Assembly: GCA_038065095.1 (NCBI GenBank)
Contig: JBBTRR010000001.1
Location: 113,546-177,545, forward strand
Length of the DNA stretch: 64,000 nucleotides
Direction of reading: 5' to 3'
From: Patescibacteria group bacterium
GTDB taxonomy: Bacteria > Patescibacteriota > Minisyncoccia > JACQLN01
Shown: positions 1 through 64,000 of the stretch, piece by piece
Layout: every line of letters starts with the position of its first letter
How positions within the stretch are numbered: position 1 is the stretch's first letter
Notes under the pieces: model-generated
Seen by the model: the letters and a program-made list of their open reading frames with translations, nothing else
What the model was told of the DNA's origin: nothing
The model's database searches: none
Program-made: the position numbers and the translations under genes

Positions 1-224
1 TTGCCGTATACGGTAGTTGTTTGAAGGCTCTTTATGGTCGTCGTTGCTGTCGCCTTTTAGGCGATAGAATTTTTAGATTATCGGAAGACGAAAGCTATCT
101 TTTAGCAGTTCCTTCCAGAGGAGGAACTCCAACCGCTGACGATGCCTTCAGTGTATATCGTTATTTTACAGACTGGATACTTGTTAAAAGTAAAAGAATT
201 CCTGTTTTAATGTCACTGAACTAA
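1..224 (+). CDS. 3' end of a gene running off the window start (frame 3). Unidentified; possibly ftsA C-terminus, judged only from position upstream of ftsZ.
   Basis: Open frame from nt 3 to the TAA at 222-224. The C-terminal stretch ...FTDWILVKSKRIPVLMSLN could be an amphipathic tail. No diagnostic motif visible. Confidence 0.3.
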   Translation, partial: AVYGSCLKALYGRRCCRLLGDRIFRLSEDESYLLAVPSRGGTPTADDAFSVYRYFTDWILVKSKRIPVLMSLN

Positions 225-230
225 ATAAGC

Positions 231-265
231 AACACTCCGGAAACAAACCGGAGTGTTATTTTTTT
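231..265 (+). terminator. Rho-independent terminator
   Basis: Stem AACACTCCGG (231-240) pairs with CCGGAGTGTT (248-257), loop AAACAAA, followed by a T7 tract. Confidence 0.6.
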
Positions 266-367
266 GTGGTCGAACTTGTGTTTTTTCAATAGGGCGCTAT
301 AATCCTATCAATTAGATTTACAATTGTTTTTATAAATTAGATATTATAATTTAGAAATTTTCAAGAT

Positions 368-1546
368 ATGCCCCAAGTTAAACCCGATGTAGAAACTTTT
401 GCCCGAATAAGGGTTGTTGGTGTTGGTGGTTCTGGTGGCTCGGCTATTCACCGAATGATGGCGAGCAGAATTCAAGGCGTAGATTTTGTGGCGGTTAATA
501 CTGATGCGCAGGCACTTCATCATTGTTTAGCGCCTAGAAAAATTCATATTGGCAAAAACACAACTCGTGGCTTAGGTGCTGGCATGAATCCAGATATTGG
601 CCGGCAAGCGGCCGAAGAAAGCCGTGAAGAAATAGAAGAGGCAATTCGTGGTTCCGATATGGTTTTTATAACTTGTGGTATGGGCGGAGGAACGGGTACA
701 GGGGCGGCACCAATAGTGGCGGAAGCTGCCAAAGAATCTGGTGCTTTAACCGTGGCTGTTGTAACTCGACCGTTTTCTTTTGAAGGTTTACAAAGAAACA
801 GAATTGCCGAATCTGGTATAGAAGAATTAAAAGAAAGAGTAGATACTATAATCGTTATTCCTAACGATAGACTACTTACAATTATCGACCGTAAGACTTC
901 GCTTGTAAGTTCGTTTGAAATTGTGGACGATGTTTTGCGTCAAGCGGTTCAAGGTATTTCCGATCTTATAACTTTGCCCGGTATCGTTAACGTCGACTTT
1001 GCCGACGTTAAAGCTATTATGAAAGACGCTGGTTCGGCTTTAATGGGTATAGGGCGCGCTACCGGAGACGACAGAGCCCAAGAAGCGGCCAGAGCAGCTA
1101 TTAACTCACCATTGTTAGAAGTATCTATAAACGGGGCCAAAGGAGTTTTATTTAACATTTCTGGTGGCGCCGATTTAAGTATGAGTGAGGTAAACGAAGC
1201 GGCTCAAATTATTACTGAATCCATAGATCGCGATGCCAAAGTAATTTTTGGAGCAGTTATAGACGACAAACTCAAAAAAGGCGAAATAAAAGTTACGGTG
1301 GTGGCCACAGGTTTTAATTCGGAAGTTTCCGAAGGAAAATCTTTACTTAACGATACTTCATCTTTTCTTAAGCCTAGAGAATCTTACGCGCCAAGAAAAG
1401 ATGACAGTGTTGAAGAAAATATTTTTTTAAAAACAGTAAAACCACAAGGCAAAGCTTTTGAAGCACAAGTTTCTTCGGTTAATGAAGAAGATGAAAACGA
1501 CGATGAGTTTATTGTGCCAGCGTTTATTAGAAGAAAGATGAAGTAA
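368..1546 (+). CDS. ftsZ: Cell division GTPase FtsZ
   Basis: Tubulin signature [19 protein letters not shown]-terminal [11 protein letters not shown], and an acidic C-terminal tail ending ...PAFIRRKMK typical of FtsZ. Confidence 0.96.
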
Positions 1547-1617
1547 CTATAGAGGATTAAGCCTCTATAGTATTAACTAAACATTTTAGCACGAGAATAC
1601 GATCGTATTCTCGTGCT
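1547..1617. terminator. Two tandem hairpins after ftsZ. The second is a member of the TACGATCGTA-core palindrome family and is followed by a T-tract.
   Basis: CTATAGAGG (1547-1555) pairs with CCTCTATAG (1562-1570). A perfect 30-bp palindrome AGCACGAGAA-TACGATCGTA-TTCTCGTGCT lies at 1588-1617, then ATTTTTG. Confidence 0.6.
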
Positions 1618-1660
1618 ATTTTTGTTGAAACAAAAATGTATTCGTGGTAGATTATTAATT

Positions 1661-1879
1661 ATGAAAAAGCAGTTTACTGTGGTTTATAAAAAAAGAGGCA
1701 AGTGGTATGTGGGCTGGGTAGAAGAAGTTCCTGGCGCAAATTCACAGGCCAAAACCTTAAAAGGGCTTAAAGAAAATTTGAATGAAGCCTTAAGTTTGGT
1801 TTTGAAATCAAACAGAAGTATTTTAGAACAGGAACTAGGCGGAAAGTTAGTAAGGGAATCGTTAGTAGTTTCTTACTGA
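1661..1879 (+). CDS. hicB: HicB-family antitoxin (UPF0150-like)
   Basis: The 72-aa product MKKQFTVVYKKRGKWYVGWVEEVPGANSQAKTLKGLKENLNEALSLVL matches the HicB N-domain pattern. Its stop overlaps the hicA start (ATGA). The ORF-track start at 1613 lies inside the ftsZ terminator, so the internal ATG at 1661 is preferred. Confidence 0.6.
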   Translation: MKKQFTVVYKKRGKWYVGWVEEVPGANSQAKTLKGLKENLNEALSLVLKSNRSILEQELGGKLVRESLVVSY

Positions 1880-2070
1880 TGAAACGGATAGATTTAGTTA
1901 AACATATAATTATTCACGGATGTGTTTTTGTCCGAGAAGGCGCTAAACATAGCGTCTTTTTTAATCCTAAAACAAGACAAACTTCTACAGTACCTCGGCA
2001 CAGTGAGGTCGATAAGTTTCTAGCTCGAAAAATATGCCGAGATTTAGGCGTAGAGGAAATAAAGAAATAA
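1879..2070 (+). CDS. hicA: HicA-family mRNA interferase toxin
   Basis: The 63-aa product ...GCVFVREGAKHSVFFNPKTRQTSTVPRHSEVDKFLARKICRDLGV follows the HicA pattern GSHxxxxxPxxxxxxTVPxH. Confidence 0.65.
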   Translation: MKRIDLVKHIIIHGCVFVREGAKHSVFFNPKTRQTSTVPRHSEVDKFLARKICRDLGVEEIKK

Positions 2071-2074
2071 AATA

Positions 2075-2110
2075 CCCGCTCCGATATTGTCGGGGCGGGG
2101 TTTGTTTTTG
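2075..2110. terminator. Bidirectional hairpin terminator between hicA (+) and a small membrane protein gene (-)
   Basis: CCCGCTCCGA (2075-2084) pairs with TCGGGGCGGG (2090-2099), loop TATTG, then GTTTGTTTTTG. Confidence 0.5.
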
Positions 2111-2113
2111 GGT

Positions 2114-2320
2114 CTAGGTTTTTGTGACAGGACATGAATCTTTTTTGGCTTGATTCTGTGTTGGTTCGGTAAACAGCTCGATGATTCTAGCTATACACAT
2201 ACCAGAGAGAATAGCCAGTGATAATTTGGCATATTCTGGGCCTGCTAATACCAGTAAAGCTGGAGCGATAAAGAAGAAAGTCATCAGCATTAAAAAACCA
2301 TATAGCGCATCCTTGTTCAT
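2114..2320 (-). CDS. Small membrane protein (68 aa, 2 predicted TM helices)
   Basis: AAGGAG RBS lies 8 nt upstream of the ATG on the minus strand. The product has hydrophobic helices LMLMTFFFIAPALLVLAG and LSLAILSGMCIARIIELF. Confidence 0.45.
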   Translation of the reverse strand: MNKDALYGFLMLMTFFFIAPALLVLAGPEYAKLSLAILSGMCIARIIELFTEPTQNQAKKDSCPVTKT

Positions 2321-2440
2321 TATGCAGACTCCTTTTCTTAAGGTTTTTACTTACCTGATCAAGATGGAATTGTTAATTCTATCGAAGTGGGACTTCAATA
2401 GAAGTTATTTTTTCTTTCTAGGTATGTTGCCTCCCCTTTT

Positions 2441-2623
2441 TTAATATTCAGAATCAATTGGTAATGGTATGCCGTATGTTTCTATGGCCTCCCTAAGACG
2501 ATCAAATTCTTCTTGCGGTTTTTCTTGGAGTGCTTTTAGAGCTTTCTTCAAACTGATAGAGTGGTAAGGTGTTCTTGTTGTTCTGTTTCCACCTCGATCC
2601 TCTGAAATTTTTCTTTTAGCCAT
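2441..2623 (-). CDS. Hypothetical small basic protein (60 aa)
   Basis: Internal start MAKRKISEDRGG... is preceded by a GAGGAG RBS. This is preferred over the longer 87-aa ORF-track call. Confidence 0.35.
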   Translation of the reverse strand: MAKRKISEDRGGNRTTRTPYHSISLKKALKALQEKPQEEFDRLREAIETYGIPLPIDSEY

Positions 2624-2802
2624 GCACTGTTCTCCTCGAAGGAAGTGTTTGGAGTTCTTACAACTCCGTTTAGAAAAATCCAAGTAGTTAAAGATCCTGC
2701 CCATACATATACAGCTATGTTTTCGTTTATCAAATAAGCAAGAAAGGTAAAACCAAATATAGGTACTAAAGAGAGTCTTGTAGCCATATCTCCTTTTTGC
2801 AT
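2548..2802 (-). CDS. Hypothetical membrane protein. It overlaps 2441-2623 in another frame, so one of the two may be spurious or a frameshift may be present.
   Basis: The 84-aa ORF has an N-terminal TM segment MATRLSLVPIFGFTFLAYLI. Confidence 0.25.
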   Translation of the reverse strand: MQKGDMATRLSLVPIFGFTFLAYLINENIAVYVWAGSLTTWIFLNGVVRTPNTSFEENSAWLKEKFQRIEVETEQQEHLTTLSV

Positions 2803-3108
2803 AAGCCCTCCTTCTAATTTTGAGAATTTTTATTAAGGAACTTTATTAAATTAAAGCAGTCTAAATTTTTCTTGTCAAAGTTGTCAATTTTTATGCATTT
2901 ATCTGTGGATATCCGTTTTAAAAGTTAAGGGTGTAAAATGAATTTAAGTAGTTTAAATTTTATAAAAAAATGCGGTTCGGATTTTTTGCAATTAGCCCTT
3001 GAGTTTAGAAGTCTCTGGTAGTTTTGGTCGTCTGGAGACTTTTTGATTCAAGGTTTTCCCTTGAATAAGGTGGATTCTGGTTGCAAGCTAACGAATCTCA
3101 TAAAAAAT

Positions 3109-5946
3109 ATGGGAAATTCTTCTATTGCCGATCGCGTCAAACGCGACGAGTCGGGCAAACGCGATTCGTCAACGAATAAAATTTTTTTAGTTAAAAGATA
3201 TTTTACTAAGCCCAATGTTCACCCTTACGATGAATTTAAATGGGAAAAGCGAGATATAAAAATATCTGGCCCGCAAGGCACGTTGGTAGATGCTAAAAAT
3301 TTAGAATTTCCAAAATTTTGGTCTCATAACGCGGCTAGTATTACGGGTTCCAAATATTTTCGAGGTTCGGGCGATAAACGTGAAACTTCGGTTAAGCAGA
3401 TGATAAACCGTGTGGTAAAAAATATTACTGCATGGGGCGAATCGTCTGGTTATTTTAATACAAAAACCGAAGCCAAAGCGTTTGAAGACGAGCTAACTCA
3501 TTTGTTGGTTTACCAAAAATCGGCGTTTAATAGCCCTGTTTGGTTTAATGTGGGTATAAAAGAAAAGCCACAGTGTTCGGCTTGTTTTATTTTAAGCGTA
3601 GACGATAGTATGGAATCTATAATGGATTGGATTTCTACCGAAGCTAGAATTTTTAAAGGAGGTTCGGGGGCTGGTATAAATTTATCGGCATTACGTTCTT
3701 CAAAGGAACCATTGTCGCATGGTGGTTTTTCTTCTGGCCCAGTTTCTTTTATGCGTGGAGCGGATTCGGTAGCGGGCATGATAAAATCTGGTGGTGCTAC
3801 ACGCCGTGCCGCTAAAATGGTTTTGTTAAATATAGATCATCCCGATGTAATGGAATTTATTCGTTGCAAAGCCGAAGAAGAAAAAAAAGTTAGGGCTTTT
3901 ATATCCTCTGGTTACAATATGCAAAATTTGAACGAGCCAGCTTGGTCATCTATTCAATATCAAAATGCCAATAATTCTGTGCGCTTGTCGGACGAATTCC
4001 TAAAAGCTGTAGAGGAAGACAAAGAATGGAGTACTAAATTTATTACCACCGGAAAAATTGCCAACACTTATAAAGCTCGCGAACTTATGCATGAAATTTC
4101 TTTGGCGGCTTGGGAATGTGCTGATCCTGGGGTGCATTATAAAACCACAATAGATAAATGGCATACGTCTTCTAACACTGGGCCAATCAATGGCTGTAAC
4201 CCATGCAGTGAATATATGCACCTAGATAATTCGGCCTGCAATTTATCTTCTATAAATTTAATTCATTTCTTGGCCGAAGATGGAAGTTTTAAGGTTAAAG
4301 ATTTTGTTCAAGCGGTAGATGTTATGATTTTGGCACAAGAAATTATTGTAGGGCATTCTTCGTATCCAACTCCAAAAATAGAAGAAACCGCACACAATTT
4401 TAGAGAATTAGGTTTAGGTTTTACAAACTTGGGCGGATTATTAATGGCTAAAGCTTTGGCTTACGATTCTAACGAGGCTCGGGCTTGGGCGGGTGCTATA
4501 ACTGCGCTTATGACCGGCGAAGCTTATAGATTATCGGCAGTGATGGCTTCAAAAATTGGTGCACATAATGGCTACGCCATAAACAAAGAACCTCAATTAA
4601 AAGTTATCGGTATGCATCGCGATAAAGTAAAAGAAATAAATCCAAAGGCAATGGATGATAAAAAACTTTTAAAAACTGCGGGTGACACTTGGGTGGAAGC
4701 ATTTAATTTGGCTAAAAAACATGGGGTTAGAAATTCTCAAGTAACTGTTATTGCACCAACTGGCACGATTGCCTTAATGATGGATTGCGCTTGTACAGGT
4801 GTTGAACCTTTATTTGCCCCATTAATTTATAAACAACTTGTAGGTGGTGGTTATATGAAATTTGTGGCCGACACTATTCCTTTGGCTTTAAAAAAACTTG
4901 GATATTCTACAAGCCAGAACGAAGAAATAATGAAATATATAGAAGAAAAAGGTATTGTGGAAGGTGCGCCAAATTTAAAAGAGGAACACTTGGCAATTTT
5001 TGATTGCGCAGTTAAGCCGGCCGCTGGCACAAGATCGATTCATTGGCAGGGTCACGTTAAAATGGTGGCGGCGGTTCAACCGTTTATTTCGGGTGCGATT
5101 TCTAAAACATTTAATATGGACGAAGGAACCACTGTGGAAGAAATTCAAGAAGCTTACATAATGGGTTGGAAATTGGGCTTAAAAGCTTTTGCGGTTTACC
5201 GAGATGGTTGTAAAGCGGCTCAACCTTTATCTACTAAGAAAAAGGAAAAAGATTCTACATCGATTGAAGCCAAAGCAGAGGCCGAGGTTAAGACTGTTAA
5301 TGTTGTACCACAACAAAGAAAACTTCCAGCTACTCGTCTTTCCGAAACTCATAAGTTTACAATTGCGGGGCATCAAGGTTTCTTAACGCATAGTATATAC
5401 GATGACGGCACGCTTGCCGAAATATTTATTCGTATTGCTAAACAAGGTTCAACTTTAGCCGGATTGTTAGATACATTCGCTATTTCTGTTTCTATGGCGT
5501 TGCAACACGGCGTGCCTTTAAAAAAATTATGTCACCAATTTATACACGGGCGTTACGAGCCGATGGGTTTTACCGAAAACGCCAATATTCCAATGGTGAG
5601 TTCCATAACCGATTATATTTTTAAATATTTAGCTTTAAGATTTTTACAGGCCGATGATTTAGCTGAATTTGGTTTAGATTCTGCCAATAGAATAGAAACT
5701 CATATGCCTTCCATTAAAGATAATTCATCCGAAGCAAGTGGCTTGATTATGGAGAGTTTAGCGGCTAAAGAACCTGTGGTGGTTGCAACAGTTGCCCAAC
5801 CCGAGGTTGGTCAGCCTAGGGCTGAAAAAACAGTTGGTGTAATTTATGCGGGAACCGTCTGCAAACTTTGCGGTGGTATGATGATTCGCACTGGCACTTG
5901 CTTAACCTGCAGGCAGTGTGGAGAAGCGAATGGGGGGTGTTCCTAG
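3109..5946 (+). CDS. nrdJ: Class II (adenosylcobalamin-dependent) ribonucleoside-triphosphate/diphosphate reductase with a C-terminal Cys-rich zinc-ribbon tail
   Basis: RNR hallmarks read from the translation: SACFIL, the active-site loop NPCSEY, and GLGFTNLG. It is a single ~945-aa chain with no separate beta subunit nearby. The C-terminus is CKLCGGMMIRTGTCLTCRQCG. The ORF could start at 3043, but the ATG at 3109 is preferred. Confidence 0.9.
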   Translation: MGNSSIADRVKRDESGKRDSSTNKIFLVKRYFTKPNVHPYDEFKWEKRDIKISGPQGTLVDAKNLEFPKFWSHNAASITGSKYFRGSGDKRETSVKQMINRVVKNITAWGESSGYFNTKTEAKAFEDELTHLLVYQKSAFNSPVWFNVGIKEKPQCSACFILSVDDSMESIMDWISTEARIFKGGSGAGINLSALRSSKEPLSHGGFSSGPVSFMRGADSVAGMIKSGGATRRAAKMVLLNIDHPDVMEFIRCKAEEEKKVRAFISSGYNMQNLNEPAWSSIQYQNANNSVRLSDEFLKAVEEDKEWSTKFITTGKIANTYKARELMHEISLAAWECADPGVHYKTTIDKWHTSSNTGPINGCNPCSEYMHLDNSACNLSSINLIHFLAEDGSFKVKDFVQAVDVMILAQEIIVGHSSYPTPKIEETAHNFRELGLGFTNLGGLLMAKALAYDSNEARAWAGAITALMTGEAYRLSAVMASKIGAHNGYAINKEPQLKVIGMHRDKVKEINPKAMDDKKLLKTAGDTWVEAFNLAKKHGVRNSQVTVIAPTGTIALMMDCACTGVEPLFAPLIYKQLVGGGYMKFVADTIPLALKKLGYSTSQNEEIMKYIEEKGIVEGAPNLKEEHLAIFDCAVKPAAGTRSIHWQGHVKMVAAVQPFISGAISKTFNMDEGTTVEEIQEAYIMGWKLGLKAFAVYRDGCKAAQPLSTKKKEKDSTSIEAKAEAEVKTVNVVPQQRKLPATRLSETHKFTIAGHQGFLTHSIYDDGTLAEIFIRIAKQGSTLAGLLDTFAISVSMALQHGVPLKKLCHQFIHGRYEPMGFTENANIPMVSSITDYIFKYLALRFLQADDLAEFGLDSANRIETHMPSIKDNSSEASGLIMESLAAKEPVVVATVAQPEVGQPRAEKTVGVIYAGTVCKLCGGMMIRTGTCLTCRQCGEANGGCS

Positions 5947-5962
5947 CTAGCTTTTAGGATTT

Positions 5963-5996
5963 ACCCAGTAACGCATACGAATGTACGTTACTGGGT
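5963..5996. terminator. Hairpin terminator after nrdJ, shared with the convergent minus-strand ORF
   Basis: ACCCAGTAACG (5963-5973) pairs with CGTTACTGGGT (5986-5996). A T-rich run follows. Confidence 0.55.
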
Positions 5997-6070
5997 TAGC
6001 TTCGTTAGCTTTTTAGGAAAATAAAAAGACCGCCGCTTGGATTTTTCCAAACGGCGGAGTGAACCTATAA

Positions 6071-6379
6071 CTATCCGATTTCTATCCTGTTATTATTACC
6101 GATTATGGTAATGGTGCCTTTTTCTTTGTCGATCGCGAATCTGCTCAAGTTTTCTGAAAGTTTGTGTACTTTCTTTGGAAACATCTCGAACGCTTTCAGG
6201 ATGATATTCCACTTTACGAGGTCAAATTCTTCAGAAGATATTACTATGTTTTCATCCCGATCTTGGAACAGTTTGGGTAGTGATTCGTTTAATGTATCCA
6301 TATCTCCTTCGGTTTTTTCACTGATTTTCACCACCAATTTAGCGAGCATAAACAATGACAAGTATAATAGCCTGAACAT
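6071..6379 (-). CDS. Hypothetical small protein with an N-terminal hydrophobic segment
   Basis: The 102-aa ORF has a GAGGAG RBS 9 nt upstream. Its N-terminus is MFRLLYLSLFMLAKLVV. Confidence 0.4.
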   Translation of the reverse strand: MFRLLYLSLFMLAKLVVKISEKTEGDMDTLNESLPKLFQDRDENIVISSEEFDLVKWNIILKAFEMFPKKVHKLSENLSRFAIDKEKGTITIIGNNNRIEIG

Positions 6380-6450
6380 GACGGGTATCTCCTCGGTTTG
6401 AGTTAAGGAACGATGGCAAAAATATAGCAGTTATAAACAAATAAAGTCAA

Positions 6451-7023
6451 ATGCTAATTGTAGTCACTGGTAATGGTAAGGGAAAGACCACGAGCGCACT
6501 TGGGCAGGCTTTAAGAGTGGTTGGCGAGGGCGGAAAGGCTGTAATGTATCAGTTTATAAAAGGGCCGTGGGTTTCGGGCGAGGATGTCCTAATCTCAAAA
6601 ATCAAATCTCAAAAATCAAAAATAAAAGACAATAAATTATTAGAGGGTCTGGAGAATTGGTATGATTTTGACATTATTAAGGGTGGCAAAGGTTTTGTTG
6701 GAATATTGGGCGATTCGTATCCAAAATCAGTTCACATCAAGGCGGCCGAAGAAACTTGGGGTGTTGCCAAAAAAGCCATAGAATCTAAAAAATACCAGTT
6801 AGTTGTTTTAGACGAAATTAATGTAGCTATAAAATTAGGCTTGTTAAAAATAAGCCCAGTATTTTCTTTTTTGAAAAAATATCGTGGAATTGTTAATATT
6901 ATGGTTACAGGGCGAGACGCCCACAATAAGCTTATAGAACTTGCTGATTTGGTTTCGGAGGTTAAAGAAATAAAGCACCCTTTTAATAAAGGTGTTTCAG
7001 CCAGAAAGGGAGTGGAGTACTAA
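6451..7023 (+). CDS. cobO: Cob(I)yrinic acid a,c-diamide / corrinoid adenosyltransferase (CobA/CobO/BtuR family)
   Basis: P-loop VVTGNGKGKTTSALGQALR..QFIKG and the C-terminal VLDEIN...TGR pattern are characteristic of CobA. The gene contains a 14-mer x2 tandem repeat at 6591-6618. Confidence 0.85.
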   Translation: MLIVVTGNGKGKTTSALGQALRVVGEGGKAVMYQFIKGPWVSGEDVLISKIKSQKSKIKDNKLLEGLENWYDFDIIKGGKGFVGILGDSYPKSVHIKAAEETWGVAKKAIESKKYQLVVLDEINVAIKLGLLKISPVFSFLKKYRGIVNIMVTGRDAHNKLIELADLVSEVKEIKHPFNKGVSARKGVEY

Positions 7024-7028
7024 AAATT

Positions 7029-7148
7029 ATGTTTGCCCTAGGTTTAATAATTGGTTTTTTAGCAGGGTTTTTCTTAGGCGGAACTATCGCTGTTATTTCG
7101 TCTGCAAACTGGGAAGAAATTACAAACTTTTTTTCTGGTAAAAAATAA
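7029..7148 (+). CDS. Tiny hydrophobic peptide (39 aa)
   Basis: Product MFALGLIIGFLAGFFLGGTIAVISSANWEEITNFFSGKK is below the ORF-track length cutoff. It is a tandem paralog of the next peptide. Confidence 0.35.
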   Translation: MFALGLIIGFLAGFFLGGTIAVISSANWEEITNFFSGKK

Positions 7149-7149
7149 A

Positions 7150-7239
7150 ATGCTTATTGGTTTATTAATTGGTTTTATAGTTGGTTTAATACTTTCGCTT
7201 TTAATTGCTTTTGCCATGGCTTCAAAAAATGGATTTTAA
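7150..7239 (+). CDS. Tiny hydrophobic peptide (29 aa), paralog of 7029-7148
   Basis: Product MLIGLLIGFIVGLILSLLIAFAMASKNGF. The start lies 1 nt after the previous stop. Confidence 0.3.
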   Translation: MLIGLLIGFIVGLILSLLIAFAMASKNGF

Positions 7240-7262
7240 TTTAATTTTAATTAGTAAAAAAT

Positions 7263-7292
7263 ATACCGAATCTACGATCGTAGATTCGGTAT
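7263..7292. repeat. 30-bp perfect palindrome of the TACGATCGTA-core family; bidirectional terminator-like
   Basis: ATACCGAATC-TACGATCGTA-GATTCGGTAT, located between convergent genes. Confidence 0.6.
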
Positions 7293-7337
7293 ATTCTGTC
7301 TTTAAATATAAATCTACTATCCTTTAATCCTTTCCAT

Positions 7338-7901
7338 CTAATCAACTTGGGCTCGGCGGACGTAGGATCCTGTTCTAGTATCTACTTCTATTTTTTCACC
7401 GGCCTCAATAAATAATGGAACTTTTATTTCGGCACCGGTTTCTAAAATGGCGTCTTTTAATGCACCTTGCACAGTGTCGCCACGAGCGGCTGGCGGAGCA
7501 TCTTTTACTTCTAGAATAACTTTAATTGGTAATTCTAAAGATATTGGTTTTCCTTTAAATAAAAAAATATCTGCCGGCATATCCTTTTTAAGGAATTTAA
7601 CTTTATCTTCTAAGGTTTCTTCACTAAAACTCATTTTTTCTCCACCTTCAGCCTGAAAGAAAAACTCATTTTTGGTGCGATAGGTAAATTTAGATTTTAA
7701 TCGTTCTATATCGGCTTCCTTAATGCTGTCGGATTGTTGGAAAGTTTCCGAACGAACTTTGCCCGTAATTACATTGCGGATTTTAGTTTGCATAACTGGC
7801 CTTCTTTGAGCAACTTTATTAAAGTTGGATTCTAAAACTTGGTAGGGTTCGCCCTCTAAATCTATTAAAACGCCTGGTCTTAGATTGTTCATTGATAACA
7901 T
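7338..7901 (-). CDS. efp: Translation elongation factor P
   Basis: The 187-aa product has GEPYQVLESNF, ITGKVRSETF, GDTVQGALKDAILETGAEIKVPLFIEAGEKIEVDTRTGSYV and the KOW/OB pattern of EF-P. Start chosen at MLSMNNLRPG. Confidence 0.85.
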   Translation of the reverse strand: MLSMNNLRPGVLIDLEGEPYQVLESNFNKVAQRRPVMQTKIRNVITGKVRSETFQQSDSIKEADIERLKSKFTYRTKNEFFFQAEGGEKMSFSEETLEDKVKFLKKDMPADIFLFKGKPISLELPIKVILEVKDAPPAARGDTVQGALKDAILETGAEIKVPLFIEAGEKIEVDTRTGSYVRRAQVD

Positions 7902-8009
7902 AATAATAGCGACACTAATTACGAATACACACAAATTTACAAATGAATTTTATTCGTGTCATTCGGGTGAATTCGCGTATTGGTGTCGCGATGAGTATAC
8001 TAAAAGATA

Positions 8010-9161
8010 ATGAAATCATCAAGAGCTTTAGCGGGTGTTTCTTTTGGATTTTTAATAGGTGTATTGGCTCAATCTATTATCGGTTTTTATTTTTGGCTGG
8101 TTTTTATTTTTATTTTAATAGCTATAATTTGTGCTGTTTTAGAAATTTTTGGCGGTTCTGATAAATTATTTTTAGCTTTTATAATTTTATTTTCTGCAGC
8201 GCTGGGTTTTTTAAGAGCGGGAACTTACCACGAAGATTTTTCTCTAAACGAAAAAACTTTTTGGAATATTTCGCGCGAATATTTGGTTAATCGCACAAAA
8301 TCAATTTTACCGCAAAATGAAGGTGCTCTTTTTAATGCTATGGTTTTTGGTTATGAAAAAGATGTTTCTAGTAAAATCAAGAACGATTTTAATATAACTG
8401 GTACTCGGCATGTTTTGGCGATTTCTGGTATGAATATTTCTATAATCGCCTTAATGATTATGGATTTTGCGATTGGTATTGGCTTATGGCGGAAGCAAGC
8501 TTTTTATGTGGCAGTTCTGGCTGTAATCGCTTTTATATTTTTAGTGGGTTCGCCAGCTTCGGCGGTGCGCGCCGGCATAATGGGCATACTTTTACTTTGG
8601 GCCAAAAATAAAGGCAGGTTGGTGCAGGCTTGGCGGCCAATAATGTTGGCCGCGTTTTTTATGGTGGCGCTAAACCCACGGCTTTTGGTTTTTAGTATTG
8701 GTTTTCAACTTTCTTTTTTGGCGGTTATTGGCATTGTTTATTTTAAAAATTTTTGGGACAAAATTTTGTTTTGGATTCCCATAAAACCAATGCGCGAATT
8801 AGTGGTGCTTTCTATGGCGGCGCAAACCACCACTTGGCCAGTTATGGTTTATAATTTTGGCACGCTTTCGGCTATAAGCCCAGTAGCCAATATTTTTGTG
8901 GTGCCGATGCTTAACCCGATAATGTTTTTAGGTTTAGGGTTTGTGGCGGTTTCTTGGAATAGTTATTTAGCGCAAATATTTTTATGGCCAGCTTGGCTGA
9001 TTTTAAAAGCTAATATAAAAATTGTAGATTTTTTTGGTTCGTTTAGTTGGGCTAGCATTAACTTAGGTAAAACCGGTTTAATTATTTTTATTTTTTATCC
9101 TCTTATTTATCTATTTTGGTTATACTTAGAAAAACACGGTTACAATGATTCAATTAACTAA
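8010..9161 (+). CDS. comEC: ComEC/Rec2 competence channel, membrane (competence) domain portion
   Basis: Polytopic membrane protein with the ComEC core motif NITGTRHVLAISGMNISIIA. Confidence 0.8.
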   Translation: MKSSRALAGVSFGFLIGVLAQSIIGFYFWLVFIFILIAIICAVLEIFGGSDKLFLAFIILFSAALGFLRAGTYHEDFSLNEKTFWNISREYLVNRTKSILPQNEGALFNAMVFGYEKDVSSKIKNDFNITGTRHVLAISGMNISIIALMIMDFAIGIGLWRKQAFYVAVLAVIAFIFLVGSPASAVRAGIMGILLLWAKNKGRLVQAWRPIMLAAFFMVALNPRLLVFSIGFQLSFLAVIGIVYFKNFWDKILFWIPIKPMRELVVLSMAAQTTTWPVMVYNFGTLSAISPVANIFVVPMLNPIMFLGLGFVAVSWNSYLAQIFLWPAWLILKANIKIVDFFGSFSWASINLGKTGLIIFIFYPLIYLFWLYLEKHGYNDSIN

Positions 9162-9972
9162 AAGCTTTATTTTAGGTATTTTAACTTTTATTACAGTTTT
9201 AATTTTTTGGTTTGTTTTTGAAAAAGATAATCAAAAAGCAGAAGTTATTTTTTTAAATGTGGGCCAAGGCGATAGCCAGTTAATAGTTTTACCAAGCGAC
9301 ATACAAATTTTAATAGATGGCGGGCCTAACACCGATATTTCGGCAAAAATTTCTAAATATTTACCTTTTTACGACAAAGATATAGAGTTGATAATTTTAA
9401 CCCACCCGCACGCCGATCATTTGCGCGGGTTACTTTCTGTTTTAAAAGATTATAAAGTTCAAAACTTTATGTTTGCAGGTGCTAATTACGAAAGCAAAAT
9501 TTATGCCGAGTTTTTAGATGCGCTTAAAAAAGAGGGTAGTAATGTCTATGTAGCAGAAGCTGGAGATTTAATTAGTTATGAAAAAGATCCAATTTTAAAA
9601 ATATTAACCCCTTTAAAAAATACACTAAGCAAAAATTTTAAAGGCATACACGAAAGTATGGTGGTGAGCGAACTTAGTTTGGGCAATAAAAAGTTTTTGT
9701 TAACAGGCGATATGGAAGAAATATTAGAACGACAACTTATCGCATCAAAGACGGTTGAAGACGTAGATGTTTTAAAAATTGGGCATCATGGTTCTAAAAC
9801 TTCTACATCGGAAAATTTTTTAAAAATTGTTAAACCCGAAGAAGCTATCATTCAAGTCGGCCGTAATTCCTATGGCCACCCTACAAAGATTATTTTAGAT
9901 AGGCTAAATAAGTTTGGAGTTAAAATCTTCCGTAACGATCAGTTGGGCGATATAGTTTACCGAGCCAAATAA
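9145..9972 (+). CDS. comEC: ComEC C-terminal metallo-beta-lactamase domain protein; separate ORF overlapping the upstream part by 17 nt
   Basis: FLNVGQGDSQLIVLP, HPHADHLRGL and KIGHHGSKTSTS are the MBL-fold motifs of the ComEC C-domain. Confidence 0.8.
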   Translation: MIQLTKSFILGILTFITVLIFWFVFEKDNQKAEVIFLNVGQGDSQLIVLPSDIQILIDGGPNTDISAKISKYLPFYDKDIELIILTHPHADHLRGLLSVLKDYKVQNFMFAGANYESKIYAEFLDALKKEGSNVYVAEAGDLISYEKDPILKILTPLKNTLSKNFKGIHESMVVSELSLGNKKFLLTGDMEEILERQLIASKTVEDVDVLKIGHHGSKTSTSENFLKIVKPEEAIIQVGRNSYGHPTKIILDRLNKFGVKIFRNDQLGDIVYRAK

Positions 9973-9987
9973 CAAATCTAAATCAAA

Positions 9988-10027
9988 AACGTATCCCGAG
10001 CTTACGATCGTAAGCTCGGGATACGTT
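9988..10027. repeat. 40-bp perfect palindrome of the TACGATCGTA-core family after comEC
   Basis: AACGTATCCCGAGCT-TACGATCGTA-AGCTCGGGATACGTT. Confidence 0.65.
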
Positions 10028-10177
10028 ATGAGTTGAGATAAAAATAGCCCATAAATAGCTAGTAAATAAGCCAAGTTTTGAACTATAACAAGCTATTGAC
10101 TTTTATCTTTGTAATATGGTATTATTATGGTGTACTTTAATTTACCAAAAATAATCTAATCAACCAAAGGAGGAGAA

Positions 10178-10351
10178 AATGCTTGGAAGTATTAGTGGCA
10201 CGATCATAGTCGTTGGTGCAGTGGCTATATTTTTCGGAGCCTTCGATCTGTGGGTGGATAGTCCCAGTAACTGGAAAAAGATTGCCACAAAAATCGTGGG
10301 CGGTGTAGTGGTGGTCTGTATTGGCATGTTGATGAAAAAGTTCGGTTTGTA
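10178..10351 (+). CDS. Small membrane protein (57 aa)
   Basis: AGGAGG RBS lies 7 nt upstream. Product MLGSISGTIIVVGAVAIFFGAFDLW...VGGVVVVCIGMLMKKFGL. Confidence 0.45.
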
Positions 10352-10397
10352 ACAGTCTTATTTTTTTGAAGTAAACCTTTTTCCGTATCGGAGGCCT

Positions 10398-10517
10398 TAT
10401 GAAAAAGATGGCTATGCCGGTGTGGAGGTGGTGGGTCAAGGAATACTCTCAAGAAATGTTCATCGGTGCTGCTTTCTTGGCGCTGGCGATTCCGTTTATC
10501 AAATTCTTTTTTGGATA
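10398..10517 (+). CDS. Tiny membrane peptide (39 aa)
   Basis: GGAGG RBS. Product MKKMAMPVWRWWVKEYSQEMFIGAAFLALAIPFIKFFFG. Confidence 0.35.
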
Positions 10518-10526
10518 GGAGAAAAA

Positions 10527-10829
10527 ATGGCTACAAAACCTAGTATAGAAAAGCTCAGAGAATTGGCAAGCAGAAGGAACGTGGCTTACGAAATTAGCAG
10601 GTGGTATTATGAACCATGTTCTTTGTATCAAGAAGTTCAAGAAATCCAGAAAATAGGATTTAAGTCTCAGGCGGCTAGGTGGTTAGAATCTATGACCTCT
10701 GCTGGTATGCAGTTCGGTACTGCTTCAAAAGAAGAAAGATTGAAAGAAGCCCAAAGTATGGCTGATCTTGCCGGTATACCTCTTAAAGAGATTACTGACG
10801 AGATAGGTCTATCGGGCGTGCTTTTGTAG
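10527..10829 (+). CDS. Hypothetical soluble protein (100 aa)
   Basis: AGGAGA RBS. This is the internal start MATKPSIEKLRELASRR... of the 135-aa ORF-track entry. Confidence 0.45.
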   Translation: MATKPSIEKLRELASRRNVAYEISRWYYEPCSLYQEVQEIQKIGFKSQAARWLESMTSAGMQFGTASKEERLKEAQSMADLAGIPLKEITDEIGLSGVLL

Positions 10830-10878
10830 TATTTCCCTCGGACAAATCGTCCATCACTTTAATCAAAGGATAATTCTG

Positions 10879-11202
10879 ATGATAATCACGATAGGCGAAC
10901 TGGTTCGTGACATAAATGGCACAAACCTCGCATGCGTGCCTATGGGAGGGGAAAGTTTCGCATCTCTAACAAGTGAAGAGCGTCTGACGCTTTGGCGTTT
11001 CGATGGGGTAGCTCTGGAGGTTGATGCACAGGCGTTACCGCTTCATGTTTATCTGATGGGCGGTTCGATGAAACGACTGGCCATCTATCCTCGTAGTGGT
11101 TGCATCAAAATTCCTGGAACAAGGTGTATTTCACTCAGCGATGAAGAAAATGGTCACGAACTGGTAATACATCGTGCACCGAAGGATTATATTTACCCTT
11201 GA
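10879..11202 (+). CDS. Hypothetical protein, compositionally atypical (GC roughly 50% against a background near 35%)
   Basis: 107-aa ORF. The GC shift is judged by eye. It is followed by a GAAA-tetraloop terminator. Confidence 0.4.
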   Translation: MIITIGELVRDINGTNLACVPMGGESFASLTSEERLTLWRFDGVALEVDAQALPLHVYLMGGSMKRLAIYPRSGCIKIPGTRCISLSDEENGHELVIHRAPKDYIYP

Positions 11203-11218
11203 CCAAACTGTACACAGT

Positions 11219-11251
11219 CCTCGACGAAAGTCGGGGGCTTTTTTATTTTTT
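11219..11251 (+). terminator. Rho-independent terminator with a GAAA tetraloop
   Basis: CCTCGAC-GAAA-GTCGGGG followed by CTTTTTTATTTTTT. Confidence 0.55.
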
Positions 11252-11271
11252 CAAACCATGGTTTGAAAAAA
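11246..11271. repeat. 26-bp perfect palindrome TTTTTTCAAACCATGGTTTGAAAAAA
   Basis: All 13 base pairs are complementary. It is centred on CCATGG, between the terminator and the next operon. Confidence 0.6.
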
Positions 11272-11354
11272 TATCCTGAGCGAGTTTGCGAGTCGAAGGA
11301 TTACATAAATAGGTAGGACTTTTTTTATTCTAAAAATTTGCTATTATCATCTTT

Positions 11355-11603
11355 ATGGAGATATACTTTACGGATCATGCTAGGTATCAGTTTAAAGAAA
11401 GAAATATATCTCTGGCCGAAGTGGATAGAACCGTCAGGAGACCCGATAAAATATTAAAACAACTATCAGGCAGAATCCGTGCCGTGCGAAGGTTCAAGAA
11501 ACAAAGAAAAGTTTATGCGTTGGTGGCGGTATATGAAGTTAGAAAACACAGAATAGAGGTTGTAACGGTTTTCCTTACTAGCAAGATTAAAAAATATTTA
11601 TGA
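11355..11603 (+). CDS. DUF4258-family protein (putative toxin of the DUF4258/DUF2283 toxin-antitoxin pair)
   Basis: 82-aa product MEIYFTDHARYQFKERNISLAEVDRTV...; family assignment by recall of the DUF4258 pattern. Its stop overlaps the next start (ATGA). Confidence 0.5.
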   Translation: MEIYFTDHARYQFKERNISLAEVDRTVRRPDKILKQLSGRIRAVRRFKKQRKVYALVAVYEVRKHRIEVVTVFLTSKIKKYL

Positions 11604-11818
11604 AACTACATTACGATAAATCAGAAGATGCTTTTTATGTTCGGTTTGATGACAGCCCCTACGCTCAAAGCGATGAGATAGATGAAGGGGTTATTTTTGA
11701 CTACGACAAAAAAGGCAAAATAATTGGTATTGAAATTCTGGATGCCTCCAAAAAACTTTCGCCATCTTTTAGGGCGTCTTTGCGGCTTAAAGAGATTCCT
11801 GTTAGTGTGGGAGCGTAG
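11600..11818 (+). CDS. DUF2283-family protein (putative antitoxin partner)
   Basis: Product MKLHYDKSEDAFYVRFDDSPYAQSDEIDEGVIFDYDKKGKIIGIEILDASKKL matches the DUF2283 consensus (YDxExDxLYIxL...GxIxGIEIL). Confidence 0.55.
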   Translation: MKLHYDKSEDAFYVRFDDSPYAQSDEIDEGVIFDYDKKGKIIGIEILDASKKLSPSFRASLRLKEIPVSVGA

Positions 11819-11878
11819 TTTTTATTTTTAACAAAAGTATCCTCACATAAGAGGATTTTTTATTGTCCTAGTAAATTT

Positions 11879-12469
11879 ATGAATCATCCAAAAGAAGAAA
11901 CAACATTTTTAATGGTTAAGCCTGATGGTGTTAAGCGCGGCTTAACTGGAGAAATTATAAAACGTATAGAGCAGAGGAATTTAAAGTTGGTTGCGCTTGG
12001 CATGGAAAAACCAACTCGCGCCAAAATAGATGGGCATTACCCTAAAGATGCTAAATGGGTTCACCGCTTAGGCGAAAAAACTTTAGCTACATACGAAAAA
12101 TATGGTTACGATGCCAAAAAAGAATTAGGTACAACTGATCCAGATAAAATTGGTAAAATGGTTCGTAGTTGGCTTTTAGATTTTATGTGTTCTGGCCCGG
12201 TGGTAAAAATGGTTATAAAAGGTGTGCATGCGGTGGATATGGTTCGTAAATTAGCAGGAAGCACGATGCCTTCGGCGGCGGAGATGGGCACAATTCGCGG
12301 AGATTATTCGGTGGATTCCCCAGCTTCGGCTAACCGAGATAAGCGTTCGGTGCATAATATTGTGCATGCTTCGGAAACTCCAGAAGAAGCTAGACACGAA
12401 ATTGGATACTGGTTTAGAAAAGATGAGCTTTGCGATTATAAGCGAACGGATGAAGATTTAACTTTTTAA
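11879..12469 (+). CDS. ndk: Nucleoside diphosphate kinase, long form (196 aa)
   Basis: ETTFLMVKPDGVKRGLTGEIIKRIEQ and NIVHASETPEEARHEIGYWF are Ndk motifs. Confidence 0.8.
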   Translation: MNHPKEETTFLMVKPDGVKRGLTGEIIKRIEQRNLKLVALGMEKPTRAKIDGHYPKDAKWVHRLGEKTLATYEKYGYDAKKELGTTDPDKIGKMVRSWLLDFMCSGPVVKMVIKGVHAVDMVRKLAGSTMPSAAEMGTIRGDYSVDSPASANRDKRSVHNIVHASETPEEARHEIGYWFRKDELCDYKRTDEDLTF

Positions 12470-12477
12470 GGTTTTTT

Positions 12478-12559
12478 AAAAATCACTCCGAGCAGCGACA
12501 TGGAGTCCTCTCAATTGTATATTTGGTCATCTCCATGAATGCTACTCGGAGTGATTTTT
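12478..12559 (+). ncRNA. Candidate structured RNA element, copy 1: nested stems around a conserved 25-nt loop
   Basis: Outer stem AAAAATCACTCCGAG pairs with CTCGGAGTGATTTTT. Inner stem CATGGAG pairs with CTCCATG. The loop is TCCTCTCAATTGTATATTTGGTCAT. It lies in the ndk 3' region before the terminator at 12592. Confidence 0.35.
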
Positions 12560-12591
12560 GGGTAAGTGGTTTTAAAAATTAAATAAAAAAT

Positions 12592-12616
12592 CCGAGATCA
12601 AAAGTCTCGGGTTTTT
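12592..12616 (+). terminator. Rho-independent terminator
   Basis: CCGAGA-TCAAAA-GTCTCGG followed by GTTTTTT. Confidence 0.55.
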
Positions 12617-12633
12617 TATTGAACCCCGTAAGA

Positions 12634-12670
12634 GTTTTACACTTATAGTTTAGTGTAAAACATTTTTTTA
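12634..12670 (+). terminator. Second hairpin with a T-tract
   Basis: GTTTTACACT (12634-12643) pairs with AGTGTAAAAC (12652-12661), then ATTTTTTT. Confidence 0.45.
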
Positions 12671-12721
12671 GCGGTTTAGACTTTACTTTGAAAAATACTC
12701 TAACAGTAAAATTCTAACGGG

Positions 12722-12905
12722 GTGAACTTGGTCGGGATTTTAAAAGTATGTTCAGCCTAGTTAATAGGTGGGTTTCCGCAACGATCAACGCCCGAACGAA
12801 TCAGCACATAGTCGCAATTTAGGAATCCCTAGAACAATTATTTTGAGCTAAAACTTTTAAAATCCTTAATCCCGACTTTACGTCGAGACCAACCACCAAG
12901 TTCAC
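12722..12905. ncRNA. Candidate long-hairpin ncRNA (~184 nt) closed by an 11+7 bp terminal stem; 6S-like rod architecture, strand undetermined
   Basis: GTGAACTTGGT-CGGGATT (12722-12739) pairs with AATCCCG (12868-12874) and ACCAAGTTCAC (12895-12905). No credible ORF lies in the region. Confidence 0.25.
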
Positions 12906-12977
12906 TTTTATTATAGCTCCACAACGTATCAATTCAAGTATGTTTATCCACCTAGTTTTTGTAGGTTTTTTGTTTTT

Positions 12978-13060
12978 AAAACATAACCCTAAATAGACGA
13001 TGCGGAGGCCTCTCAATTGTAGAATTGGTCATCTCCGCGATGCTATTTGGGGTTATGTTT
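12978..13060 (+). ncRNA. Candidate structured RNA element, copy 2 (same family as 12478-12559)
   Basis: Outer stem AAACATAACCCTAAATAG pairs with CTATTTGGGGTTATGTTT. Inner stem GCGGAG pairs with CTCCGC. The loop GCCTCTCAATTGTAGAATTGGTCAT is 22/25 identical to copy 1. Confidence 0.35.
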
Positions 13061-13101
13061 AGGGAGTAAAAGATAGAATACAAAAATTATTTTTGTTATA
13101 G

Positions 13102-13773
13102 TTGTTTTGTATGTCTTTTATAGATTACGCACAGGATTTTACTAAAAAAGAATCGCTTTCAGAAAAAAAGAAGCGGATGCTTAAGGTTATTAAATTTTTA
13201 AAAGGCAAATTCCCCGAGGCTAAAATTGCCTTAAGTTTTGAAAACCCCGTTCAACTTTTGGTGGCGGTAATTCTTTCGGCGCAATGTACAGATAAAAAAG
13301 TTAACCAAGTAACAGAAAGTATATTTAAAAAATACAAAACCTCGGCAGATTTTGCCAAATTAACCCAAACTCAATTAGAAAAACTAATCCATTCGTGCGG
13401 ATTTTACAGGGCCAAGGCTAAAAATATAATTGGTGCTATAAAAATTATAGAAAATAAGTTTGGCGGCAAGGTGCCAAACACAATGGCAGAAATTTTGATC
13501 TTACCTGGTGTGGCTAGAAAAACTGCAAATGTTGTTTTGGGTAACGCTTACAATGTGGTTGACGGTATAGCTGTGGATACGCATATGATTAGAATAAATC
13601 AAAAATTAGGGTTTACTCGCCAAAAAGATCCAGTTAAAATTGAACGCGATTTAATGCAGATAATTCCTAAAAACGAATGGTTTAGTTATACTTATAGAAT
13701 AATAAACTATGGTCGCGCTGTTTGTACGGCGCGGCATAAAAAATGTGAGTGCAAACTTTATCAAATTAAATAA
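13102..13773 (+). CDS. nth: Endonuclease III (HhH-GPD DNA glycosylase with a 4Fe-4S loop)
   Basis: LPGVARKTANVVL is the helix-hairpin-helix motif. GIAVDTHMIR and the C-terminal CTARHKKCECKLYQ (C-x6-C-x2-C-x5-C) complete the pattern. Confidence 0.85.
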   Translation: MFCMSFIDYAQDFTKKESLSEKKKRMLKVIKFLKGKFPEAKIALSFENPVQLLVAVILSAQCTDKKVNQVTESIFKKYKTSADFAKLTQTQLEKLIHSCGFYRAKAKNIIGAIKIIENKFGGKVPNTMAEILILPGVARKTANVVLGNAYNVVDGIAVDTHMIRINQKLGFTRQKDPVKIERDLMQIIPKNEWFSYTYRIINYGRAVCTARHKKCECKLYQIK

Positions 13774-13798
13774 AAAGGGAATTAATGGAAGAAATGGG

Positions 13799-14923
13799 AT
13801 GAAAGGGGTTGTTTTTCTTTTTCTTTGTTTTCTGTTGCTTGATTTTAGTATTTCGGCTGAGGCGGGTAAGGTGGGCGATATTAAAAAAAGAATCAAGACA
13901 AAAGTTTCGGTTTTTTTACCTCAAAACAGGCAAGCTCAAATGCAATCGGTAAAAACGGGCATATTTTTTAGCCCAATGGAGACTGTTATTTTGGGCGGAC
14001 CAGAACAGAACAGTATTATACAAAATACCAAAGTTGAGTTTACTTTAGACGGTTGGCAAGTTTTGCCCTTCGAAAAAACAAATCGTTTTGATGTTTGGTT
14101 GATTGGCTACGATACTGGTTGGCGGGCGGTTAGTAGCAAAGTCACCTATAATCTTCCTGCGGGTAAAAAGACTTATACGTTATTGGCTCGTGCCAAAAAC
14201 GCTCAAGGTGAATACGACAATACGGCCGTAATCAGAAGTTTTTTGGTAAATGTTTCCGATAACTTTGGAAAAGTTAAAATTAGCAATGTTAATTACAGAG
14301 GATCTTCTAATAAACCTAACTACGAAAAAGTATCTATTGTTAATCGTTCTAGTGATTTAGGTGTAAACATTACTGGTTGGACGTTAAAAACAAAGCGTTT
14401 TAGTAATTCGTTTCAAATTCCTCAAGCATCCAGAGTGTATAATCCAAGGGATTTAAATGCTACAGATAATATTGTTTTAAATAAGGGCGGAGTTGCAGAT
14501 TTTTTTGTAGGCAAGAGAAGCCCATTGAGTGTGAATTTTCAAGAAAATGCTTGTGATGGTTATATATCTAGCGCTTTTGAAAGTTATGATTCTCTTTCCA
14601 GTACAGGCAGGTGTAATTTACCAAGTCGATCCGATTATAATAGTTACAGTATATCTTGCAGGGGGTATCTTAATGGTATAAGTTCATGCAAAGAGCCAAG
14701 GTTAGAATATTTTAGCTTTATTAACGAACCTTCTTGCCGAGAATTTATTACTAAAAATTATAATTACCAAGCTTGTGTGGAGCGTTCTAAAAATCAAGCT
14801 AGTTTTTATTTAGGCAAGTGGAAAATATATTTGGGACATAACGAAGAAATTTTAGATGATCTTGATGATACTTTATATTTATATGATTCTATGGGGTTGT
14901 TGGTAGATACCTATAGTTATTAA
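13799..14923 (+). CDS. Secreted lamin-tail-domain (LTD) protein with a Cys-rich C-terminal region
   Basis: Signal peptide MKGVVFLFLCFLLLDFSISAEA. LTD-like segment NVNYRGSSNKPNYEKVSIVNRSSDLGVNITGWTLKT. Ten or more Cys in the last 120 aa. Start set at the internal ATG 13799 to avoid overlap with nth. Confidence 0.6.
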   Translation: MKGVVFLFLCFLLLDFSISAEAGKVGDIKKRIKTKVSVFLPQNRQAQMQSVKTGIFFSPMETVILGGPEQNSIIQNTKVEFTLDGWQVLPFEKTNRFDVWLIGYDTGWRAVSSKVTYNLPAGKKTYTLLARAKNAQGEYDNTAVIRSFLVNVSDNFGKVKISNVNYRGSSNKPNYEKVSIVNRSSDLGVNITGWTLKTKRFSNSFQIPQASRVYNPRDLNATDNIVLNKGGVADFFVGKRSPLSVNFQENACDGYISSAFESYDSLSSTGRCNLPSRSDYNSYSISCRGYLNGISSCKEPRLEYFSFINEPSCREFITKNYNYQACVERSKNQASFYLGKWKIYLGHNEEILDDLDDTLYLYDSMGLLVDTYSY

Positions 14924-14950
14924 TGGTTGGGTAATTAATTAGAGATAAAA

Positions 14951-14982
14951 TAGCACGAGCTTACGATCGTAAGCTCGTGCTA
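14951..14982. repeat. 32-bp perfect palindrome of the TACGATCGTA-core family; bidirectional terminator-like
   Basis: TAGCACGAGCT-TACGATCGTA-AGCTCGTGCTA. Confidence 0.65.
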
Positions 14983-14990
14983 AGTGCTTT

Positions 14991-15209
14991 TTATCGGAGC
15001 ATTTCATCTGCCAGATTTCTGATTTCGGGTTTAACCCGAGGATCGTTTAGGATTTTTTCACGGCAGGCTTCCATCATGCCTATGGGGTGTATTCGGGATC
15101 CAGCCAAGCTTTCTATTGCCAGCTCGGCTAGTTGGGTTGGTGTGGTTCCATGTGGTAATGGTTCGAGATCGAAAGTAGCCAAAAAATAAGCCTGTTCTAA
15201 AATATCCAT
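14991..15209 (-). CDS. Hypothetical small acidic protein immediately downstream of murD
   Basis: 72-aa ORF MDILEQAYFLATFDLEPLPHGTTPTQLAELAIESLAG... It is co-directional with murD, 3 nt away. Confidence 0.4.
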   Translation of the reverse strand: MDILEQAYFLATFDLEPLPHGTTPTQLAELAIESLAGSRIHPIGMMEACREKILNDPRVKPEIRNLADEMLR

Positions 15210-15212
15210 TGA

Positions 15213-16574
15213 TTAACTCCTTTCTTTAAAGAACTGGTTAAACCGCTCGCCTCTATCAAATTCGTTTTTGAATTTTTCAAAACTGGCGGCGGCAGGCGAA
15301 AAAAGCAATATCTTTTTGCCTTTAATTAATTTGGCATGTTTTACGGCCGAGGTCAAAAGTGTGGAGAAGTCTATAAAAAGTTGAGGTCTAGTGTTTTTAA
15401 AATATTTTTCTCCCAGCGAATCTAACATTTTTTTGGTAGCCGAGCCGTCTAACAAGAAAAGATTGGCCGGTTTTATATATTTTTTAACAGATTTAGCCCA
15501 GTCATCAAACTCCAAATTTTTACTGGTGCCGCCGGTTATTAATATCAAGGTTAAACCTTGATGGGTGAATCGGTTTAAGGCGGCGATGGTGGCATCGGGT
15601 GAAGTAGCGGTGGTATCGTTTACTACTGTTAAATTTTTGTCTTTTAAAATTATTTCTTGTCTAAATTTTATTTGAGGCAGAGTTTTTATGGCTTTTTTAA
15701 TTGTCTTCCAATCTACGCCAGCTAAATTAGCGGCAAGAGAAGCTGTTATTAGGTTTTGGATATTATGATCGCCAAGATGCAAAAAAGAGAACGGGATTAA
15801 ATGAGAGGAAGGAGGAAAATGCGTAAAAAGAACTTGGCTGGCTGGTTTTTGTTTTAAATAAAAATTTGTCCAAGGGTTTTTCTTATTAAGAATCAAAAAA
15901 TCATTTTTGGTTTGGTGCTTAAAGATATTGGCTTTAGCTTCGGCGTATTCGGCTATATCTTTGTAGCGGTTTAAATGATCTGGATAAATATTTGTTATAA
16001 CCGCAATGTGGGGTGATTTTTCGGAAACGGGTAATAGCTCTAAATGCCAGCTTGAAAGCTCAACCACAACTGGGCTTTTTTCGTCTAAGCTATCTAAAAC
16101 GCCAAGCATGGGGCTATCGGAAGAATTTCCGGTTAAAACTGAATTAGGAAATTTTTGTTTTAAAAAGTGAAGAATCCAGTTTGCAGTGGTGGTTTTACCA
16201 CGCGTGCCAGTAACGCCAATAATTGGATTTTTACAAAAGCGGAAAAACAAACTAGCTTCGTTTTCTAAAATAGCGCCAGCTTCGCGCGCGATTTTTAAAT
16301 ATGGGCTTTCTTTGGGTACGGCCGGGTTTACTACAATAATTTGATTATTTTTAAAATCGGATTCGTTGTGTTTGCCTAAAACAAGTTTTATTTTCTTGGC
16401 GGCTGACCCAAGTGCTTTTATAGAGCTTGATAGATCGGCACGAGATTTTAAGTCGGTTACAGTAACCTTTGCGCCATGTTTAACTAGCCATTTGGTTGTG
16501 GCAATTCCACCACCCAAAAGGCCTAAACCCATTACCAACACCTTTTTGTTTTTGAGATATTCGGAAGGGGTCAT
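15213..16574 (-). CDS. murD: UDP-N-acetylmuramoyl-L-alanine--D-glutamate ligase
   Basis: N-terminal Rossmann KVLVMGLGLLGGGIATTKWLVKHGAKVTVTD, Mur-ligase P-loop GVTGTRGKTTTANW, and a C-terminal Mur ligase domain. Confidence 0.88.
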   Translation of the reverse strand: MTPSEYLKNKKVLVMGLGLLGGGIATTKWLVKHGAKVTVTDLKSRADLSSSIKALGSAAKKIKLVLGKHNESDFKNNQIIVVNPAVPKESPYLKIAREAGAILENEASLFFRFCKNPIIGVTGTRGKTTTANWILHFLKQKFPNSVLTGNSSDSPMLGVLDSLDEKSPVVVELSSWHLELLPVSEKSPHIAVITNIYPDHLNRYKDIAEYAEAKANIFKHQTKNDFLILNKKNPWTNFYLKQKPASQVLFTHFPPSSHLIPFSFLHLGDHNIQNLITASLAANLAGVDWKTIKKAIKTLPQIKFRQEIILKDKNLTVVNDTTATSPDATIAALNRFTHQGLTLILITGGTSKNLEFDDWAKSVKKYIKPANLFLLDGSATKKMLDSLGEKYFKNTRPQLFIDFSTLLTSAVKHAKLIKGKKILLFSPAAASFEKFKNEFDRGERFNQFFKERS

Positions 16575-16575
16575 T

Positions 16576-17055
16576 CTATTTTCCTAAATCCAGTTGCATT
16601 ACTAAATCGTAATTTTCAAAACCATTTTTTCTATAAAATTTAATAGCGCTTTCGTTTTGTGCCGATGGTATAACAGAAACATAGTTAACTTTATTTTCTC
16701 GGCACCAGTTTATAAAGTTATTTGTTAGTTGTGAACCTAATTTTTCGCCTTGATGTTCTGGCTTTATATAAATACTTTCTAATTCTGCGTATTTAACGTC
16801 AATTCTATATAGTGGACGTTTGAGTATGGTGCACATTATATAGCCTATAATATTTTTTTCTTCGTTTTCCACAATTTCTACAAAACTATCTTCGCCAGAG
16901 ATTCTTGCTTTAAAATATTCTTGGCCGTCGGCGCTAAAAGTCCAATCCAAATTAGCAGTAGGATCAAATTCGTGTTGAATATTAAAAAGTTCCAAATTTA
17001 GTTTGGAGACTTCTGATAAATCTTCGGGTTTGGCTTTGCGGATGGTTGTAGGCAT
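16576..17055 (-). CDS. GNAT-family N-acetyltransferase
   Basis: Motif IYIKPEHQGEKLGSQL...KFYRKNGFE is the acetyl-CoA binding motif A. Confidence 0.7.
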   Translation of the reverse strand: MPTTIRKAKPEDLSEVSKLNLELFNIQHEFDPTANLDWTFSADGQEYFKARISGEDSFVEIVENEEKNIIGYIMCTILKRPLYRIDVKYAELESIYIKPEHQGEKLGSQLTNNFINWCRENKVNYVSVIPSAQNESAIKFYRKNGFENYDLVMQLDLGK

Positions 17056-17056
17056 A

Positions 17057-17150
17057 AAGGGTCAAAAGGGGGTGAATGGGTCAAAAAAGGAAAATGGAAT
17101 TAAGGGGTTAAAAGGGGAAAGTAAGGGGTCAGGAAATAAAATGGGAGGCA
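17057..17150. repeat. ~94-bp polypurine (top strand) / polypyrimidine tract with repeated GGGTCA and GGGG units
   Basis: GGGTCAAAAGGGGGTGAATGGGTCAAAAAAGG...AAGGGGTCAGG. The top strand has only 3 C. On the minus strand this is a near G-free leader between tRNA-His and the GNAT-murD operon. Confidence 0.6.
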
Positions 17151-17215
17151 TATGGGACTCGAACCCATGACAACGGGTCCACAACCCGCCATGTTACCAC
17201 TACACCAATGCCTCC
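17144..17215 (-). tRNA. tRNA-His (anticodon GTG) with a genomically encoded G-1
   Basis: Folded by hand: G-1 pairs with C73. Acceptor GAGGCAT/ATGCCTC. D-stem GTGT/ACAT. Anticodon stem GCGGG/CCCGT with loop TTGTGGA. T-arm ATGGG-TTCGAGT-CCCAT. CCA is not encoded. Confidence 0.8.
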
Positions 17216-17301
17216 ATACAACTAATTTTCAATTATCAATTTACAATTTTCAATCAAAAACCAGCAACCCCAGTTTAGCTCTTTTGGCTGAAATTATCAA
17301 T

Positions 17302-17550
17302 TTATTCCTCCAGTTTCGATACCAAAGCTCCTTCGTGTATTTTCTGATCAACTTTAATACCAACAACATCCCCAGCTTTAGCCGAAGCTACACTTTTATG
17401 ATCAACCTGCATTTCTGTAACAGTTTGATTGAATTCTGTTTTTCCACTTTCTAACTTTATTTTATCGCCAGTTTTTAGAGAATCTGACAGTTTTATAATG
17501 GCTACACCTAGTTTGCCGTAGTAATGTGTTATTTTTCCGATAGGTTTCAT
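17302..17550 (-). CDS. Hypothetical small protein, beta-rich (possible EF-Tu domain-2-like barrel; low confidence)
   Basis: 82-aa ORF MKPIGKITHYYGKLGVAIIKLSDSLKTGDKIKLESGKTEF... Confidence 0.4.
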   Translation of the reverse strand: MKPIGKITHYYGKLGVAIIKLSDSLKTGDKIKLESGKTEFNQTVTEMQVDHKSVASAKAGDVVGIKVDQKIHEGALVSKLEE

Positions 17551-17605
17551 GTTTTAATTAAATAAGAAATTAAAAATGCTCGACCTTTGGAAATCGCAAG
17601 TGTAT

Positions 17606-17626
17606 TGGTGCCCCTGGAGGGAATCG
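17606..17626 (-). pseudogene. Orphan 3' fragment of a tRNA-Arg-like gene (T-loop 3' half + acceptor 3' strand + CCA). It forms a 19-bp direct repeat with the intact tRNA-Arg 3' end.
   Basis: Minus strand reads ...CGATTCCCTCCAGGGGCACCA. No 5' half can be found. GTGCCCCTGGAGGGAATCG at 17608-17626 is identical to 17785-17803. Confidence 0.5.
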
Positions 17627-17785
17627 GTCACAACTTTTATTTTCGCCGTCGCTCAAACAAAGTCGCGACCCCACCTCACTGTGTTGTCTGCTGACAACAC
17701 ATCGTTCCGGCTTTCGATTCCTCTCTAGAAACACTTACATTCAAATCCAAACATTCCATAAATGGAATATTCGGATTTGATTATG

Positions 17786-17857
17786 TGCCCCTGGAGGGAA
17801 TCGAACCCCCATCAAGACCTTAGAAGAGTCCTGTTCTATCCATTGAACTACAAGGGC
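17786..17857 (-). tRNA. tRNA-Arg (anticodon TCT)
   Basis: Folded by hand: acceptor GCCCTTG/CAGGGGC, D-arm GTTC-AATGGATA-GAAC, anticodon stem GGACT/GGTCT with loop CTTCTAA, T-arm GGGGG-TTCGATT-CCCTC, discriminator A. Confidence 0.8.
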
Positions 17858-17963
17858 GGACTTGGTTGTATTGACTACAATTTTTAGGGTTGGTATGCTA
17901 TTATCACTCTAAAGGTTACAGTGATAACAAGACCTAATTAATTAAGTCTATAAACATTCTACA

Positions 17964-20582
17964 ATGAATTTCGGTAATTTTACCACTAAAGCCCAAGAAG
18001 CCTTTCAAAAAGCGCATTTTTTAGCTCAAGAGAAAGGGGGAGAACAAATTAATTCTCTCCATTTGCTTTTGGCTTTATTAAGGCAAGAAGAAGGTTTGGT
18101 TTCTACAATATTAAGAAAGATAGAAGTAGATGTTTCGACCATAGAGAAGATTTTAGAACAAGAACTAAATAAACTGCCAAAAGTTATTGGTGGAGGTGTT
18201 TCCCAGCTTTTTTTGAGCCAAGACTTGGCTTTAATAATTGAACAAGCCCAAAAAGAAGCAGGCAAATTTAAAGATGAATATGTTTCCACAGAACATTTAT
18301 TATTGGCTCTACTTTTTGTGCCTTCACGTGGCAGACAAATTTTAGAAGACGGTGGTGTAAAAAGCGACCATATTTTGCGTGCTTTAAAGGAGATAAGAGG
18401 CGAGGAAAAAGTAACTTCACCTGAACCCGAACAAACTTACCAAGCTTTAGAAAAATATACGCGTAATTTAACCGATTTGGCGCGGCGCGAAAAACTTGAT
18501 CCTGTTATTGGTCGAGACGCTGAAATTAGACGTGTGATGCAGGTTTTATCGCGTAGAACTAAAAACAATCCTGTTTTAATTGGAGAGGCTGGTGTAGGTA
18601 AAACTGCAATTGTGGAAGGTTTGGCTCAAAGAATAGTTTCTGGTGATATTCCAGAAAGTTTGCGCGATCGTGAAGTTGTAGCTTTAGATATTGGTTCGCT
18701 GGTGGCTGGCACAAAATTTCGTGGGGAATTTGAAGAAAGATTAAAAGCTATTTTAAAAGAAGTTAATCGTGCCGAAGGAAAAATAATTTTATTTATAGAC
18801 GAACTTCATACTATGGTTGGCGCGGGTGGGGCAGAAGGCGCCATAGATGCTTCTAATTTGTTAAAACCACCTTTGGCACGTGGAGAACTTCATGCTATTG
18901 GCGCTACAACTTTAAAGGAATATCAAAAATATATAGAAAAAGATCCTGCTTTTGAACGCAGGTTTCAACCAATTTTGGTGGTAGAACCTTCCGAAGAAGA
19001 TGCTGTAGCAATTTTGCGTGGTATTAAAGAAAAATACGAAGTCCATCACGGTGTGCGTATAACCGATGCGGCTATTGTGGCTGCGGTAGAATTATCTCAA
19101 CGCTATATATCGGACCGATTTTTGCCAGATAAAGCTGTGGATTTAATAGACGAAGCTACTTCGGCTTTGCGTATGGAAATAGATTCTATGCCAGACGAAT
19201 TAGATATACTTTTTCGCGAACTGCGAAGGCTTGAAATCGAAAAAGAAGCTTTAAAAAGAGAAAAGGGTACAGGCGACAAACAAAAAAAGATAAAACAGGA
19301 ATTAGCTAATTTAAAAGAAAAATATCAGGTTTTAGAAGTACAGTGGTTGCGAGAAAAAGAACTTATTACCAAGATGCGACAATCTCAAAAAGAAATTGAG
19401 CGTTTAAAAGGGGAGGCTGAAATTGCTGAACGTGAGGGTAAATTAGAACGTGTAGCCGAAATTAGGTATTCGGAAATTCCAGCCCTAGAAAAAACAGTTA
19501 AAGATTCTTCTCAAAAATTTGGTGAGTTAGAAAAGACAAACAGATTATTAAAAGAAGAAGTTGGCGAAGACGATATTGCCGAAGTGGTGAGCCGTTGGAC
19601 AGGTATTCCAACCAACCGTCTTTTAGAGGAGGAATCCAGAAAACTTACTCGTATGGAAGAAGAGCTTGCCAAAAGGGTAGTTGGTCAAAGAAAGGCGGTA
19701 GAGGCTATATCTAATGCTATAAGAAGAGCTAGAACTGGTTTAAATGAAAGTTCAAAACCAATAGGCTCGTTTATTTTTTTGGGTCCCACGGGTGTAGGTA
19801 AAACAGAACTGGCTAAGGCTTTGGCAGAATTTATATTTAACGATTCTAATTCTTTAATTAGGGTGGATATGTCGGAATATATGGAACGCCACACCGTAAG
19901 TAAATTAGTGGGTTCACCTCCTGGTTATGTTGGTTATGAAGAAGGTGGACAATTAACCGAGAAAGTTCGCAGAAAGCCATATAGCGTTATTCTTTTTGAC
20001 GAAATAGAAAAAGCGCACCCAGAAGTATTTAATACCCTACTTCAAGTTTTAGATGATGGCCATTTAACGGATGCTAAGGGTAGAAAAGTTAACTTTAAAA
20101 ATACTATTATAATAATGACGTCTAATTTGGGTACAGAAATTGTTCAGGAATATCACGGGCTTGGTTTTTCTCATAACGATGATAAAGCCGAAGAAAACGA
20201 AACCAAAGAAGTTGAGGCCAAGATAATGGAAACCTTAAAAAAGCATTTTAGGCCAGAGTTTTTAAATAGGTTAGACGAGATAATAATATTTAATGCTTTA
20301 AAGAAGGATGAAATAGAAAAAATTGTTGAATTAAGGTTGGAAGAAGTTAAAAAGAGATTGGCGGATAGAGGAATTAAATTAAAAGTTTCTGTGGAGCTTA
20401 AAGATTATGTGGTTAAAAGGGGATTTGACCCTATATATGGAGCCAGGCCATTAAAGAGGTTGATACAAACTTTAATTCTTAATCCCCTAGCCCAAAAACT
20501 TTTAGAATTGAAGGATGTTTCCAAGATAGAAAAAAACTTTAAGGCAGATATAAATAACAAAGAAGAAGTTTTTATTAGATAA
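17964..20582 (+). CDS. clpB: ATP-dependent disaggregase chaperone ClpB
   Basis: 872 aa. Clp N-domain; NBD1 Walker [19 protein letters not shown]; a long coiled-coil M-domain; NBD2 [16 protein letters not shown]; sensor-2 GARPLKR. Confidence 0.95.
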
Positions 20583-20585
20583 ATA

Positions 20586-20611
20586 ATCCCCCCGACCTAG
20601 GTCGGGGGGAT
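20586..20611 (+). terminator. Rho-independent terminator after clpB
   Basis: ATCCCCCCGACC-TAGG-TCGGGGGGAT is a perfect palindromic hairpin, followed by TTTCC. Confidence 0.65.
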
Positions 20612-20897
20612 TTCCACAGCAAAGTTGTTTTAAGGTTTTAATTTTTATGTTAATATTATTTGAGCATAGTACCCTGAAATTATATAGGTTTTACGTCGTT
20701 GTTTAGTTTTTTCCACAGTTTATAAGTTTGTATAAACTAGACACGTTTTTCTTTGTGCTATAATGACATTAAACATAAGTGCAAGGGTTTCCTGTTTAAT
20801 AAGCTGTTCGGAAACTCGGTGTTGTTTTGCCTACCTGATTTGGAAAAGAACGCATTTTGACATAAAAATCAAACTGTTTCAAATTATAATAAATTAT

Positions 20898-20927
20898 TGA
20901 CACAGAAGGGGTTAGATGAGTAAAATA
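20898..20927 (+). promoter_or_regulatory. Sigma70-like promoter candidate in the long leader upstream of the giant surface-protein gene
   Basis: TTGACA (20898-20903), an 18-nt spacer, then TAAAAT (20922-20927). It sits about 480 nt upstream of the ATG at 21412. Confidence 0.35.
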
Positions 20928-21411
20928 CCACAAGGTAAGTTGAGTAAGTGAAACCTATGAATTTACCAAATAAACACTTCAGGGCCAGTAAAAGGGCTAT
21001 TTTGTTGTTTGTTTGGTGATAGTAGTTTTAAAAAAGAATCGTGATTCTTAATTCGTTACCAAAGAAATGAATGAAAAGAGATAAAATGGTTATGGATTAA
21101 GGATCGTGATGGGTAAAAAATGATGAAAGGCAAAGCCCTTTAACAATTGAATATTTATCTGAAATCTGGAAATTCTTAAAGATTTATTCTGTTGATTAGA
21201 AAGATATGCTCTATATCCAAATTTGGTTTTGGTTTTATGGAGTTAAGAAAGTCGGGTCGGTTCCCCTTTTGGGATAATAACTTGACTCCGATTATTTAGT
21301 TATTCGATTTATTAAGTTAGTTTTAGAAATTAATTAAGAGGTTTGAGTTTGTTTAGGGACTTCTTTACAGGGGTGTCTGGGCATATTTAAACCAAAAAAG
21401 GAGAAAAACAA

Positions 21412-24400
21412 ATGAGTTATTTTACTAGCAAGCGCCGTGAGCTCGCTAGCAAAGTTGTTTCTTTCGGTTTGATGGTAACAACTTTTGCTTGGCTCGTAGG
21501 CGTTCCTACTGCTGGTGCAGCTACAACCGCCGAGACGATCGCGCTTTTAATGGCACAGATCCAATCTTTGACGGCTCAGTTAAATGCACTAAGCGGTTCT
21601 AGTTCTACTGCAACTGCTTGCAACATTACTAGAGCATTAACAGTTGGCGCACGAGGCGACGACGTTACATGTTTACAAGGTTATTTAAAATCCACAGGTC
21701 ATTTTAGTGTTACACCTACTGGTTACTTCGGAAATGTAACCAAAGCTGCAGTTGCAGCTTGGCAAGCTGCCAATGGTGTTAGCCCAGCCGCTGGTTATTT
21801 TGGCGCTATTTCTAGGGCTAAATATACAGCTGTTGCTGGTTCTGTTGTGACTACGCCAACCACTCCAACCACACCAACGACTCCCGCGACACCAGCAGGA
21901 ACTGGTTTAACAGTTTCTGCGGCTTCAGATCAGCCGGCCGCTGGTTTGTTCGGTGAGAGCTTTGCTTCAAGGCCTTTCACAAAAGTTAATCTTACAGCTT
22001 CTGCCGATGGCGACATAACGGTTAAGGGTATGACAATAGAAAGAACTGGACAAGCTATGGATGCTGTATTTAGCGGTGTTATTCTTTTAGATGAAACCGG
22101 AACAAGAATCGGTACATCTAAAACCTTAAATTCCAACCACCAAGCTGTATTTAGCGATCAGATAGTTGTTAAAGCCGGAACAACCAAAGCAATTACAATT
22201 GCTGGTGATTCCGACAGCAACCAAGACGCTTATGCTGGCCAGGTGGCTAGTTTGACTTTGGTGGCGGTAAATGCTGGTTCGGCTACAGTAAATGGATCAT
22301 TGCCAATAGTCGGTAATGCTATGACAGTTAATTCCACATTATCTATTGGTACATTAACGATTGCTACTGGCGCACGCGAACCTGGTTCTAGCCCAACTAA
22401 AGAAGTTGGTTTAACCAATTACACTTTTGGTTCTATTAAGATGACAGCTGGTTCAGCTGAAGATGAAATTGTAAAATCAATTCGTTGGAATCAATCTGGT
22501 TCTGCAGCTTCCAGCGATTTAGCTAATGTTCAAACTTGTATTGATGGCGGAGAATGTTACGCAGTAACAGCTTCTACCGATGGTAAGTACTATACATCCG
22601 CACTTGGTGCTAGCGGTTTAAAACTTGCTAAAGGAGAATCCAAAGATATTTATGTTAAAGGCGATATAGTTTCTGGTTCGGGAAGAACAGTTAGCTTCGA
22701 CTTATACAGATATGGCGACATAAAAGTAACTGGTACAGTTTATGGTTACGATATATTGCCAAGTTCTGCTGAAGGCGGTGCTTCGGCTACAGACCACAAC
22801 GGTACTTTCCAAGCAGCCAATCCTAACTATGATGGTTGGCAGGTAACGATTTCTAACGGCACAATAAATGTTACAAAATCCAACACAGTTGCAGCTAGTA
22901 ACATTGCTGTTAATTTGTCTAGCCAAGTATTAGGCGGTTTTGATGTAGAAGTAAAAGGTGAAGCTATCAGTGTGGCTTCAATGAACTTTGATGTTTCTAC
23001 AGTGGAAGGCGCAGGCACAGGTGGTGCTATAGACAGCATTGATATTACTAGCATCAGCTTATACGATAAAGCTGGTAATGTAGTAGCTGGTCCAGTTGAT
23101 GGTGTAGCTGGCGGTAATAATGGTATTCAGTTTACTGATTCCGTTACTTTCCCAATTGGTACAAATACTTACACCATTAAAGGAAAAGTTGGTACAGACT
23201 TTTTAAGCAACGACCAAATTTTAGCTTCTACAACTCCAAGTTCCGATTGGTCAACAGTAAAAGGCAGTGTAACTGGTAATTCAATTACACCAAGTCCAGC
23301 TGCTGCTGTTACGTTTAATACGATGACGGTAAAAGCTGCCGCATTAGCTGTTTCTGTTTCTCCAACTCCTTCAGCTCAAAATATTGTAACTGGTTCCAAA
23401 TCTTTCACTTTTGCCAATTACATATTTGATGCTTCCGCTTCTGGTGAAGATATTCGCACTACGCTTATAAAGACCAAATTTACTGGTACGAGCAATACAG
23501 CTGATCAGTTACAGAGTTGTCAGTTGTTTGATGGTGCAAACGCTCTTACTACGGGAGGTAATACCAACAGTCCTGCTAACACTGTAGCTACTGCCGATGA
23601 TCTTACATTCAATTTGGATAGTGGTTTGATTACACCTAAAGGAACAGTTAAGACTATTAAGTTAATATGTGATATTAAAGGTAATACGGACACAGAAGCT
23701 ACGGCCGGCACGACAACCTTTAGTTTGGGCGTGACTAATGCTGTGGGTAGCATAACTTCTACAGGTATGACTTCGGGCCAAGCGGTTACCGAAACTATTA
23801 CTGCGGCTAATGGTCAAGCTATGACATTGCAGAGCGGTGGTTCGCTTACGGTGGTTCTAGATTCTTCTAGCCCAGCCTTAAAATGGATTCAAGCAGGTGC
23901 AACGGATCAAACCTTGGCTGTGTTTAGAGTGAATGCTACTTATGAAGATATAAAATTAGAAAGCATGGGTCTTCAGATTGCTACATCAACCAGTGCATCT
24001 GATTCAATGGCTTCCAATACTCCTTCCGATATTGCGAAGATAAGTTTGTGGAATGGTTCTAAGAAAATTGGTGAAGTATCGTCATTAAATAATGACTATG
24101 CTACAACTACATTTAGCACGGCATGGGGTGCCACAGAAGCTGATTATACAGTGTTGAAAGATACTCAATTATTGATTACGGCTAAAGGTGACATTGGGAC
24201 CATTGGCACAGTTACTAATGCGTATCCTGGTCACTTGATTGTTGTTAACCATGATGCCGGTACTTGCGCTACGCACGTTACTGGGAGCACAGATACAAAT
24301 TGCGGTGCAAAAGGTGTAGGTGCGTCTTCTGGTACGGCTCTATATTCTGCTGGTTCAGATACAGCTTCTAATGGAGCTAGAATTGCAAAAGCTGTTCCTA

Positions 24401-25203
24401 CTGTGGAAAGAGTTGCTTTGTCTAGTACAAAGTTCTCGAATAGCACAGGACAGAATTTATACAGATTTAAAGTTACTGCTCCTGCGGGCACTAATGGTAT
24501 AAGCTTGTATAAATTTGCATTCTCGGTAGCTACATCTGTAAGCGGTTATTTGCAAGAATTGCCAGGTGATGGTGATCAAGATCCAGAAGTTTCTGGTTTC
24601 AGGGTTACAGCCTTTGAAGTTTATTGTTACTCTGATAGTTCGTTTAGCTTAGCTGCTTGCGGAAACTCTTCTGGATTGTTAAACGATTCAGGTATTTCTG
24701 ATGAATCTACTCAAGTTGGTAGTTCTACAGCTTCAATAGCTGGTTCAGCAGCTTCTAACGTTCAGCACGTCAGTATATTGTTTAATCCAGCCAACCCAAC
24801 CAGTTCTACTGCAGAAGCTGTTCAAATTCCAGCTGGCGAGACTAGATACTTTGCTTTGAAGGCCTCGGTTATAGGTGCTAGCTCTACACCTGCTATACAG
24901 GTAGCTCAGTTAGGTGATGCTCAATTTGCTTCGCTTAATAATGCCCAGAGCACTTATTCTGAAGGTGATGGCGTTTTGAATGATTTAACTATCGGTGGTG
25001 ATAACTTCACTACTGGTCGTTATATCTTTGCTACCACAGCTGCTAATGTAGATGCTTGGGATGACGATGACTTTATTTGGTCTGGTAATTCAACCAATAC
25101 GTCTATGTCTATTAGCACTTACGATTGGTTTAACGGGTTCTTAGTACCAGGATTATCCAACAGCGATGGTGGTGTATCTGAAACTTTGACATTGACTAAC
25201 TAA
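21412..25203 (+). CDS. Giant secreted cell-surface protein (1263 aa) with an N-terminal peptidoglycan-binding domain, a Pro/Thr linker and a Thr/Ser/Gly/Ala-rich beta-rich body; putative S-layer or cell-envelope protein
   Basis: AGGAG RBS. Signal peptide VVSFGLMVTTFAWLVGVPTAGAA. Coiled segment TIALLMAQIQSLTAQLNAL. PG_binding_1-like LTVGARGDDVTCLQGYLKSTGHF...TGYFGNVTKAAVAAWQAANGVSPAAGYFG. TTPTTPTTPTTPATPA linker. The remainder is low-complexity S/T/G/A/V-rich. Confidence 0.75.
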   Translation: MSYFTSKRRELASKVVSFGLMVTTFAWLVGVPTAGAATTAETIALLMAQIQSLTAQLNALSGSSSTATACNITRALTVGARGDDVTCLQGYLKSTGHFSVTPTGYFGNVTKAAVAAWQAANGVSPAAGYFGAISRAKYTAVAGSVVTTPTTPTTPTTPATPAGTGLTVSAASDQPAAGLFGESFASRPFTKVNLTASADGDITVKGMTIERTGQAMDAVFSGVILLDETGTRIGTSKTLNSNHQAVFSDQIVVKAGTTKAITIAGDSDSNQDAYAGQVASLTLVAVNAGSATVNGSLPIVGNAMTVNSTLSIGTLTIATGAREPGSSPTKEVGLTNYTFGSIKMTAGSAEDEIVKSIRWNQSGSAASSDLANVQTCIDGGECYAVTASTDGKYYTSALGASGLKLAKGESKDIYVKGDIVSGSGRTVSFDLYRYGDIKVTGTVYGYDILPSSAEGGASATDHNGTFQAANPNYDGWQVTISNGTINVTKSNTVAASNIAVNLSSQVLGGFDVEVKGEAISVASMNFDVSTVEGAGTGGAIDSIDITSISLYDKAGNVVAGPVDGVAGGNNGIQFTDSVTFPIGTNTYTIKGKVGTDFLSNDQILASTTPSSDWSTVKGSVTGNSITPSPAAAVTFNTMTVKAAALAVSVSPTPSAQNIVTGSKSFTFANYIFDASASGEDIRTTLIKTKFTGTSNTADQLQSCQLFDGANALTTGGNTNSPANTVATADDLTFNLDSGLITPKGTVKTIKLICDIKGNTDTEATAGTTTFSLGVTNAVGSITSTGMTSGQAVTETITAANGQAMTLQSGGSLTVVLDSSSPALKWIQAGATDQTLAVFRVNATYEDIKLESMGLQIATSTSASDSMASNTPSDIAKISLWNGSKKIGEVSSLNNDYATTTFSTAWGATEADYTVLKDTQLLITAKGDIGTIGTVTNAYPGHLIVVNHDAGTCATHVTGSTDTNCGAKGVGASSGTALYSAGSDTASNGARIAKAVPTVERVALSSTKFSNSTGQNLYRFKVTAPAGTNGISLYKFAFSVATSVSGYLQELPGDGDQDPEVSGFRVTAFEVYCYSDSSFSLAACGNSSGLLNDSGISDESTQVGSSTASIAGSAASNVQHVSILFNPANPTSSTAEAVQIPAGETRYFALKASVIGASSTPAIQVAQLGDAQFASLNNAQSTYSEGDGVLNDLTIGGDNFTTGRYIFATTAANVDAWDDDDFIWSGNSTNTSMSISTYDWFNGFLVPGLSNSDGGVSETLTLTN

Positions 25204-25249
25204 TAACCTCTTGTGCTCCTTCGACCTTGCGTCGGAGGAGGGTTATGAA

Positions 25250-25286
25250 AACAACCCCCGCCTGATTAGGCGGGGGTTGTTTTTTA
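25250..25286 (+). terminator. Rho-independent terminator after the surface-protein gene
   Basis: AACAACCCCCGCC-TGATTA-GGCGGGGGTTGTT followed by TTTTT. Confidence 0.7.
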
Positions 25287-25308
25287 TTAGTATTTAGGTT
25301 ATTATTTT

Positions 25309-26094
25309 TTGGCTATGTTTATGCTTAATAAAAAAATATTGACGGTTTTAGTTATTGTGTTATTAGTGATTATAGTTATTGTGGCTCGTTATATATTTGA
25401 GAATAAAGAGACTGTGCCTCAGTCATATCAGAGTTCTGATAGTTTTGATACCACAAAAGAGAACTTAACTAATAATTCTAATCTATCTATAAACAAAATT
25501 CCTAAATATATTGGCCGACCTTTAGACGAGGTTATTTTTGGCAAAGGTTTTACTAATCCAGGAGATGATATTGTAGAAAAAAAACGAGGAGATTTAAAAG
25601 TTTTAGCTGCTGTTTTAAACGCAAGTCCGATGGGAAATGCCGGTGTGGATGATTGGATTGCAGTGGGAGTTATAAAAAAGTTTTTTAACGATTATGAGGG
25701 CGTGCGAGATGTTTGGGAATATGCTGGTGTGTTATACCCAGATAACGCCCTTTCTTTTGCTAATCTGGGAAATTTATATGCTTTTTATTTACATAATAAT
25801 GTTAAAGCAGAATTAAATTTTAAAAAAGCTATTAAAAATGATCCTTACCAGCCTAGTTACTATCTTGGTTTTGCTGATTTCTATAAGAATGTTTATACAG
25901 AGAAGAAAGCAGAAGCGCCGAAGATTTTATTAGATGGTATAAAAGTTATTAAAGATGTTAATTTAGTTTTAAGTTTAGCTACTTACTATAGAGATACAGG
26001 TGATAAGGCTAATGCTTTGAAATACTATGAAGAAATTTTAAAAATGGAGCCTAATGCTGCTGGTATTCAAGATGAAATAAACCGCTCAAGGTAG
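25309..26094 (+). CDS. Membrane-anchored TPR-like repeat protein
   Basis: N-terminal TM ILTVLVIVLLVIIVIVARYIF. The C-terminus has TPR-like helical repeats (...ANALKYYEEILKMEPNAAG). Confidence 0.5.
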   Translation: MAMFMLNKKILTVLVIVLLVIIVIVARYIFENKETVPQSYQSSDSFDTTKENLTNNSNLSINKIPKYIGRPLDEVIFGKGFTNPGDDIVEKKRGDLKVLAAVLNASPMGNAGVDDWIAVGVIKKFFNDYEGVRDVWEYAGVLYPDNALSFANLGNLYAFYLHNNVKAELNFKKAIKNDPYQPSYYLGFADFYKNVYTEKKAEAPKILLDGIKVIKDVNLVLSLATYYRDTGDKANALKYYEEILKMEPNAAGIQDEINRSR

Positions 26095-26148
26095 ACGTTA
26101 TTTCTACTCGTGGGTTATAGTTATATTCATACGGACGCATATAGCACA

Positions 26149-28545
26149 ATGAAAAAACCACGGGTTTTAATTTTTTCTTTGGCTTATTTCCCCTTAGTGG
26201 GAGGAGCCGAAATAGCCGTCAAAGAGATTACAGATCGCTTAGCTTCTCCGACGTCTGTCAGCCCCGACGTTACATCGGGGGAGCTCGGAGCCCCGACCCA
26301 TTCTGGCGTCGGGGTTGATTTTGATTTAGTAACTTTACGGTTTAATAAAAAACATTTACCAAAAGAAAAAATAGGTAATATAAATGTTTTTAGAGTTAAA
26401 GGAAGTAAATTATTTTTTCCTCTAAAATCATTATTTTTAGCTAGGAAATTACATAAACAAAATAATTATAAAGTAGTTTGGTCTATTATGACGGCTTACG
26501 CTGGTTTTGGTGTCTTATTTTTTAAGATATTAAATCCAAAAGTTAAGTTTTTATTGACACTTCAAGAAGGTGATTCAGAAAAACATATATTAAAACGTGT
26601 CGGAATATTTTATCCATTATGGAAGTATATATTTAAAAAAGCTGATTACATTCAAGTTATAAGTAATTATTTAGCCGATTTCGCCAAAAAATACGGAGCA
26701 AAATGCCCTATAGAAGTTGTGCCAAACGGGGTCAACTTAGACAAATTTAAAACCCCCTACTTCGCTAAAGCTACGCAGGGCAAGCAAAATTCAAATACCA
26801 AAACTATCATTACTACGTCTAGGTTGGTTTATAAGAATGGGGTGGATATTCTTATCAGATCAATGGCCATGCTAAAAGCTAAAAGTCCCGATAGCAAAGC
26901 TATCGAGGATCCTCGACAAGGTCGGGACTATAAACTAATTATTGTTGGTGATGGTCCAGATAGATCAAAATTAGAACAATTAACTAAGGATTTATCAGTT
27001 GATGATATAGTGCAATTTGTCGGACATGTTGATCCCAATGAAATTCCAAATTATTTATATAAAGCCGATGTTTTTGTACGGGCTTCTCGTTCAGAAGGTT
27101 TAGGTAATTCTTTTTTAGAAGCTATGGCGGCGGGTTTGCCGGTTATAGGAACTTCAGTAGGTGGAATAGTTGATTTTTTAAAAGACGGGGAAACAGGTTT
27201 TTTGGTTGAACCAGAAAATATAGAAAGTTTAACTAATAAAATAGATTGGGTTTTAAGTAATCAAGATATTTCAAAAGAAGTTGCTTTAAATGGTAAAAAT
27301 CTAATTTTTAAAAATTATTCTTGGGATGGTATATCCGAAAAAATTGGAAAAATTTTTAAAAAAAATATTGTAAATATAAGATTACTTTTAGCTACAGGTA
27401 TATATCCTCCAGATATTGGCGGGCCAGCAACATATGCCAAACTGTTAGTAGATGAATTACCTAAGAGGGGAGTTTCTATTGATGTTGTTTTTTACGGTGA
27501 TAAAGGTGTTTCAAGATCAATTCCAAAAGGAATTAGGCACATAGTTTTCTTTTTTAAATGCTTTTTTAAAGCAATTAAAAGTGATGTTGTTTTGGTTCAG
27601 GATACTATAAGCGCTGGTTTGCCGGCACTACTAGCCTCTAGATTGGCTCGTAGGAGGTTTTTAATACGCGTACCAGGGGATTACGTTTGGGAACAGTCCG
27701 TTCAACGTTTTGGGGTTAAGGACTCAATAGATGATTTTCAAAATAAAAAATATGGTTTTAAGGTGGAGTTCTTAAGAAGTATCCAAAAGTTTGTAGTTAG
27801 TAATGCTGATGTTGTTATAACACCAAGTAATTATTTTAAAGATCTAGTCAAAACTTGGGTCAAAGATAAGAATAAAGTTATTACTATATATAATGGAATA
27901 GATATAGCGACAAGCGACAAGCGACAAGCGACAAGAAATTCTAAAACAATTGTCTCGGTTGGTAGGCTAGTACCGTGGAAAGGTTTTGATATGGTTATAG
28001 AAATGATGATAGATTTACCCGATTGGAAACTTGTTATAATTGGAGATGGGCCAGAGTATAATAATCTCAAATCTCAAATTTCCCTACTTCGCCCACCCTC
28101 CGCTCAAGGCTACGACGTGGCACAGCAAGGCTCCGAAGGGCAAGCAAATTACCCCTCAATAAAACTCGGGGCAGGCAAATTACAAGATCGAGTTATACTC
28201 ACAGGTGCAATTTTGAGAGAAAAAGTTTTGGAATATCTGGCTAATTCAGAAGTATTTGTTTTAAATACTTCGTTTGAAAGTTTTTCATACCAAATAGTTG
28301 AGGCTATGGCTATGGGTATTCCCGTGGTTACTACAAACATAGGTAATATTTCGGAGATAGTTAGAGATGGAATTGATGGAGTTTTGGTTGAGCCTAACGA
28401 TAAAGATGGCTATATAAATGTTATTAAAAAAATTAATAATAATTTTGAGTTTAGAAATAGTTTAATAAAAAGTGCTATAGAAAGATCTAAGGATTTTTCT
28501 ATAGAAAGAACTTTAAATAGCTTAGTATTAGTTTTAAAAAGATGA
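26149..28545 (+). CDS. Tandem-fused double GT4 glycosyltransferase (two GT-B/GT4 modules in one ~800-aa chain)
   Basis: Module 1: VGRLVYKNGVD...IIVGDGPDRSKLEQL...EGLGNSFLEAMAAGLPVIGT. Module 2: VGRLVPWKGFD...VIIGDGPEYNNLKSQI...ESFSYQIVEAMAMGIPVVTT. It contains two GC-rich in-frame insertions and heptamer repeats at 27906 and 28064. Confidence 0.8.
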   Translation: MKKPRVLIFSLAYFPLVGGAEIAVKEITDRLASPTSVSPDVTSGELGAPTHSGVGVDFDLVTLRFNKKHLPKEKIGNINVFRVKGSKLFFPLKSLFLARKLHKQNNYKVVWSIMTAYAGFGVLFFKILNPKVKFLLTLQEGDSEKHILKRVGIFYPLWKYIFKKADYIQVISNYLADFAKKYGAKCPIEVVPNGVNLDKFKTPYFAKATQGKQNSNTKTIITTSRLVYKNGVDILIRSMAMLKAKSPDSKAIEDPRQGRDYKLIIVGDGPDRSKLEQLTKDLSVDDIVQFVGHVDPNEIPNYLYKADVFVRASRSEGLGNSFLEAMAAGLPVIGTSVGGIVDFLKDGETGFLVEPENIESLTNKIDWVLSNQDISKEVALNGKNLIFKNYSWDGISEKIGKIFKKNIVNIRLLLATGIYPPDIGGPATYAKLLVDELPKRGVSIDVVFYGDKGVSRSIPKGIRHIVFFFKCFFKAIKSDVVLVQDTISAGLPALLASRLARRRFLIRVPGDYVWEQSVQRFGVKDSIDDFQNKKYGFKVEFLRSIQKFVVSNADVVITPSNYFKDLVKTWVKDKNKVITIYNGIDIATSDKRQATRNSKTIVSVGRLVPWKGFDMVIEMMIDLPDWKLVIIGDGPEYNNLKSQISLLRPPSAQGYDVAQQGSEGQANYPSIKLGAGKLQDRVILTGAILREKVLEYLANSEVFVLNTSFESFSYQIVEAMAMGIPVVTTNIGNISEIVRDGIDGVLVEPNDKDGYINVIKKINNNFEFRNSLIKSAIERSKDFSIERTLNSLVLVLKR

Positions 28546-29183
28546 ATTTACAAGTAAAAAAAGAACATTATTTTAGGAAAAAATATAATAGTTTAAATAG
28601 GTTTATTTCTTATTTTTATCAAATAGATTTGGTTACTAGCTTGACTGCGTCCCAAGAATCAAAGATTTTAGAAGTTGGTATTGGCAATGCTTTTGTTTCC
28701 GACTATTTAAAAAAGATTGGCTACCACGTTACAACTTGTGATTTTGATGAAAGATTAAAACCAGACATTGTGGCAGATATTAGAGAGCTAGCCATAATGG
28801 ATAGGGATTTTGATATAGTTACTGCGTTTGAGGTTTTAGAGCATATTCCTTTTGAGGACTTTGATAAAACACTTAAAAAACTAAAAGAGGTTAGCTCTAA
28901 GTTTGTGGTTATTTCTTTGCCGTATCGATCAACTTCTATAGAATTTATATTAAAAATACCCTTTGGCCGCACTTTTTTTAATAGGGATTTTTTGGTGTTT
29001 TTCCTAAGATTTCCTTGGTTTTTTAAGGGTTTTTCAAGTTCGGGTCAACATTATTGGGAGATAGATGGTTATAAATATAGGTTGGGTAAGGTATTAAAAA
29101 TTTTAAAAAATAATTTTAAATCCGTTAAAAAAATCCGCCCAGTTTTGGATAGTTATCAGCTATTTTTTATTCTAGAAAGATGA
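28542..29183 (+). CDS. Class I SAM-dependent methyltransferase
   Basis: ILEVGIGNAFVSDYL (motif I) and DIVTAFEVLEHIPFEDF (motif II/post-II). Confidence 0.65.
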   Translation: MNLQVKKEHYFRKKYNSLNRFISYFYQIDLVTSLTASQESKILEVGIGNAFVSDYLKKIGYHVTTCDFDERLKPDIVADIRELAIMDRDFDIVTAFEVLEHIPFEDFDKTLKKLKEVSSKFVVISLPYRSTSIEFILKIPFGRTFFNRDFLVFFLRFPWFFKGFSSSGQHYWEIDGYKYRLGKVLKILKNNFKSVKKIRPVLDSYQLFFILER

Positions 29184-29332
29184 CCCCAGCCCAAAAATCC
29201 GTTCGAGTTATTACTATTAAATCGTATCACAGCGAGACGCCTACGGCTTTCTGTTTGTATCCAGAAATGCTTATTGCTAAATTTTATGCGGGGTCTATAT
29301 TTTTAGTCGCTCGCTAATGCTCACGAAAAAAT

Positions 29333-30427
29333 ATGAAAGTTTTAATGTTATCTACGGATGAGAATATTTTTAAAGAGGGTTCAGAAGTTTCCTCTCGGAT
29401 ATTAGACTACGGTAAGTTAGTAGAAGAATTACATGTAGTTGTAAAAAGTTCTCAAAAAATTAGCAAAATTGTGGGGAATGTTTTTTTATACTCCACGAAT
29501 AGTTTTGGTTTGTTTTATTTTAAAAAAGCTATAAATATTTCTAAAAAGATAGTAAGCCAAAGTGGTCGTTGGCTGATAACAGCTCAAGATCCTTTCGAAA
29601 CAGGTTTGGTTGGTTATTTAGTTAAAAGGAAATTTAATTTAACACTACAAATTCAAATTCATACAGATTTTTTAAGTTCATATTTTAAAAAAGAGTCTAT
29701 TAAAAATAAAATTAGAGTTTTTATCGCGAAAAAAATAATAAAAAAAGCTGATGGCATCAGGGTTGTTTCCGAACGAATAAAAATTTCCATAATTGTAAAT
29801 TGTAAATTAAAAATTGAAAATTCTGCGATAGCAGTGTTACCTATTTTTATAGATACCCAAAAAATAAAGAACAGTCCTATTAGTACGGATTTACACAAAA
29901 AATATCCAAATAAATTTATTATTCTTATGGCTTCTAGGCTAACCAAAGAAAAAAATATTGGGTTAGCAATAAAAGCTATGTTTGAAGTAGTCAAAACAAA
30001 TAGTCGGGCACTTCTTTTAATAGTTGGTCATGGTCCAGAATTCAATAATCTTAAGTTACAAGTTACAAGTTACAAGTTACAAGATTTTGTTGTTTTTGAA
30101 GATTGGTCTAATGATCTATCTTCATACTACAAAACTGCTGATTTATTTTTATTAACGTCCAATTATGAAGGTTATGGTATGACAATTATAGAGGCGTCTG
30201 CTGCTGGTCTGCCAGTTGTAATGACTGATGTTGGGGTTTCGGCTGGTATGGTGTCGGCTGTTGGTGATTATAAAGAAATTTCACGTAACATAGTTAATCT
30301 AATTGAAAATCCGAAAAATAAGGAGAGTGTATTAAAAAACCAAGAAAGTTTGCTTAATACATATAAAACGAAAGAAGATTACTTAGATCAATTAAAAGCT
30401 TTGTGGTCTTCTTGTTTATTTTCATAA
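29333..30427 (+). CDS. GT4 family glycosyltransferase
   Basis: SRLTKEKNIGLAI...LLIVGHGPEFNNLK...NYEGYGMTIIEASAAGLPVVMTDVG. Contains (GTTACAA)x4 at 30055-30082. Confidence 0.8.
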   Translation: MKVLMLSTDENIFKEGSEVSSRILDYGKLVEELHVVVKSSQKISKIVGNVFLYSTNSFGLFYFKKAINISKKIVSQSGRWLITAQDPFETGLVGYLVKRKFNLTLQIQIHTDFLSSYFKKESIKNKIRVFIAKKIIKKADGIRVVSERIKISIIVNCKLKIENSAIAVLPIFIDTQKIKNSPISTDLHKKYPNKFIILMASRLTKEKNIGLAIKAMFEVVKTNSRALLLIVGHGPEFNNLKLQVTSYKLQDFVVFEDWSNDLSSYYKTADLFLLTSNYEGYGMTIIEASAAGLPVVMTDVGVSAGMVSAVGDYKEISRNIVNLIENPKNKESVLKNQESLLNTYKTKEDYLDQLKALWSSCLFS

Positions 30428-30433
30428 AACTAA

Positions 30434-31483
30434 ATGAAAAATCTTTTATTCATAACTCAAAAAGTAGATAAAAATGATGATGTTTTAGGAGTGTATCATC
30501 GTTGGGCAGAAGAATTAGGAAAAAAGACAGATAAGCTCAATGTTATTTGTTTGTATAAAGGGCTGTGTGATTTAGATAAAAATATAGGCGTTTTTTCTTT
30601 GGGTAAAGAAGGTGGAATTAGCCGTATAAAATATATTTACAGATTTTATAAATATATTTTTTCAATAAGGAAAGAATATGATTCAGTTCTTGTCCATATG
30701 AATCCAGTATATATAATTCTAGGTGGAGTTTTTTGGAAAATTATGGGGAAGAAAATATTTTTATGGTACAACCATCCAATGGGTAATATGATGGCTAAAG
30801 TTGCAATATTATTTTCTAATAAGGTTTTTTGCACTTCGCCATACTCTTTTTCTGCAAAGTATAAAAAAACAGAACTTATGCCGGTGGGCATTGATACTTT
30901 TTTATTTAGATTTGACCCAAGTGTAGTTAAAAAAAACAACAGGATTTTATGTTTGGGGCGAATATCGCCCATAAAAAAAATAGAGGTTTTAATAGAGGCT
31001 GTTAAAATTTTAGATAATAAGAATATCGATTTTGAACTTTTAATTGTTGGTTCGCCAAGTTCAGATTTGGACAAGGCATATCTAGTTAGTTTAAAGGAAA
31101 TTTCTTCGGAACTGGTTTTAAAGAATAAAATAATTTTTAAACCATCAGTTCCAAATTATAAAGCTTTCGAAATATATAATTCAACTCGTATTTTTATTAA
31201 CCTAACTCCTACTGGCAGTTTTGATAAGGCCATTTTAGAAGCCATGGCTTGTGAAATTCCTGTACTTGTTTCAAATAAAACATTGCTATCTATTTTTCCT
31301 GAATCAATCAGAAATTTTTGTATTTTTAAAGAAAATGATTCACAAGAATTATCTAGAAAAATATTGGCTCTATTTTTATTAGATAACACAGGTGTTAGAG
31401 ATATTGGAAAGAAAAGTCGCGAGCTGGTTGTAGCAAATCACAGCCTAGATAGTTTAATGCAGAGTTTAATTAAGATTGTTTAA
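30434..31483 (+). CDS. GT4-like glycosyltransferase
   Basis: CLGRISPIKKIEVLIEAVK...LLIVGSPSS...GSFDKAILEAMACEIPVLVSN. Confidence 0.7.
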   Translation: MKNLLFITQKVDKNDDVLGVYHRWAEELGKKTDKLNVICLYKGLCDLDKNIGVFSLGKEGGISRIKYIYRFYKYIFSIRKEYDSVLVHMNPVYIILGGVFWKIMGKKIFLWYNHPMGNMMAKVAILFSNKVFCTSPYSFSAKYKKTELMPVGIDTFLFRFDPSVVKKNNRILCLGRISPIKKIEVLIEAVKILDNKNIDFELLIVGSPSSDLDKAYLVSLKEISSELVLKNKIIFKPSVPNYKAFEIYNSTRIFINLTPTGSFDKAILEAMACEIPVLVSNKTLLSIFPESIRNFCIFKENDSQELSRKILALFLLDNTGVRDIGKKSRELVVANHSLDSLMQSLIKIV

Positions 31484-31486
31484 AAA

Positions 31487-32887
31487 ATGCGCAATAAAAG
31501 TTTTGTAGGAAAACATGGCTCTTTGGGAGAGTTTCTTATAAAAGGTGAATCAGTTACACGTATGTGGGATTTAGTTGGTAGCGCTTTTAGTTTGATAAAC
31601 TCGTTTTTTATAATACAGGCTTTAAGCCTTTATCAATTCGGACTCTATCAGCTTGTTTTAGCTTTTATTGGACTCGTTAATAGTTTTAACCTTGATCTTT
31701 TTGATACGGTCGTTAATGTGGAAATACGCCGTTATTTTAATAGTGGAAAAATAGCTGTAGCTAAAAGAATTTTAAAAGAATATGCGGTTGTAAAAATCGT
31801 TGTAGCTATTCTTATGACCATTGGTGTTTTTTTGGGTGCAAATTTAGTTGCGCATTATTATGGATCAGATGTGGCTCAATTTATAAGAATTGCTAGTTTT
31901 ATTTTTTTAATTACTACTTTTCAGAATATAGAAATGATTGTTTTAAAAAATTCTTTTTCTATGATTTATTATAGTGCCGGAGGCATAAGGGAGGTGTTTA
32001 AGTTTTTTCTTTTATTTGGAGTTGTTTTTTATAGCTATCTAGATATATCTAAAATTTTAGTTATTCATATACTAGGTTTGCTTGGTTCTCTTGTTTTTAC
32101 CAGTTTTTTCTTTTGGCGTATTTATAGCAATCTTTGGTTAAAAGTTATTTCGGCTAAAGGTTTTTTCCTTAATGGTTTGGCTAAGGCCCATGGGAAATGG
32201 GTTTCGTTACGTTTCCTACTGGCTAAATTTTCTTCTGGCAACATAAATCCTTGGCTTATTAAATTTTTTATTAACACGGAAGCTGTAGCTATTTATTTTT
32301 TAGCCTATAACTTAGTAGCCTTTATTCAGGAATTTTTTCCAGTTAATGCTCTTTCATGGATATTTTTAATGAAGATAGATGATAAAAATGAGATGGGGTA
32401 TATTTTTAAACGCTCGGCTAAATATTTGTTTTGGTTTGGTGTTTTGGCAGGGTTATTTTCTTTAGCGGCTGTGCCATGGATTGTTAATATAATTTTCCCT
32501 AAATTCCATGACGCTTGGCCGATTTTTAAAGTTATGTTGGTGGTGTTTCCGATTTTTGGGGTCTACAAAATAATTAAAGAGGTTTTGAGTACTTTAAGAG
32601 AATATAAAACCCTGACATTGAGAATGCCAATAGAATCATTGGTAAACTTAATTTTCTTAGCGGTACTTTTGCCTTTATTTGGGCTTATGGGAGCGGCTAT
32701 AGCATATGTTGCCGTGTATGTAGCTAGAATTTTATTTTTTTATCCTGCCCTGATTCGTCTGCATCCAAATTTTAAAATAAAAACGAAAGATATTTTTAGT
32801 TTTAATGATGATGATATAATTTTTATCAAAAAAATATATCAAAAGTTTCTATCTACATTTCGCTCTTTTTTCTTAAGATATAGATAG
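31487..32887 (+). CDS. Polytopic membrane protein, polysaccharide-biosynthesis/flippase (Wzx/MOP-like) candidate
   Basis: 466 aa with about 12 hydrophobic helices. No catalytic motifs seen. The context is GT genes. Confidence 0.5.
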   Translation: MRNKSFVGKHGSLGEFLIKGESVTRMWDLVGSAFSLINSFFIIQALSLYQFGLYQLVLAFIGLVNSFNLDLFDTVVNVEIRRYFNSGKIAVAKRILKEYAVVKIVVAILMTIGVFLGANLVAHYYGSDVAQFIRIASFIFLITTFQNIEMIVLKNSFSMIYYSAGGIREVFKFFLLFGVVFYSYLDISKILVIHILGLLGSLVFTSFFFWRIYSNLWLKVISAKGFFLNGLAKAHGKWVSLRFLLAKFSSGNINPWLIKFFINTEAVAIYFLAYNLVAFIQEFFPVNALSWIFLMKIDDKNEMGYIFKRSAKYLFWFGVLAGLFSLAAVPWIVNIIFPKFHDAWPIFKVMLVVFPIFGVYKIIKEVLSTLREYKTLTLRMPIESLVNLIFLAVLLPLFGLMGAAIAYVAVYVARILFFYPALIRLHPNFKIKTKDIFSFNDDDIIFIKKIYQKFLSTFRSFFLRYR

Positions 32888-33608
32888 CATTGTAAGCCCA
32901 TCTTTTTTCTAGTTCTTTTTTTATTTTTATAGAAATTTTACCAGCAATGTCATATATTAATTTTCTTAGTTTGCCTTTTAAGTTATTACTAAAAACTTTA
33001 TCTCTGATATGATATTCTATGGCTATTACTTCAAAATATTTCAAAATAGCTTTTTTAATAATATTTTGAGTGAATATTACTAAATGGTTATTTGATTCTT
33101 TATAACTTCCAAAATCTCTCATATTAGTAAAATAGCTAATACTAGCCTTTGAAAGTATATTAGGAACAGAGAATATAAATAATCCATTTGGTTCCAATAC
33201 TCGATGTGTTTCTCGAACACAATGAAAGGGATTCTCTAAGTGAGGTAAAACACACCAAGCTGTTACCACTTTAAAAGAGTTATCTGGCCAAGGGGTTTTA
33301 TCAAAGCTTAAATCAGCGGTTTTAAATTCTTTTAAAAGAGGTTTGTTTTGAAGGGAAAGATAGTTATCTATATCAATACCGTAAACATTTTTATAGCCCT
33401 TTTTGTTGAGTTGTTGAGCAAAGTTGCCACTGGCTGGCCCAATATCGAGTATGTTACAATTTTTGTCCCAATTTGATTGTAATATATGGTTAGAGGTTAA
33501 GTTTAAAGCAAAGAAGTTGCGAAGATTTTTACCTATGTGATTCTGTAATTGTTTCTTTATTTCTTCTTTATTTTCAATTTTTATTTCGTGTGGATTAAAG
33601 TATTGCAT
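32853..33608 (-). CDS. Class I SAM-dependent methyltransferase; paralog of 34960-35718
   Basis: ILDIGPASGNFAQQL, DLSFDKTPWPDNSFKVVTAWCVLPHLENPFHCVRETHRVLEPNGLFIF. About 70% identical over the core to the downstream plus-strand copy. Confidence 0.7.
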   Translation of the reverse strand: MQYFNPHEIKIENKEEIKKQLQNHIGKNLRNFFALNLTSNHILQSNWDKNCNILDIGPASGNFAQQLNKKGYKNVYGIDIDNYLSLQNKPLLKEFKTADLSFDKTPWPDNSFKVVTAWCVLPHLENPFHCVRETHRVLEPNGLFIFSVPNILSKASISYFTNMRDFGSYKESNNHLVIFTQNIIKKAILKYFEVIAIEYHIRDKVFSNNLKGKLRKLIYDIAGKISIKIKKELEKRWAYNAIYILRKKSEM

Positions 33609-33634
33609 AAAATGTATTAATAATTGTTTTTGAT

Positions 33635-34987
33635 ATGACTATATTTATTTCTTGTTTTTTTAATTTAGTTGCGAGAAATGTTTTACATACAAAGTTTTTT
33701 GAATATTTAAAAAAAACGAAGGGTTACAGGATTATTTTACTTGTGCCTAAAATTAATGCTGATGCTTTTAAAAAAGAATTTTCTAATACTAACATAATTA
33801 TAGAATCAGTTCATTTTTTGCCTATGTCTAAAATTAATTTGTTATTTCACTGGTTGTCCTGGAACCTGCTCAATACTAAAAGTAAAAAAATTCATAAAAT
33901 AGTCCAGTTTGGAAAAGATTCTAATAGGCTTATGTATATGTTTACATCCTTTTTGGGTTGGTTGGGGGGATACAAAATAATCAGAAAAATCTTTAGAAAG
34001 CTAGATTATTGGTTGGTGCCCAGGGGTATGTTTGACTACTTATTTAACAAATATAAACCCGATATGGTTTTGGCCACAGATATACAGGATTTAAGGGTTC
34101 AAGAGCTATGTGATACATCGTTGGTCAGAGAGGCTAAAAGAAGGGGTATCTACAGTATGGGTATGGGTAGGTCTTGGGATAGTATGACCACCAAAGGCCT
34201 GTTAAGAACATTGCCAACTAAACTGGTTGTGCAGAGTGTTTCTATTAAGGATCAGGCTGTAAGGTATCACAGCGTTGACTCTGAACAGATTGTTGTAACT
34301 GGTACTTTGCATTACGATAAATATGTTTTAGATGAACGCACGTCTAGAGAAACTTTTTTTAGAGAACTAGGTTTTGACCCATCTAAAAAACTAATTCTTC
34401 TTACCATCCCTAGTGATATTTGGACAGGCAACGCTTCTCTTAGCCATTATTTGCTTAATATATTTTCTCAATTGAACGATCAAATAATTGTTCGTTTTCC
34501 ATTATTTGGTAAAGTTGATATTGGAGATTTTAAACCAGCTCAAACGATGGTTTTTGATAATCCATATAATTCTGATCGTTTGGAAGAATCTCGTTTAAGT
34601 ATAAGCGACGATGATCATTTGGCCGACTTAATATATCATAGTGATGTTGTTGTGACTGGCCCGTCGAGTATAATATTAGATGCGTCAATTTTTAATAAGC
34701 CGATAGTTTTGATAGGTTTTGATGGTGAAGAAGCTAGGCCATATGGGCAGAGTATGGCCAGATATTATGATTATGAACATCAACAATTAGCTATTTTATC
34801 GGGTGGAATGAAAGTAGCTAAAGATAGAGATCAATTAATAAATCTAGTTTTAGAATACCTAGCAAATCCAGATTTAGATAATAAAGGTCGTCGGCAAGTA
34901 GCAGAAAATATTTGTTTCAAACTAGATGGCCAATCGGGTTTGCGATTGGCTCAATTAATATGGAATACCTTAACCCCGAAGAAATAA
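33635..34987 (+). CDS. GT-B-fold transferase, paralog family member 1 of 4 (TagB/TagF-like CDP-polyol phosphotransferase motif resemblance)
   Basis: SWDSMTTKG mid-motif. C-terminal VVVTGPSSIILDASIFNKPIVLIGFDG resembles the TagF DYSSVxFDFxxLxKPxIFF pattern. VRFPLFG resembles the HP motif. Confidence 0.55.
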   Translation: MTIFISCFFNLVARNVLHTKFFEYLKKTKGYRIILLVPKINADAFKKEFSNTNIIIESVHFLPMSKINLLFHWLSWNLLNTKSKKIHKIVQFGKDSNRLMYMFTSFLGWLGGYKIIRKIFRKLDYWLVPRGMFDYLFNKYKPDMVLATDIQDLRVQELCDTSLVREAKRRGIYSMGMGRSWDSMTTKGLLRTLPTKLVVQSVSIKDQAVRYHSVDSEQIVVTGTLHYDKYVLDERTSRETFFRELGFDPSKKLILLTIPSDIWTGNASLSHYLLNIFSQLNDQIIVRFPLFGKVDIGDFKPAQTMVFDNPYNSDRLEESRLSISDDDHLADLIYHSDVVVTGPSSIILDASIFNKPIVLIGFDGEEARPYGQSMARYYDYEHQQLAILSGGMKVAKDRDQLINLVLEYLANPDLDNKGRRQVAENICFKLDGQSGLRLAQLIWNTLTPKK

Positions 34988-35718
34988 TAACCTCTAGAAA
35001 AAACATAAAAGAAAAACTAAGTAAATTTGTTGGTCCGACGATAAGACACAAATCTGGTATTAAGTTTTTTTCTAAATATGCAGATATTTTTTTAGTTCAG
35101 TACAATCATTTAAAAGAAGATATTAAGGTTCTTGATTGTGGAGTTGCTGGTGGAGGTTTCGCAAAAGATCTTTATGAGGCCGGCTATAAAAACATCTACG
35201 GTGTTGATATTGATGACTATTTATCTCCAGACAATAGACCTCTTATTAAAGAATTTAAAACTGCCGATTTAAGTTTCGATAAGATTCCTTGGCCAGATAG
35301 TTATTTTAAGGTTGTTACAGCTTGGTGTGTTTTACCGCATTTGGAGAATCCACATAACTTTATTAGAGAAACTTACAGAGTTCTTGAGCCGGGTGGTTTA
35401 TATATAATTTCTTTAGTCAATATAATTTCTTGGCCCAATAGAAAATATTTTATGATTCATAAAGAATTTCCTTCTTATCACGCTAGTAATAATCATATTA
35501 CACTTTTTACTCCGGCAATTTTTAAAAAGACCATTTTAAAATATTTTGATTTAGTAGGTACAGAGTATTTTATAACTCCAAGAATTTTTTATGGATTTAA
35601 AGGTAATATCAGAAAATATGTACTAAATTTTTTGTATTTTTTAAATAATTCACTCGGAGAATTACTATATGCACGTTGGGGCGCTAAGATAGTTTATATT
35701 TTAAAAAAGAAGAACTAG
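34960..35718 (+). CDS. Class I SAM-dependent methyltransferase; paralog of 32853-33608
   Basis: VLDCGVAGGGFAKDL, DLSFDKIPWPDSYFKVVTAWCVLPHLENPHNFIRETYRVLEPGGLYII. Start set at MEYLNPEE by alignment with the paralog's MQYFNPHE. Confidence 0.7.
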   Translation: MEYLNPEEIITSRKNIKEKLSKFVGPTIRHKSGIKFFSKYADIFLVQYNHLKEDIKVLDCGVAGGGFAKDLYEAGYKNIYGVDIDDYLSPDNRPLIKEFKTADLSFDKIPWPDSYFKVVTAWCVLPHLENPHNFIRETYRVLEPGGLYIISLVNIISWPNRKYFMIHKEFPSYHASNNHITLFTPAIFKKTILKYFDLVGTEYFITPRIFYGFKGNIRKYVLNFLYFLNNSLGELLYARWGAKIVYILKKKN

Positions 35719-35719
35719 C

Positions 35720-37174
35720 TTATTTTTTAATTATTTTATATATACTAACTTCTGGATTTTTATAAACTAATTCGAATTTATCTTTTTTATCAAAATTAGT
35801 TTTACTAAATTGTTTTTCCCATGGACCATAGTATATAAAATCGGCATCAATTTTTTCTAGATCAATAGGTATTTGGTCATAGTTTTTTATCAAATTAGTT
35901 ATATATTCTTTGGTTATATGTTTAGGATCGGCTAAATATTTGTTAATGGAACCTATTCGAAAATAATGGAAATAAAGATGCCAAAGATTTTTTCGTAGGT
36001 TTTGATCGGTATTAGGAGGACATAGTTCTTTGGAACAATCTATATTAAGAGTACCTGTTAATTGCTTTTCAATAGTCTCAGAATTAACATTAAAAATTTT
36101 GTTAGTTAATAAAAATCTTTTTTCTAATTCGTCGGTAGTTTTAGTGGTTAAATTGCCTAGTGGCAAAAAAGGCCGAGCCGATGTATAGGCGCCTAGGTAT
36201 AAAGAAGTCATAAACGAATTTGAGATTATTTTTGGTTCTGGTTTTAGATCTGCGTTAATCCATTCCCAAGATTCTTTTATGCTTTGTGAAAATTTATAAT
36301 TTTCCTGAATTCTAATTTCGGGATTATTTTTAATTACAAAGACATTAACTATTTTTTTTGATACAACCACTAAAGTTAGAATAACTAAGGTAATTGTTAC
36401 TATCTTTTTAACTTGTGAGCTTTTTATAGTAAATCTGGATGATAGTTCATAACAGATCATTCCAATTATTATAAATAAAAGAGGGCTGATGGTTCTTCTA
36501 AAATTATTAGGAGCAGGCACAAAACCTGTAATCAACTGGATATTCCAAATTAAGGTGGCAGATGTTAAAAAACTCCAAATGAGTATTGTTTTTAGACGGT
36601 CTTTATGCCAAAAAACTTTATAAGCTATTAATGCTAAGACTATATAAAAAATATAATCAAAGCCGAGTTCGGCAAGTCCTGGTTCTCTGCCTTCTGCTAT
36701 TCCGAGGCGATGCGTGTAGTCTGCTGATGCATTTGATTTAGAGAAGTTTAGGTAATTAATAAAATATGGAGTAGCAATTAATGTTAATGTTGCTATTAAT
36801 AAAATAAAATTTTTGAAACGAGCATTATTCCGGTGTTCGAAAATTAATGTATATAAAAAAAGTAGTGAAATTACTATTACCCAATAAACCCAATAATGAA
36901 AATAAAAATAAAATAATAATCCTGCTGGTATGGCGGCACCCAGGGCGTTTAGTTTGGTGGGTTTTTGCCAAAAATATATTAAGCCAGCGATAGCCAGAAT
37001 AAAAATAGGAAAGACAAATAATGGATAATCAAATCTGGCAAAGTAAAGTTTTTCTATTTGAGTATTTATTCCCGGAAAAAATTGTTTTACAAAATAGCCC
37101 AGAAACTCTCTAAAAGTTTCTTTTAGACCATCGGAACCTGTATCAGTAAAAATTTGTTGTAGTTTAAGCTCCAT
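35720..37174 (-). pseudogene. GT-C (ArnT/PMT-like) membrane glycosyltransferase, C-terminal ~485-aa part of a frameshift-split copy; paralog of 54110-55948
   Basis: YFARFDYPLFVFPIF...HYWVYWVIV and the C-terminal ADFIYYGPWEKQFSKTNFDKKDKFELVYKNPEVSIYKIIKK align to the intact paralog. It continues the 37164-37625 ORF in a different frame. Confidence 0.6.
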
Positions 37175-37625
37175 CAAAATTTAAAATTCTTAAAGCAATA
37201 GGCGTAAGAATTCCAATATATGCAAAAAGTAAAGACCAAATAAATGATCTATTAAACAAAATGCGACCCAGTAAGAAAAATAATAAAAATATTATTAAAG
37301 AAAATATAAATACCGCCGATAAATATGAAGTGACTACATTGCCATCAAACACAGTTAGAAAGGTAGTCATTATTAGCGAAGGGATAGCATTTAATACTGT
37401 TTTACCCTGATCATCAAAGTAAATATCTACGGGTGGCCAGTGTCCATCGTATATTTCTCTGGCTCGGTTCATATATATAAGTTCATCACGGTGTATTGCG
37501 TAATTAAGAACAAAGGGTTGTTCTTTTGCTTCAAATTGCTGTTTAATTACAAGAGGTGGCAGAATGTATAGAATTCCAACCAGAATAGATGATCCAGCAA
37601 TGACTAATATTTTTGCTAGTTTCAT
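37164..37625 (-). pseudogene. GT-C (ArnT/PMT-like) membrane glycosyltransferase, N-terminal 153-aa part of the split copy
   Basis: HRDELIYMNRAREIYDGHWPPVDIYF carries the DE loop-1 motif of GT-C enzymes. It overlaps the downstream part by 11 nt, out of frame. Confidence 0.6.
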
Positions 37626-37695
37626 TAGTTATAATATCTAAATTTACTTAGTATTTATAACAGAATTGCTAAAAATTGACAAGTAGTTTTCTATT

Positions 37696-38757
37696 ATGAA
37701 AATTTGCTATTTAAATAATGACCTAAATAATAAAACCGGTTCAGGTCGATTTTGTTTAGCTCTTGTACAATCATTGAATAAACTAATTCCTGCTTTTAAT
37801 TATAAGGTAGTAACCTTGGAGAGTATATCTTTAAAAAAGCCTTTTGGACTATTTTATTTTTTAATACGTTTAAGAAAAATACTAAAAGATTTTGATATTG
37901 TTCACGCTTTGGATGGCTGGCCCCATGGTTTTTTAGCTACATTGGCGACAATTGGATTAAAGAAAAAAGTGATTATAACTTTGATTGGAACTGGGTCAAT
38001 ACAACCAATGTATCATTTCCCTCATAAATTAATTATGAAGTGGGTTTATAAACGAGCCGATAGGTTGGTAGCTGTTAGTCAAAATACAAAAAAAGAAATC
38101 CTTAAAATTATTCCCAGTTTAAAAATTGAAGTTATAAATCATGGAGTAGACTTTGATAAATATCAAACATTAAATATTAAAAATAAAAATGATGCAGAAA
38201 TCCAGAGACTTAAACCTTATATTTTAAGCGTGGGAACATTAAAAAAAAGAAAGGGTTATGAATATTCCGTTCGGGCTTTTGCAGAAGTTGCAGAAAAATT
38301 TCCAGAATTAAAATATGTAATTGTAGGACAAGGCCATGAAGAAGAAAATCTCAAATCTCAAATCTCAAAACTAAAAATAGAAGATAAAATTATTTTTTTA
38401 AATTATTTGTCGGAGGAATTTTTGGTGGCTTTGTATCACAATGCTGAATTGTTTATTTTATTATCTCAAGATAATGGCAAAGACATAGAAGGTTTCGGTT
38501 TGGTTTTTTTGGAAGCTGCCTCTTGTGGTTTACCGATTGTAGCTACGTTAGAGACTGGAGCGGCAGATGCTGTTAGTGATGGTAAAAACGGTATATTGGT
38601 TCCAACAAGAGACAGTCATAAAGCTACTCAAGCTATAATTAAGATATTATTAAATTCCAATTTAAAAAATTCTTTTTCAGAATCGTCTTTAGAATTTGCT
38701 AAATCCATGAATTGGGAAAAGGTAGCTGATTCCTACTTTAAAATATATAAATTTTAA
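37696..38757 (+). CDS. GT4 family glycosyltransferase
   Basis: VGTLKKRKGYEY...VIVGQGHEEENLKSQISKLKI...EGFGLVFLEAASCGLPIVAT. Contains (AAATCTC)x3 at 38346-38366. Confidence 0.8.
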   Translation: MKICYLNNDLNNKTGSGRFCLALVQSLNKLIPAFNYKVVTLESISLKKPFGLFYFLIRLRKILKDFDIVHALDGWPHGFLATLATIGLKKKVIITLIGTGSIQPMYHFPHKLIMKWVYKRADRLVAVSQNTKKEILKIIPSLKIEVINHGVDFDKYQTLNIKNKNDAEIQRLKPYILSVGTLKKRKGYEYSVRAFAEVAEKFPELKYVIVGQGHEEENLKSQISKLKIEDKIIFLNYLSEEFLVALYHNAELFILLSQDNGKDIEGFGLVFLEAASCGLPIVATLETGAADAVSDGKNGILVPTRDSHKATQAIIKILLNSNLKNSFSESSLEFAKSMNWEKVADSYFKIYKF

Positions 38758-38879
38758 AGTAGGTTAAAGAAACTAAATTAGAGTTGTTTGTTGTTATAAT
38801 TATGTGCTAGTTTGTTATAGTTCTTTAACAATTAAGACTAATTGAATTTATCTTAACTATCCTAAAAAAGGAGAGAGTT

Positions 38880-40205
38880 ATGGCTATCAAGTTAGTTCAT
38901 AAACACAAGATCGCGGTAGTAGGCTTATGGCATTTAGGAGAAATTTATTCTGTTGGTTTGGCCGAGTTGGGTCACCATGTTGTGGGTATAAGTGATGATG
39001 ATATTGTAATTAGAAATTTATTAAATAATATACCACCACTAACAGAACCCGAATTAGTTGAGTTGCTGGAAAAAAACCAGTCTTCAAAAAGATTAACATA
39101 TACTACGGATTTTAGTTTGATAAAAAACTGTGAGATATTATGGCTTACGTTTGATACGCCAGTGGATGACCAAGATGAAGTAGATCTTTCTCTTATCCGC
39201 GACGCTTTGATAAAAGCTGTGCCTTTTTTACAAGACGGTGTGTTAGTGGTAATGACAAGTCAGACTCCCGTGGGCACTGCCATAGAATTCAAAGATATGA
39301 TTCGAAAAACACGACCCGATCTTATTTTTGATTATGCGTATGTACCGGAGAATTTAAGATTAGGTGAATCTCTGCATTGTTTTATGAATCCCGTAAGAAT
39401 AGTTGTTGGAGCGGAAAATGAAAAAACTTTTCAACTGATAAGAGAATTGTTTTCTTCACTAAAAGTTAATTTTATAGAGATGTCACCAGCTTCGGCTGAA
39501 ATGTCTAAACACGCTCTTAACTCTTTTTTAGCTACCTCGCTTACATTTGCATACGACATTGCTGATTTGTGTGAGAGAGTTGGAGCGGATGCTATTGATG
39601 TAATTCGAGCTTTAAAATCAGACGACCGTATTGGTCCAAAAGCATATTTGGATGCCAATGTCGGTTTTTCTGGGGGAACATTGGGGCGTGACGTGAAAGC
39701 GCTTTTAAGGGTTTCATTACAAATAGGAGTAGATATACCTGTTATTAGCAGTGTCTGGGAGAAGGGTAAAGATCGCCGTCTTATCGTGCTTGCAAGGCTT
39801 AGAGAACAACTTGGTTTGTTGGAAGGTAAAAGGGTAGCCTTGTTCGGCTTAACCTATAAGGCTGGTACGACTACTATGCGTCGTTCATTGTCTTTAGAGG
39901 TGGTTGGGGATTTGAGCTCTGCCGGAGTGGTTTTGAGGCTGCATGATCCTCATGCAGATATAGACGGACTTAAGTACCTTGATGGATTATGTTTTTTTTC
40001 AAGAGATCCATATGAGACTGCTTGTGGTGTACATGCAATAGTGATTATGACCCCTTGGCCTGAATTTAAGAATTTGGATTTTGCTAAGTTAAGAAAGGTT
40101 TTAGATTCTCCGGCTATTTTTTTAGATGGCCGAAACTTTTTTTTGGGTAAGGAACAAGAAATCACAGAAGCTGGCTTTATTTATCTTGGCATAGGGAGGA
40201 GTTAG
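38880..40205 (+). CDS. Nucleotide-sugar dehydrogenase family protein (UDP-glucose/GDP-mannose/UDP-ManNAc 6-dehydrogenase-like)
   Basis: N-terminal Rossmann KIAVVGLWHLGEIYSVGLAELGHHV, central domain, and a C-terminal UDPG_MGDP_dh_C-like region. The expected catalytic Cys position reads GFSGGTLGRD. Confidence 0.7.
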   Translation: MAIKLVHKHKIAVVGLWHLGEIYSVGLAELGHHVVGISDDDIVIRNLLNNIPPLTEPELVELLEKNQSSKRLTYTTDFSLIKNCEILWLTFDTPVDDQDEVDLSLIRDALIKAVPFLQDGVLVVMTSQTPVGTAIEFKDMIRKTRPDLIFDYAYVPENLRLGESLHCFMNPVRIVVGAENEKTFQLIRELFSSLKVNFIEMSPASAEMSKHALNSFLATSLTFAYDIADLCERVGADAIDVIRALKSDDRIGPKAYLDANVGFSGGTLGRDVKALLRVSLQIGVDIPVISSVWEKGKDRRLIVLARLREQLGLLEGKRVALFGLTYKAGTTTMRRSLSLEVVGDLSSAGVVLRLHDPHADIDGLKYLDGLCFFSRDPYETACGVHAIVIMTPWPEFKNLDFAKLRKVLDSPAIFLDGRNFFLGKEQEITEAGFIYLGIGRS

Positions 40206-40207
40206 AA

Positions 40208-41050
40208 ATGCTAAAAAACAAAAAGGCAGTAATTACTGGTGGTGGGAGGGGTATTGGTAAATCCATAGCTCAACATTTTTTGTTGGAGGAAGCAGAAGTT
40301 TTGTTAGTAGCTCGAACTCTAGCCGAGTTAGAAAAAACACGTGACGAATTAACTCCTTTGGGTCATGTAGAAATTTTATCAGCAGATGTATCTGTAGAGG
40401 ATGATGTTGAAAAGATATCTGCTAGGGTTTTGAATTTGTGGGGCGGTGTTGATATTTTAGTAAACGTCGCCGCTATTCAAGGGCCGATAGGGCACATAAC
40501 GGATGTAAATATAGTCGAATGGCGAAAGGTCATAGAGGTGAACCTCATTGGTACCTTTTTAATGATTCGGGCTTTGGTACCTTTTATGAAAGAGCTTGGC
40601 AAAGGTAAGATTGTCAACTTTGCTGGTGGTGGTGAGGGTCCTTATACTAACTTTTCGGCTTATGTAGCTTCTAAAGGCGGTATAGTGCGTTTAACGGAGA
40701 CTGTGGCAGCAGAGTTGAAAGACTTTAATATCGATATAAATGCTATAGCTCCTGGAGCTGTTAATACGCAAATGTTGAGAGAGGTTCTTGAAGCGGGTCC
40801 AGTTAATGTAGGTCGTGATACTTACGAAAAATGTTTGAAGCAAAAAGAGACAGGAGGAATATCGCCAGATAAAGCAGCCGAGTTAGTTGTGTTTTTGTCC
40901 AGTGAAGCTTCTAATGGCTTAACTGGAAAAGTTATATCTGCTATTTGGGATGATTACCATAATTTTCCTCAGCATCTTAAAGAAATTATGGGAACAGATA
41001 TATATTCTTGGCGGCGGATAAAACCAAATGATCGCGGTTACGAGTGGTAA
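40208..41050 (+). CDS. SDR-family oxidoreductase
   Basis: VITGGGRGIGKSIAQ (TGxxxGxG) and YVASKGGIVRL (YxxxK). Confidence 0.8.
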   Translation: MLKNKKAVITGGGRGIGKSIAQHFLLEEAEVLLVARTLAELEKTRDELTPLGHVEILSADVSVEDDVEKISARVLNLWGGVDILVNVAAIQGPIGHITDVNIVEWRKVIEVNLIGTFLMIRALVPFMKELGKGKIVNFAGGGEGPYTNFSAYVASKGGIVRLTETVAAELKDFNIDINAIAPGAVNTQMLREVLEAGPVNVGRDTYEKCLKQKETGGISPDKAAELVVFLSSEASNGLTGKVISAIWDDYHNFPQHLKEIMGTDIYSWRRIKPNDRGYEW

Positions 41051-41072
41051 AACAAATAAAGGAGGAGTAGCT

Positions 41073-41753
41073 ATGAAGCTATTCATTGATTCAGCAGATA
41101 TTGGTGAAATAGAGAAGTGGTTGTCTGCAGGTATTAGAGATGGAATTACTACGAACCCAACCTTGCTTAAGAAAGCTGGGGTGACGGATACTGTTTCGGC
41201 TTGGCGAGGGATTGTAGATCTTATTAAAAAATACTCGCTAACTCCCTTATCGTTAAGTGTGGAAGTTTTTAAGGATGATGCTGAAGGTATGGTTGAACAG
41301 GCTAAAGATTTTGTTAGTAAATTAAATTATCTCGGTACCACCATCAAAATTCCGATTTTAGGAACCGACGGCACAGATCGGCTTGAAGTAATAAGAATAT
41401 TGTCAGATTTGAAAATAGCTGTAAATTGTACAGCTTGTGTCCATTGGTTTCAGGCTTTTTCGGCGGCTAAGGCTGGTGCTAAATATGTTAGCTTACTTTA
41501 TTGTCGCAGTAACGATGCTGGCCTTGACGGTTTGGATATGATTACACGGACACGTCGATTGATAGACCAACATGGCTTAGTTTCCGAAATAATCATCGGT
41601 AGCATCAGACAGGCCAAGCAAGTTTTTCAAGTTTACGATGCGGGTGCGCATATTATAACTGTGCCACCCAAGTTCTTTCCAGAACTTTTGTTTCACCAAA
41701 AAAGTGTTGATACACAGAAACAGTTTTTGGCAGATGCGGGAGTGGAAGTTTAG
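41073..41753 (+). CDS. Transaldolase / fructose-6-phosphate aldolase family (short TalC/FSA-type)
   Basis: AGGAGG RBS. Product MKLFIDSADIGEIEKWLSAGIRDGITTNPTLLKKAG, about 226 aa. Confidence 0.75.
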   Translation: MKLFIDSADIGEIEKWLSAGIRDGITTNPTLLKKAGVTDTVSAWRGIVDLIKKYSLTPLSLSVEVFKDDAEGMVEQAKDFVSKLNYLGTTIKIPILGTDGTDRLEVIRILSDLKIAVNCTACVHWFQAFSAAKAGAKYVSLLYCRSNDAGLDGLDMITRTRRLIDQHGLVSEIIIGSIRQAKQVFQVYDAGAHIITVPPKFFPELLFHQKSVDTQKQFLADAGVEV

Positions 41754-41817
41754 TTCTTTATATTTAATACCCCTTGAGTTGCACTCAAGGGGTATTTGTT
41801 TTATTATCTAATCTATT

Positions 41818-42663
41818 ATGATTTCTATTGTTTTTCCTGTTTATAATGAAGAAGGGAATGTTGAAAAACTGCATTCAATTATCAAAAGAACTATGGATGA
41901 TTTTGGTGAATCTTACGAGATAATTGCAGTTGACGATGGTTCTAAAGATAAAACCCTAGAGGTAATGAAGAAATTGTCTCCGTTAAGGACCATAGTTTTT
42001 GCTAGAAATTATGGTCAAACTTCGGCTTTAGATGCTGGTTTAAAGGCAGCTAAGGGAGAAATTGTTATAACGTTAGATGCTGATTTACAAAATGACCCCA
42101 AAGATATTCCCCGTTTAATTAATAAATTGCGTGAAGGATACGATGTTGTTTCTGGTTGGCGTCGCGATAGGCACGATAATTTTGGAAGAAAAATCTTATC
42201 TCGCTTGGCTAATTGGTTGACGCGAAAAGTAACTGGTTTATTTTTGCATGATTATGCCTGTGCACTTAAGGCTTATAGAAAAACCGCTCTAATTGATCTT
42301 AATCTTTATGGTGAAATGCATGTTTTTTTGCCAGCGATTCTTTATATGCGAGGAGCCAAAATCGCAGAAATGCAAGTATCTCATCATGCTCGGACAGTTG
42401 GTTTTTCTAAGCATAACTTTTTAAAAGCAGTTAAAGATATTTCCGACCTCTTTGTTATTAAATTTATTTTTTCAGTTAAGCGTCCACTCATTGTTTTTGT
42501 TTTGGCGGGAATTGTTTTATTTTTTTTGTCTTTAGTTTCATTAGCTTTTACTGTTAGCTTAACCTTTTTTGCTATGGGTTTTATAGTAGAAATGTTAATG
42601 AGAGTATATTATGAATCTAAGGATAGTCGGCCGTATGTAATTAAGGAGGTGTTCGAAAATTAG
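41818..42663 (+). CDS. GT2 polyprenyl-phosphate sugar synthase (ArnC/DPM1/GtrB-like)
   Basis: ISIVFPVYNEEGNV, IIAVDDGSKD and ITLDADLQNDP carry the DxD motif. There is a C-terminal TM anchor. It is a paralog of 53193-54113. Confidence 0.8.
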   Translation: MISIVFPVYNEEGNVEKLHSIIKRTMDDFGESYEIIAVDDGSKDKTLEVMKKLSPLRTIVFARNYGQTSALDAGLKAAKGEIVITLDADLQNDPKDIPRLINKLREGYDVVSGWRRDRHDNFGRKILSRLANWLTRKVTGLFLHDYACALKAYRKTALIDLNLYGEMHVFLPAILYMRGAKIAEMQVSHHARTVGFSKHNFLKAVKDISDLFVIKFIFSVKRPLIVFVLAGIVLFFLSLVSLAFTVSLTFFAMGFIVEMLMRVYYESKDSRPYVIKEVFEN

Positions 42664-42670
42664 TTTGATT

Positions 42671-43606
42671 ATGATTAAAGAAATTGGTGATTATATAATA
42701 GTAAATTATCATTACGTTGAAGACACTAGGCTAGATTGGGGTGGTATTCACCCCTGTTCTGTAAAAGAATTTGAAAGGCAGGTTGATTTTTTATCTAAAA
42801 ATTTTGAAATTGTTTCTATGGGTCAGGTTTTTAATTCTGCAAAAAATGGATTAAGTGGAAAGTTTTGTGCCATTACTTTTGATGATGGGTTAAAAGGGCA
42901 ATATGAAAATGCTTTACCGATTTTACTTAACAATAAAGTTATCGGTACTTTTTTTCCAATAACCTCAACTTTTGAAGGTAGATTGCCGGCTACTCATAAA
43001 GTACATGCTTTGCTTTCGCATATATCTTCTTTAGAGCTTATTGATATTTTTCATAAATTTATTAAAGAATTTTATCCAGATATTGAGTCCACATATTTTA
43101 TCCCTAAAGATAAGCGTTTATTTGAACGAAGAAAACATGAAGATTTATTCACCGCTAATTTTAAAGAAACTATGATTAGCTTACCAGAAGATATAAAGGG
43201 CAGGTTTTTAAGATATTGTTTTAAAATGATGAAGCTTGATGAGAAAAAAATAAGCAAAGAAATTTTTATGAATAAAGACGATGTTGTAAATTTGTGTGGT
43301 CAAAAAATGGAAATAGGTAGCCATTCCCATGGGCATTATTCTATGTCGGCAGTTGGGGCAGAGTTTTTAAAAAAAGATATTCAACTCTCTAAAGATATTT
43401 TGTCTAACTTACTTAATAAAAATATTGATACTTTTTCTTATTCGCATGGTCATTACACGGATTTTGGTATAAAAGTATTAAAAGATATGGGGTTTAAGAA
43501 TGCTGTAACAATCGAACCTCGTTCTGTTACAAAAGAAGATAATGCTTTTTTGTTACCACGATATGATGCTAACGATATTAGGGATTTTATTAGTAATATT
43601 AACTAA
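42671..43606 (+). CDS. Polysaccharide deacetylase (NodB/CE4 family)
   Basis: CAITFDDGLKGQYENALPIL, HSHGHYSMS and YSHGHY. An alternative TTG start lies at 42665. Confidence 0.75.
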   Translation: MIKEIGDYIIVNYHYVEDTRLDWGGIHPCSVKEFERQVDFLSKNFEIVSMGQVFNSAKNGLSGKFCAITFDDGLKGQYENALPILLNNKVIGTFFPITSTFEGRLPATHKVHALLSHISSLELIDIFHKFIKEFYPDIESTYFIPKDKRLFERRKHEDLFTANFKETMISLPEDIKGRFLRYCFKMMKLDEKKISKEIFMNKDDVVNLCGQKMEIGSHSHGHYSMSAVGAEFLKKDIQLSKDILSNLLNKNIDTFSYSHGHYTDFGIKVLKDMGFKNAVTIEPRSVTKEDNAFLLPRYDANDIRDFISNIN

Positions 43607-43609
43607 ATA

Positions 43610-44506
43610 ATGTCCGATAATAAATTTGATTATAGTCAGGCTAAATACGAAAAAATAAACTGTAACTTATGCAGTCAAGACAATAATGAACCCATTAGTC
43701 GTAAGGATCGTTATGGCTTACGAGTTCAGACGGTGATTTGTATAAATTGTGGTCTAATTTTTATTAATCCTAGAATGAGTCGAATTGATTATGATCAATT
43801 TTATCAATCTACTTACAGGGCACAACTGGAGGAACGTAATGGGAAAAAAATTGATCTAGATAATCTTTTTATTAAGTCTACAAAATTGGGGCAAAAGTTA
43901 GTTGAACGAATTGGCGATTATATAAATTCCGGTTTAACTCTAGAAATTGGATCAAGTTGCGGTGGTATCTTAAACGGTCTTAAACTGGCTAGACCATATT
44001 TAGAAATTTTAGGGTTAGAACCTTCTTCCATAGAGGCCAAATATGCTAATGACAAAGGCATAAAGACTTTCGTTTCAATGTTTGAGGGTTTTCAGGAGTC
44101 TCTGCCTTCTTTGCAAAATATTTTTATAGTGCGCAGTTTTAATCATTTGCTCGGCCCGGCTGGTTTTATAAAGTGGTCGCACGACCAGCTTTCTTCGGGA
44201 GGTAAGTTAGTAATTATGGTTATTGATTTTATAGAAGCTTGTCGTAATCGTGGCGCACTAAAAACACAAATTGATCATCCTTATATGTTTACTCAAAAAA
44301 CCCTAGTTAGTTTTGTGCAAAGTGGTGGTTTTGATATAGAATACAATATTGTTGAAGGTGATTATATTTATCTGGTTGCAAGAAAAAATAACCATAAACC
44401 TTTTAACAAATTGGAAATAAACCCTCTGGCCTATAAAGATGCAAAGAAATATTTGAAGCCGTTCAAGCTGTGGTGGAATTATCAGGTTAATAAGTTATTT
44501 AATTAG
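43610..44506 (+). CDS. SAM-dependent methyltransferase with an N-terminal Cys4 zinc ribbon (sugar C-/O-methyltransferase-like)
   Basis: CNLCSQ...CINCGLIFINP zinc ribbon, then LEIGSSCGGILNGL. Paralog of 52210-53187. Confidence 0.65.
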   Translation: MSDNKFDYSQAKYEKINCNLCSQDNNEPISRKDRYGLRVQTVICINCGLIFINPRMSRIDYDQFYQSTYRAQLEERNGKKIDLDNLFIKSTKLGQKLVERIGDYINSGLTLEIGSSCGGILNGLKLARPYLEILGLEPSSIEAKYANDKGIKTFVSMFEGFQESLPSLQNIFIVRSFNHLLGPAGFIKWSHDQLSSGGKLVIMVIDFIEACRNRGALKTQIDHPYMFTQKTLVSFVQSGGFDIEYNIVEGDYIYLVARKNNHKPFNKLEINPLAYKDAKKYLKPFKLWWNYQVNKLFN

Positions 44507-44508
44507 AA

Positions 44509-45846
44509 ATGATGAATACTATTTTTATTACTTCGTTTCATCCATCAATAGGTCAAAATATTCTATCAGGAGATGTGGTAAAGAAACTACTGTTAAGAGA
44601 AGATGTAAGGATTGTTATTTTTTGTCCGGACTATAAAACAAGTTATTTTAAAAATGAATTTGATCATCCTCATATATTTATTGAAGGTATTAAAATCGAA
44701 AAACCGACATGGCATGATATTCTTTTTGGTTATATAAGTCGATCAGTCATTAGCAGTTCAACTTTACTTATACATCGAAAAGAACTTTTTTACAGGAAAA
44801 AAAAGATTTTACCTTTTGTGTTTTCTTATTTCTTAGTGATTTTAGGCCGAATGTTTTTTCTAAAAAAAGTTATTAGATGGTTAGATCAACTAACATCTCC
44901 CAAAAGTAAATTTGAAAACTATTTTAAAAAATACAATCCTAAACTAATTTTTGCCACAGATGTATTTAATCGAGATGATATTGATTTTTTGGCATGTGCT
45001 AAAAGAGCAGGTGTATTTAGGGTCGGTATGGTTCGTTCTTGGGATAACATAACGGGGAAAGGCTTGATTCGTATAAAGCCAGATATGTTGATCGTTCCAA
45101 ACGGAATAATAAAAGAAGAGGTTATAAAATATCAAAGCATACCACCCAAATATATATATGTGAGCGGGTTACCGCAAATGGATTTTTATGTTAAAAACAC
45201 AGACAGGATGAGTAGAGAAGTTTTTTTTTCAAAAATTGGTTTAAATCCTAACAAAGTTACTATTTTTGTAGCCCCCCATGGTAGACGCTTTTTTAATGAT
45301 GATGGTTTTTTATTAGAAAAACTTAAAGGATTACCTTATCAATATATAGTTCGTCTGCCCCCCAATGACACTATTAATTATCTCAATTTTATTCCTAGCT
45401 CCATTTTTTTTATTGAACATCCCGGTATATCATTTAAAGAGGGTGTATACAATAACAGGGAATTGTCCTTGAGCGATTCTTTTATGTTGGCTACTGAACT
45501 TTTTTATGCTGATGTTGTATTAAACTATGGTTCCACCATTTCTATTGAAGCTGCTTTTTACGATAAACCGATCATAAATTTTTTTGGTGATGCCCAAAAA
45601 AATTTACCATATATACAAAGCGAAAGAAGATTTTTTGACTTTAGTCATTTGAATAAGCTGTGGAATCTAAATTTTTGCAAGGTATCATATAATTTTGATG
45701 ATCTTAAAAAGCAAATTGATGAATACTTAAAAAACCCCTTACTAGATAAAAAGGGTCGATCAGATTTTTTGAGGCTGCAAGCAGGATATTTAGATGGGAA
45801 ATCGGGGGCTAGAATTGCGGATTTTTTATTAAATCACCTGAACTAG
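44509..45846 (+). CDS. GT-B-fold transferase, paralog family member 2 of 4
   Basis: VRSWDNITGKG, IVRLPPND, VVLNYGSTISIEAAFYDKPIINFFGD. Confidence 0.55.
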   Translation: MMNTIFITSFHPSIGQNILSGDVVKKLLLREDVRIVIFCPDYKTSYFKNEFDHPHIFIEGIKIEKPTWHDILFGYISRSVISSSTLLIHRKELFYRKKKILPFVFSYFLVILGRMFFLKKVIRWLDQLTSPKSKFENYFKKYNPKLIFATDVFNRDDIDFLACAKRAGVFRVGMVRSWDNITGKGLIRIKPDMLIVPNGIIKEEVIKYQSIPPKYIYVSGLPQMDFYVKNTDRMSREVFFSKIGLNPNKVTIFVAPHGRRFFNDDGFLLEKLKGLPYQYIVRLPPNDTINYLNFIPSSIFFIEHPGISFKEGVYNNRELSLSDSFMLATELFYADVVLNYGSTISIEAAFYDKPIINFFGDAQKNLPYIQSERRFFDFSHLNKLWNLNFCKVSYNFDDLKKQIDEYLKNPLLDKKGRSDFLRLQAGYLDGKSGARIADFLLNHLN

Positions 45847-45852
45847 GTTAGT

Positions 45853-46470
45853 ATGAATTTTTTCAATAAAAATATAATAGTTAATCATCATTACGTTGAA
45901 GACCCAAGCAAAAATTTAAAAGGGATACATCATTTTCCTATCGACGATTTCGATAAACATATAAGTTTTTTATCGAAAAATCTTAATGTTATTTCTATAC
46001 CAGAGGTTTACCAACCGGCCAATAAGGGAAGTTCCGAAAAGAGTTGTGTAATAACTTTTGATGATTGTTTAAAGGATTAGTGGGACAATGCTCTACCTAT
46101 TCTAGAAAAAAATAACGTCTTAGCTACTTTTATTTGTAAAAATTTGTTTATGTCTGAAAATCATGTTATTTCTTTATATAAAAGGGGTCATACTATAGGT
46201 GGTCATACCCATAAGCACGATGCTCTAGATTCTTTAGAGACTAGTGAGATTAAATCTGATGTTGTTTTAGGTAGAGATAAATTGTTAGAAATTCTAGGTT
46301 TTAAGCCCAACGTATTCTCTTATCCCCACGGCCGTTACAATAAGTCTATTTTAGAAGTTGTAGAAAAAGCAGGATTTACCTATGGTGTAACCACAGAAAG
46401 GAGGGGTTTAAACTCAAAAGAGAATCCAGTAGCTGTTCCAAGGTTTGATGCGACAGATTTGATTATATGA
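45853..46470 (+). pseudogene. Polysaccharide deacetylase paralog interrupted by a single in-frame TAG at 46078-46080
   Basis: VITFDDCLKD-TAG-WDNALPILEKNNVLATF aligns to AITFDDGLKGQYENALPILLNNKVIGTF of the intact paralog. The TAG replaces the Gln codon. The downstream half carries GGHTHKHD and YPHGRY. Confidence 0.6.
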
Positions 46471-46477
46471 GCGAATA

Positions 46478-47854
46478 ATGAAAACAATTTTTATAAGCAT
46501 TCTTCAAGGAGTCGAAGCAAAAAATATATTAAGAACTGATATATATAAAACTCTAATATCCCAACCAGATGTTAGGTTGGTTTTTTTTGTGGGCAGTAAA
46601 GATAAAATTGAATATTACAGTAAGGAATTTTATAATGACAGAATTATCTATGAAGTTGTTCCGAATTTTAGAGTTACAGTAGGAGAAATAATTTTAAGTT
46701 TTTTAAAGTTTAAACTTATCAATACCGAAACTATGGATTTAAGAAGACACATGGCAGCTCGCGATAGTAAATTCCATATAGTGTATTTTCCAATATCATA
46801 TATTTTTAATAGAATTTTTGCTAGATCCTTTGTTAGAAAAATTGTTAGATGGTGTGATATGAGATTTGTTCATAACAATATGTTTAAATTTGTTTTTGAT
46901 AAATATAAACCGGATGCTGTTTTCCTTGCTCATTTATTCGATGATATAGAGGTTGCAATGCTAAAGGAAGCCAAAAGACGCAAAGTTTTTAGCTTTGGGT
47001 TTATAAATTCTTGGGATAAATTAACTACTCGATGCATGATGAGAGCATTACCCAATAAATTATTTGTTTACAATAATATTGTTAAAGAAGAAGCTCATAA
47101 ATTAGGCGATATGAAATTATTGGATATTATTGCTGTGGGTATACCACATTACGATTTTTATTTTAAGGAAAAAGCTAACCCTAAAGAATTTCTTTCGAAA
47201 CATTATGGAATAGACATTTCAAAAGAAATATTATTATATTCGCCTTTAGGTAAATATTTTAGCAATTCAGATTGGGAAGTTATCGATTTAATTCAAGATT
47301 ATATTGTTAAGGGCTCGCTAATTAAGAGTGTGGAGTTACTTGTAAGATTTCAGCCTAATGATTTTCTTGATGAAAAAGAAATTGAAAAGCGACCATGGTT
47401 AAAATATTGTTGGCCTGGTGTAAGGTTTTCTAATAAAAGAGGCGTAGATTGGGATATGAGTAATAATGATCTAAGACATTTACACGATACTTTAGAAAAT
47501 ATATCTATACTTATTTGTTATGCTTCTAGTATAAGTATAGATGCGATTGTTTTTGATAAACCCGTTATAAATATTAATTTTGAAGTTAAAGAAAAACAGA
47601 AACTTTCTAAAACACCTACTTATTTTTACAAGACGAATCATTACCAAAAGGCTTTAAAAACTGGAGGCATAAAGCTTGTAGAAAATAAGGATCAGTTATT
47701 ATTTTGGATAAATAAATACTTATCGGATCCATCCATAGATAAAGACAACAGAAAGAAACTTGTAGAACAGCAATGTTATTTTTTAGATGGACATGCCGGA
47801 GAAAGAATTGGTTTAAATATGCTTTCTTTAATTAATTATGAAATTAGGAATTGA
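46478..47854 (+). CDS. GT-B-fold transferase, paralog family member 3 of 4
   Basis: INSWDKLTTR, VRFQPND, ICYASSISIDAIVFDKPVININFE. Confidence 0.55.
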   Translation: MKTIFISILQGVEAKNILRTDIYKTLISQPDVRLVFFVGSKDKIEYYSKEFYNDRIIYEVVPNFRVTVGEIILSFLKFKLINTETMDLRRHMAARDSKFHIVYFPISYIFNRIFARSFVRKIVRWCDMRFVHNNMFKFVFDKYKPDAVFLAHLFDDIEVAMLKEAKRRKVFSFGFINSWDKLTTRCMMRALPNKLFVYNNIVKEEAHKLGDMKLLDIIAVGIPHYDFYFKEKANPKEFLSKHYGIDISKEILLYSPLGKYFSNSDWEVIDLIQDYIVKGSLIKSVELLVRFQPNDFLDEKEIEKRPWLKYCWPGVRFSNKRGVDWDMSNNDLRHLHDTLENISILICYASSISIDAIVFDKPVININFEVKEKQKLSKTPTYFYKTNHYQKALKTGGIKLVENKDQLLFWINKYLSDPSIDKDNRKKLVEQQCYFLDGHAGERIGLNMLSLINYEIRN

Positions 47855-48158
47855 TATTGTAAAAATAAATAAATTTAAAAAGATTAAAAAAACCGATTTT
47901 TATTTATGGCAGAAAGTTTTTACTAAAAATGAATGGGAATATTCTTTTAAGGATAAACTTTATGCTTGTCATCTAGCTGGTATCTTTGCAGCAAAAGAGG
48001 CAGCTTTTAAGGCTATGGGTTGGACTAATTTTTCTGATTTGGGCAAAATTGAAGTAAGTCATGTAAAGGGTGGTTTGCCTATGTTAAATTTTAAAAAATT
48101 GCATGTCAGTATAAGCCATAGCGATGATACCGCTATAGCCGTAGTAATAGGACAATGA
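47838..48158 (+). CDS. acpS: Holo-[acyl-carrier-protein] synthase (4'-phosphopantetheinyl transferase, AcpS type)
   Basis: MKLGIDIVKINKF, FAAKEAAFKAMG, HVSISHSDDTAIAVV. Confidence 0.75.
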   Translation: MKLGIDIVKINKFKKIKKTDFYLWQKVFTKNEWEYSFKDKLYACHLAGIFAAKEAAFKAMGWTNFSDLGKIEVSHVKGGLPMLNFKKLHVSISHSDDTAIAVVIGQ

Positions 48159-49810
48159 ATTTTATAGATATACAAAAAAAGGTTGGTTTACTATTTGATA
48201 ATTCTGAAACATCTGTTTCGGAATATTTGGCCGTTAATTCAAAAGTTAATGAATTAAATAAAAAAGATATTCCTAGCTATTTTAGAAAGATTAAAAGTGC
48301 TTTTTTGGGTAGTTTTACGCTGCAGGGTTTGCCAGAAATTTTTAGAGTTGAGGGAGTGTTTCATAATTTACTTAGTGATAATTATCTTGCCCCCTACAAT
48401 CAGTTCTCACAACAAATTTTAGATAATACAAGCGATTTATATAAGTTCAATCCCAGTTTAGTTTATTTAATTTTGGATAAAAAAGATATTGTAGATTTGG
48501 GTCATATAAATGATTTAATAAGTAAATTAAAATCTCGTAGCAGTATAAAGAAGGTTATACTTTTTAATTTTGTTGAAGAAGTTTCCAATTGGAACAATAG
48601 TTTATCTAATATGTTTGAAAGTGATAATTTTGTGTCTATATTTGATTTCAATAATTTCTTAAAAGAAATAGGTCATAAAGAATATTGGAATACTAAATAT
48701 GCAGAGTTGGGTGATTTAAGGTTGAGTCCTCAAGCTTTTCCTAAATTGGCTGAAAAAATTTTAAGTTATGCGGTGGCTGAAAGTGGTGGTACTAAAAAAT
48801 GCTTAATGACAGATTTAGATGGTACTTTATGGAATGGTGTTGTTGGCGAAGATGGAGTAGATAATATATCTTTAGATTTAGATTTACAAGATATAATTTT
48901 GCAGTTATATAAAAATGGAATTGTTTTAACTATAAATAGTAAAAATAATTTTCAAGACGCCATGGATGTTTTTGAAAAACATCCTAAGACAGTTTTAAAT
49001 AAAAACCATTTTGCTACTTGGCGTATAAATTGGCAAGATAAATATGTAAATGCTCAAGAAATGGCAAAAGAATTAAATTTGGGTGTTGATAGCTTTGCTT
49101 TTATAGATGACGATCCTTTTCAAAGAAATATGATTAGAGAATTTTTGCCCGAAGTAGCTGTTTTTCATCCGAACAGATTAAAGGATTATATAGGCTTTTC
49201 TTCTTTAGTTATTACAGAGGAAGATAAAAAACGTAGTGAGATGTATGTGCAGGAAAGACAGAGGAATGAACTCAAGACAACCTTAAAGGGCCTGGATGAT
49301 TTTTTGAAAGGGTTGTCGCTTGAGGTTATTGTAAGTGACATGAATAACGCTAATATTTCTAGGATTTCTCAGTTAACGCAAAAAACAAACCAATTTAATT
49401 TAACAACACGTAGATATTCCGAAGAAGAATTAAGGCGTTTTCTAGATAATGGTAAAATACTAGCTATATCAGTAAAAGACAGGTTTGGTGATTATGGTCT
49501 TACAGGTATATGCATGGTTAAGTTTAAAGAGAGCGAGTGGTTTGTAGATAACTTTTTATTAAGTTGTCGCATACTGGGTAGGGGCGTAGAGAATACTTTT
49601 TTGTCTTATATTTGTAACTTGGCTAAAACTGAAGGAGCTAGTAAGGTTATAGGAGAGTTTATTCCAACTGCAAAAAATAAACCATCGGAAAATTTCTTAA
49701 AAGATTTTGAGTTTAATTGTGTTTCAAGTGATGTTGCGAGGATTATTTATGAGGAAAAATTAGATAAAGAATATAGTTATTCTCCGTTTATAAAAATCAA
49801 ACATGAATAA
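48155..49810 (+). CDS. FkbH-like HAD-IIIC phosphatase/acyltransferase-domain protein (glyceryl-ACP forming family)
   Basis: HAD motif I CLMTDLDGTLWNGVVGEDGVDNI, IDDDPFQR, and a C-terminal GNAT-like region (...RILGRGVENTFLSYI...). Confidence 0.6.
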   Translation: MNFIDIQKKVGLLFDNSETSVSEYLAVNSKVNELNKKDIPSYFRKIKSAFLGSFTLQGLPEIFRVEGVFHNLLSDNYLAPYNQFSQQILDNTSDLYKFNPSLVYLILDKKDIVDLGHINDLISKLKSRSSIKKVILFNFVEEVSNWNNSLSNMFESDNFVSIFDFNNFLKEIGHKEYWNTKYAELGDLRLSPQAFPKLAEKILSYAVAESGGTKKCLMTDLDGTLWNGVVGEDGVDNISLDLDLQDIILQLYKNGIVLTINSKNNFQDAMDVFEKHPKTVLNKNHFATWRINWQDKYVNAQEMAKELNLGVDSFAFIDDDPFQRNMIREFLPEVAVFHPNRLKDYIGFSSLVITEEDKKRSEMYVQERQRNELKTTLKGLDDFLKGLSLEVIVSDMNNANISRISQLTQKTNQFNLTTRRYSEEELRRFLDNGKILAISVKDRFGDYGLTGICMVKFKESEWFVDNFLLSCRILGRGVENTFLSYICNLAKTEGASKVIGEFIPTAKNKPSENFLKDFEFNCVSSDVARIIYEEKLDKEYSYSPFIKIKHE

Positions 49811-50033
49811 GCTTTTAAATATTTTAAGCAGAGTACTAGATATTAAAATAGAAGATATAAATGATAATATTGGTCCCGACAACACAGAAGGTTGGGATTC
49901 TTTTAATGGTTTGTTATTAGCCACCGAACTAGAAAAAGAATTTAAAGTTAAATTTACCATGGAAGATATTGTTTCGATTAAAAATGTTGGGGATATAAAA
50001 ACTATTTTAAAAAAACGTGGTTTAAAAATTTAA
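49803..50033 (+). CDS. Acyl carrier protein
   Basis: 76 aa with GWDSFNGLLLATELEKEF; the DS(L/F) phosphopantetheine-attachment serine is in a helix II context. Confidence 0.7.
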   Translation: MNKLLNILSRVLDIKIEDINDNIGPDNTEGWDSFNGLLLATELEKEFKVKFTMEDIVSIKNVGDIKTILKKRGLKI

Positions 50034-50037
50034 TCCT

Positions 50038-50463
50038 ATGAGCTTGAAACCTAACAGTTTGTTATATGAAGAGATAAAAATAGGCGATATTTTTTCTTTC
50101 GAGTATTTTGTAGATGAGTCTACTGTTTTTAAATTTGCTGAACTTACTGGTGATTTCAATCCTCTTCACATGGACGAGTCTTATGCCAAAGAAACTCTAT
50201 TTGGGGGCAGAATTGTTCATGGAATGTTATTAGCCGGATTATTTTCTACGTTGGTAGGAATGCTTTGCCCTGGTGAGCGGGCTTTGTATTTATCACAAGA
50301 TATTAGTTTTAGAAACCCGCTTTTTTTGGGTAAAAAAATAAAAGTAGAAGGGAAAGTTCTTAGTAAGTTCGATGGAATAAATGTTTTAGAAATTAAGACA
50401 TTAATAAAAGATTTAGAAGGGAATATTTTTGTAGATGGATTAGCAAAGATAAAAGTTAGATAA
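50038..50463 (+). CDS. MaoC-like (hot-dog fold) dehydratase
   Basis: FAELTGDFNPLHMDESYAKETLFGGRIVHGML. Confidence 0.75.
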   Translation: MSLKPNSLLYEEIKIGDIFSFEYFVDESTVFKFAELTGDFNPLHMDESYAKETLFGGRIVHGMLLAGLFSTLVGMLCPGERALYLSQDISFRNPLFLGKKIKVEGKVLSKFDGINVLEIKTLIKDLEGNIFVDGLAKIKVR

Positions 50464-50467
50464 TAAA

Positions 50468-51160
50468 ATGTTTAAAGATAAAATAATATTAATATTAGGC
50501 GGTACAGGCAGTATCGGTTCGTCTATAGCTGAAGCTTTCAATGACGAAGGAGCTATCGTTTGCTGTCATGGGCAAACTGGAGGCTATTCGGCTGATTTAA
50601 GAAATAGTACCGAGACGACTCAGCTAATAGAAAAAATTATTGGTAAATACGGGTTTATAGATGTAATCGTTAACTCTGTTAGTAATCTAGCTAATATTGC
50701 TAGTTTCGAAAAGAAAGATTGGGCTGATTTTATTGGCCATTTAGAAATACAGCTTAAATCCTGTGTTGAAACTACAAAATTAGTTTTGCCCTATATGAAA
50801 AAACGGGGTAATGGCAAGATAATAAATATTTTAAGCAGCTATACGATTGGTAGCCCTCCTTCAAGTTTATCTGATTATGTTACAGCTAAGTATGCTTTAT
50901 TAGGATTGACTAAAGCTTTAGCTAAAGAGTTGGGACGGTTTAATATAAATGTAAACGCAGTTTCTCCTAGCTTTATTAAAAATTCTTTTACGAAAAATAT
51001 ACCAGAAAAACTAGATGAGATATTGATTTCACAAACGCCTATGGGGCGACTGACTACAGAAAAAGATGTTGCTAACACTGTTTTATTTTTAGCTTCAGAA
51101 AAGGCCAATTTTATTAGTGGAGAAAACATAGTAGTTTCTGGAGGTAGTGTTATGAACTAA
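50468..51160 (+). CDS. SDR-family 3-oxoacyl-ACP reductase-like (FabG-like)
   Basis: ILILGGTGSIGSSIA, YVTAKYALLGLTKALAKEL (YxxxK), and IVVSGG at the C-terminus. Confidence 0.75.
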   Translation: MFKDKIILILGGTGSIGSSIAEAFNDEGAIVCCHGQTGGYSADLRNSTETTQLIEKIIGKYGFIDVIVNSVSNLANIASFEKKDWADFIGHLEIQLKSCVETTKLVLPYMKKRGNGKIINILSSYTIGSPPSSLSDYVTAKYALLGLTKALAKELGRFNINVNAVSPSFIKNSFTKNIPEKLDEILISQTPMGRLTTEKDVANTVLFLASEKANFISGENIVVSGGSVMN

Positions 51161-51168
51161 ATACTAGG

Positions 51169-52182
51169 ATGAATATATCTCTATACGAAGATAGTGACTT
51201 CAAAATATTTTCTGAATATATAAACAAGTTTTTTAAACCTAACTATATACTTGGTTACAAGGAATATATAAATTGGCAATATGAAAACTCTCTTTACATA
51301 TTAAAGATAGAGAACAGAGTGGCTGGCCATTTTGGTTTTAGAGATATACCTTACAAAATCGGACATAATGTTGAAAATGTTAGAGTTTTGATGAATTTAT
51401 TTGTTGTACCAGGACTTAGAACAATGGGTGCAGGCGCATTTTTGGCTAAAAAAGTTTTTGATACTCCAACCCCCATACTTGTTTCTGGTTATACACCAAT
51501 ATCTCAAAAGCTTTTTTCTTATTTAAGTAAAAGTTGGAAAGAAGCTGGGAATTTTTGTCGTTTTATTAAAATTTTAAATCCCGGAAATAACTTTTTAAAA
51601 AAATATAATATTCCTCATGTTGTTCCCGAGTATAGTAGGGGAAAAAAATATTTAAAAATAAAAAAACAAAAAAATGTTATTATGTTGGAAAGAGCTTGGT
51701 TAGAGGCTAAGGAGAGATATACTGTCACAGTAGAACGAAATCAGGATTATTTAAAATGGCGTTTTTTAGAAAATCCATCTATAGACTATTCGGTATTTAC
51801 TTGTTTTAAAGACGATTCTCCCTGCGGTTTTATTATTGGTAGGATAGAGTCGGATCAGGGTTTTACTATGGCTAGGATCATAGATTTTATAACTGTAGAA
51901 GAAGCAGAAATTCCACTAATAGAAAATTTTGTAAGATGGGCTTATGAGAGTGATTGTGATGCTGTTGATTTTTTATTTTCCGGTAAATTTTATGAAAAAA
52001 GTTTAAAAGAAAGTGGTTTTTTTGATGTTACTGATACAGATTTTGTTAACTTTCCTGTACTTTTTAGTCCGATATCAAATAAAAAAACTTTTATAAATAT
52101 AGCCCACAATTTGGATTTCCCTTTAGATCAGTGTTATTTTAATAAAGCTGATGGGGATCAAGATAGACCTAATCCACATTAA
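51169..52182 (+). CDS. Hypothetical protein (possible acyltransferase, GNAT/FemAB-like fold; weak)
   Basis: 337 aa with no clear motif. It is translationally adjacent to the ACP cassette. Confidence 0.35.
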   Translation: MNISLYEDSDFKIFSEYINKFFKPNYILGYKEYINWQYENSLYILKIENRVAGHFGFRDIPYKIGHNVENVRVLMNLFVVPGLRTMGAGAFLAKKVFDTPTPILVSGYTPISQKLFSYLSKSWKEAGNFCRFIKILNPGNNFLKKYNIPHVVPEYSRGKKYLKIKKQKNVIMLERAWLEAKERYTVTVERNQDYLKWRFLENPSIDYSVFTCFKDDSPCGFIIGRIESDQGFTMARIIDFITVEEAEIPLIENFVRWAYESDCDAVDFLFSGKFYEKSLKESGFFDVTDTDFVNFPVLFSPISNKKTFINIAHNLDFPLDQCYFNKADGDQDRPNPH

Positions 52183-52209
52183 TTGATATATCAGATATTT
52201 ATAAAAGTT

Positions 52210-53187
52210 ATGAAGAAAAAAGCATTAGATGAGTTTCCTTATGGCGAGGCCGAGTTAGAAAATATCCCCTGTAATTTATGTGGGTCGCTAGATCATAAAA
52301 TACTGGCTAAGCGTGACCGCAACAATATCGAGATTAGCACGGTTATATGTAAGAGATGTGGTCTGATCTTTTTAAATCCAAGGATGACACGTACTTGGTA
52401 TCAAAAATATTATCAATTTGAATACCGCAGACAAGTTGAATCTTACGGCTCTAAGGAATCGGCTAGTTTGGACGATCTTTTTGATTGGTCTAAAAAACAC
52501 GGCCGATTTTTGAGCACTCTACTGGGTCAATATTTAGTTTCCGGCGGTCTTACAATTGAAGCTGGTTCTAGTGTTGGAGGAATTTTGAAGGGTTTAAACC
52601 CTTTTTTAAAGGGAGAGGTTATTGGTATAGAGCCTTCTAAATTGGAAGCAGAGTATGCTATAAGAAATGGAATCCCAACTTTGCCTGTTTTTTTTGAAGA
52701 TATTGGAACTAATGATATAGGTAAATTAAAAGGAGCAACTAATATTTTTTGTGTTCAGACCTTAAATCATCTTCAAGACCCTAAAGGTTTTTTTGACTGG
52801 GCTTACAATTCTTTAGTCGACAATGGGCGATTAGTTTTGGAGGTGAAGAATTTTAGACACCATGCTAAAAAAGTAGGTAATCTTCGCCAAGCTATTCAAA
52901 TAGACCATACTTACATGTTTTTACCGGAGACTTTAGAAAATTTTATAAAGGCTTGTGGATTTGAAATTATATTTAAGGATATAGATGAATATAAAAGCAA
53001 GAAAGAACTAGAGAATCAGGGGAAGCCCGATAGTCATATGCGTTTTGTGGCTGTTAAATCCGAGCGAGGTAAATACAAAATTTCTTATGATTATAAAAAA
53101 ATTAAAAAAACAATCAATTTTTTAAAGATTTATCTTAATTGTTTTTTTAATTATCGCTTACCTAGAAAAGTTAAATCGTTACTATAA
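52210..53187 (+). CDS. SAM-dependent methyltransferase with an N-terminal Cys4 zinc ribbon; paralog of 43610-44506
   Basis: CNLCGS...CKRCGLIFLNP and IEAGSSVGGILKGL. The ORF could start at 52183. Confidence 0.65.
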   Translation: MKKKALDEFPYGEAELENIPCNLCGSLDHKILAKRDRNNIEISTVICKRCGLIFLNPRMTRTWYQKYYQFEYRRQVESYGSKESASLDDLFDWSKKHGRFLSTLLGQYLVSGGLTIEAGSSVGGILKGLNPFLKGEVIGIEPSKLEAEYAIRNGIPTLPVFFEDIGTNDIGKLKGATNIFCVQTLNHLQDPKGFFDWAYNSLVDNGRLVLEVKNFRHHAKKVGNLRQAIQIDHTYMFLPETLENFIKACGFEIIFKDIDEYKSKKELENQGKPDSHMRFVAVKSERGKYKISYDYKKIKKTINFLKIYLNCFFNYRLPRKVKSLL

Positions 53188-53192
53188 AAAAT

Positions 53193-54113
53193 ATGGAAAA
53201 AAATTCAACTAAGCTTATGATATCTGTTATATTTCCAACCTATAACGAAGAGGGTAATGTAGGAGAACTTCATAAATTAAATAAAGAAACTTTAGATAAA
53301 ATTGGTTTACCTTATGAAATAATAATCGTAGATAATGGATCTAAAGATAATACTCTCGCTATTTTAAAGGGGCTTTCTCCTATTAAAATTATATCTTTGA
53401 CCAAAAACTTTGGACAAACAGCTGCATTGGAAATTGGGATTAATTCTGCTAAGGGAGACATGATTGTAATTATGGATGGTGATATGCAAAATGATCCGCG
53501 CGATATTCCCAAGTTACTATCAAAATTAGAAGAAGGCTATGATGTTGTTTCGGGTTGGAGAAAAGATAGGCACGATAATTTTATTAGAAAGGCTCATTCA
53601 TATTTAGCTAACTGGCTTACCAGAAAAATTTCTGGCCTCAACCTTCGTGATCATGCTTGTGCTTTAAAAATTTATCGAAAAGAGTTTTTAAAACAAATAA
53701 GATTATACGGTGTTCAGCATGTTTTTCTAGCGGCTCAAGTTTATGGATTTGGTGCTCGCATTGCAGAAGTAGAAGTTGTACATCATGCTAGAAAACACGG
53801 TTTATCCAAGCATCATTTTTTTGCTGGTATTAAGGCCATAGCAGATTTAATAATGGTCAGATTTTTGTCTCCCGATACTAGACCTTTTGTTTTTTTTGCT
53901 GGTTGCGGTTTTTGGATATGGTTTTTAGGTATCGTAAATGCAGTATTGGGTGCTATCTATGGAAGCCGTGGTTTTATTATAGTCGCTCTGATTTTAACTG
54001 GTTTAGGCTTTCTTTTATTTGTTTTGGGGTTTATGTCGGAGCTTTTAAGAAGAATTTATCTTGAATTAAGATCAGAAAGGCCAATCTTGGTAAAAGAAAT
54101 AATTGAACAATGA
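53193..54113 (+). CDS. GT2 polyprenyl-phosphate sugar synthase (ArnC/DPM1/GtrB-like), paralog 2
   Basis: ISVIFPTYNEEGNV, IIIVDNGSKD, IVIMDGDMQNDP, and C-terminal TM helices. It overlaps the downstream GT-C by 4 nt. Confidence 0.8.
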   Translation: MEKNSTKLMISVIFPTYNEEGNVGELHKLNKETLDKIGLPYEIIIVDNGSKDNTLAILKGLSPIKIISLTKNFGQTAALEIGINSAKGDMIVIMDGDMQNDPRDIPKLLSKLEEGYDVVSGWRKDRHDNFIRKAHSYLANWLTRKISGLNLRDHACALKIYRKEFLKQIRLYGVQHVFLAAQVYGFGARIAEVEVVHHARKHGLSKHHFFAGIKAIADLIMVRFLSPDTRPFVFFAGCGFWIWFLGIVNAVLGAIYGSRGFIIVALILTGLGFLLFVLGFMSELLRRIYLELRSERPILVKEIIEQ

Positions 54114-55948
54114 ATTTAATTAAAAAGTACTGGCTCATTGTTATGTTGTTGGCTCTTTTAGTTGGTGTTTTATATATCGCACCCCAAATCATAATTAAAA
54201 TGAGAGTAGAGGGTTTGGGACATAAATTTATTTTATTTCAATTCATTGAGTTGGCTGACGGTGGCGATGCTTATTTTCAATTTGCTAGAGAGATTTATGA
54301 AGGTCATTTTCCTCCTGGAGATTTATTCTCTGACAAAAATTTACCGAATATTTATCCTTGGTTACCCCCGCTTTTTTTTGGTTTTTTAATTAAAATTCTT
54401 AAAGATATAAATTTAGCCTATATAGCTGCTAATTTTATTTTTCCAGCACTTTTTTTTACATTATTCTATTTTTTAGGGCAGGTTATTTTTAAAAAAAATA
54501 AATTATGGTCTTTATTTCTTGCTTTGGTGGCTGTCTTAACCCCGATGCCGCTTTTGGCAGACAGAATGTTTTTTAGTTTTAAATTATTTGGTGATATTTT
54601 TTTAAAAAATTTTTATCCTGAAGTTAAGACTATCTTGCCTACTCTTTACTTTTCTAGAGCTGATTATCCTCTTCTTACTCACATTTTTTATTTGCCAGCT
54701 ATAATCACTCTCTTTATTTTTTGGCGTAGACCTGGGTTTAAAACGGCGATGTTGGCTGGTTTTACAGGAGGATTATTAGCTTACGTTTATTTTCATAAGT
54801 GGGTATATTGGATGGTTGTGTTAGGTTTCCTTTTTTTATTATCTATATTTTTTCTAAAAAAAGAAACCAAAAGATTACAACTTTTTTTAGTTTTAGGTTT
54901 TACCACCATCTTAACTAGTATTCCTTATTTTATAAATTATTTTAGATTAGCCAGCTTCAATGGTTCTAAGGATTTAATACAAAGATTATCTCTTGAAGTG
55001 GGGAGGTCGGTAAATTTATCTGTTTGGCCTCAATATATAATTTATTTTTCTTTGGCGGTATTAGTTTATTTGATTTATTTTAAAAAAGATTTACCATTAA
55101 CCATTTTGTATTGGTCGTTTTTATTAGCAGCTTTTTTTGTTTGGAATATTCAGGTTATAATCGGTTTTGTTCCGCACTCCGATCACTGGCCAAGGGCAAT
55201 AAATCCCTTGATTTTTTTAGTTATTTTTGATTTGGCTTATAATTTAGTCCAAAGAATAATAAAGCGAGTGCCCACATTAAACAGGGTCTTTATTTTTAGC
55301 ATGGTTTTATTGATGGTTTTATTGGTCTTTAAAAAAACGATAAACGCAGTTAAATTTTTAGAAGTCCCAAATGATCAAATAATTTCTAACTATACACTAC
55401 CAGAGAGTGTTTTAGATTCTTATTCTTGGATTGAAAAAAACTATAGCGAACCTATTGTGATTTCGCCTTCTTTTATATCATCTATTTATCTTTCTGCTTT
55501 TACTTCTAGTCGTCCTTTTTTGCCATGGGGTGGCGTTAGTCCTATGTCTAATTACTCTTTAGAAGAGTTATTTTTGAAATCTAATAAGAATTTTTATATA
55601 CCAAAAAACATTTTTACAGAAAGGCTCGAGAAAAATGGTTTGCCGTGTACTAAAAAATGTAATTTGCTCTATGTTAATGCAAATTTTAAAGACACTAGAC
55701 TTTATTTATATCAACTTTATTTTATGGATAAAAATAATACGCAAAATAGAGATATTCCTGCATATAAAATCGAAGAATTATCTCAACGTTATGATAAACT
55801 AGAAACCAGTTGGAAAAAAACAGGGGCTGATTTGGTATATCTTGGTCCATGGGAGAATATTTTTAATGGTTCTATTTTAAAAAATGATAAAGATCTATCT
55901 CTTGTTTATTCTAATAAAGAAGTGGAGATTTATAAAATTATAAAATGA
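54110..55948 (+). CDS. GT-C fold membrane glycosyltransferase (ArnT/PMT-like; polyprenyl-P-sugar dependent), intact 612-aa copy
   Basis: About 12-13 TM helices. Loop-1 motif ADGGDAYFQFAREIYEGHFPPGD. C-terminal periplasmic domain. Translationally coupled to the upstream GT2. Confidence 0.65.
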   Translation: MNLIKKYWLIVMLLALLVGVLYIAPQIIIKMRVEGLGHKFILFQFIELADGGDAYFQFAREIYEGHFPPGDLFSDKNLPNIYPWLPPLFFGFLIKILKDINLAYIAANFIFPALFFTLFYFLGQVIFKKNKLWSLFLALVAVLTPMPLLADRMFFSFKLFGDIFLKNFYPEVKTILPTLYFSRADYPLLTHIFYLPAIITLFIFWRRPGFKTAMLAGFTGGLLAYVYFHKWVYWMVVLGFLFLLSIFFLKKETKRLQLFLVLGFTTILTSIPYFINYFRLASFNGSKDLIQRLSLEVGRSVNLSVWPQYIIYFSLAVLVYLIYFKKDLPLTILYWSFLLAAFFVWNIQVIIGFVPHSDHWPRAINPLIFLVIFDLAYNLVQRIIKRVPTLNRVFIFSMVLLMVLLVFKKTINAVKFLEVPNDQIISNYTLPESVLDSYSWIEKNYSEPIVISPSFISSIYLSAFTSSRPFLPWGGVSPMSNYSLEELFLKSNKNFYIPKNIFTERLEKNGLPCTKKCNLLYVNANFKDTRLYLYQLYFMDKNNTQNRDIPAYKIEELSQRYDKLETSWKKTGADLVYLGPWENIFNGSILKNDKDLSLVYSNKEVEIYKIIK

Positions 55949-56745
55949 GTAAAAATATTTTGTTAAAATTTAAAAAGATTCCATTAAAAATTGTTGATGA
56001 AAAACCTTTATTTATTCCAGAAGAAGATTTTAAAAATATTGAAGAGGGTCTACATTCTGGTTTTTTAAATAGATTTAAGACTTTTCTCAAGAGATTTCCA
56101 CAAATTTATTCTTTTATTTTTTATTTTATAGCCCCAGCAATTTTTCTTGGCCGAGAACCAAAATCAATATTTAGCGTTCTTAATAAAGATAGTTTGATTA
56201 TAGATTTGGGCTCTGGTAATCGCAGACTTAGCAAGAATATTGTAAATGTAGATATCCATCCATGGTCAGAAGTAGATATTTTGGCCGATGCCCACGATTT
56301 GCCTTTTGAAGATAACTCTGTTGATGGAGTTGTTCTTTCTTGGGTGATAGAGCATATGGCTGACCCTTTAAAAGTAGTATCGGAAATACATAGGGTCCTT
56401 AAAAAGGGTGGCTATTTTTATCTCTCAACCAATTTTATAACTCCCTACCATCCATCTCCAAAGGATTATTATCGCTGGACCGCTGAAGGTTTAGGGGTAT
56501 TGTTAAAAGATTTTAATGTTTTAGAACTAAAACCTCACGTTGGTCCAACCTGTGCTCTCTTATCTGTTTTGCAAGAATGGTTGTCTTTGGTTTTATCTTT
56601 TAATATAAAAATATTAAAAGATTTTTTATGGATATTTTTTGTGGTAGTAACCTCACCATTAAAATTTTTGGATCTAATCTTTATTCATTATAAATCAGCG
56701 GATATTATAACCGCAGGCTTTTATGTTATTGCCAAAAAAGGATAA
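55945..56745 (+). CDS. SAM-dependent methyltransferase (Methyltransf_11-like) with hydrophobic segments
   Basis: IIDLGSGNRRL and DGVVLSWVIEHMADPLKVVSEIHRVLKKGGYFY. Confidence 0.65.
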   Translation: MSKNILLKFKKIPLKIVDEKPLFIPEEDFKNIEEGLHSGFLNRFKTFLKRFPQIYSFIFYFIAPAIFLGREPKSIFSVLNKDSLIIDLGSGNRRLSKNIVNVDIHPWSEVDILADAHDLPFEDNSVDGVVLSWVIEHMADPLKVVSEIHRVLKKGGYFYLSTNFITPYHPSPKDYYRWTAEGLGVLLKDFNVLELKPHVGPTCALLSVLQEWLSLVLSFNIKILKDFLWIFFVVVTSPLKFLDLIFIHYKSADIITAGFYVIAKKG

Positions 56746-56799
56746 ATAAATTAACCTCATACTAGATAAGTCCTTTAAAATTTAATCAAGGAGGTTGGT

Positions 56800-57822
56800 A
56801 TGCAGTTTATTCTAGGGTCCTCAGTAGCTCCAGTAGCTCCAGTGGTTACAGAAACACCGTTTCGTTTGCCGCTTGGAGGTGGTTCCACAGATTTGCCTTC
56901 ATACTACGAAAAGTACGGTGGTTTTATTTTTGGAGTTGCTATCGATTTTTATATTCATGTTTTTTTGAAGCGTTTAAGAATAGACCGACGTATTCAGTTT
57001 CATTACACTGCTTGTGAGACGGTAAACTGTTTACACGAAGTGCATCATGGTATAGGTCGCGAGGCATTAAGAATGGTTGGTATTGATAATTCCATTAGTG
57101 TGACATTTAATGCTGATTCTCCATCTGGTACTGGGCTCGGTTCTTCGGGGAGTTACGCTGTCGGCCTTTTAAATGGTCTTTATGCTTTGGAAGGAAAGAC
57201 TAAGGATCCAAGGTTTTTGGCAGAGAAAGCTTTTGAAATAACCACCAACTTGGGTTGGTGTGATGGTAAGCAAGATCCATATCTTGCGGCGTATGGTGGC
57301 TTTACGGTGCTTAATATTGACCAAAACGGTCATGTTGCGGTCTCTAAGCCAGATATAAGGGAATACACCATAGATCGCTTTTTAAGCCAGACCCTATTAT
57401 TTTATACCGGTACCAAAAGAGATGGACAAAGTGGTGATATTCTTAAAGAACAGGATGAACAACGTGTTTTAGAACTAAAGCATGGAACTAAAGAAATAGG
57501 ATTAAAAATTTTGGTAGCTTTTGAAAATGGCGATTTAGATGAGTTTGGCCGGTTGATGGATAAGCATTGGCATATTAAAAGACAGATGTCTGGCAAAATC
57601 AGTTCTGACAAGTTTGATGCCATTTACGAAATGGCAAAACAGGCTGGGGCTTTGGGTGGAAAATTGGTAGGCGCTGGCGGCGGTGGCTATTTTATTTTTT
57701 ACTGCCCCACGTCGCTTTCCAAGAGTCGTGTTTCTATTGCTTTAACAGAAGCTGGTTTGCAAAGAGCCGATTTCGGTATTGATTATAAGGGGTCTACGAC
57801 TGTAACCATACCAAGGATGTAG
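56800..57822 (+). CDS. GHMP-family sugar kinase (HddA / galactokinase / fucokinase-like)
   Basis: PSGTGLGSSGSYAVG (GHMP motif II) and KLVGAGGGGYFIFY (motif III). Confidence 0.75.
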   Translation: MQFILGSSVAPVAPVVTETPFRLPLGGGSTDLPSYYEKYGGFIFGVAIDFYIHVFLKRLRIDRRIQFHYTACETVNCLHEVHHGIGREALRMVGIDNSISVTFNADSPSGTGLGSSGSYAVGLLNGLYALEGKTKDPRFLAEKAFEITTNLGWCDGKQDPYLAAYGGFTVLNIDQNGHVAVSKPDIREYTIDRFLSQTLLFYTGTKRDGQSGDILKEQDEQRVLELKHGTKEIGLKILVAFENGDLDEFGRLMDKHWHIKRQMSGKISSDKFDAIYEMAKQAGALGGKLVGAGGGGYFIFYCPTSLSKSRVSIALTEAGLQRADFGIDYKGSTTVTIPRM

Positions 57823-57850
57823 ATATTCACTAAGTCTAGTTTAATAAAAA

Positions 57851-57882
57851 GACGAGCCAAAAACGGCCCGTCTTTTTTAGTG
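57851..57882 (+). terminator. Rho-independent terminator
   Basis: AAGACGAGCC-AAAAAC-GGCCCGTCTT followed by TTTT. Confidence 0.5.
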
Positions 57883-58007
57883 TACCAAAATTATCTTTTG
57901 ACAAACATAGTTAGTTAATTTATGGTTATACAATTGTGTTATGCACAATGTGTTTTGTACCTTAAAAATATGCATACTAACTCATTCCTAAATATAAGGA
58001 GTTTTTT

Positions 58008-59546
58008 ATGTCAAGAAAAGTTCTTATTATATATCCACCAAACCAGTTAAACCCCACTGAAGCTCCTCGTCCAGAAGGGTCATTGGGCCCTCTTTACTTA
58101 GCTTCGGCTTTGGAAAATGCAGGTATAGAAACTGATCTGGTGGATGCTTCTGTAGGAACGGAAGACGATAAGCTGGAAGACACTTTTAACAACCCAGTGA
58201 TGCAACTAAACGGTCTTATAAGGATTGGTATGTCTTTTGATCGTATCCGTGAGTTTATCGCTTTAGGCGGTTACGATGTGGTAGCGATTCATTCAAATTT
58301 TACTCCCCAGACCCGTATGGTTTTGGAAACAGCCAAAATAATAAAGGAGATCAATCCAGAAATTTTGGTTATCAGTGGAGGGGTAAATGCTCGGCATATT
58401 CTGGAACGTCTTTTGGGTATAGGTTTTGTTGATTTAATCTGCATCACCGAAGGAGAAAGGATTATTGTTAAAATAGTTAAACAGTGGAGGCTTAATCGAT
58501 CATTTGACGGTGTAGATGGTGTTGTCTTTATGGAATCGGGCCGGTTGGTTTATCGGCCAGTAAATTCCGATAGTGTGGTCCAAAATTTAGACGAGTTGCC
58601 TGTGCCGGCGTGGCATAAATTGCCTTTGGCTAAATATGCCGAGATTACTTCTCCGCATGGCGATGTGGTTTTGAGTGAGAAATATATTTATGCTCCCATG
58701 ATGACTTCTCGCGGTTGCCCATTTAAATGTGCTTATTGCCATATATCGTTAGAAAAAGAAAAACATGACGATATTGGTAATCTAAGACTCAAGTCTGTGG
58801 ATCGCGTTATGCGTGAAATAGAAATTTTAAAATCTTTAGGTGTTACCAAGGTTTACATCGAAGATGATAGCTTGCTTGCCAAGAAAGCTCGCGTTAAAGA
58901 AATTTTTACACGCCTTTTGGGTGCTGGCTTAAAAATCGCCGATGTAAATGGTGTCAACCTTGTTCATCTTTTTGTAAGAGACAGAGCTACAGGAAAATTA
59001 AGGGTGGATAGAGATTATTTAGAGTTGCTCTGTGCATCTGGTTTTGATCAAATTAGTTTTCCTGTTGAATCCGGTGTTCAAAGGGTTTTGGATAAATATG
59101 CTACCGGTAAACTCGTTTTAGAAACAATGGACATAGCTGGGTTGGTAAGGGTCGCTTCCGATGTAGGTATTTCTTGTCCTGTCGGTATCATGATGGGTTT
59201 TCCAGATGAAACAGAGGCAGAGATTCTCCAAAGTGTGGAATTAGCAAAAAAGTTAGTTGATGCTGGAGCCAAGTATTGTTCTTTTTATATTCCCATTCCT
59301 TTTCCGGGTAGTCAGCTTTATCATATGGCTATTGCCGGTGGACATCTGGATGCAAATTTTGATCCAGACATTATGAACTGGCATCGGCCGGTTATGAAAA
59401 ACACTACCGTGCCGCCGGAAAGAGTTTTGGAACTTCGTGAATGGGCTTGGCGTTCGGTTAATCGAGATGACTATGTAGCTGAACGGTTGAGTAAAAACAT
59501 AGGTACAAGGTGGAGTTCTTTTAAGCCAGTTAGCGATGAAAATTAA
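58008..59546 (+). CDS. B12-binding radical SAM domain protein (class B radical SAM enzyme)
   Basis: N-terminal cobalamin-binding-like Rossmann domain, then TSRGCPFKCAYCH (C-x3-C-x2-C radical SAM cluster motif). 512 aa. It has its own promoter-like TTGACA/TATGGT upstream. Confidence 0.8.
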   Translation: MSRKVLIIYPPNQLNPTEAPRPEGSLGPLYLASALENAGIETDLVDASVGTEDDKLEDTFNNPVMQLNGLIRIGMSFDRIREFIALGGYDVVAIHSNFTPQTRMVLETAKIIKEINPEILVISGGVNARHILERLLGIGFVDLICITEGERIIVKIVKQWRLNRSFDGVDGVVFMESGRLVYRPVNSDSVVQNLDELPVPAWHKLPLAKYAEITSPHGDVVLSEKYIYAPMMTSRGCPFKCAYCHISLEKEKHDDIGNLRLKSVDRVMREIEILKSLGVTKVYIEDDSLLAKKARVKEIFTRLLGAGLKIADVNGVNLVHLFVRDRATGKLRVDRDYLELLCASGFDQISFPVESGVQRVLDKYATGKLVLETMDIAGLVRVASDVGISCPVGIMMGFPDETEAEILQSVELAKKLVDAGAKYCSFYIPIPFPGSQLYHMAIAGGHLDANFDPDIMNWHRPVMKNTTVPPERVLELREWAWRSVNRDDYVAERLSKNIGTRWSSFKPVSDEN

Positions 59547-59631
59547 TGTGTGGTAACCTCTGTTGTCTGTGGACAATAGGGGTTTTTTATTTTAATCTAA
59601 GTAAGTTAAAGACTGATTATAAATAAATATT

Positions 59632-60540
59632 ATGCGATTTGCTATTACAGGTGGGTGTGGTTTTATCGGCTCACAACTTTCTATACATCTTTTGGAGCTA
59701 GGCTATGATGTTAGAGTTATAGATAAAATTGCTATTGGATCTAGTCCTTACTGGAGTGGTTTTGATTACAGTAAAATAGATTATTGCGAAGTTGATATTT
59801 GTTCTCCAGGAGATATGGATGAATGTTTTAAAGATGTTGATTACGTTTTTCATTTAGCTAGCTATGCGCGAATTAAAGATTGTTTAGCTAATCCAAATTT
59901 AGCCCGAAAAATTAATGTTGGTGGTACGCTTAATGTTTTATTAGCAGCAGAAAAAAATAAGGTTAAACGTTTAGTGTATACCAGTTCATCTTCTGCTTAT
60001 GGAGATCAAGATAATTTGCCATGGAAAGAAGATATGCCAATTAAGCTTCTTAATCCGTATGCTTCTACTAAATATGCAGGCGAAATATTGTGCCAATTAT
60101 TTGGCGAAGCTAATCGCTTAGAAACTGTAAGCCTAAGATTATTTAATGTTTATGGTTCGGTGTCGGCGATTGAAGGAAAAGTTGATTGCCCGAGCGTGGT
60201 GGAAATTCTTTTGAAACAAAAAAGAAATGATCAAGCACTTACTATTATTGGAGATGGTAAACAAAAAAGAGATTTGGTTAATGTTAAAGATGTAGCCAAA
60301 GCTTTTGTTGCGGCTTCAACCAGTAAGCTAGTCGGGAAAGGAGAAGTTATTAATATTGGTTCTGGAAGTAATTATTCGGTATCAGAAATTGCTAACTGGA
60401 TAGGTGGAGAGACTACCAAATTAGATAATCGCTATGCTGAAGCTTATGAAACGCTGGCCGATATTTCTAAAGCCAAAGAGTTACTTAATTGGCAGCCCGA
60501 GCATAATCTTAAAGATTGGATTGAATCCAATAAAAAATAA
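59632..60540 (+). CDS. NAD-dependent sugar epimerase/dehydratase (extended SDR; GalE / UDP-sugar 4-epimerase-like)
   Basis: ITGGCGFIGSQL and YASTKYAGE (YxxxK). 302 aa. Confidence 0.8.
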   Translation: MRFAITGGCGFIGSQLSIHLLELGYDVRVIDKIAIGSSPYWSGFDYSKIDYCEVDICSPGDMDECFKDVDYVFHLASYARIKDCLANPNLARKINVGGTLNVLLAAEKNKVKRLVYTSSSSAYGDQDNLPWKEDMPIKLLNPYASTKYAGEILCQLFGEANRLETVSLRLFNVYGSVSAIEGKVDCPSVVEILLKQKRNDQALTIIGDGKQKRDLVNVKDVAKAFVAASTSKLVGKGEVINIGSGSNYSVSEIANWIGGETTKLDNRYAEAYETLADISKAKELLNWQPEHNLKDWIESNKK

Positions 60541-60552
60541 TAGTAATAATAT

Positions 60553-61560
60553 ATGTCTAATAAAGTTTTTTCCTTGGCGCTCGTGGGTGCGGGTGGTATT
60601 GCTTATAAATGGGTCAAAGCTATCAGTAAAGTTAAAAATTGTTCTTTAAGGTTGGTAGTAGATGTGGATATAAATAAAGCAGAATTACTTTCTAAAAATT
60701 ATAAAAATTGTGAACATACAGATAAGTTAAATGATGTTTTATCAAGATTGGATATAGATGCTGTCATAGTAGCAGTGCCCAATAGTATATCTGCCAAGAT
60801 CTCTAGAGAAATTATTAAGTCGGGTAAACATGTTTTATGTGAAAAACCAGGCGCTGTTAATTCCAAAGAATTAAAATCCATTATTTTAGAGGCTAAAAAA
60901 TATAAGAAAAATTTTATGGTCGGGTTTAATCATAGATTCCATCCAGCCTTTTTACAGGCAAAAGAAATTTTTGATAAAGGTGAAATAGGTGAAGCTATGT
61001 TTATAAATTCTAGATATGGTTTTGGTGGTCGGGAAAACTATAATAAAGAATGGCGTTTTAATAAAAAAATAAGCGGGGGCGGAGAAATAATTGACCAAGG
61101 TGTTCATATGATTGATATGGCCCGTTTATTTTTAGGAGAATTTAATGAAGTTAAGGCTTATACGCCTAATCTTTTTTGGGGTGGAAATGTGGAAGATAAT
61201 GGTTTTATACTTTTAAAAACCATAAAAAAACAAATAGCTGCAATTCATGTTAGCTGGACTAATTGGAAATGGATTCATTCTTTTGAAATTATGGGTACAT
61301 TAGGCTATTTACGTATAGATGGTTTGGATCAGCGTTATAACGGGCCGGAGAAATTAACTATAGGATATCGTGATCTTTTATTTAAAAAATCTCCACAAGA
61401 AAAAGTTATAATATTTAAAAACGAAAAACCCGAAGATTCTTTCACTAGACAGTTAAAAGAATTTTTATCTGCTATAAGTGAAGATAGAAATTCTGTTCCA
61501 GATAGTCGTGATGCTTACGAAGTTTTAAAAATAGTTGATAAAATTTATGAAAAAAAATAA
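60553..61560 (+). CDS. Gfo/Idh/MocA-family NAD(P)-dependent sugar oxidoreductase
   Basis: LALVGAGGIAYKWV Rossmann, and the family's HVLCEKP motif. Confidence 0.8.
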   Translation: MSNKVFSLALVGAGGIAYKWVKAISKVKNCSLRLVVDVDINKAELLSKNYKNCEHTDKLNDVLSRLDIDAVIVAVPNSISAKISREIIKSGKHVLCEKPGAVNSKELKSIILEAKKYKKNFMVGFNHRFHPAFLQAKEIFDKGEIGEAMFINSRYGFGGRENYNKEWRFNKKISGGGEIIDQGVHMIDMARLFLGEFNEVKAYTPNLFWGGNVEDNGFILLKTIKKQIAAIHVSWTNWKWIHSFEIMGTLGYLRIDGLDQRYNGPEKLTIGYRDLLFKKSPQEKVIIFKNEKPEDSFTRQLKEFLSAISEDRNSVPDSRDAYEVLKIVDKIYEKK

Positions 61561-61987
61561 AGGATTGGTTTTGGTTCTTGGTGGAGCTGGCTTTATAGGA
61601 TCTCATTTAGTAGACGCATTACTTAAAGATAATTATAGAGTTAGAGTATTAGACAACCTAGCCCCACCTACCCATAACGGCAAATTGCCCTCTTGGTTTA
61701 ACAAAAAAGCAGAATTTGTTAAAGGGGATGTTCGTAAGAGACAAGACTTGATTCGTGCTATGGTTGGGGTTGATTTTATTTTTCACTTGGCAGCCTATCG
61801 GATTAATATACCTAGACATCAAAGTATGGACATTTCAAAATTGAAATCATTAGGTTGGGCGCCCAATCATTTTATCGAAGAAAATGTTTCGGAGTATGTT
61901 GACTGGGTAAGGTCATTTCCTGAAGCAAAAGCTTTTTTTAAAAAAAGCCAAGTATCGATGGGGAAAAAGGGTATAATTAAGGTATAA
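61547..61987 (+). pseudogene. Internally deleted NAD-dependent epimerase/dehydratase remnant
   Basis: Has the N-terminal LVLGGAGFIGSHLV and a C-terminal tail (LKSLGWAP...), but lacks the catalytic S...YxxxK core. It is about 147 aa against an expected ~310. Confidence 0.5.
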
Positions 61988-62054
61988 AGGCTGATATATT
62001 GTAGCTTAAAACCCAGCAGGGTATTTCCTTATTACACTTGAAAACTATAGAACC

Positions 62055-62213
62055 ATGAAAGCTGATTGGTCACAAACTAATTCTAGCTTTGTTTATTATG
62101 GTCCTTGGGAGAAACAGTTTAGCCAAGTAAATTTTTCTAAAGATTCTAGATTAGAATTAATTTATAAAAATTCTTTAGTCGAAATTTTTAAGATTAAAAG
62201 TGACACTTTGTAA
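62055..62213 (+). pseudogene. C-terminal remnant (52 aa) of a third GT-C paralog
   Basis: SFVYYGPWEKQFSQVNFSKDSRLELIYKNSLVEIFKIK matches the C-termini of 35720-37174 (ADFIYYGPWEKQFSKTNFDKKDKFELVYKNPEVSIYKI) and 54110-55948. Stops lie in frame upstream. Confidence 0.6.
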
Positions 62214-62254
62214 CAATTGTGTGCTAATTATGGTTATAGATATACAGTATCAAT

Positions 62255-63601
62255 ATGAGCAAAAAAACCGTATTTTTAGCCATACCTAATCATATTTCTG
62301 CGTCAGATTTATTACGTACTCATTACTTGGAGTATTTGGCTTCGAAATATAAAGTTATTGTGATAACACCTTTTTTAAATTCCAATGATGCAGTTAAACA
62401 AAAGCATTTTTTATCACCAGATGTGGAGTATAAAAAAAGAGATTTAGAAAACCCAAGATTTTGGATGTTTTTTAAATTTTTACGTATTTGTTGGGTTAAC
62501 GAATTTGATTATATTACTTCTATAAAATATTGGTATAAAAGGCCTAATTATAAAAATAGTTTGGCCAGGCGGATAGTTAGAACTATAGGCAGGCCTTTTT
62601 CTAAATTTTTAACAGCGAATTTTTTTACTAAAGTTGAGTATAGATTATTGCCCAAGTCAAAAGATTTTACCGAACTAGTTAAACAACATAATCCAGTATT
62701 GGTTATTACAGCCACCCCAGGTTTTGATCCGTGGGAAGCCGAAATAATTTTTTTAGCAAAACGTGAAAAAACTCCTACAGTAGCGGTTAATTTTAGTTGG
62801 GATAATTTAACTACTAATTCTAAACACATTCGCAAAACTGATTTTTTGATTGCTTGGAATAATATTATGAAAAAAGAGGCTTTAGAGATTCATAACTATA
62901 CTACCGCTAAGGTTTTTGTATCTGGTACGCCAAGGTTTGACCCTTATTTCGATGTTGCTCAATCAGAGCCAACCAAAGAAAAATTTTTGGTAAGCAAAGG
63001 CTTAAATCCAAGTTATAAAACTATTTTTCATACTACGGTGACCAAAGCGTATCCTTTCCAGAAAAAATATATCTATGATCTAATAAAACTTAGAAAAGAA
63101 GGAAAGATACCCTATGTGAATTTATTTATACGAATTCATCCCTTAGATATTTATGATAATTATAGAGAGTTTTTTAATATGCCCGATTTATATATAGAAC
63201 CCGCCGGCCGATCAGGCAGTAAAGCAGTGGAGATGAATTATCAAGACTTGCTTAATCTTAAATATTCTCTAAAATATACCGATTTAAATATAAATTATGC
63301 CTCCACCATTTCTATAGAAGCCTGTATTTTTGATAAGCCTATTATAAATATTGGTTATTTAGATCGTTTTAAATTGGCTTACGAATTTAATCATTACATT
63401 CCTATATATAAGAGTGGTGCTGTAAGGCTGGCCAAAACAGACGAAGCTTTAAAAGATTTAATAAACTTGTATTTAGCAGACCCATCTTTAGATGGAGCTA
63501 ATAGAAAAAAAATTGTGTTAGATTACGTTATTTTTTTAGATGGCTTATCTTATAAGAGAAGTGTAGATGCTTTAGAACAAATAATAAAATCTGTTATATG
63601 A
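62255..63601 (+). CDS. GT-B-fold transferase, paralog family member 4 of 4
   Basis: NFSWDNLTTNS, IRIHPLD, INYASTISIEACIFDKPIINIGY. Confidence 0.55.
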   Translation: MSKKTVFLAIPNHISASDLLRTHYLEYLASKYKVIVITPFLNSNDAVKQKHFLSPDVEYKKRDLENPRFWMFFKFLRICWVNEFDYITSIKYWYKRPNYKNSLARRIVRTIGRPFSKFLTANFFTKVEYRLLPKSKDFTELVKQHNPVLVITATPGFDPWEAEIIFLAKREKTPTVAVNFSWDNLTTNSKHIRKTDFLIAWNNIMKKEALEIHNYTTAKVFVSGTPRFDPYFDVAQSEPTKEKFLVSKGLNPSYKTIFHTTVTKAYPFQKKYIYDLIKLRKEGKIPYVNLFIRIHPLDIYDNYREFFNMPDLYIEPAGRSGSKAVEMNYQDLLNLKYSLKYTDLNINYASTISIEACIFDKPIINIGYLDRFKLAYEFNHYIPIYKSGAVRLAKTDEALKDLINLYLADPSLDGANRKKIVLDYVIFLDGLSYKRSVDALEQIIKSVI

Positions 63602-63663
63602 AACTAAATATACAAATATTAAAGAATTAAACCCCACAAGCCTTGAAAGATATAAATTTTTTA

Positions 63664-64000
63664 ATGCGTCAGATTAGTTTAACTCCTGTTCCACCAAAAC
63701 CATTGTCACAAGCTTTGTTTAAAGATATTATCAATCAGAAAAATGTTAGTTTTATTATTGCTTCAAAACCGGATGGAGAAATAATTGCCATTTTAATTTT
63801 ATATTTTGTTAGAATTCCTAGTGGGCTCACAGCTATTTTAGAGGATTTAATAGTAGATGAAAAATATCACAAATGGGGGGTGGGTAGGTTGTTAGTTGAA
63901 AAATCTATAGAAATTGCCAAAAAAAAGAAAGCCCGCCATTTAAGTTTACGCACTAATCCTATTAGGGCAGAAGCTAATAAGCTTTATCAGGCTATGGATT
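63664..64000 (+). CDS. GNAT-family acetyltransferase, 5' partial (runs off the window end)
   Basis: LEDLIVDEKYHKWGVGRLLVEKSIEIAKKKKARHLSL matches GNAT motif A. No stop before nt 64000. Confidence 0.6.
   Translation, partial: MRQISLTPVPPKPLSQALFKDIINQKNVSFIIASKPDGEIIAILILYFVRIPSGLTAILEDLIVDEKYHKWGVGRLLVEKSIEIAKKKKARHLSLRTNPIRAEANKLYQAMD

Follow-up and report, generated by a model that had tools for sequence, protein, structure and literature searches.

In this groundwater Parcubacteria (CPR) genome, the gene for a big wall-anchored surface protein adjoins a glycan-building island that exceeds 40 kb. We analysed a stretch of 64,000 nucleotides (the window) and conclude that the region from 21.4 to 64 kb, together with at least 10 kb past its end, is probably a conserved Parcubacteria cell-surface locus, whose island would hold at least two multi-component transmembrane glycosylation modules of GT2 and GT-C enzymes, a third lying just outside the window, with a glycan or wall polymer as the acceptor; this grade applies to the explanation as a whole. 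The surface-protein gene comes first, followed by that of a membrane-anchored TPR protein and then by the island, which contains GT4s, TagF-like GT-Bs, SAM methyltransferases (seven), NodB-type deacetylases and sugar-nucleotide genes (Table 1). Sequence and profile checks recovered every element listed in the initial annotation at its position.

Table 1. Features of the surface-protein gene and the adjoining glycan island in the window
Position	Strand	Feature	Basis or remark
20897-20926	+	Promoter-like site, TTGACA-18-TAAAAT	11/12, consensus match only
21412-25203	+	Surface protein, 1263 aa	Signal-like N-terminus, PG_binding_1, composition, model
25247-25284	+	Terminator-like hairpin closing the surface-protein unit	17-bp stem, 9 GC pairs, T tail
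25309-26094	+	TPR-repeat protein with one N-terminal TM anchor	Downstream neighbour of surface-protein gene in every relative examined
26110-28545	+	Double GT4 glycosyltransferase, 811 aa	Profile matches
28542-29183	+	SAM methyltransferase	Profile match
29333-30427	+	GT4 glycosyltransferase	Profile match
30434-31483	+	GT4 glycosyltransferase	Profile match
31487-32887	+	Wzx-like membrane protein, candidate flippase	11 hydrophobic segments; weak Polysacc_synt match
32853-33608	-	SAM methyltransferase	48 % identical to that at 34912-35718
33635-34987	+	TagF-like GT-B	Glyphos_transf C-terminal part; best NCBIfam, BFO_1060 family glycosyltransferase
34912-35718	+	SAM methyltransferase	Profile match
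35720-37177	-	C-terminal gene of two-gene GT-C paralogue, 485 aa	Similarity to 612-aa protein
37164-37625	-	N-terminal gene of two-gene GT-C paralogue, 153 aa	Similarity to 612-aa protein
37696-38757	+	GT4 glycosyltransferase	Profile match
38880-40205	+	Nucleotide-sugar 6-dehydrogenase (TuaD-like UDP-glucose dehydrogenase)	Profile matches
40208-41050	+	Short-chain dehydrogenase	Profile matches
41028-41753	+	Transaldolase / fructose-6-phosphate aldolase family protein	Profile matches
41818-42663	+	GT2, ArnC/GtrB type, two C-terminal TM helices	Pfam, ArnC model, TM scan
42665-43606	+	NodB-type deacetylase	No signal peptide or TM segment
43610-44506	+	Methyltransferase, type fused to GT-C in relatives	
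44509-45846	+	TagF-like GT-B	Profile match
45853-46470	+	Broken deacetylase paralogue	Two ORFs (75 aa, 108 aa)
46478-47854	+	TagF-like GT-B	Profile matches
47838-52182	+	Acyl-decoration cassette	AcpS-type PPTase, FkbH, ACP (76 aa, 49803-50033), MaoC dehydratase, SDR, GNAT-domain protein
52183-53187	+	Methyltransferase, type fused to GT-C in relatives	42 % identical to that at 43610
53193-54113	+	GT2, ArnC/GtrB type, two C-terminal TM helices	Pfam, ArnC model, solved structures
54110-55948	+	Intact GT-C-fold membrane glycosyltransferase, 612 aa, unclassified family	Predicted fold
55945-56745	+	Methyltransferase with hydrophobic segments	4-nt overlap with GT-C gene; position kept in orthologues
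56800-57822	+	GHMP kinase, best match heptose-7-phosphate kinase HddA	Profile matches
58008-59546	+	B12-binding radical SAM enzyme (methyltransferase-like)	Profile matches
59632-60540	+	NAD-dependent sugar epimerase/dehydratase	Profile matches
60553-61560	+	GFO/IDH/MocA sugar oxidoreductase	Profile matches
61535-61987	+	Broken gene: truncated epimerase, N-terminal 150 aa only	
62037-62195	+	Broken gene: GT-C remnant, final 53 codons of one more paralogue	49 % identity to C-terminus of split copy
62255-63601	+	TagF-like GT-B	Island runs on past window end

The comparisons with known enzymes support the assignment of both GT2s in the initial annotation as polyprenyl-phosphate-sugar synthases, here of the ArnC/GtrB type. 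The two are 50 % identical to each other, match Pfam Glycos_transf_2 (E 1.4e-31 for both), cover nearly the full ArnC model (E 1e-47 and 1e-52) and align end-to-end with solved structures (ArnC E 1.7e-43 over residues 9-304, GtrB 1.5e-24, archaeal DPMS 1e-19), and each carries two C-terminal hydrophobic helices (TM segments at 216-257 and 233-278). Among their homologues, ArnC scores best for both. Their scores of 160.6 and 175.7 bits on the ArnC equivalog NF007986 are below its cut-off of 529, so that the sugar specificity of ArnC cannot be assigned to them. The second-best NCBIfam match of both is PgfS, and the AglJ model also matches them (E 1.6e-14).

The pairing of GT2 with GT-C is real and is retained in orthologues. 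In the window the GT2 and the 612-aa ORF share 4 nt. Gene callers elsewhere placed the start of the GT-C gene at an ATG 33 nt downstream, so that the product has 601 aa and a gap of 30 nt separates the two genes, but the longer form is supported by orthologues. The GT2 gene lies immediately upstream of the GT-C gene with the same 4-nt overlap in loci L017, L018 and L022 of relatives, overlaps the GT-C ORF in L021, and in most other loci is adjacent to it or separated by only an epimerase gene; a triad of GT-C, epimerase and short GT2 is recurrent. Natural fusions within the GT-C family join it to a GT2 (five clusters), to GtrA (one) and to a methyltransferase (two), the last of the same type as those encoded at 43610 and 52183, and these fusions support an extracytoplasmic glycosylation module of GT2, flippase and GT-C. 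From the overlapping ArnC-like GT2 and the GT2::GT-C and GtrA::GT-C fusions, we infer that the GT-C donor is a polyprenyl-phosphate sugar.

That the large membrane proteins are GT-C enzymes, as initially annotated, was borne out by fold and not by sequence. Searches with the sequence models of GT-C families, among them GT39, GT83 and STT3, gave no match to them; the 612-, 485- and 153-aa proteins match no Pfam family at E <= 0.01, and hence no PMT, PMT_2 or STT3, nor does the YfhO family (PF09586) match the island GT-Cs. Membership in GT39, GT83, STT3 or YfhO is thus ruled out at the sequence level. An hhalign comparison of the GT-C family profile with the PMT_2 protein of locus L047 gave a probability of 0.5 %. 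In contrast, with the AF2 model of the 612-aa protein (pLDDT 92.2, pTM 0.90) the first 29 Foldseek matches in the PDB were all GT-C enzymes, the best being STT3 and PglB (E 7e-7 to 2e-5), and superposition of the model on solved GT-C enzymes places the protein in the GT-C fold superfamily. Since no GT-C sequence model matches, its activity is predicted from the modelled fold, by which alone its GT-C identity can be demonstrated. Mycobacterial AftA (GT85) is the best structural match of the GT-C, yet the two are 12 % identical and unrelated at the level of sequence, and they belong to different organisms with different wall chemistry. In the first loop, for which a DE motif was anticipated, D50 is found in 28/29 family members and the next residue, 51, is G or E; R60 and E61 also occur in 28/29 each. 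This loop follows TM1 and, because TM1 begins after two N-terminal lysines, would lie outside the membrane.

The second GT-C, which the initial annotation had described as split, does consist of two ORFs, but the break is conserved and we reject decay as its origin. The 153-aa piece comprises TM1, the loop with a D-E...ARE motif and two further TMs, and its stop codon overlaps the ATG of the 485-aa gene; the pieces are 35 % and 36 % identical, respectively, to the corresponding parts of the 612-aa protein. An identical split copy occurs in 23 independently assembled contigs, two other species have orthologues interrupted at this very point, the ATG again overlapping the stop codon, and three more 50 % clusters begin at the same break. 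This conservation shows that the GT-C is kept as two genes. We know of no described precedent for a two-subunit GT-C with catalytic-loop and acceptor-side modules on separate polypeptides. The GT-C remnant (53 aa) is present as initially annotated.

The framework of a GT-A enzyme, a flippase and a GT-C has been laid out previously, with a Wzx-type flippase as an accepted alternative to GtrA (PMC8035078). The island resembles CsbB/GtcA/YfhO, GtlA/GtcA/GtlB and GacI/GacJ/GacK/GacL in combining a membrane-linked GT2 of the kind that makes C55-P-sugar with a multi-pass GT-C, in the location of the genes inside a wall-glycan locus, and in having a GT-C recognisable by structure only, as is often the case in these Gram-positive systems (PMC8035078). 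Unlike in those systems, the GT-C matches neither YfhO nor another Pfam family, one paralogue is encoded by two genes, the GT-C gene is translationally coupled to that of a methyltransferase (the two being fused in relatives), and the host is a CPR bacterium.

The slg loci adjoin S-layer genes in Geobacillus, Paenibacillus and Aneurinibacillus, and the Haloferax trio AglD/AglR/AglS (GT2, Wzx-like protein and GT-C) adds the final sugar to an S-layer glycan. Like the slg loci, the present locus places a structural surface-protein gene beside a large glycan locus, its HddA-like kinase and transaldolase suggest a heptose-type pathway, and a Wzy_C-family enzyme is a candidate O-oligosaccharyltransferase. 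Unlike them, its Wzy_C protein has TPR repeats, the surface protein is anchored by PG_binding_1 and not by SLH, and no ABC exporter was seen. Neither the window nor the flanks of relatives showed a priming phosphoglycosyl transferase, a Wzy polymerase or an LCP ligase, so the backbone polymer is hypothetical. The four TagF-like proteins have partial Pfam matches, mostly to the C-terminal part (E 3e-12 to 5e-4), and on NCBIfam reach 25.9 bits for TarF against a cut-off of 550 and at best 47.5 against 200 for the BFO_1060 family. These matches do not identify them as TagF/TarF CDP-glycerol glycerophosphotransferases; by sequence they are TagF-like GT-Bs to which no reaction can be assigned.

The mechanism that we infer, from donor lipid and deacetylation to flippase, acceptor and enzymatic activity, would begin at the cytoplasmic face, where an ArnC/GtrB-type GT2 would put a single nucleotide-sugar-derived sugar onto polyprenyl phosphate. 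ArnD and LgmC deacetylate the lipid-linked sugar in their pathways, and in the 41818 module the adjacent NodB-type deacetylase, predicted to be cytoplasmic since it lacks a signal peptide and TM segment, probably strips an N-acyl group from the lipid-linked sugar, although it does not score as ArnD on the ArnD model. The lipid-linked sugar would then be flipped by the Wzx-like protein, whose Polysacc_synt match is weak (E 6.6e-4, under the Pfam cut-off), or by a flippase encoded elsewhere; tblastn and a scan of small multi-TM ORFs found no GtrA-like ORF in the window, and in a relative GtrA is fused to the GT-C. Outside the membrane the GT-C-fold enzyme would move the sugar to the acceptor by means of the acidic residue conserved in its first external loop, one paralogue acting as two polypeptides, the 153-aa one with the catalytic loop and the 485-aa one. 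We judge an island-built glycan or wall polymer, the product of the GT4s, TagF-like GT-Bs and tailoring enzymes, to be the most likely acceptor. Such a glycan may itself be joined to the surface protein by a Wzy_C-TPR protein of the O-antigen-ligase / O-oligosaccharyltransferase family. For attaching glycan to protein this is the more conventional candidate; its gene lies at the island's distal end, a little past the edge of the window, and occupies that end in a Yanofskybacteria MAG too. Counting against the mechanism as a whole, several island genes are broken (45853-46470, 61535-61987 and 62037-62195).

The initial annotation proposed that the modules glycosylate the S-layer-like surface protein or an envelope polymer. 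The GT2/GT-C mechanism in this proposal is supported, while the surface protein as acceptor is not. This protein was correctly described as secreted with a PG_binding_1-like domain and encoded upstream of the island: a hydrophobic, signal-like N-terminus is followed by a coiled stretch, a PG_binding_1 domain at aa 81-124 (37.5 bits, cut-off 23; E 2.6e-9), a Pro/Thr linker containing TPTTPTTPTTPATP, and a predicted chain of all-beta sandwich domains. The protein (128.5 kDa) is rich in T (13.0 %), S (11.6 %), A (12.1 %) and G (10.4 %), and it is acidic (pI 4.6) and Cys-poor (0.8 %). The last two traits, with the anchor, signal-like segment, promoter-like site, long leader, terminator and all-beta multi-domain model, would suit an S-layer protein; in the PDB it matches generic Ig-like arrays rather than S-layer proteins. 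The start codon lies about 480 nt beyond the promoter-like site, which falls within an 830-nt region that has no ORF of at least 50 aa; together with the strong terminator the site indicates that the gene is a putative transcription unit separate from the island.

Direct O-glycosylation of Ser/Thr in this protein by the GT2/GT-C modules would resemble actinobacterial Ppm1/Pmt, streptococcal GtrB/PgtC2 and the S. mutans Pgf system, and the 24.6 % Ser+Thr of the protein and its linker speak for it. Its gene adjoins a GT2-containing glycan island in 6/6 genomes (the window and five relatives), in keeping with the proximity initially noted, the order surface protein, TPR protein, GT4 cluster is kept in 5/5 relatives examined, and locus L047 has a short GT2 and a PMT_2-type GT-C 9 kb downstream. 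But the housekeeping gene clpB is likewise syntenic with the surface-protein gene, so the conserved neighbourhood alone is weak evidence for function, and the same kind of search gave more than 1144 matches for the surface-protein family against 40 for the GT-C family, so many carriers must lack this GT-C. The GT-C, epimerase and short GT2 triad of relatives mirrors pgfS/pgfE/pgfM. In the streptococcal GtrB/PgtC2 and PgfS/PgfE/PgfM1/PgfM2 systems a GT2 and a GT-C, with or without an epimerase, act on extracytoplasmic Ser/Thr-rich regions; the streptococcal GT-Cs are of the YfhO family, though, and their targets are disordered Ser/Thr tails (PMC11092751). Here the linker Thr residues are not conserved in the family, whose consensus is PxPxPxP, and the remainder of the protein is modelled as folded beta domains with no disordered Ser/Thr tract. 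The separate transcription unit, the location of the GT-C genes amid TagF-like, deacetylase and sugar-tailoring genes, and the availability of the Wzy_C-TPR enzyme for protein ligation also argue against direct O-glycosylation, which we consider unlikely.

A lipid-linked molecule of the membrane or wall (a glycolipid, a lipoteichoic-acid-like polymer or a peptidoglycan precursor) is a very improbable acceptor, in parallel to lipid A for ArnT or LTA for YfhO/GtlB. The Arn and Lgm pathways share the logic of an ArnC-like GT2, a NodB-type deacetylase and a GT-C. The triad at 41818-43606, also found in L017 and L018, follows this logic of ArnC/ArnD/ArnT and Bordetella LgmA/LgmC/LgmB, down to a deacetylase without a signal peptide, and decoration of LTA and WTA by such modules is documented (PMC8035078). 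The island differs from those pathways in that its GT-C is not PMT_2/GT83, and lipid A is presumably absent from this type of organism. Against such an acceptor, the window showed no LtaS, TagO or TagGH, CPR lipid biosynthesis is reduced, a CPR genome paper calls envelope formation unclear, and the acceptor cannot be read from sequence. Also very improbable is an AglB-like en bloc oligosaccharyltransferase moving a GT2-started lipid-phosphate-linked oligosaccharide to Asn or Ser/Thr of the surface protein, which would fit the STT3/PglB and AglJ matches but not the lack of a Pfam STT3 match, the lack of a WWDYG-like motif among the conserved C-terminal positions of the GT-C family, or the unenriched N-X-S/T sequons of the surface protein (19 against about 16.5 expected from composition).

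The GT-C belongs to an unclassified family of about 1,600 clusters. All of its named members come from CPR/Patescibacteria, and its predicted fold is related to that of STT3/AglB, the C-terminal globular domain included. The joint proposition that this family would glycosylate the conserved wall-anchored surface-layer protein of Parcubacteria, and would do so in one lineage as a two-subunit enzyme, is improbable. New here are a previously unclassified GT-C family, recognisable only by its predicted three-dimensional fold, and a conserved two-gene GT-C.

The initial annotation described the large membrane proteins of the island as GT-C transferases of the ArnT or Pmt type. By sequence, however, they do not belong to GT39, GT83 or STT3, and likewise not to YfhO. 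The 612-aa product of the intact gene has no match in Pfam, NCBIfam or the PDB sequences, the family profile gave only a chance match (E 0.74) against all PDB sequences, and hhalign of that profile with a PMT_2 protein returned a probability of 0.5 %. The large membrane protein is nevertheless predicted to have the GT-C fold, on the basis of an AlphaFold2 model built on 29 homologues (pLDDT 92.2, pTM 0.90), for which the first 29 places of a Foldseek search against the PDB were taken by GT-C enzymes only (STT3, PglB, AftA, DPY19, ArnT, AftD, Emb, PMT, ALG3 and PimE). The loop after TM1 carries the motif D50-[G/E]...Y...A-R60-E61...G-H, whose D50, R60 and E61 are each present in 28 of the 29 sequences. 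A word-indexed search found 40 homologues, all without Pfam domains, and the few that are named bear a Parcubacteria or Patescibacteria label. The family is sizeable and has no curated model; an HMM search of 1.84 billion representatives gave 1579 clusters at E <= 1e-3, 329 of them at E <= 1e-30. Many Parcubacteria MAGs (loci L016-L045) carry two or three paralogues per contig, with three in 14 kb at L028 and two close together at each of L025 and L039.

The second GT-C copy is divided between two minus-strand ORFs, one corresponding to residues 9-148 and the other to residues 150-612 of the intact paralogue. The junction reads ...AAT TTT GAT GGA GCT TAA, with the ATG of the second ORF inside it, and the identical two-ORF structure is shared by 23 contigs, assembled independently from Hainich groundwater and from other runs. 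Orthologues in Parcubacteria Gr01-1014_3 (locus L040) and SURF_37 (L041), in which DNA and G+C are very different and protein identity is 55 and 45 % for the N piece and 51 and 38 % for the C piece, break at the same place, where the junction is ...LNF[D/N/Y]G(T)A-stop and the ATG precedes the stop by 8-11 nt; three further 50 % clusters (P0199, P0200, P0205) start at the same position. Because the split is identical in all 23 contigs and its position and ATG/stop overlap are conserved in these two species and three clusters, we reject both a frameshift pseudogene and an assembly error. A programmed frameshift is unlikely, since the overlapped codon, which supplies the A and T of the ATG, varies (GAT, AAT, TAT) and the ATG itself persists. 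We conclude from these sequence comparisons that the split copy is a putative two-gene GT-C under selection and not a pseudogene. The GT-C remnant is truly decayed; it consists of the last 53 codons of another GT-C gene and directly follows an epimerase cut to 150 aa, and the two together (61535-62195) look like a deletion scar. One deacetylase of the island is also decayed, being broken into ORFs of 75 and 108 aa.

The two GT2s share 50 % identity. Their alignments cover almost the whole ArnC model (E 1e-47 for one and 1e-52 for the other, with PgfS second best) at scores far below the ArnC equivalog cut-off, and the GT2 starting at 53193 aligns end to end with the solved structures of ArnC (E 1.7e-43), GtrB (1.5e-24) and an archaeal dolichol-phosphate-mannose synthase (1e-19). 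Taken with the two hydrophobic helices at the C-terminus of each protein, these alignments place the GT2s among the polyprenyl-phosphate glycosyltransferases. The ArnC/ArnD/ArnT logic consists of a GT2, a cytoplasmic NodB deacetylase and a GT-C, and the order of the GT2 at 41818, a NodB-type deacetylase and a GT-C resembles it here; the deacetylase adjoining this GT2 lacks both a signal peptide and TM segments, and it does not score as ArnD.

In the window the genes for GT2, GT-C and a methyltransferase follow one another with overlaps of 4 nt, at 54110-54113 and at 55945-55948. The same order is found in relatives at loci L017, L018 and L022, with 4-nt GT2/GT-C overlaps, and at L021 with an ORF overlap. 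A GT2 homologue lies within ~6 kb of the GT-C gene at ~24 of 30 loci (~20 genomes); among the 30, 11 GT2s are directly adjacent and another 7 have just an epimerase gene in between, the latter an arrangement like that of pgfS-pgfE-pgfM. The triad of GT-C, epimerase and short GT2 recurs in Parcubacteria MAG loci. Nine family members have N-terminal extensions, namely GT2::GT-C (5), GtrA_DPMS_TM::GT-C (1), methyltransferase::GT-C (2) and GT4::GT-C (1). The methyltransferase part of the fusions shares its type with two window genes that flank the GT2s (43610 and 52183) and differs in type from the one overlapping the GT-C gene; the latter has three hydrophobic segments and keeps its position in orthologues (58-66 % identity). 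The presence of methyltransferases at, or fused to, GT-C suggests that the lipid-linked or transferred sugar is methylated.

A three-part 'multi-component transmembrane glycosylation system' has been defined for Gram-positive wall polymers (PMC8035078), and streptococcal protein O-glycosylation uses the same GT2/GT-C logic (PMC11092751). The fusions and neighbours of GT2, GtrA and GT-C recover all three parts of that system. A search of the window for a GtrA-type flippase found none, and the Wzx-like protein is a possible candidate for this role, for which GacK, a Wzx-type flippase of the group A carbohydrate pathway, is a precedent (PMC8035078). The GT2 would make a polyprenyl-phosphate sugar, which would be flipped across the membrane and handed on by the GT-C on its outside; fold, homology, gene order and fusions all give this mechanism good support.

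The layout of the island as first described was confirmed by ORF listing and Pfam scans (see the table). Its G+C is 29-33 %, against 36-42 % in the surface-protein gene and the flanking housekeeping genes, which upstream include ftsZ, class II RNR, efp, comEC, ndk, murD and clpB.

Features of the window and their positions
Feature	Coordinates	Location or remark
Class II (B12-dependent) RNR	3043-5946	cobalamin-linked
Corrinoid adenosyltransferase	6451-7023	cobalamin-linked
Lamin-tail-domain protein, 404 aa	13709-14923	LTD, E 2.9e-9; among housekeeping genes
Region without ORF >=50 aa, 830 nt	20583-21411	clpB to surface-protein gene
Near-consensus promoter-like site	20897-20926	~480 nt upstream of surface-protein gene
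Surface protein, 1263 aa	21412-25203	plus strand
TM-anchored TPR protein		downstream of surface-protein gene
Four GT4 genes, one a double GT4		island
Wzx-like membrane protein		island
Four TagF-like GT-B proteins		island
TagF-like, best match BFO_1060 family	33635-34987, 46478-47854	
Split GT-C, 153 aa + 485 aa	37164-37625, 35720-37177	minus strand
GT2s	41818-42663, 53193-54113	island
Seven SAM methyltransferases		island
Methyltransferase overlapping GT-C	55945-56745	
NodB-type deacetylases		island
Broken deacetylase	45853-46470	
UDP-glucose-dehydrogenase-like enzyme and SDR		island
Transaldolase-family protein		island
HddA-like GHMP kinase		island
PPTase-FkbH-ACP-MaoC-SDR-GNAT cassette	47838-52182	island
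ACP of the cassette, 76 aa	49803-50033	GWDSF motif
Intact GT-C, 612 aa	54110-55948	
B12-radical-SAM enzyme	58008-59546	island; cobalamin-linked, B12-binding
Epimerases and GFO-type oxidoreductase		island
Truncated epimerase	61535-61987	
GT-C remnant	62037-62195	

The acyl cassette encodes an AcpS-type phosphopantetheinyl transferase, FkbH (TIGR01686, E 3.9e-94), an ACP, a MaoC dehydratase, an SDR and a GNAT-domain protein, and looks like a system that decorates an amino sugar with an acyl group derived from glyceryl-ACP; the same cassette recurs beside GT-C genes at L024, L025, L027, L028 and L029. For two TagF-like proteins the best NCBIfam match is the BFO_1060 family glycosyltransferase and not TarF, at scores far below the cut-offs. 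Given that NeuB/CMP-synthetase genes lie close by, both in this organism and in relatives, what these two proteins transfer may be CMP-activated sugars and not glycerol phosphate. The three cobalamin-linked genes hint at a dependence on external cobamides. No priming transferase, polymerase or LCP ligase is present in the window, so that the backbone pathway is incomplete as seen there.

The surface protein has a signal-like N-terminus, a PG_binding_1 domain at aa 81-124 (Pfam scan, E 2.6e-9) and a TPTTPTTPTTPATP linker. Its composition (T 13.0, A 12.1, S 11.6 and G 10.4 %, Cys 0.8 %, pI 4.6) is typical for surface-layer proteins. The family has more than 1144 matches, every one of 1150-1290 aa, and is conserved over its whole length with a mean column identity of 47 %. 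AlphaFold2 predicts a chain of all-beta sandwich domains for residues 161-1263 (pLDDT 83), and the fold search against the PDB returned only generic Ig-like or macroglobulin-domain arrays (PrgB, alpha-2-macroglobulin, integrin legs), a model-based result that counts neither for nor against an S-layer. The protein is a putative wall-anchored protein of the surface-layer type, a description that does not imply a lattice. Its gene is separated from clpB, whose terminator forms a boundary, by the 830-nt region, where the promoter-like site implies a leader of ~480 nt; a terminator with a 17-bp stem lies 3′ of the gene. Relatives have two small genes in place of this region, in which we found no remnants of those genes, no DNA conserved with the relatives and no Rfam family above chance.

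The initial annotation asked whether the island neighbours the giant protein in relatives, and it does so in five of them (L004, L006/L007, L046 from Harrisonbacteria, L047 and L048). All five have clpB, two small genes, the surface protein, TPR and a GT4 cluster in this order, and their surface proteins are 42-50 % identical to that of the window. In L004 and L006/L007 the GT4 cluster leads on to Wzx-like, methyltransferase and TagF-like genes; in L046, L047 and L048 a short GT2 comes next. L047 has a short GT2 and a PMT_2-type GT-C in the place corresponding to the GT2-GT-C pair, which in Gr01-1014_3 is 38 kb away from the surface-protein gene, roughly as in the window. Since clpB is conserved alongside as well, synteny alone is no proof of a functional link. 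Just beyond the window in the same organism (L049 11787-21347), the island runs on for at least 10 kb with genes for GNAT, GT-C (a third full-length paralogue, 605 aa, 36 % identical), epimerase, nucleotidyltransferase, GT2, the nonulosonic-acid pathway (NeuB, 2-epimerase and CMP-sugar synthetase) and a 739-aa Wzy_C and TPR protein. The block from NeuB to Wzy_C/TPR is also found in a Yanofskybacteria MAG; the Wzy_C and TPR block is present at locus L050. O-antigen ligases and the O-oligosaccharyltransferases PglL and WsaB belong to the Wzy_C family, which makes the Wzy_C and TPR gene the conventional candidate for attaching the completed glycan to protein or another acceptor.

As the acceptor of the GT2/GT-C modules we favour the island's own glycan or a wall polymer. 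The main rival, in which the modules would glycosylate Ser and Thr residues of the surface protein directly, we regard as unlikely. En bloc transfer of the AglB type is a minor alternative, against which stand the failure to find a WWDYG motif and the lack of enrichment of N-X-S/T sequons in the surface protein (19 against ~16.5 expected).

The combination of GT2, flippase and GT-C is well known from Firmicutes, Proteobacteria, Actinobacteria and Archaea. The new elements are a GT-C sequence family that Pfam, NCBIfam and the PDB lack, the two-gene form conserved within this family, and its setting in a conserved surface locus of Parcubacteria. Our search of the literature on S-layer glycosylation or GT-C enzymes in CPR/Parcubacteria found no characterised system; the formation and structure of the CPR envelope "remain unclear", and the same genome paper speculated only on "a glycosylated S-layer" (PMC5220378). 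For an envelope that is essentially uncharacterised across CPR/Patescibacteria, the locus offers concrete parts: a wall-anchored surface protein that is widely conserved (more than 1100 clusters), the glycan island syntenic with it, and a GT-C family of ~1,600 clusters that sequence libraries do not recognize. The natural fusions to GT2, GtrA and methyltransferase domains indicate how this family works, and the conserved gene fission is a natural experiment in how GT-C enzymes are assembled from modules.

What the first reader, a model, noticed from the sequence alone, without database searches (positions are those of the whole stretch)
26237..28190. GC-rich in-frame insertions inside the double GT4 gene (RPE-like selfish insertions?)
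Two segments interrupt conserved GT4 blocks while keeping the reading frame. One is 26237-26320, encoding SPTSVSPDVTSGELGAPTHSGVGVD. The other is 28081-28190, encoding LLRPPSAQGYDVAQQGSEGQANYPSIKLGAG.

By eye both are far more GC-rich than the AT-rich host gene. Both contain short inverted repeats (CCCCGAC...GTCGGGG) and a direct repeat CAAGGCT x2.

The second insertion begins exactly at the AATCTCA heptamer array.

This resembles in-frame palindromic element insertions such as Rickettsia RPEs, or in-frame minigene-like indels, more than ordinary divergence.
Basis: seen in the sequence. Interest (0 to 1): 0.55.

Follow-up and report, generated by a model that had tools for sequence, protein, structure and literature searches.

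The report
Tiny in-frame hairpin repeats in gene
The GC-rich stretches in this glycosyltransferase gene are copies of tiny hairpin-forming DNA repeats inserted without breaking the reading frame; one type, exactly 30 bases long, also occurs in genomes of many bacterial phyla and in viral contigs, and I found no description of it.

Summary
Both segments are real in-frame insertions in a 798-aa double GT4 glycosyltransferase of a Patescibacteria genome. They are the two most GC-rich 60-nt spots in the 64 kb. They are absent from 24 of 25 other orthologues aligned, including one at 70% identity. AlphaFold2 models them as disordered loops.

They are copies of dispersed hairpin repeats.
- **Insert 2 (28082-28175):** a 30-nt unit, [yCCnn][CTTCGCCAAGGCTCCG][nnGGr][CAAG], interrupted in its own loop by a diverged second unit and followed by a decayed hairpin piece.
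- **Sister unit:** an intact copy lies at 26755-26784.
- **Insert 1 (26242-26316):** carries a different 24-nt hairpin, also found between genes in another groundwater genome.

The 30-nt unit has at least 120 exact-pattern hits across many phyla (about 0.3 expected) and 37 stretches in viral contigs. Its stem covaries. About half the copies lie in genes, on both strands and almost only in stop-free frames. There is no target duplication. It prefers GCT^YCG. A Bradyrhizobium isolate has an exact 30-nt filled/empty pair.

Best reading: selfish, non-autonomous mini-elements analogous to Rickettsia RPEs but not members of that family. The mobilising enzyme is unknown. No paper or Rfam family matched.

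The parts
26149..28545 (+). Host gene: a 798-aa fusion of two GT4 glycosyltransferase modules. The architecture is conserved in Patescibacteria, where orthologues are typically 730-780 aa.
   Evidence: Pfam Glycos_transf_1 and Glyco_transf_4, each matched twice. 952 homologues found. AlphaFold2 mean pLDDT 83 with two GT-B folds.
26242..26316 (+). Insert 1: 75 nt encoding ASPTSVSPDVTSGELGAPTHSGVGV, where orthologues have 12 nt (GGSF or GDSF). It is a composite of GC-rich hairpins.
   Evidence: Alignments. Folding z = -3.6 and -4.0. pLDDT below 50 at residues 34-52. L003 has a shorter 30-nt version with a single hairpin at the same site.
26262..26280 (.). First hairpin of insert 1: CCCCGA-CGTTACA-TCGGGG. 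It lies in the 42 nt that the window has in addition to the L003 version.
   Evidence: Read directly from the sequence. MFE structure. Comparison with L003.
26291..26314 (.). 24-nt hairpin of a second repeat family: CCCCGAC-CCATTCTGGC-GTCGGGG.
   Evidence: The identical 26-mer (with the flanking TT) lies between genes in L176, between an acyl-CoA synthetase gene and leuS, on another Hainich contig. L171 has a near-identical copy that shares 6 further flanking nt.
26755..26784 (+). Intact 30-nt hairpin unit, CCCTA CTTCGCTAAAGCTACG CAGGG CAAG. It is read in unit frame 0 as PYFAKATQGK.
   Evidence: Covariance model R1: 49.9 bits, E = 3e-8. nhmmer E = 2.6e-9. pLDDT below 50 at residues 207-212. 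Orthologues carry heptamer arrays at this site instead.
26885..26928 (.). Third GC-rich palindromic segment. GTCCCGA...TCGGGAC encloses GATAGC-AAA-GCTATC and TCGAGGATCCTCGA, and exactly 30 nt lie between the outer arms. It encodes SPDSKAIEDPRQGRD. It contains a core-like fragment, GCAAAGCTATCG, and a CAAG. Its family assignment is uncertain.
   Evidence: 36-nt gap in L002, which has a (TTACAAG)x4 array here. Folding z = -4.4. pLDDT below 50 at residues 249-257.
27906..27935 (+). Heptamer array (AGCGACA)x4.3 in a variable loop, encoding ATSDKRQAT. It is context for the finding, not a hairpin unit.
   Evidence: TRF. L002 has (GAGACAA)x4 at the same place.
28063..28079 (+). Heptamer array (AATCTCA)x2.4, encoding NLKSQI, immediately 5' of insert 2.
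   Evidence: TRF. A paralogous GT4 gene at 38346 reads NLKSQIS|KLKIEDK with nothing inserted.
28082..28092 (+). Insert 2, outer 30-nt unit, 5' part: CCCTA CTTCGC.
   Evidence: Deleting 28093-28125 restores a full-length unit at 26.3 bits, E = 7.6e-7. The native sequence gives only a 3' half-match at E = 0.32. The restored unit is 27/30 identical to the intact unit at L003:4683-4712.
28093..28125 (+). Insert 2, inner diverged unit (33 nt) sitting in the loop of the outer unit: CCACC CTCCGCTCAAGGCTACG ACGTGG CACAG.
   Evidence: The core at 28098-28114 matches CTTCGCCAAGGCTACG with 1 substitution and 1 insertion. It is one of only 2 such loci in the window, against a shuffle mean of 0.2. The 21-nt internal repeat found by TRF at 28105-28147 reflects the two cores.
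28126..28144 (+). Insert 2, outer unit, 3' part: CAAGGCTCCG AAGGG CAAG.
   Evidence: The outer unit is read in unit frame 2. That frame is open only because this core variant has CAA where the commoner core has TAA (read directly from the sequence).
28145..28175 (+). Insert 2, third piece: CAAATTA followed by CCCCT-CAATAAAACTC-GGGG-CAGG. It is a probable decayed unit lying between two copies of GCAAATTAC. Its assignment is uncertain.
   Evidence: The direct repeat GGCArGCAAATTAC at 28139 and 28170 is read from the sequence. The segment gives no significant model hit. pLDDT below 50 across residues 650-675.

Best explanation
The GC-rich segments are in-frame insertions of very short, hairpin-forming, non-autonomous selfish DNA repeats. 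They sit in surface loops of a functional double GT4 glycosyltransferase.

Anatomy in the window:
- Insert 2 is a nest. A 30-nt unit, made of a 5-nt stem arm yCCnn, a 16-nt conserved core CTTCGC(T/C)AA(A/G)GCTNCG, the complementary arm nnGGr and a CAAG tail, was itself hit in its loop by a second unit. A further decayed hairpin piece lies next to it.
- An intact sister unit lies 1.3 kb upstream in the same gene.
- Insert 1 is built from a second family, a 24-nt hairpin CCCCGAC-CCATTCTGGC-GTCGGGG, plus a local 42-nt expansion.

Shown here: the 30-nt unit is one discrete DNA module. It occurs in many bacterial phyla and in viral contigs. It inserts without target duplication and prefers GCT^YCG. 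The unit contains such a site itself, which explains the self-nesting.

Why it survives inside genes:
- Its length is a multiple of 3.
- Four of its six frames are open, or five for the CAAGG core variant.
- Selection keeps only copies that land in tolerant loops.

Inferred, not shown: the unit is copied in trans by an enzyme that recognises the hairpin and its conserved loop in single-stranded DNA. This would resemble IS200/IS605-type or REP/RAYT-type HUH transposition, which also needs no target duplication and inserts next to a short target. Hairpin loops and slippage-prone heptamer arrays would be preferred targets because they expose single strands. I do not think the inserts serve the glycosyltransferase.
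For: **The segments are insertions.**
- They are absent from 24 of 25 other orthologues aligned, including one at 70% identity.
- A paralogue reads straight through site 5.
- The four GC-rich segments are the only stretches with pLDDT below 50 in an otherwise confident model.

**The similarity is at the DNA level.**
- The same motif is read in different frames within one gene: PYFAKATQGK versus SLLR...EGQ.
- It sits at three different sites of the orthologous gene in three lineages.

**The unit is a family.**
About 0.3 hits are expected by chance. Host GC ranges from 0.29 to 0.70.
- In viral contigs there are 14 stretches with the TAAAG core and 23 with the CAAGG core.

**The unit has sharp boundaries and a covarying stem.**
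- Conservation begins at -5 and ends at the G of CAAG.
- 83.9% of stem cells are paired, against 64.3% in shuffles. The covariation score is 0.49 against 0.175, reached by 0 of 500 shuffles. Slid registers score 0.18 or less.

**It behaves like a mobile element.**
- Bradyrhizobium betae (L060) has an exact 30-nt filled/empty pair in adjacent REP-like hairpins.
- No target duplication of 4 nt or more was found in 168 units.
- GCT lies immediately 5' in 16.7% of units, against 1.6% background.
- Nested copies occur in L017, L056, L064 and L085.
- The window's outer unit is restored by a single 33-nt deletion, E = 7.6e-7.

**Genic copies are translated and filtered by selection.**
- 52% of units lie in ORFs, against 83% of random positions. 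Both strands and all four open frames are used.
- Of 63 clearly genic units, 58 are in open frames and 5 in closed frames. About 21 closed would be expected by chance.
- Host genes include a class I aminoacyl-tRNA synthetase, LigA, topoisomerase I and MutL.

**Insert 1.** Its hairpin is found between genes in another genome.
Against: - No mobilising enzyme was found. No transposase-like family recurs within about 4 kb of the units.
- Copy number per genome is unknown and appears modest. Only about 10 extra diverged copies were found in 716 kb of unit-bearing loci.
- In the 64-kb window all copies lie in this one gene.
- A single 5-bp hairpin with a 16-nt loop does not look like the ends of known IS200/IS605 elements, and neither REP tag (GTAG or CGTC) is conserved.
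- The inner unit of insert 2 and the third piece give only weak model support.
- The site-3 segment and most of insert 1 cannot be assigned to a family.
- Whether the insert-1 hairpin shared by the window and L003 is inherited or a parallel insertion is unresolved.
- Identity of the core across phyla could reflect a conserved function rather than mobility.
Confidence: 0.8

Rival explanations
1. The segments are lineage-specific loop expansions selected at the protein level, for example flexible linkers or interaction peptides of the glycosyltransferase. No mobile DNA would be involved.
For: - They lie in loops that vary in every orthologue and are modelled as disordered.
- The frame is preserved.
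- Peptides such as FAKAT.GK recur.
Against: - The shared sequence is DNA read in four or more different frames and on both strands.
- About half of all copies lie between genes.
- The same 30-mer occurs in unrelated proteins and phyla and inside a REP hairpin in Bradyrhizobium.
- The stem covaries at the nucleotide level.
Confidence: 0.04
2. The hairpins are functional RNA elements in the mRNA, such as stabilisers, processing sites or translation pause sites. Their conserved loop would be a binding site for a widespread protein, and they would be kept for that function rather than being selfish.
For: - A conserved 16-nt loop with a covarying stem is the classic signature of a functional structured element.
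- In the phage locus L138, units sit just upstream of structural genes and in the gene orientation.
- The polarity of loop relative to tail is fixed: 0 flopped against 14 canonical in viral contigs, and 77 of 77 in the held loci.
Against: - Genic copies show no orientation preference: 37 sense and 28 antisense.
- No Rfam family matches.
- Units insert into each other and into other hairpins.
- The sequence flanking the units is unrelated from copy to copy.
Confidence: 0.1
3. The segments arose locally, by slippage, duplication or template switching at heptamer arrays and by gene conversion between loops of paralogous GT4 genes. No element would have arrived from elsewhere.
For: - Heptamer arrays fill the same loops in the orthologues.
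- Insert 2 has an internal 21-nt repeat and a 14-nt direct repeat.
- The window's insert 1 looks like the L003 version plus a 42-nt internal expansion with reiterated CCCCGAC.
- All window copies lie in one gene.
Against: - It cannot explain identical units in other genes, genomes, phyla and viruses.
- It cannot explain the exact 30-nt filled/empty pair.
- The unit's tail does not seed the arrays: CAAG is found in 10 of 232 heptamer consensus units, against 9.3 expected.
- Local processes probably did reshape the inserts after they arrived.
Confidence: 0.05
4. The segments are removed after transcription or translation, as tiny introns or intein-like pieces. The mature enzyme would then lack them.
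For: - Patescibacteria are known for insertions in rRNA genes (my own knowledge, not tested here).
- The inserts are structured.
Against: - Genic units avoid the stop-containing frames: 58 open and 5 closed, where about 21 closed are expected if the frame did not matter.
- At 30-93 nt they are far too short for inteins or for group I or II introns.
- No intron family is found in Rfam.
Confidence: 0.01

Closest known systems
Rickettsia palindromic elements (RPEs; Ogata et al. 2000, as summarised in PMC10969869 and PMC3733652)
   Same: Both are selfish palindromic repeats found inserted in frame inside unrelated, apparently functional protein-coding genes. Both add a peptide at tolerated positions, and both also occur between genes.
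   Different: RPEs are about 150 bp, fall into some ten families and are confined to Rickettsia. The unit here is 30 nt (24 nt for the second family). It has a 5-bp covarying stem and a 16-nt invariant loop, and it occurs in many phyla and in viral contigs. No sequence comparison with RPEs was possible with these tools.
REP elements / REPINs mobilised by RAYT transposases (GTAG- and CGTC-tagged superfamilies, PMC3733652)
   Same: - Both are imperfect palindromes of 20-40 nt.
- Both are sometimes found inside genes, including DNA replication and repair genes.
- Both are sometimes inserted within other small palindromes.
- Both are thought to move as single-stranded hairpins without target duplication.
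   Different: - Neither tag is conserved at an end of the unit. GTAG appears only in the variant with A at core position 14, and then inside the loop. CGTC is absent.
- The loop, not the stem, is the conserved part.
- About half the copies are genic.
- The same sequence is shared across phyla, whereas REP families are mostly specific to a species or genus.
- No RAYT-like gene was found nearby.
IS200/IS605-family single-strand transposition and its miniature derivatives (PATEs; PMC6006769 for the HUH superfamily)
   Same: - Hairpin-dependent.
- No terminal inverted repeats.
- No target-site duplication.
- Insertion immediately 3' of a short specific target; here GCT is enriched 10-fold.
   Different: Known elements carry two different subterminal hairpins (left and right ends) and are far longer. 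Here a single 30-nt hairpin is the whole element. No TnpA gene was found, and strand bias relative to replication was not testable.
Classical bacterial MITEs (Correia/NEMIS, ERIC, RUP, Nezha)
   Same: Both are short, non-autonomous and dispersed, and both are occasionally intragenic with an open frame.
   Different: MITEs are 70-300 bp with terminal inverted repeats of 15-30 bp, and they make target-site duplications. None of this holds here.
Heptanucleotide tandem repeats (cyanobacterial STRR; TAACTGA repeats of Beggiatoaceae, PMC4679880; excess of heptameric repeats in bacteria noted in PMC4692102)
   Same: Short arrays of 7-nt units are abundant in the same genomes, and units lie next to them more often than chance predicts.
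   Different: Those described arrays are intergenic. Here many lie inside genes, in four-copy arrays that preserve the frame. They are neighbours or targets of the hairpin units, not the same element.

Membership tests
Rickettsia palindromic elements (RPE) | Length of about 100-150 bp | tested here: not met
   The units are 30 nt and 24 nt. Whole inserts are 75 and 93 nt and are composites.
Rickettsia palindromic elements (RPE) | In-frame insertion into functional ORFs | tested here: met
Rickettsia palindromic elements (RPE) | Sequence similarity to families RPE-1 to RPE-10, and restriction to Rickettsia | not tested
   No RPE sequences were available in the tools. The hosts here are Patescibacteria and many other phyla, so taxonomic restriction is not met.
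REP / REPIN (GTAG- or CGTC-tagged) | Imperfect palindrome of 20-40 nt | tested here: met
   30 nt with a 5-bp stem.
REP / REPIN (GTAG- or CGTC-tagged) | Conserved unpaired GTAG or CGTC tetranucleotide at one end | tested here: not met
   On the reverse strand, GTAG exists only when core position 14 is A (69 of 123 units), and it lies inside the loop. There is no CGTC. The ends are yCC... and ...CAAG.
REP / REPIN (GTAG- or CGTC-tagged) | Association with a RAYT (Y1 HUH) gene in the genome | tested here: inconclusive
   No recurrent transposase-like ORF lies within about 4 kb of units in roughly 150 loci. Whole genomes could not be examined.
REP / REPIN (GTAG- or CGTC-tagged) | Predominantly extragenic, with a high copy number per genome | tested here: not met
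   52% of units lie in ORFs of 150 codons or more. Density is low in the DNA held. True copy number per genome was not testable.
MITE | Terminal inverted repeats of 15-30 bp, target-site duplication, length 70-300 bp | tested here: not met
   No target duplication of 4 nt or more in 168 units. The unit is 30 nt with a 5-bp stem.
IS200/IS605-derived miniature element | No target duplication, and insertion 3' of a short specific target | tested here: met
   GCT is present 5' in 16.7% of units against 1.6% background, with no duplication. Exact filled/empty pair.
IS200/IS605-derived miniature element | Two distinct subterminal hairpins (left and right ends) and a cognate TnpA | tested here: not met
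   The unit has a single hairpin. No TnpA-like family was found nearby.
IS200/IS605-derived miniature element | Orientation bias relative to the replication fork (lagging-strand template) | not testable with these tools
   Only fragments of 8 kb or less per genome were available.
GT4 glycosyltransferase (host gene) | Glyco_transf_4 N-terminal domain plus Glycos_transf_1 C-terminal domain, and a GT-B fold | tested here: met
   Pfam matches for both halves. AlphaFold2 model with alternating beta/alpha Rossmann-like domains.
Rfam structured RNA families | A match to any curated covariance model | tested here: not met
   Only two sub-threshold chance hits elsewhere in the gene.

The most novel reading that the evidence does not exclude
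The 30-nt unit is an undescribed mobile element that occurs across the bacterial domain and in phages, and it would be about as small as a transposable unit can be. It is a single hairpin with an invariant 16-nt loop and a CAAG tail. It is copied by a still unidentified, widely distributed enzyme. It targets GCT^YCG in exposed single strands, including its own loop. Because it is exactly ten codons long and mostly free of stop codons, it writes a 10-residue cassette (such as ...FAKATxxK..., ...SLKLRRT... or ...RRSFSEGG...) into proteins as conserved as tRNA synthetases, DNA ligase, topoisomerase I and MutL. In gene-dense, small genomes such as those of Patescibacteria, protein loops would be its main habitat.
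Probability: 0.4. Interest if true: 0.85.

Novelty: new variant of a known kind. Interest (0 to 1): 0.72.

Why it matters
If this holds, selfish DNA can be far smaller than the elements usually looked for. A 30-nt hairpin is enough to spread across phyla and into viruses, and to live inside essential genes.

- **Annotation and alignment.** These cassettes would explain many puzzling GC-rich "low-complexity" loops and short spurious ORFs in metagenome-assembled genomes.
- **Protein evolution.** The units are a ready source of new surface loops.
- **Transposition mechanism.** The conserved loop, the GCT^YCG target and the lack of target duplication point to an enzyme that can now be sought by co-occurrence analysis.
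- **Strain tracking.** Presence or absence of a unit at a site is a discrete marker within populations, for example in the Hainich aquifer.

For the glycosyltransferase itself the inserts are probably neutral passengers.

Tried and rejected
1. **Repeat search within the window only.** The shared 11-mers were not significant individually. The signal appeared only after comparison with orthologue DNA.
2. **Flip/flop idea.** One unit-like neighbour in phage locus L138 has a loop 12/16 identical to the reverse complement of the canonical loop. But the flopped pattern has 0 exact hits in IMG/VR, against 14 canonical, and all 77 perfect-stem instances are canonical. Rejected as a general feature.
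3. **Stem created from the target, or a 5-nt target duplication.** No duplication of 4 nt or more was found, and the Bradyrhizobium pair shows that the whole 30 nt is the insertion. Rejected.
4. **Heptamer arrays derived from the unit's GGrCAAG tail.** CAAG occurs in 10 of 232 heptamer consensus units, against 9.3 expected. Rejected.
5. **The 30-33-nt size mode of heptamer arrays as a sign of a shared mechanism.** It is better explained by frame-preserving growth in steps of three copies.
6. **Search for a partner transposase near units.** All-against-all clustering of 3854 ORFs found only housekeeping and phage structural families.
7. **Rfam, PLSDB plasmids and GenBank phages.** No matches.
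8. **Literature.** No paper in the library holds the core sequence, and nothing links Patescibacteria to heptanucleotide or in-frame palindromic repeats.
9. **Metagenome scan for the insert-1 hairpin.** Of 14 hits, 3 re-find the window and L003 loci (L174, L177, and L176 is the independent copy). Nine are chance matches in high-GC coding DNA or unclear, including an unrelated ADPFERRG motif. Only L176 and L171 are convincing independent copies.
10. **Membership in GTAG/CGTC REPs, MITEs and RPEs.** Defining features were tested and not met; see the membership table.
11. **Assigning the site-3 segment (26885-26928) and the third piece of insert 2 to the 30-nt family.** Only fragmentary similarity was found. 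Left open.


Full report
**1. The observation**

The window is AT-rich (GC 0.346) and comes from a Patescibacteria (CPR) genome. The nearest database protein, P0001, is named [quoted passage not shown]. The ORF at 26149-28545 (+) encodes 798 aa with two complete GT4 modules.

With a 60-nt window, the two flagged segments are the two most GC-rich places in the entire 64 kb: maxima of 0.70 at 26222-26336 and 0.67 at 28066-28178, with flanks at 0.28-0.31.

In an alignment with 26 homologues, both segments occur only in the window and in P0001. P0001 is the same strain apart from one recombination patch. P0002, at 70% identity and from a syntenic contig of the same aquifer, lacks both, as do the other 23.

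A paralogous GT4 gene at 38.3 kb reads NLKSQIS|KLKIEDK straight through the position of insert 2. The inserts are also present in independent assemblies, L001 and L174. So these are real in-frame insertions: insert 1 is 26242-26316 and insert 2 is 28082-28175.

**2. There are more of them, and they sit where orthologues have heptamer arrays**

I compared the DNA of five lineages codon by codon: the window, L002, L003, L005 and L006. The variable loops of this protein are filled in each lineage by one of two things.
- Tandem arrays of 7-nt units, such as TTACAAG, YTCCAAG, GAGACAA, AATCTCA, CCCTAWA and TTACTAA.
- GC-rich palindromic segments.

The window has two further GC-rich segments:
- 26755-26784, encoding PYFAKATQGK.
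- 26885-26928, where GTCCCGA...TCGGGAC encloses two smaller palindromes.

Folding gave mixed results.

| Segment | z-score, + strand | z-score, - strand |
|---|---|---|
| Insert 1 | -3.6 | -4.0 |
| 26885-26928 | -4.4 | -3.9 |
| Insert 2 | +0.6 | -1.2 |
| 26755-26784 region | +0.6 | not run |

AlphaFold2 gives a confident two-module GT-B model with mean pLDDT 83. The only stretches below pLDDT 50 are residues 34-52, 207-212, 249-257 and 650-675. These are exactly the four GC-rich segments, and all lie between secondary-structure elements.

**3. A 30-nt unit**

The segment at 26760-26784 (CTTCGCTAAAGCTACGCAGGGCAAG) recurs in two other places:
- in the interdomain linker of the L003 orthologue, with 3 changes;
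- in a different loop of the L006 orthologue, with 5 changes.

That is three copies in about 139 kb, where shuffles give 0.1. Insert 2 shares its two ends, CCCTACTTCGC and GGGCAAGCAAA, but reads them in another frame.

I scanned one genome per species of GTDB with CTTCGCTAAAGCTNCGNNGGNCAAG, which has 21 specified bases. About 0.3 hits are expected in 596 Gb on both strands. The hosts span many groups, with locus GC from 0.29 to 0.70:
- Patescibacteria (many classes)
- Planctomycetota, Verrucomicrobiota, Kiritimatiellia and Omnitrophota
- Bacteroidota
- Gamma- and Alphaproteobacteria, including the cultured isolate Bradyrhizobium betae Opo-243
- Acidobacteriota, Nitrospirota, Thermodesulfobacteriota, Spirochaetia, Dependentiae, Bdellovibrionales and Armatimonadota

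Lining up the hits shows a sharply bounded module. It has five positions yCCnn, the 16-nt core CTTCGCTAAAGCT(A/T)CG, five positions nnGGr and then CAAG, which makes 30 nt. Beyond these limits the flanks are unrelated.

The two 5-nt arms are complementary and covary:
- 83.9% of cells are paired, against 64.3 ± 1.4% in shuffles.
- The covariation score is 0.49 against 0.175, reached by 0 of 500 shuffles.
- All slid registers score 0.18 or less.
- Three of the five pairs switch between C-G, G-C, U-A and A-U.

A second core variant, CTTCGCCAAGGCTNCG, exists. An intact copy lies at L003:4683-4712, and there are 23 stretches in viral contigs.

**4. Parsing the window inserts with this knowledge**

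The covariance model finds one intact unit in the window, at 26755-26784 (49.9 bits, E = 3e-8).

Insert 2 begins with CCCTA CTTCGC, and 33 nt later continues CAAGGCTCCG AAGGG CAAG. Deleting the single block 28093-28125 restores a full-length unit: 26.3 bits and E = 7.6e-7, against a 3' half-match at E = 0.32 in the native sequence. The restored unit is 27/30 identical to the intact L003 copy.

The excised 33 nt are themselves unit-like: CCACC CTCCGCTCAAGGCTACG ACGTGG CACAG. Their core differs from the variant core by one substitution and one insertion. Only two such loci exist in the window, against 0.2 in shuffles. So insert 2 is a unit nested within a unit.

A further 31 nt follow (28145-28175). 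They contain a CCCC...GGGG hairpin and a CAGG tail, and lie between two copies of GCAAATTAC. I regard this as a decayed copy, but it has no statistical support.

The same nesting, left halves followed by right halves, is seen in L017, L056, L064 (three deep) and L085.

The intact unit is read in frame 0, and the outer unit of insert 2 in frame 2. Frame 2 is open only because the CAAGG variant has CAA where the common core has TAA.

**5. Insert 1 belongs to another hairpin family**

The window and L003 share, at the same site, the hairpin CCGAnCCATTCnnGCGTCGGGG. The window has an extra 42 nt with reiterated CCCCGAC.

A metagenome scan with that pattern gave 14 hits:
- Three re-find loci already known: L174 (the window strain) and L177 (the L003/L004 locus); L176 is counted below.
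- Nine are chance matches in high-GC coding DNA or are unclear.
- L176, a 115-kb contig from another Hainich well, carries the identical 26-mer CCCCGACCCATTCTGGCGTCGGGGTT. It lies between an acyl-CoA synthetase gene and leuS, next to a terminator.
- L171 carries a near-identical copy that shares six additional flanking bases.

So this 24-nt hairpin (7 + 10 + 7) is also dispersed, and it is found both inside and outside genes.

**6. Behaviour of the 30-nt unit**

- **Location.** 52% of units lie within ORFs of 150 codons or more, against 83% of random positions in the same loci. All four stop-free frames on both strands are used: 26, 11, 15 and 13.
- **Selection on frame.** I removed each unit in silico and asked which frame the restored gene uses. 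This gave 58 units in open frames and 5 in stop-containing frames, where about 21 would be expected if frame were irrelevant. Genic copies are therefore translated and filtered by selection, not spliced out.
- **Host genes.** These include a class I aminoacyl-tRNA synthetase, HsdM, the adenylation domain of LigA, topoisomerase I, a P-type ATPase and MutL.
- **Insertion footprint.** In Bradyrhizobium betae two adjacent inverted REP-like hairpins differ by exactly the 30 nt: GATTGCT^TCGCTGCGCTCGCAAT against the same sequence with TCCGCCTTCGCTAAAGCTTCGGCGGACAAG at ^.
- **Target.** Among 168 units there is no target duplication of 4 nt or more. GCT lies immediately 5' in 16.7% (background 1.6%), and CCG, TCG or CCC lies immediately 3'. 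The unit's own loop contains GCT^WCG, which explains the self-nesting.
- **Neighbours.** 19 of 124 units lie within 30 nt of a tandem array of period 5-9, mostly period 7. Random positions give 4.1, with a maximum of 13 in 200 trials. Window insert 2 follows the same pattern.
- **Polarity.** The orientation of the loop relative to the tail is fixed.
- **Viruses.** Viral contigs carry units. In L138, a phage head-morphogenesis module, they lie just upstream of genes, and decayed copies lie within the portal gene.
- **Absent from.** PLSDB plasmids, GenBank phages and Rfam.
- **No enzyme nearby.** No transposase-like family recurs near the units.

**7. Mechanism**

*Shown:* these are discrete DNA modules that have been inserted. 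They are shared across very distant genomes, and inside genes they are kept only in open frames and in tolerant loops.

*Inferred:* they are non-autonomous and are copied in trans. The following point to recognition of a hairpin in single-stranded DNA by an HUH-type enzyme, in the manner of IS200/IS605 or REP/RAYT:
- a single hairpin with a conserved loop;
- a fixed 3' tetranucleotide;
- insertion next to a short target without duplication;
- a liking for hairpin loops and slippage-prone arrays.

I hold this last step at about 0.3. The enzyme is unidentified, the architecture (one 5-bp stem with a 16-nt loop) differs from the ends of known elements, and strand bias could not be tested. A functional RNA or protein-binding role for the conserved loop cannot be excluded (about 0.1).

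**8. Comparison with what is known**

By analogy this is the RPE phenomenon, selfish DNA inside protein-coding genes. It fails the defining features of RPEs (size, host range), of GTAG/CGTC REPs (no tag; the loop rather than the stem is conserved; half the copies are genic) and of MITEs (no terminal inverted repeats or target duplication).

It shares the absence of duplication and the specific 5' target with IS200/IS605 elements. It lacks their two-hairpin structure and a nearby TnpA gene.

No paper in the searchable library contains the core sequence. Searches for related phenomena in Patescibacteria found nothing. This library misses most subscription journals, so prior description cannot be ruled out.

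**9. Verdict**

The inserts are ordinary passengers as far as the glycosyltransferase is concerned. The 30-nt unit they reveal is unusual in four ways: it is very small, exactly ten codons long, conserved across phyla and viruses, and self-nesting.

I rate it a new variant of a known kind (selfish palindromic mini-repeats), with interest 0.72.

The main uncertainties are:
- copy number per genome;
- the mobilising enzyme;
- whether the insert-1 hairpin shared with L003 is inherited or parallel;
- the family assignment of the decayed pieces.

Noticed in passing
window 6591-6627, 17224-17254, 27906-27935, 28063-28079, 29791-29822, 30053-30083, 38157-38181, 38346-38369, 56105-56127; also L002, L005, L006: Heptanucleotide tandem arrays are the commonest tandem repeat here and in all unit-bearing loci. 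TRF finds 283 period-7 arrays, against 73 of period 6 and 125 of period 8. Perfect period-7 runs number 111, against 42, 11 and 9 for periods 6, 8 and 9. Many lie inside genes, and different orthologues carry different heptamers in the same protein loop. Lengths cluster at about 30-33 nt (four copies) and faintly at about 50-55 nt (seven copies), as expected if arrays in genes grow only in frame-preserving steps of three copies.
   Followed up: partly
window 1587-1621, 7262-7296, 9992-10026, 14951-14985: Four intergenic perfect palindromes lie just after gene ends. They share an invariant centre, TACGATCGTA, and have covarying outer arms (for example AGCACGAGAA/TTCTCGTGCT and ATCCCGAGCT/AGCTCGGGAT). 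This is a separate, terminator-like hairpin family in this genome.
   Followed up: partly
L138 10495-10524 (IMG/VR phage contig): Directly after a canonical unit lies a unit-like 30-mer with the same stem and CAAG tail. Its loop, CATAGCATTTGCGACG, is 12/16 identical to the reverse complement of the canonical loop. Exact flopped units were not found elsewhere (0 hits).
   Followed up: yes
window 26395-26495 versus L001 (gene alignment columns 250-345): The window and the otherwise identical strain L001 differ only in a patch of about 95 nt that is dense with substitutions. It looks like a short recombination tract between strains.
   Followed up: no
L005 about 11700-11760 (orthologue P0010, after DDFQ): A 57-nt GC-rich in-frame insert is flanked by 10-nt direct repeats, CACCCGAATA. 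Its interior has inverted ends, GCGCGCCTTCG...CGAAAGCGCC. It may be another small element, this one with a duplication-like footprint.
   Followed up: no
L003 about 10760-10800 (orthologue P0014, site 3); P0003 and P0004 at the protein level: A perfect 14-bp inverted repeat, GACATCGGATGTCC-ACTT-GGACATCCGATGTC, lies in frame and encodes KTSDVHLDIRCLK. It sits at the same loop where the window has its 44-nt palindromic segment. So unrelated palindromes occupy the same loop in different lineages.
   Followed up: no
L014, L010, L019, L090, L051, L101: In other genomes, in-frame 30-nt units sit inside a class I aminoacyl-tRNA synthetase (just before the ...QDEDTLDTWFSS motif), HsdM, the adenylation domain of NAD-dependent DNA ligase, topoisomerase I, a P-type ATPase and the MutL linker.
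   Followed up: partly
window 6576-6640: A third AATCTCA-type array, AATCTCAAAAATCAAATCTCAAAAATCAAAAATAAAAG, lies inside an ORF. It appears to add a lysine- and serine-rich peptide (ISKIKSQKSKIKDNK) to an otherwise GC-richer gene.
   Followed up: no

What the first reader, a model, noticed from the sequence alone, without database searches (positions are those of the whole stretch)
29333..38757. Heptanucleotide tandem repeats inside three GT4 glycosyltransferase genes: candidate phase-variation (contingency) loci
(GTTACAA)x4 lies at 30055-30082 in GT4 29333-30427. (AAATCTC)x3 lies at 38346-38366 in GT4 37696-38757. (AGCGACA)x4 lies at 27906-27933 and (AATCTCA)x2 at 28064-28077 in the double GT4.

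The repeat unit is 7 nt. Gain or loss of one unit by slipped-strand mispairing would shift the frame and switch the transferase off or on.

The first two arrays occupy the same protein position (right after G.GPE..NLK) in paralogous GT4 domains but use unrelated heptamers. A related 14-mer x2 (AATCTCAAAAATCA) sits in cobO at 6591-6618.

The 17-nt string AATCTCAAATCTCAAAT is identical in two GT genes whose flanking DNA has diverged.

Established knowledge: phase-variable surface glycosylation through such SSRs is well known in host-associated bacteria (Neisseria, Haemophilus, Campylobacter). It would be a novel observation in this type of organism.
Basis: seen in the sequence. Interest (0 to 1): 0.72.

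Follow-up and report, generated by a model that had tools for sequence, protein, structure and literature searches.

The report
Heptamer repeats inside CPR glycosyltransferase genes
Three sugar-transferase (GT4) genes of an uncultivated groundwater Patescibacterium carry short in-frame 7-base tandem repeats; such repeats occur across its relatives almost only in GT4 genes, and they can break the gene by losing units, yet they are nearly always found in the working frame.

Summary
The three longest perfect tandem repeats in the 64-kb window are heptamers, and all lie in GT4 genes: (AGCGACA)x4.3, (AAGTTAC)x4.4 and (AAATCTC)x3.4. Three arrays of at least 21 nt were found against 0.003 expected.

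The pattern is clade-wide. In 1.24 Mb from 80 related Parcubacteria/Paceibacteria genomes, 56 of the 57 perfect heptamer arrays of at least 3 units lie in GT4-like ORFs (p=5e-31); the other is intergenic. Hexamers and nonamers gave none. The arrays span about 31 nt and reach 5.3 units at most. They sit in the variable loops and helix ends of the fold. Their length is conserved between orthologues, while the unit sequence changes in concert.

The phase-variation reading is only partly supported.
- For it: gain or loss of 1-2 units truncates the enzymes, and in one relative a 2-unit (14-nt) deletion allele splits a GT4 gene.
- Against it: none of 245 arrays in 81 genomes is out of frame, whereas 65.6% of neuO genomes are OFF.
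- Against it: the tracts are short, and no polymorphism was seen in the window organism, including a strain 99.64% identical over 21 kb.

Best reading: these are slippage-made, self-homogenising coding microsatellites that act at most as low-rate frameshift switches. I found no published description.

The parts
26110..28545 (+). Double-module GT4 glycosyltransferase ORF (811 aa from GTG; called as 798 aa in public records). It hosts two heptamer arrays and several GC-rich in-frame patches.
   Evidence: ORF list, translation. Pfam Glycos_transf_1 4.9e-77 with three matched stretches, plus Glyco_transf_4.
27906..27935 (+). Perfect (AGCGACA)x4.3 array encoding ATSDKRQATR. It lies in the linker after NGID of the second module (profile position about 178).
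   Evidence: The L003 orthologue has an AGAGACA-type array of the same length, which is a concerted unit change. Gain or loss of 1 unit gives products of 613-617 aa instead of 811.
28063..28079 (+). (AATCTCA)x2.4 remnant of an array after GDGPEYNNLK, cut short by the GC-rich insert that follows.
   Evidence: In L003 an uninterrupted (TCAAATA)x3.9 array occupies this site.
28080..28166 (+). An 87-nt (29-codon) GC-rich in-frame insertion inside the array site. It is flanked by CAAAT on both sides and is absent from the orthologue in L003.
   Evidence: Pairwise alignment shows an 87-nt gap. No other copy in the window or in the 80 loci. No significant DNA fold, z = -0.25.
29333..30427 (+). GT4 glycosyltransferase ORF (364 aa; MEK7629039.1-type). 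It hosts two arrays.
   Evidence: Pfam. Exact protein found on 6 Hainich groundwater contigs. AF2 model with pLDDT 93.4.
29791..29822 (+). Imperfect (AATTGTA/AATTGAA)x4.6 array encoding IIVNCKLKIENS (end of helix 147-156 plus loop). A perfect version would contain in-frame TAA or TGA.
   Evidence: Identity to L003 is 31/32, against 72% in the flanks.
30053..30083 (+). Perfect (AAGTTAC)x4.4 array encoding KLQVTSYKLQ. It covers the C-terminal part of helix 237-246 and the loop before strand 253-256, just after GHGPEFNNL.
   Evidence: Gain or loss of 1 unit gives products of 257-271 aa that lack E279-X7-E287. Identical in all strain variants.
37696..38757 (+). GT4 glycosyltransferase ORF (353 aa).
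   Evidence: Pfam Glycos_transf_1 2e-42 and Glyco_transf_4. On 10 contigs.
38346..38369 (+). Perfect (AAATCTC)x3.4 array encoding NLKSQISK, at the same fold position (profile position about 241) as 30053-30083.
   Evidence: Gain or loss of 1 unit gives products of 223-232 aa. Unchanged in strain L093.
6591..6620 (+). (AATCTCAAAAATCA)x2.1, a degenerate heptamer array inside the CobA/CobO/BtuR adenosyltransferase gene. It is the best-scoring period-7 or period-14 array found outside a GT4 gene.
17224..17254 (.). Imperfect (AATTTTC)x4.4 array in the tRNA-His/tRNA-Arg spacer. It is the reverse complement of the AATTGAA/AATTGTA family.
   Evidence: My ORF caller lists an overlapping 100-aa ORF (17152-17451), which I take to be spurious.

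Best explanation
The arrays are short in-frame heptanucleotide microsatellites, and they are a lineage-wide hallmark of GT4 glycosyltransferase genes in Parcubacteria/Paceibacteria (CPR).

**Proposed mechanism**
- Heptamer-biased slipped-strand mispairing, or out-of-register conversion, creates the arrays and keeps re-homogenising them.
- They sit in the seven or so variable loop and helix-end positions of the GT-B fold. Selection for the reading frame and for loop length holds them at about 31 nt (3-5 units).
- Because the unit is 7 nt, loss or gain of one or two units truncates the enzyme before its catalytic and donor-binding parts. Three units change it by 7 residues.
- The arrays are therefore frameshift hot spots that can switch a GT4 OFF, and in principle back ON, at a low rate.

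In almost every sampled genome, including this window, they sit in the ON frame. They do not behave like the high-frequency switches of Neisseria, Haemophilus or neuO.

**Shown and inferred**
- Shown: existence, GT4 restriction, size limit, in-frame state, concerted evolution, and one natural 2-unit OFF allele in a relative.
- Inferred: slippage as the generating process, reversibility, and any benefit of switching.
For: - **Period specificity.** Perfect arrays of at least 3 units in 1.24 Mb, by period: 7 nt gave 54, 6 nt gave 0, 5 nt gave 1, 8 nt gave 3, and 9 nt or more gave 0.
- **Host specificity.** With the window's three included, 56 of 57 such arrays lie in ORFs, and all 56 hosts are GT4-like. 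GT4-like ORFs are 28.8% of coding DNA (p=5e-31).
  - TRF counts for periods 7/14/21 are 198/66/8 in GT4 ORFs against 36/8/8 weak ones elsewhere. Other periods follow the coding share.
  - Density per kb is 0.45 in GT4, 0.12 in unassigned DNA and 0.006 in other ORFs.
  - Pfam confirmed 10 of 10 tested hosts.
  - The window's GT2, Glyphos_transf and methyltransferase genes have no perfect heptamer run of 16 nt or more.
- **Size.** Median span 31 nt, interquartile range 27-33.
- **Frame.** All 245 arrays are in frame.
- **Concerted evolution without length change.**
  - Identity between units of one array is 0.61. Between positionally orthologous units of different genomes it is 0.43. Flanks are 0.62 and the lag-7 background is 0.28.
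  - Segment length is identical in 57 of 72 orthologues, with single -7 aa and +7 aa variants.
  - Examples: AGCGACA against AGAGACA, and TCGCTAC against CAAGCTT, each at the same length.
- **Natural OFF allele.** A 14-nt (2-unit) deletion with identical flanks was the only indel in about 21 kb of population contigs.
- **In-silico truncation** of all three window GT4s.
- **Structure.** The arrays lie at the end of a helix and run into the loop that follows.
- **Heptamer bias.** Heptamers are reported as over-represented among bacterial SSRs, and a polymerase-footprint slippage bias has been proposed (PMC4692102).
Against: - No unit-number variation was seen at the window's own arrays or in about 60 full-length strain variants of 10 orthologue clusters.
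- Only one OFF allele was found, against roughly 43 ON contigs of that cluster. It is in a relative and in the longest array seen.
- Slippage alone does not explain why arrays are about 4 times denser in GT4 genes than in unassigned or intergenic DNA.
- It also does not explain why GT2 and other glycan genes lack them.
- Reversion from OFF to ON was not observed.
- MAG consensus sequences hide minority variants, so the real switching rate is unknown.
Confidence: 0.5

Rival explanations
1. Non-adaptive by-product. Heptamer-biased slippage or conversion makes arrays everywhere. They persist only where frameshift intermediates and odd loop peptides are tolerated, which means the loops of a large, redundant, fast-evolving GT4 paralogue family. 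They are inherited through gene duplication. OFF alleles are simply deleterious mutations, and there is no switching function.
For: - All 245 arrays are in frame, and lengths are conserved between orthologues.
- Many arrays are decaying or interrupted.
- Arrays also occur in intergenic DNA, at 0.12-0.2 per kb, and once in cobO.
- Units that would create stops are patched only minimally, so perfect runs stop at 20 nt.
- Arrays occupy exactly the positions that are variable in the family consensus.
Against: - GT4 density exceeds that of intergenic DNA about 4-fold, whereas a neutral process should peak in non-coding DNA.
- Other dispensable genes of the same clusters have none.
- Perfect arrays persist at one site across orthologues that are only 45-70% identical, which needs strong continuing homogenisation.
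Confidence: 0.33
2. Classical high-frequency contingency loci. The arrays would switch the GT4s ON and OFF rapidly, so that populations are mixtures, as in Neisseria, Haemophilus, Campylobacter or E. coli K1 neuO.
For: - Non-triplet unit inside surface-glycan genes, and truncation on slippage.
- One natural OFF allele.
- A small-genome, probably host-dependent lifestyle; this point rests on established knowledge of CPR bacteria and was not tested here.
Against: - None of 245 arrays is OFF, against 65.6% OFF for neuO.
- Tracts reach 5.3 units at most, against 3-53 for neuO and 13-38 for the H. influenzae hmw arrays.
- No in-frame or out-of-frame copy variants in about 60 strain variants or in the window's strains.
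Confidence: 0.07
3. Cassette spread. The roughly 31-nt arrays, and the GC-rich palindromes found inside them, would be copied between GT4 paralogues by ectopic gene conversion or by a small mobile insert that targets these loops, rather than being made in place.
For: - The same 17-mer occurs in two diverged GT4 genes of the window.
- The same unit families turn up at different fold sites and in intergenic DNA.
- In-frame GC-rich palindromes of 20-21 nt and an 87-nt insert sit inside arrays.
- Short contigs switch to unrelated DNA exactly at arrays.
Against: - There are 82 distinct units among 141 perfect runs, so there is no common cassette.
- The 87-nt insert has no second copy.
- GC-rich islands in general are not GT4-specific, at 33% against a 29% coding share.
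- Unit changes differ by 1-2 nt steps between orthologues, which fits in-situ turnover.
Confidence: 0.07
4. Protein-level or compositional artefact. The arrays would reflect selection for a heptad or amphipathic helix, or mere AT-rich low complexity.
For: At the site after G.GPE the peptide (L..I..L) fits an amphipathic helix. The units are AT-rich, with mean GC 0.29.
Against: - Perfect 7-nt periodicity extends to synonymous positions.
- The encoded peptides are very diverse and include Pro-rich ones such as YPKPYTLYPIPYT.
- Shuffles give 0.003 expected against 3 observed.
- Other equally AT-rich genes have none.
Confidence: 0.03

Closest known systems
neuO O-acetyltransferase of E. coli K1 phage CUS-3 (heptanucleotide AAGACTC coding repeat)
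   Same: A heptanucleotide repeat lies inside a coding sequence of a surface-glycan-modifying enzyme. It is read in all three frames as a 7-residue repeat, and the full-length product is made only when the unit count keeps the frame (PMC13001214).
   Different: - neuO has a single 5' array of 3-53 units, and 65.6% of complete genomes are OFF.
- Here there are 3-5.3 units, up to 7 arrays per gene at internal loops, none of 245 is OFF, and length is conserved between relatives.
Simple-sequence contingency loci of Haemophilus influenzae (including heptanucleotide SSRs at hmw1A/hmw2A and TonB-dependent receptor genes)
   Same: Heptanucleotide tracts whose unit number changes by slippage, some of them intragenic and frame-shifting (PMC2651432).
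   Different: - Those tracts are long (up to 38 units), differ between strains and are often promoter-located.
- They occur in host-adapted pathogens and in several gene classes.
- Here the tracts are short, stable between strains, and restricted to one enzyme family in free-living or episymbiotic groundwater CPR bacteria.
Heptameric SSR over-representation in bacteria: cyanobacterial tandem heptanucleotides and Xanthomonas/Nostoc GGGAATC-type repeats
   Same: A period-7 bias among longer SSRs, with a proposed link to the polymerase footprint (PMC4692102).
   Different: Those repeats are mostly intergenic, G-rich and of one sequence family per genome. Here the arrays are coding, AT-rich, made of 82 or more different units, and confined to GT4 genes.
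Neisseria pglE pilin-glycosylation glycosyltransferase with a CAAACAA coding repeat
   Same: A heptanucleotide repeat inside a glycosyltransferase gene that gives phase-variable glycan structure.
   Different: As I recall it, this is a single array with variable and often high copy number in a host-restricted pathogen. Copy numbers and ON/OFF proportions were not verified here.

Membership tests
SSR contingency (phase-variation) loci | Tandem repeat with a unit that is not a multiple of 3, inside an ORF or promoter | tested here: met
   7-nt units inside three GT4 ORFs.
SSR contingency (phase-variation) loci | A change in unit number shifts the frame and abolishes the product | tested here: met
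   In silico, gain or loss of 1-2 units truncates the product 0-53 codons after the array. The natural 2-unit deletion allele splits a GT4 in L092.
SSR contingency (phase-variation) loci | Unit-number polymorphism among closely related strains or populations at the locus in question | tested here: not met
   The window arrays are identical in L001, L002, L093 (99.64% identity, 0 indels) and L094, and in the listed protein variants that cover the arrays. Only assembled consensus sequences were available, not reads.
SSR contingency (phase-variation) loci | Unit-number polymorphism somewhere in the array class | tested here: met
   One case: (AAATCTC)x5.3 against x3.3 with identical flanks. None in about 60 other full-length strain variants. 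The JGI scan returned only 2 contigs, both with 5.3 units.
SSR contingency (phase-variation) loci | ON and OFF alleles both common among sequenced genomes | tested here: not met
   None of 245 arrays is out of frame in 81 genomes. The benchmark is neuO at 65.6% OFF.
SSR contingency (phase-variation) loci | Long, hypermutable tract with a broad copy-number range | tested here: not met
   Maximum 5.3 units (37 nt). Median span 31 nt, interquartile range 27-33.
SSR contingency (phase-variation) loci | Measured reversible switching rate well above the background mutation rate | not testable with these tools
   This needs read-level data or a culture or reporter assay.
SSR contingency (phase-variation) loci | Association with surface-structure or host-interaction genes | tested here: met
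   All 56 ORF-embedded arrays are in GT4 genes of glycan clusters.
GT4 glycosyltransferases (GT-B fold, Pfam Glycos_transf_1) | Pfam Glycos_transf_1 / Glyco_transf_4 above the gathering score | tested here: met
   for all three window hosts. for 10 of 10 hosts in relatives.
GT4 glycosyltransferases (GT-B fold, Pfam Glycos_transf_1) | Alternating strand-helix (Rossmann-type) architecture in both halves, and an E-X7-E motif in the C-terminal domain | tested here: met
   The AF2 model has pLDDT 93.4 with alternating strand and helix in both halves. E279 is invariant and E287 nearly invariant. No fold search was run.
NeuO-type translated heptad VNTR | A single N-terminal array of many heptanucleotide units whose number tunes activity | tested here: not met
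   The arrays are internal, reach 5.3 units at most, and number up to 7 per gene.
Intergenic heptamer repeats (cyanobacterial tandem heptanucleotides, Xanthomonas/Nostoc G-rich type) | Intergenic location and one G-rich unit family per genome | tested here: not met
   The arrays are coding, AT-rich (mean GC 0.29), and made of 82 distinct units.

The most novel reading that the evidence does not exclude
GT4-restricted, self-homogenising heptamer arrays are a selected evolvability device of CPR/Patescibacteria. On this reading each of the many GT4 paralogues carries one to seven low-rate frameshift switches. Large populations of these regulator-poor, probably episymbiotic cells would then always hold cells with altered surface glycans, ready for phage escape or host switching. 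This would be the first contingency-locus system described outside host-adapted pathogens, and it would be lineage-wide and confined to one enzyme family.
Probability: 0.3. Interest if true: 0.85.

Novelty: new variant of a known kind. Interest (0 to 1): 0.68.

Why it matters
- **Link to an open question.** CPR bacteria make up a large share of bacterial diversity. They have tiny genomes and few regulators, and how they vary their surfaces towards hosts and phages is unknown. A repeat class found almost only in their GT4 surface-glycan genes bears directly on that question.
- **Scale.** About 270 arrays were found in 120 of 296 GT4 genes across 81 genomes.
- **Testable now.** Public read sets already exist, so counting unit-number variants at known coordinates is a direct test.
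- **Evolutionary interest.** This is a clean natural example of concerted evolution of a coding microsatellite under a frame and length constraint.
- **Practical consequences.**
  - The arrays, and the GC-rich palindromes inside them, break or chimerise short-read assemblies at GT4 genes.
  - The odd peptides seen in CPR proteins (KLQATSYKLQ, NLKSQISNLK, RIKNQESRIKN) are explained as heptamer arrays read in three frames.

Tried and rejected
1. **Split ORFs of the window's GT4s.** I looked for OFF alleles among split ORFs on a 199-kb contig. They break at poly-A homopolymers, not at arrays.
2. **Truncated members of orthologue clusters.**
   - P0180 is broken by a homopolymer frameshift.
   - P0159 has a roughly 64-aa out-of-frame internal deletion that runs from the end of the profile-160 array to just before the G.G motif; no DNA was fetched to check it.
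   - P0153 and P0175 lie on short contigs (L083, L084) that switch to unrelated DNA exactly at an array plus palindrome. These are probably chimeras, and I did not count them as OFF alleles.
3. **JGI metagenome scan** with flanks around the 5.3-unit array. It returned only 2 contigs, both with 5.3 units, so it was uninformative.
4. **GC-rich islands as a GT4-specific partner element.** Rejected: 33% fall in GT4 genes, against a 29% share of coding DNA.
5. **The 87-nt insert as a repeated mobile element or a structured DNA.** No second copy was found, and the fold z-score is -0.25.
6. **A common repeat sequence or binding motif.** Rejected: there are 82 distinct units.
7. **Literature searches** on CPR/Patescibacteria with phase variation, tandem repeats or heptanucleotides found nothing relevant.
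8. **The 432- and 440-aa variants of the Tagabacteria GT4.** These run on past the stop position of the 384-aa form (probably a changed stop codon) and are unrelated to the arrays.

Full report
**1. Observation.**
- The perfect arrays are (AGCGACA)x4.3 at 27906-27935, (AATCTCA)x2.4 at 28063-28079, (AAGTTAC)x4.4 at 30053-30083 and (AAATCTC)x3.4 at 38346-38369.
- A 14-mer x2.1 lies at 6591-6620.
- The hosts are ORFs 26110-28545 (two GT4 modules), 29333-30427 and 37696-38757. All are Glycos_transf_1/GT4 by Pfam. The 14-mer lies in a CobA_CobO_BtuR gene.
- The three longest perfect tandem repeats of any period from 4 to 15 in the window are these heptamers.
- Triplet shuffles give 0.003 expected runs of at least 21 nt, against 3 observed.

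**2. Organism.** The exact proteins occur on Hainich groundwater contigs and are labelled Patescibacteria group bacterium. The window (34.6% GC) carries a large glycan-biosynthesis region. It includes GT2, Glyphos_transf, UDP-glucose dehydrogenase, a polysaccharide deacetylase and several methyltransferases.

**3. The pattern is clade-wide.** Among 120 orthologues of GT4 29333-30427 (46-72% identity), most show a 7-residue periodicity right after G.GPE. The peptides differ: KLQVTSYKLQ, KLQITNYKLQ, KSQISNLKLQ, KFKIKNLKL, ELRIKNYEL, QLTTYNLQL, KLLATRYSL. I then fetched 80 loci from GTDB species representatives, 1.24 Mb in total.
- Perfect arrays of at least 3 units, by period: 7 nt gave 54, 4 nt gave 27 (12-nt runs, short enough that some are expected by chance), 5 nt gave 1, 6 nt gave 0, 8 nt gave 3, and 9 nt or more gave 0. 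The longest was 35 nt.
- With the window included, 56 of 57 arrays lie inside ORFs. All 56 hosts match a profile built from the orthologues. GT4-like ORFs are only 28.8% of coding DNA (binomial p=5e-31).
- In non-GT4 ORFs, period-7 runs die out at 17 nt. In GT4 ORFs there is a heavy tail out to 35 nt.
- TRF finds 198, 66 and 8 arrays of period 7, 14 and 21 in GT4 ORFs, against 36, 8 and 8 weak ones in other ORFs. All other periods follow the coding share.
- Density per kb (score at least 46) is 0.452 in GT4, 0.116 in unassigned or intergenic DNA, and 0.006 in other ORFs.
- 120 of 296 GT4-like ORFs carry 1-7 arrays.
- Pfam confirmed 10 of 10 sampled hosts.

**4. Anatomy.**
- Arrays recur at about seven positions of the GT4 profile: roughly 41, 80-95, 155-172, 180-199, 215-233, 240-266 and 363-386. 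These are the positions where the family consensus is variable.
- In the AF2 model of 29333-30427 (pLDDT 93.4), the AAGTTAC array encodes the C-terminal part of helix 237-246 and the loop before strand 253-256. The AATTGTA array encodes the end of helix 147-156 and the loop that follows.
- Spans are tight: median 31 nt, interquartile range 27-33, 95th percentile 39.
- There are 82 distinct units among 141 perfect runs, so no sequence motif is shared.
- 47 of those 141 runs have units that contain a stop codon in one cyclic frame. Such arrays are patched once per 21 nt. This explains a spike of perfect runs at 20 nt and the many period-14 arrays.

**5. Tests of the phase-variation idea.**

*In favour:*
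- Gain or loss of 1-2 units truncates the window's GT4s 0-53 codons after the array. For the arrays after G.GPE this falls before E279-X7-E287. Gain or loss of 3 units changes the product by 7 residues.
- Units evolve in concert. At the site after G.GPE, in 57 orthologues of equal segment length, identity between units of one array is 0.61. Between positionally orthologous units of different genomes it is 0.43. Flanks are 0.62 and the lag-7 background is 0.28.
  - The window has AGCGACA x4.3 where L003 has an AGAGACA-type array of the same length.
  - L013 has TCGCTAC x4.7 where L022 has CAAGCTT x4.3.
- There is a natural OFF allele. A Tagabacteria GT4 (L086 1312-2466, minus strand) holds (AAATCTC)x5.3, the longest perfect array seen. 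Contig L092, from another assembly with a neighbouring ENA accession, lacks exactly 14 nt (2 units). The flanks are identical over more than 250 nt, and the gene is split into 272 + 114 aa.
- Across about 21 kb of 99.5-99.96% identical contigs of that population, this was the only indel.

*Against:*
- Of 245 arrays (TRF score at least 34) in GT4 ORFs, 239 have at least 25 codons open upstream and 40 downstream. The other 6 lie at natural C-termini, a contig edge or a probable start. None is out of frame.
- For the bona fide heptanucleotide switch neuO, unit numbers range from 3 to 53, and 65.6% of 64 complete genomes are OFF (PMC13001214). H. influenzae heptanucleotide tracts reach 13-38 units (PMC2651432).
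- About 60 full-length strain variants in 10 orthologue clusters show no internal indel.
- In the window organism the arrays are identical in four other contigs. These include strain L093 at 99.64% identity over 21 kb, with 76 SNPs and no indel.
- The nearest genome in the set, L003 (about 76% identity), has arrays of the same length at the three orthologous sites compared.
- Segment length after G.GPE is the same in 57 of 72 orthologues, with one -7 aa and one +7 aa variant.

**6. Interpretation.** The arrays are DNA-level features. Periodicity extends to synonymous positions, and the encoded peptides are unrelated to each other. Something keeps homogenising them without changing their length, and they can lose whole units and break the gene.

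- They are not high-frequency switches. They are short, stable between strains, and in frame in every consensus genome examined.
- The best-supported reading is slippage- or conversion-driven coding microsatellites, held at about 31 nt by selection for frame and loop length, that act at most as low-rate frameshift switches of GT4 genes (confidence 0.5).
- The main rival is that they are non-adaptive passengers, tolerated only in the loops of a redundant paralogue family (0.33).
- The restriction to GT4 is what a neutral account explains least well. Density is 4 times that of unassigned DNA, and GT2 and other glycan genes have none.
- The absence of OFF consensus alleles is what an adaptive account explains least well.
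- The published suggestion that heptamers are favoured by the polymerase footprint (as cited in PMC4692102) would account for the period.

**7. Known comparators and novelty.** SSR frameshift switching of glycan genes is well known, and translated heptanucleotide repeats are known from neuO. New here:
- the host lineage (CPR groundwater bacteria);
- the near-exclusive restriction to one enzyme family;
- multiple arrays per gene at fixed fold positions;
- the size ceiling;
- length-neutral concerted evolution.

Searches of the paper library for CPR/Patescibacteria with phase variation, tandem repeats or heptanucleotides found nothing. I rate it a new variant of a known kind, interest 0.68.

**8. 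Limits.**
- Only assembled consensus sequences were available, with no reads, so minority variants are invisible.
- The one OFF allele is in a relative, not in the window organism.
- The loci were chosen around one GT4 orthologue, so gene families not found near it are unsampled.
- GT4 assignment of most hosts rests on my own profile, with Pfam checks on a sample.

Noticed in passing
window 28080-28166, with related patches at about 26753-26790, 26240-26310 and 26885-26925: GC-rich in-frame patches sit at the same loop positions that carry heptamer arrays in other genes. The 87-nt one splits an array and is absent from the L003 orthologue. The patches at 26753-26790 and 28082-28150 share CCCTACTTCGC...GGGCAAGCAAA. 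The origin is unknown.
   Followed up: partly
L085 about 725-745, L007 about 10265-10285, L012 about 8939, L079 about 7421 (also proteins P0090, P0099, P0014): GC-rich palindromes of 20-21 nt (CCTGCCTGCCGGCAGGCAGG, CATGCCTACCGGCAGGCAGGC) are inserted in frame inside heptamer arrays of different units and at different fold sites. This looks like a small hairpin element that lands in arrays.
   Followed up: partly
L083 about 1560 onward; L084 about 1100 onward: Short JGI contigs are identical to a GT4 gene up to an array plus palindrome and then continue into unrelated DNA (in L084 apparently a gatB-like gene, judged by eye). This is either an assembly chimera at the repeat or a real rearrangement.
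   Followed up: partly
window 17224-17254: An imperfect heptamer array lies in the spacer between tRNA-His (17143-17214) and tRNA-Arg (17785-17857). It is the reverse complement of the AATTGAA/AATTGTA family seen inside GT4 29333-30427. It matches the L003 GT4 array at 29/31 positions although the flanks are unrelated.
   Followed up: partly
window 6591-6620: The cobO-type adenosyltransferase carries a degenerate heptamer array (LISKIKSQKSKIK). The protein is 18 residues longer than the Pfam profile it matches end to end, so the array may be an insertion. It is the best-scoring period-7 or period-14 array found outside GT4 genes.
   Followed up: partly
proteins P0059 and P0072; loci L024, L050 and L061: Two orthologues (P0059, P0072) carry an extra PF13366 (PD-(D/E)XK-type) domain. 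Separately, three loci have GT4 matches about 500 nt longer than usual, which suggests an inserted or fused module. Whether the two observations coincide was not checked.
   Followed up: no
proteins P0124/P0125 and P0131/P0133 (a 199,481-nt ENA contig of the window organism): On this one contig two of the window's GT4 genes are split into fragments. One break examined is a frameshift at an A-run. This may be homopolymer assembly or sequencing error, or real poly-A variation. It was not at heptamers.
   Followed up: partly
proteins P0186, P0188 and P0192-P0194 (Tagabacteria GT4 cluster): Variants of 432 and 440 aa continue 48 residues past the stop position of the 384-aa form, and several contigs carry them. 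This is probably a changed stop codon; the DNA was not examined.
   Followed up: no
window 20587-20610 and 25255-25276: Perfect GC-rich hairpins (TCCCCCCGACCTAGGTCGGGGGGA, CCCCCGCCTGATTAGGCGGGGG) lie in intergenic DNA after the ClpB-like gene and after the 1263-aa PG_binding_1 protein gene. They are probably terminators.
   Followed up: no
L007 3248-3284: An intergenic (TTATAAG)x5.3 array lies just upstream of a gene start. Its repeated TATAAG motifs resemble stacked -10 boxes, so it might be a promoter-spacing repeat.
   Followed up: no
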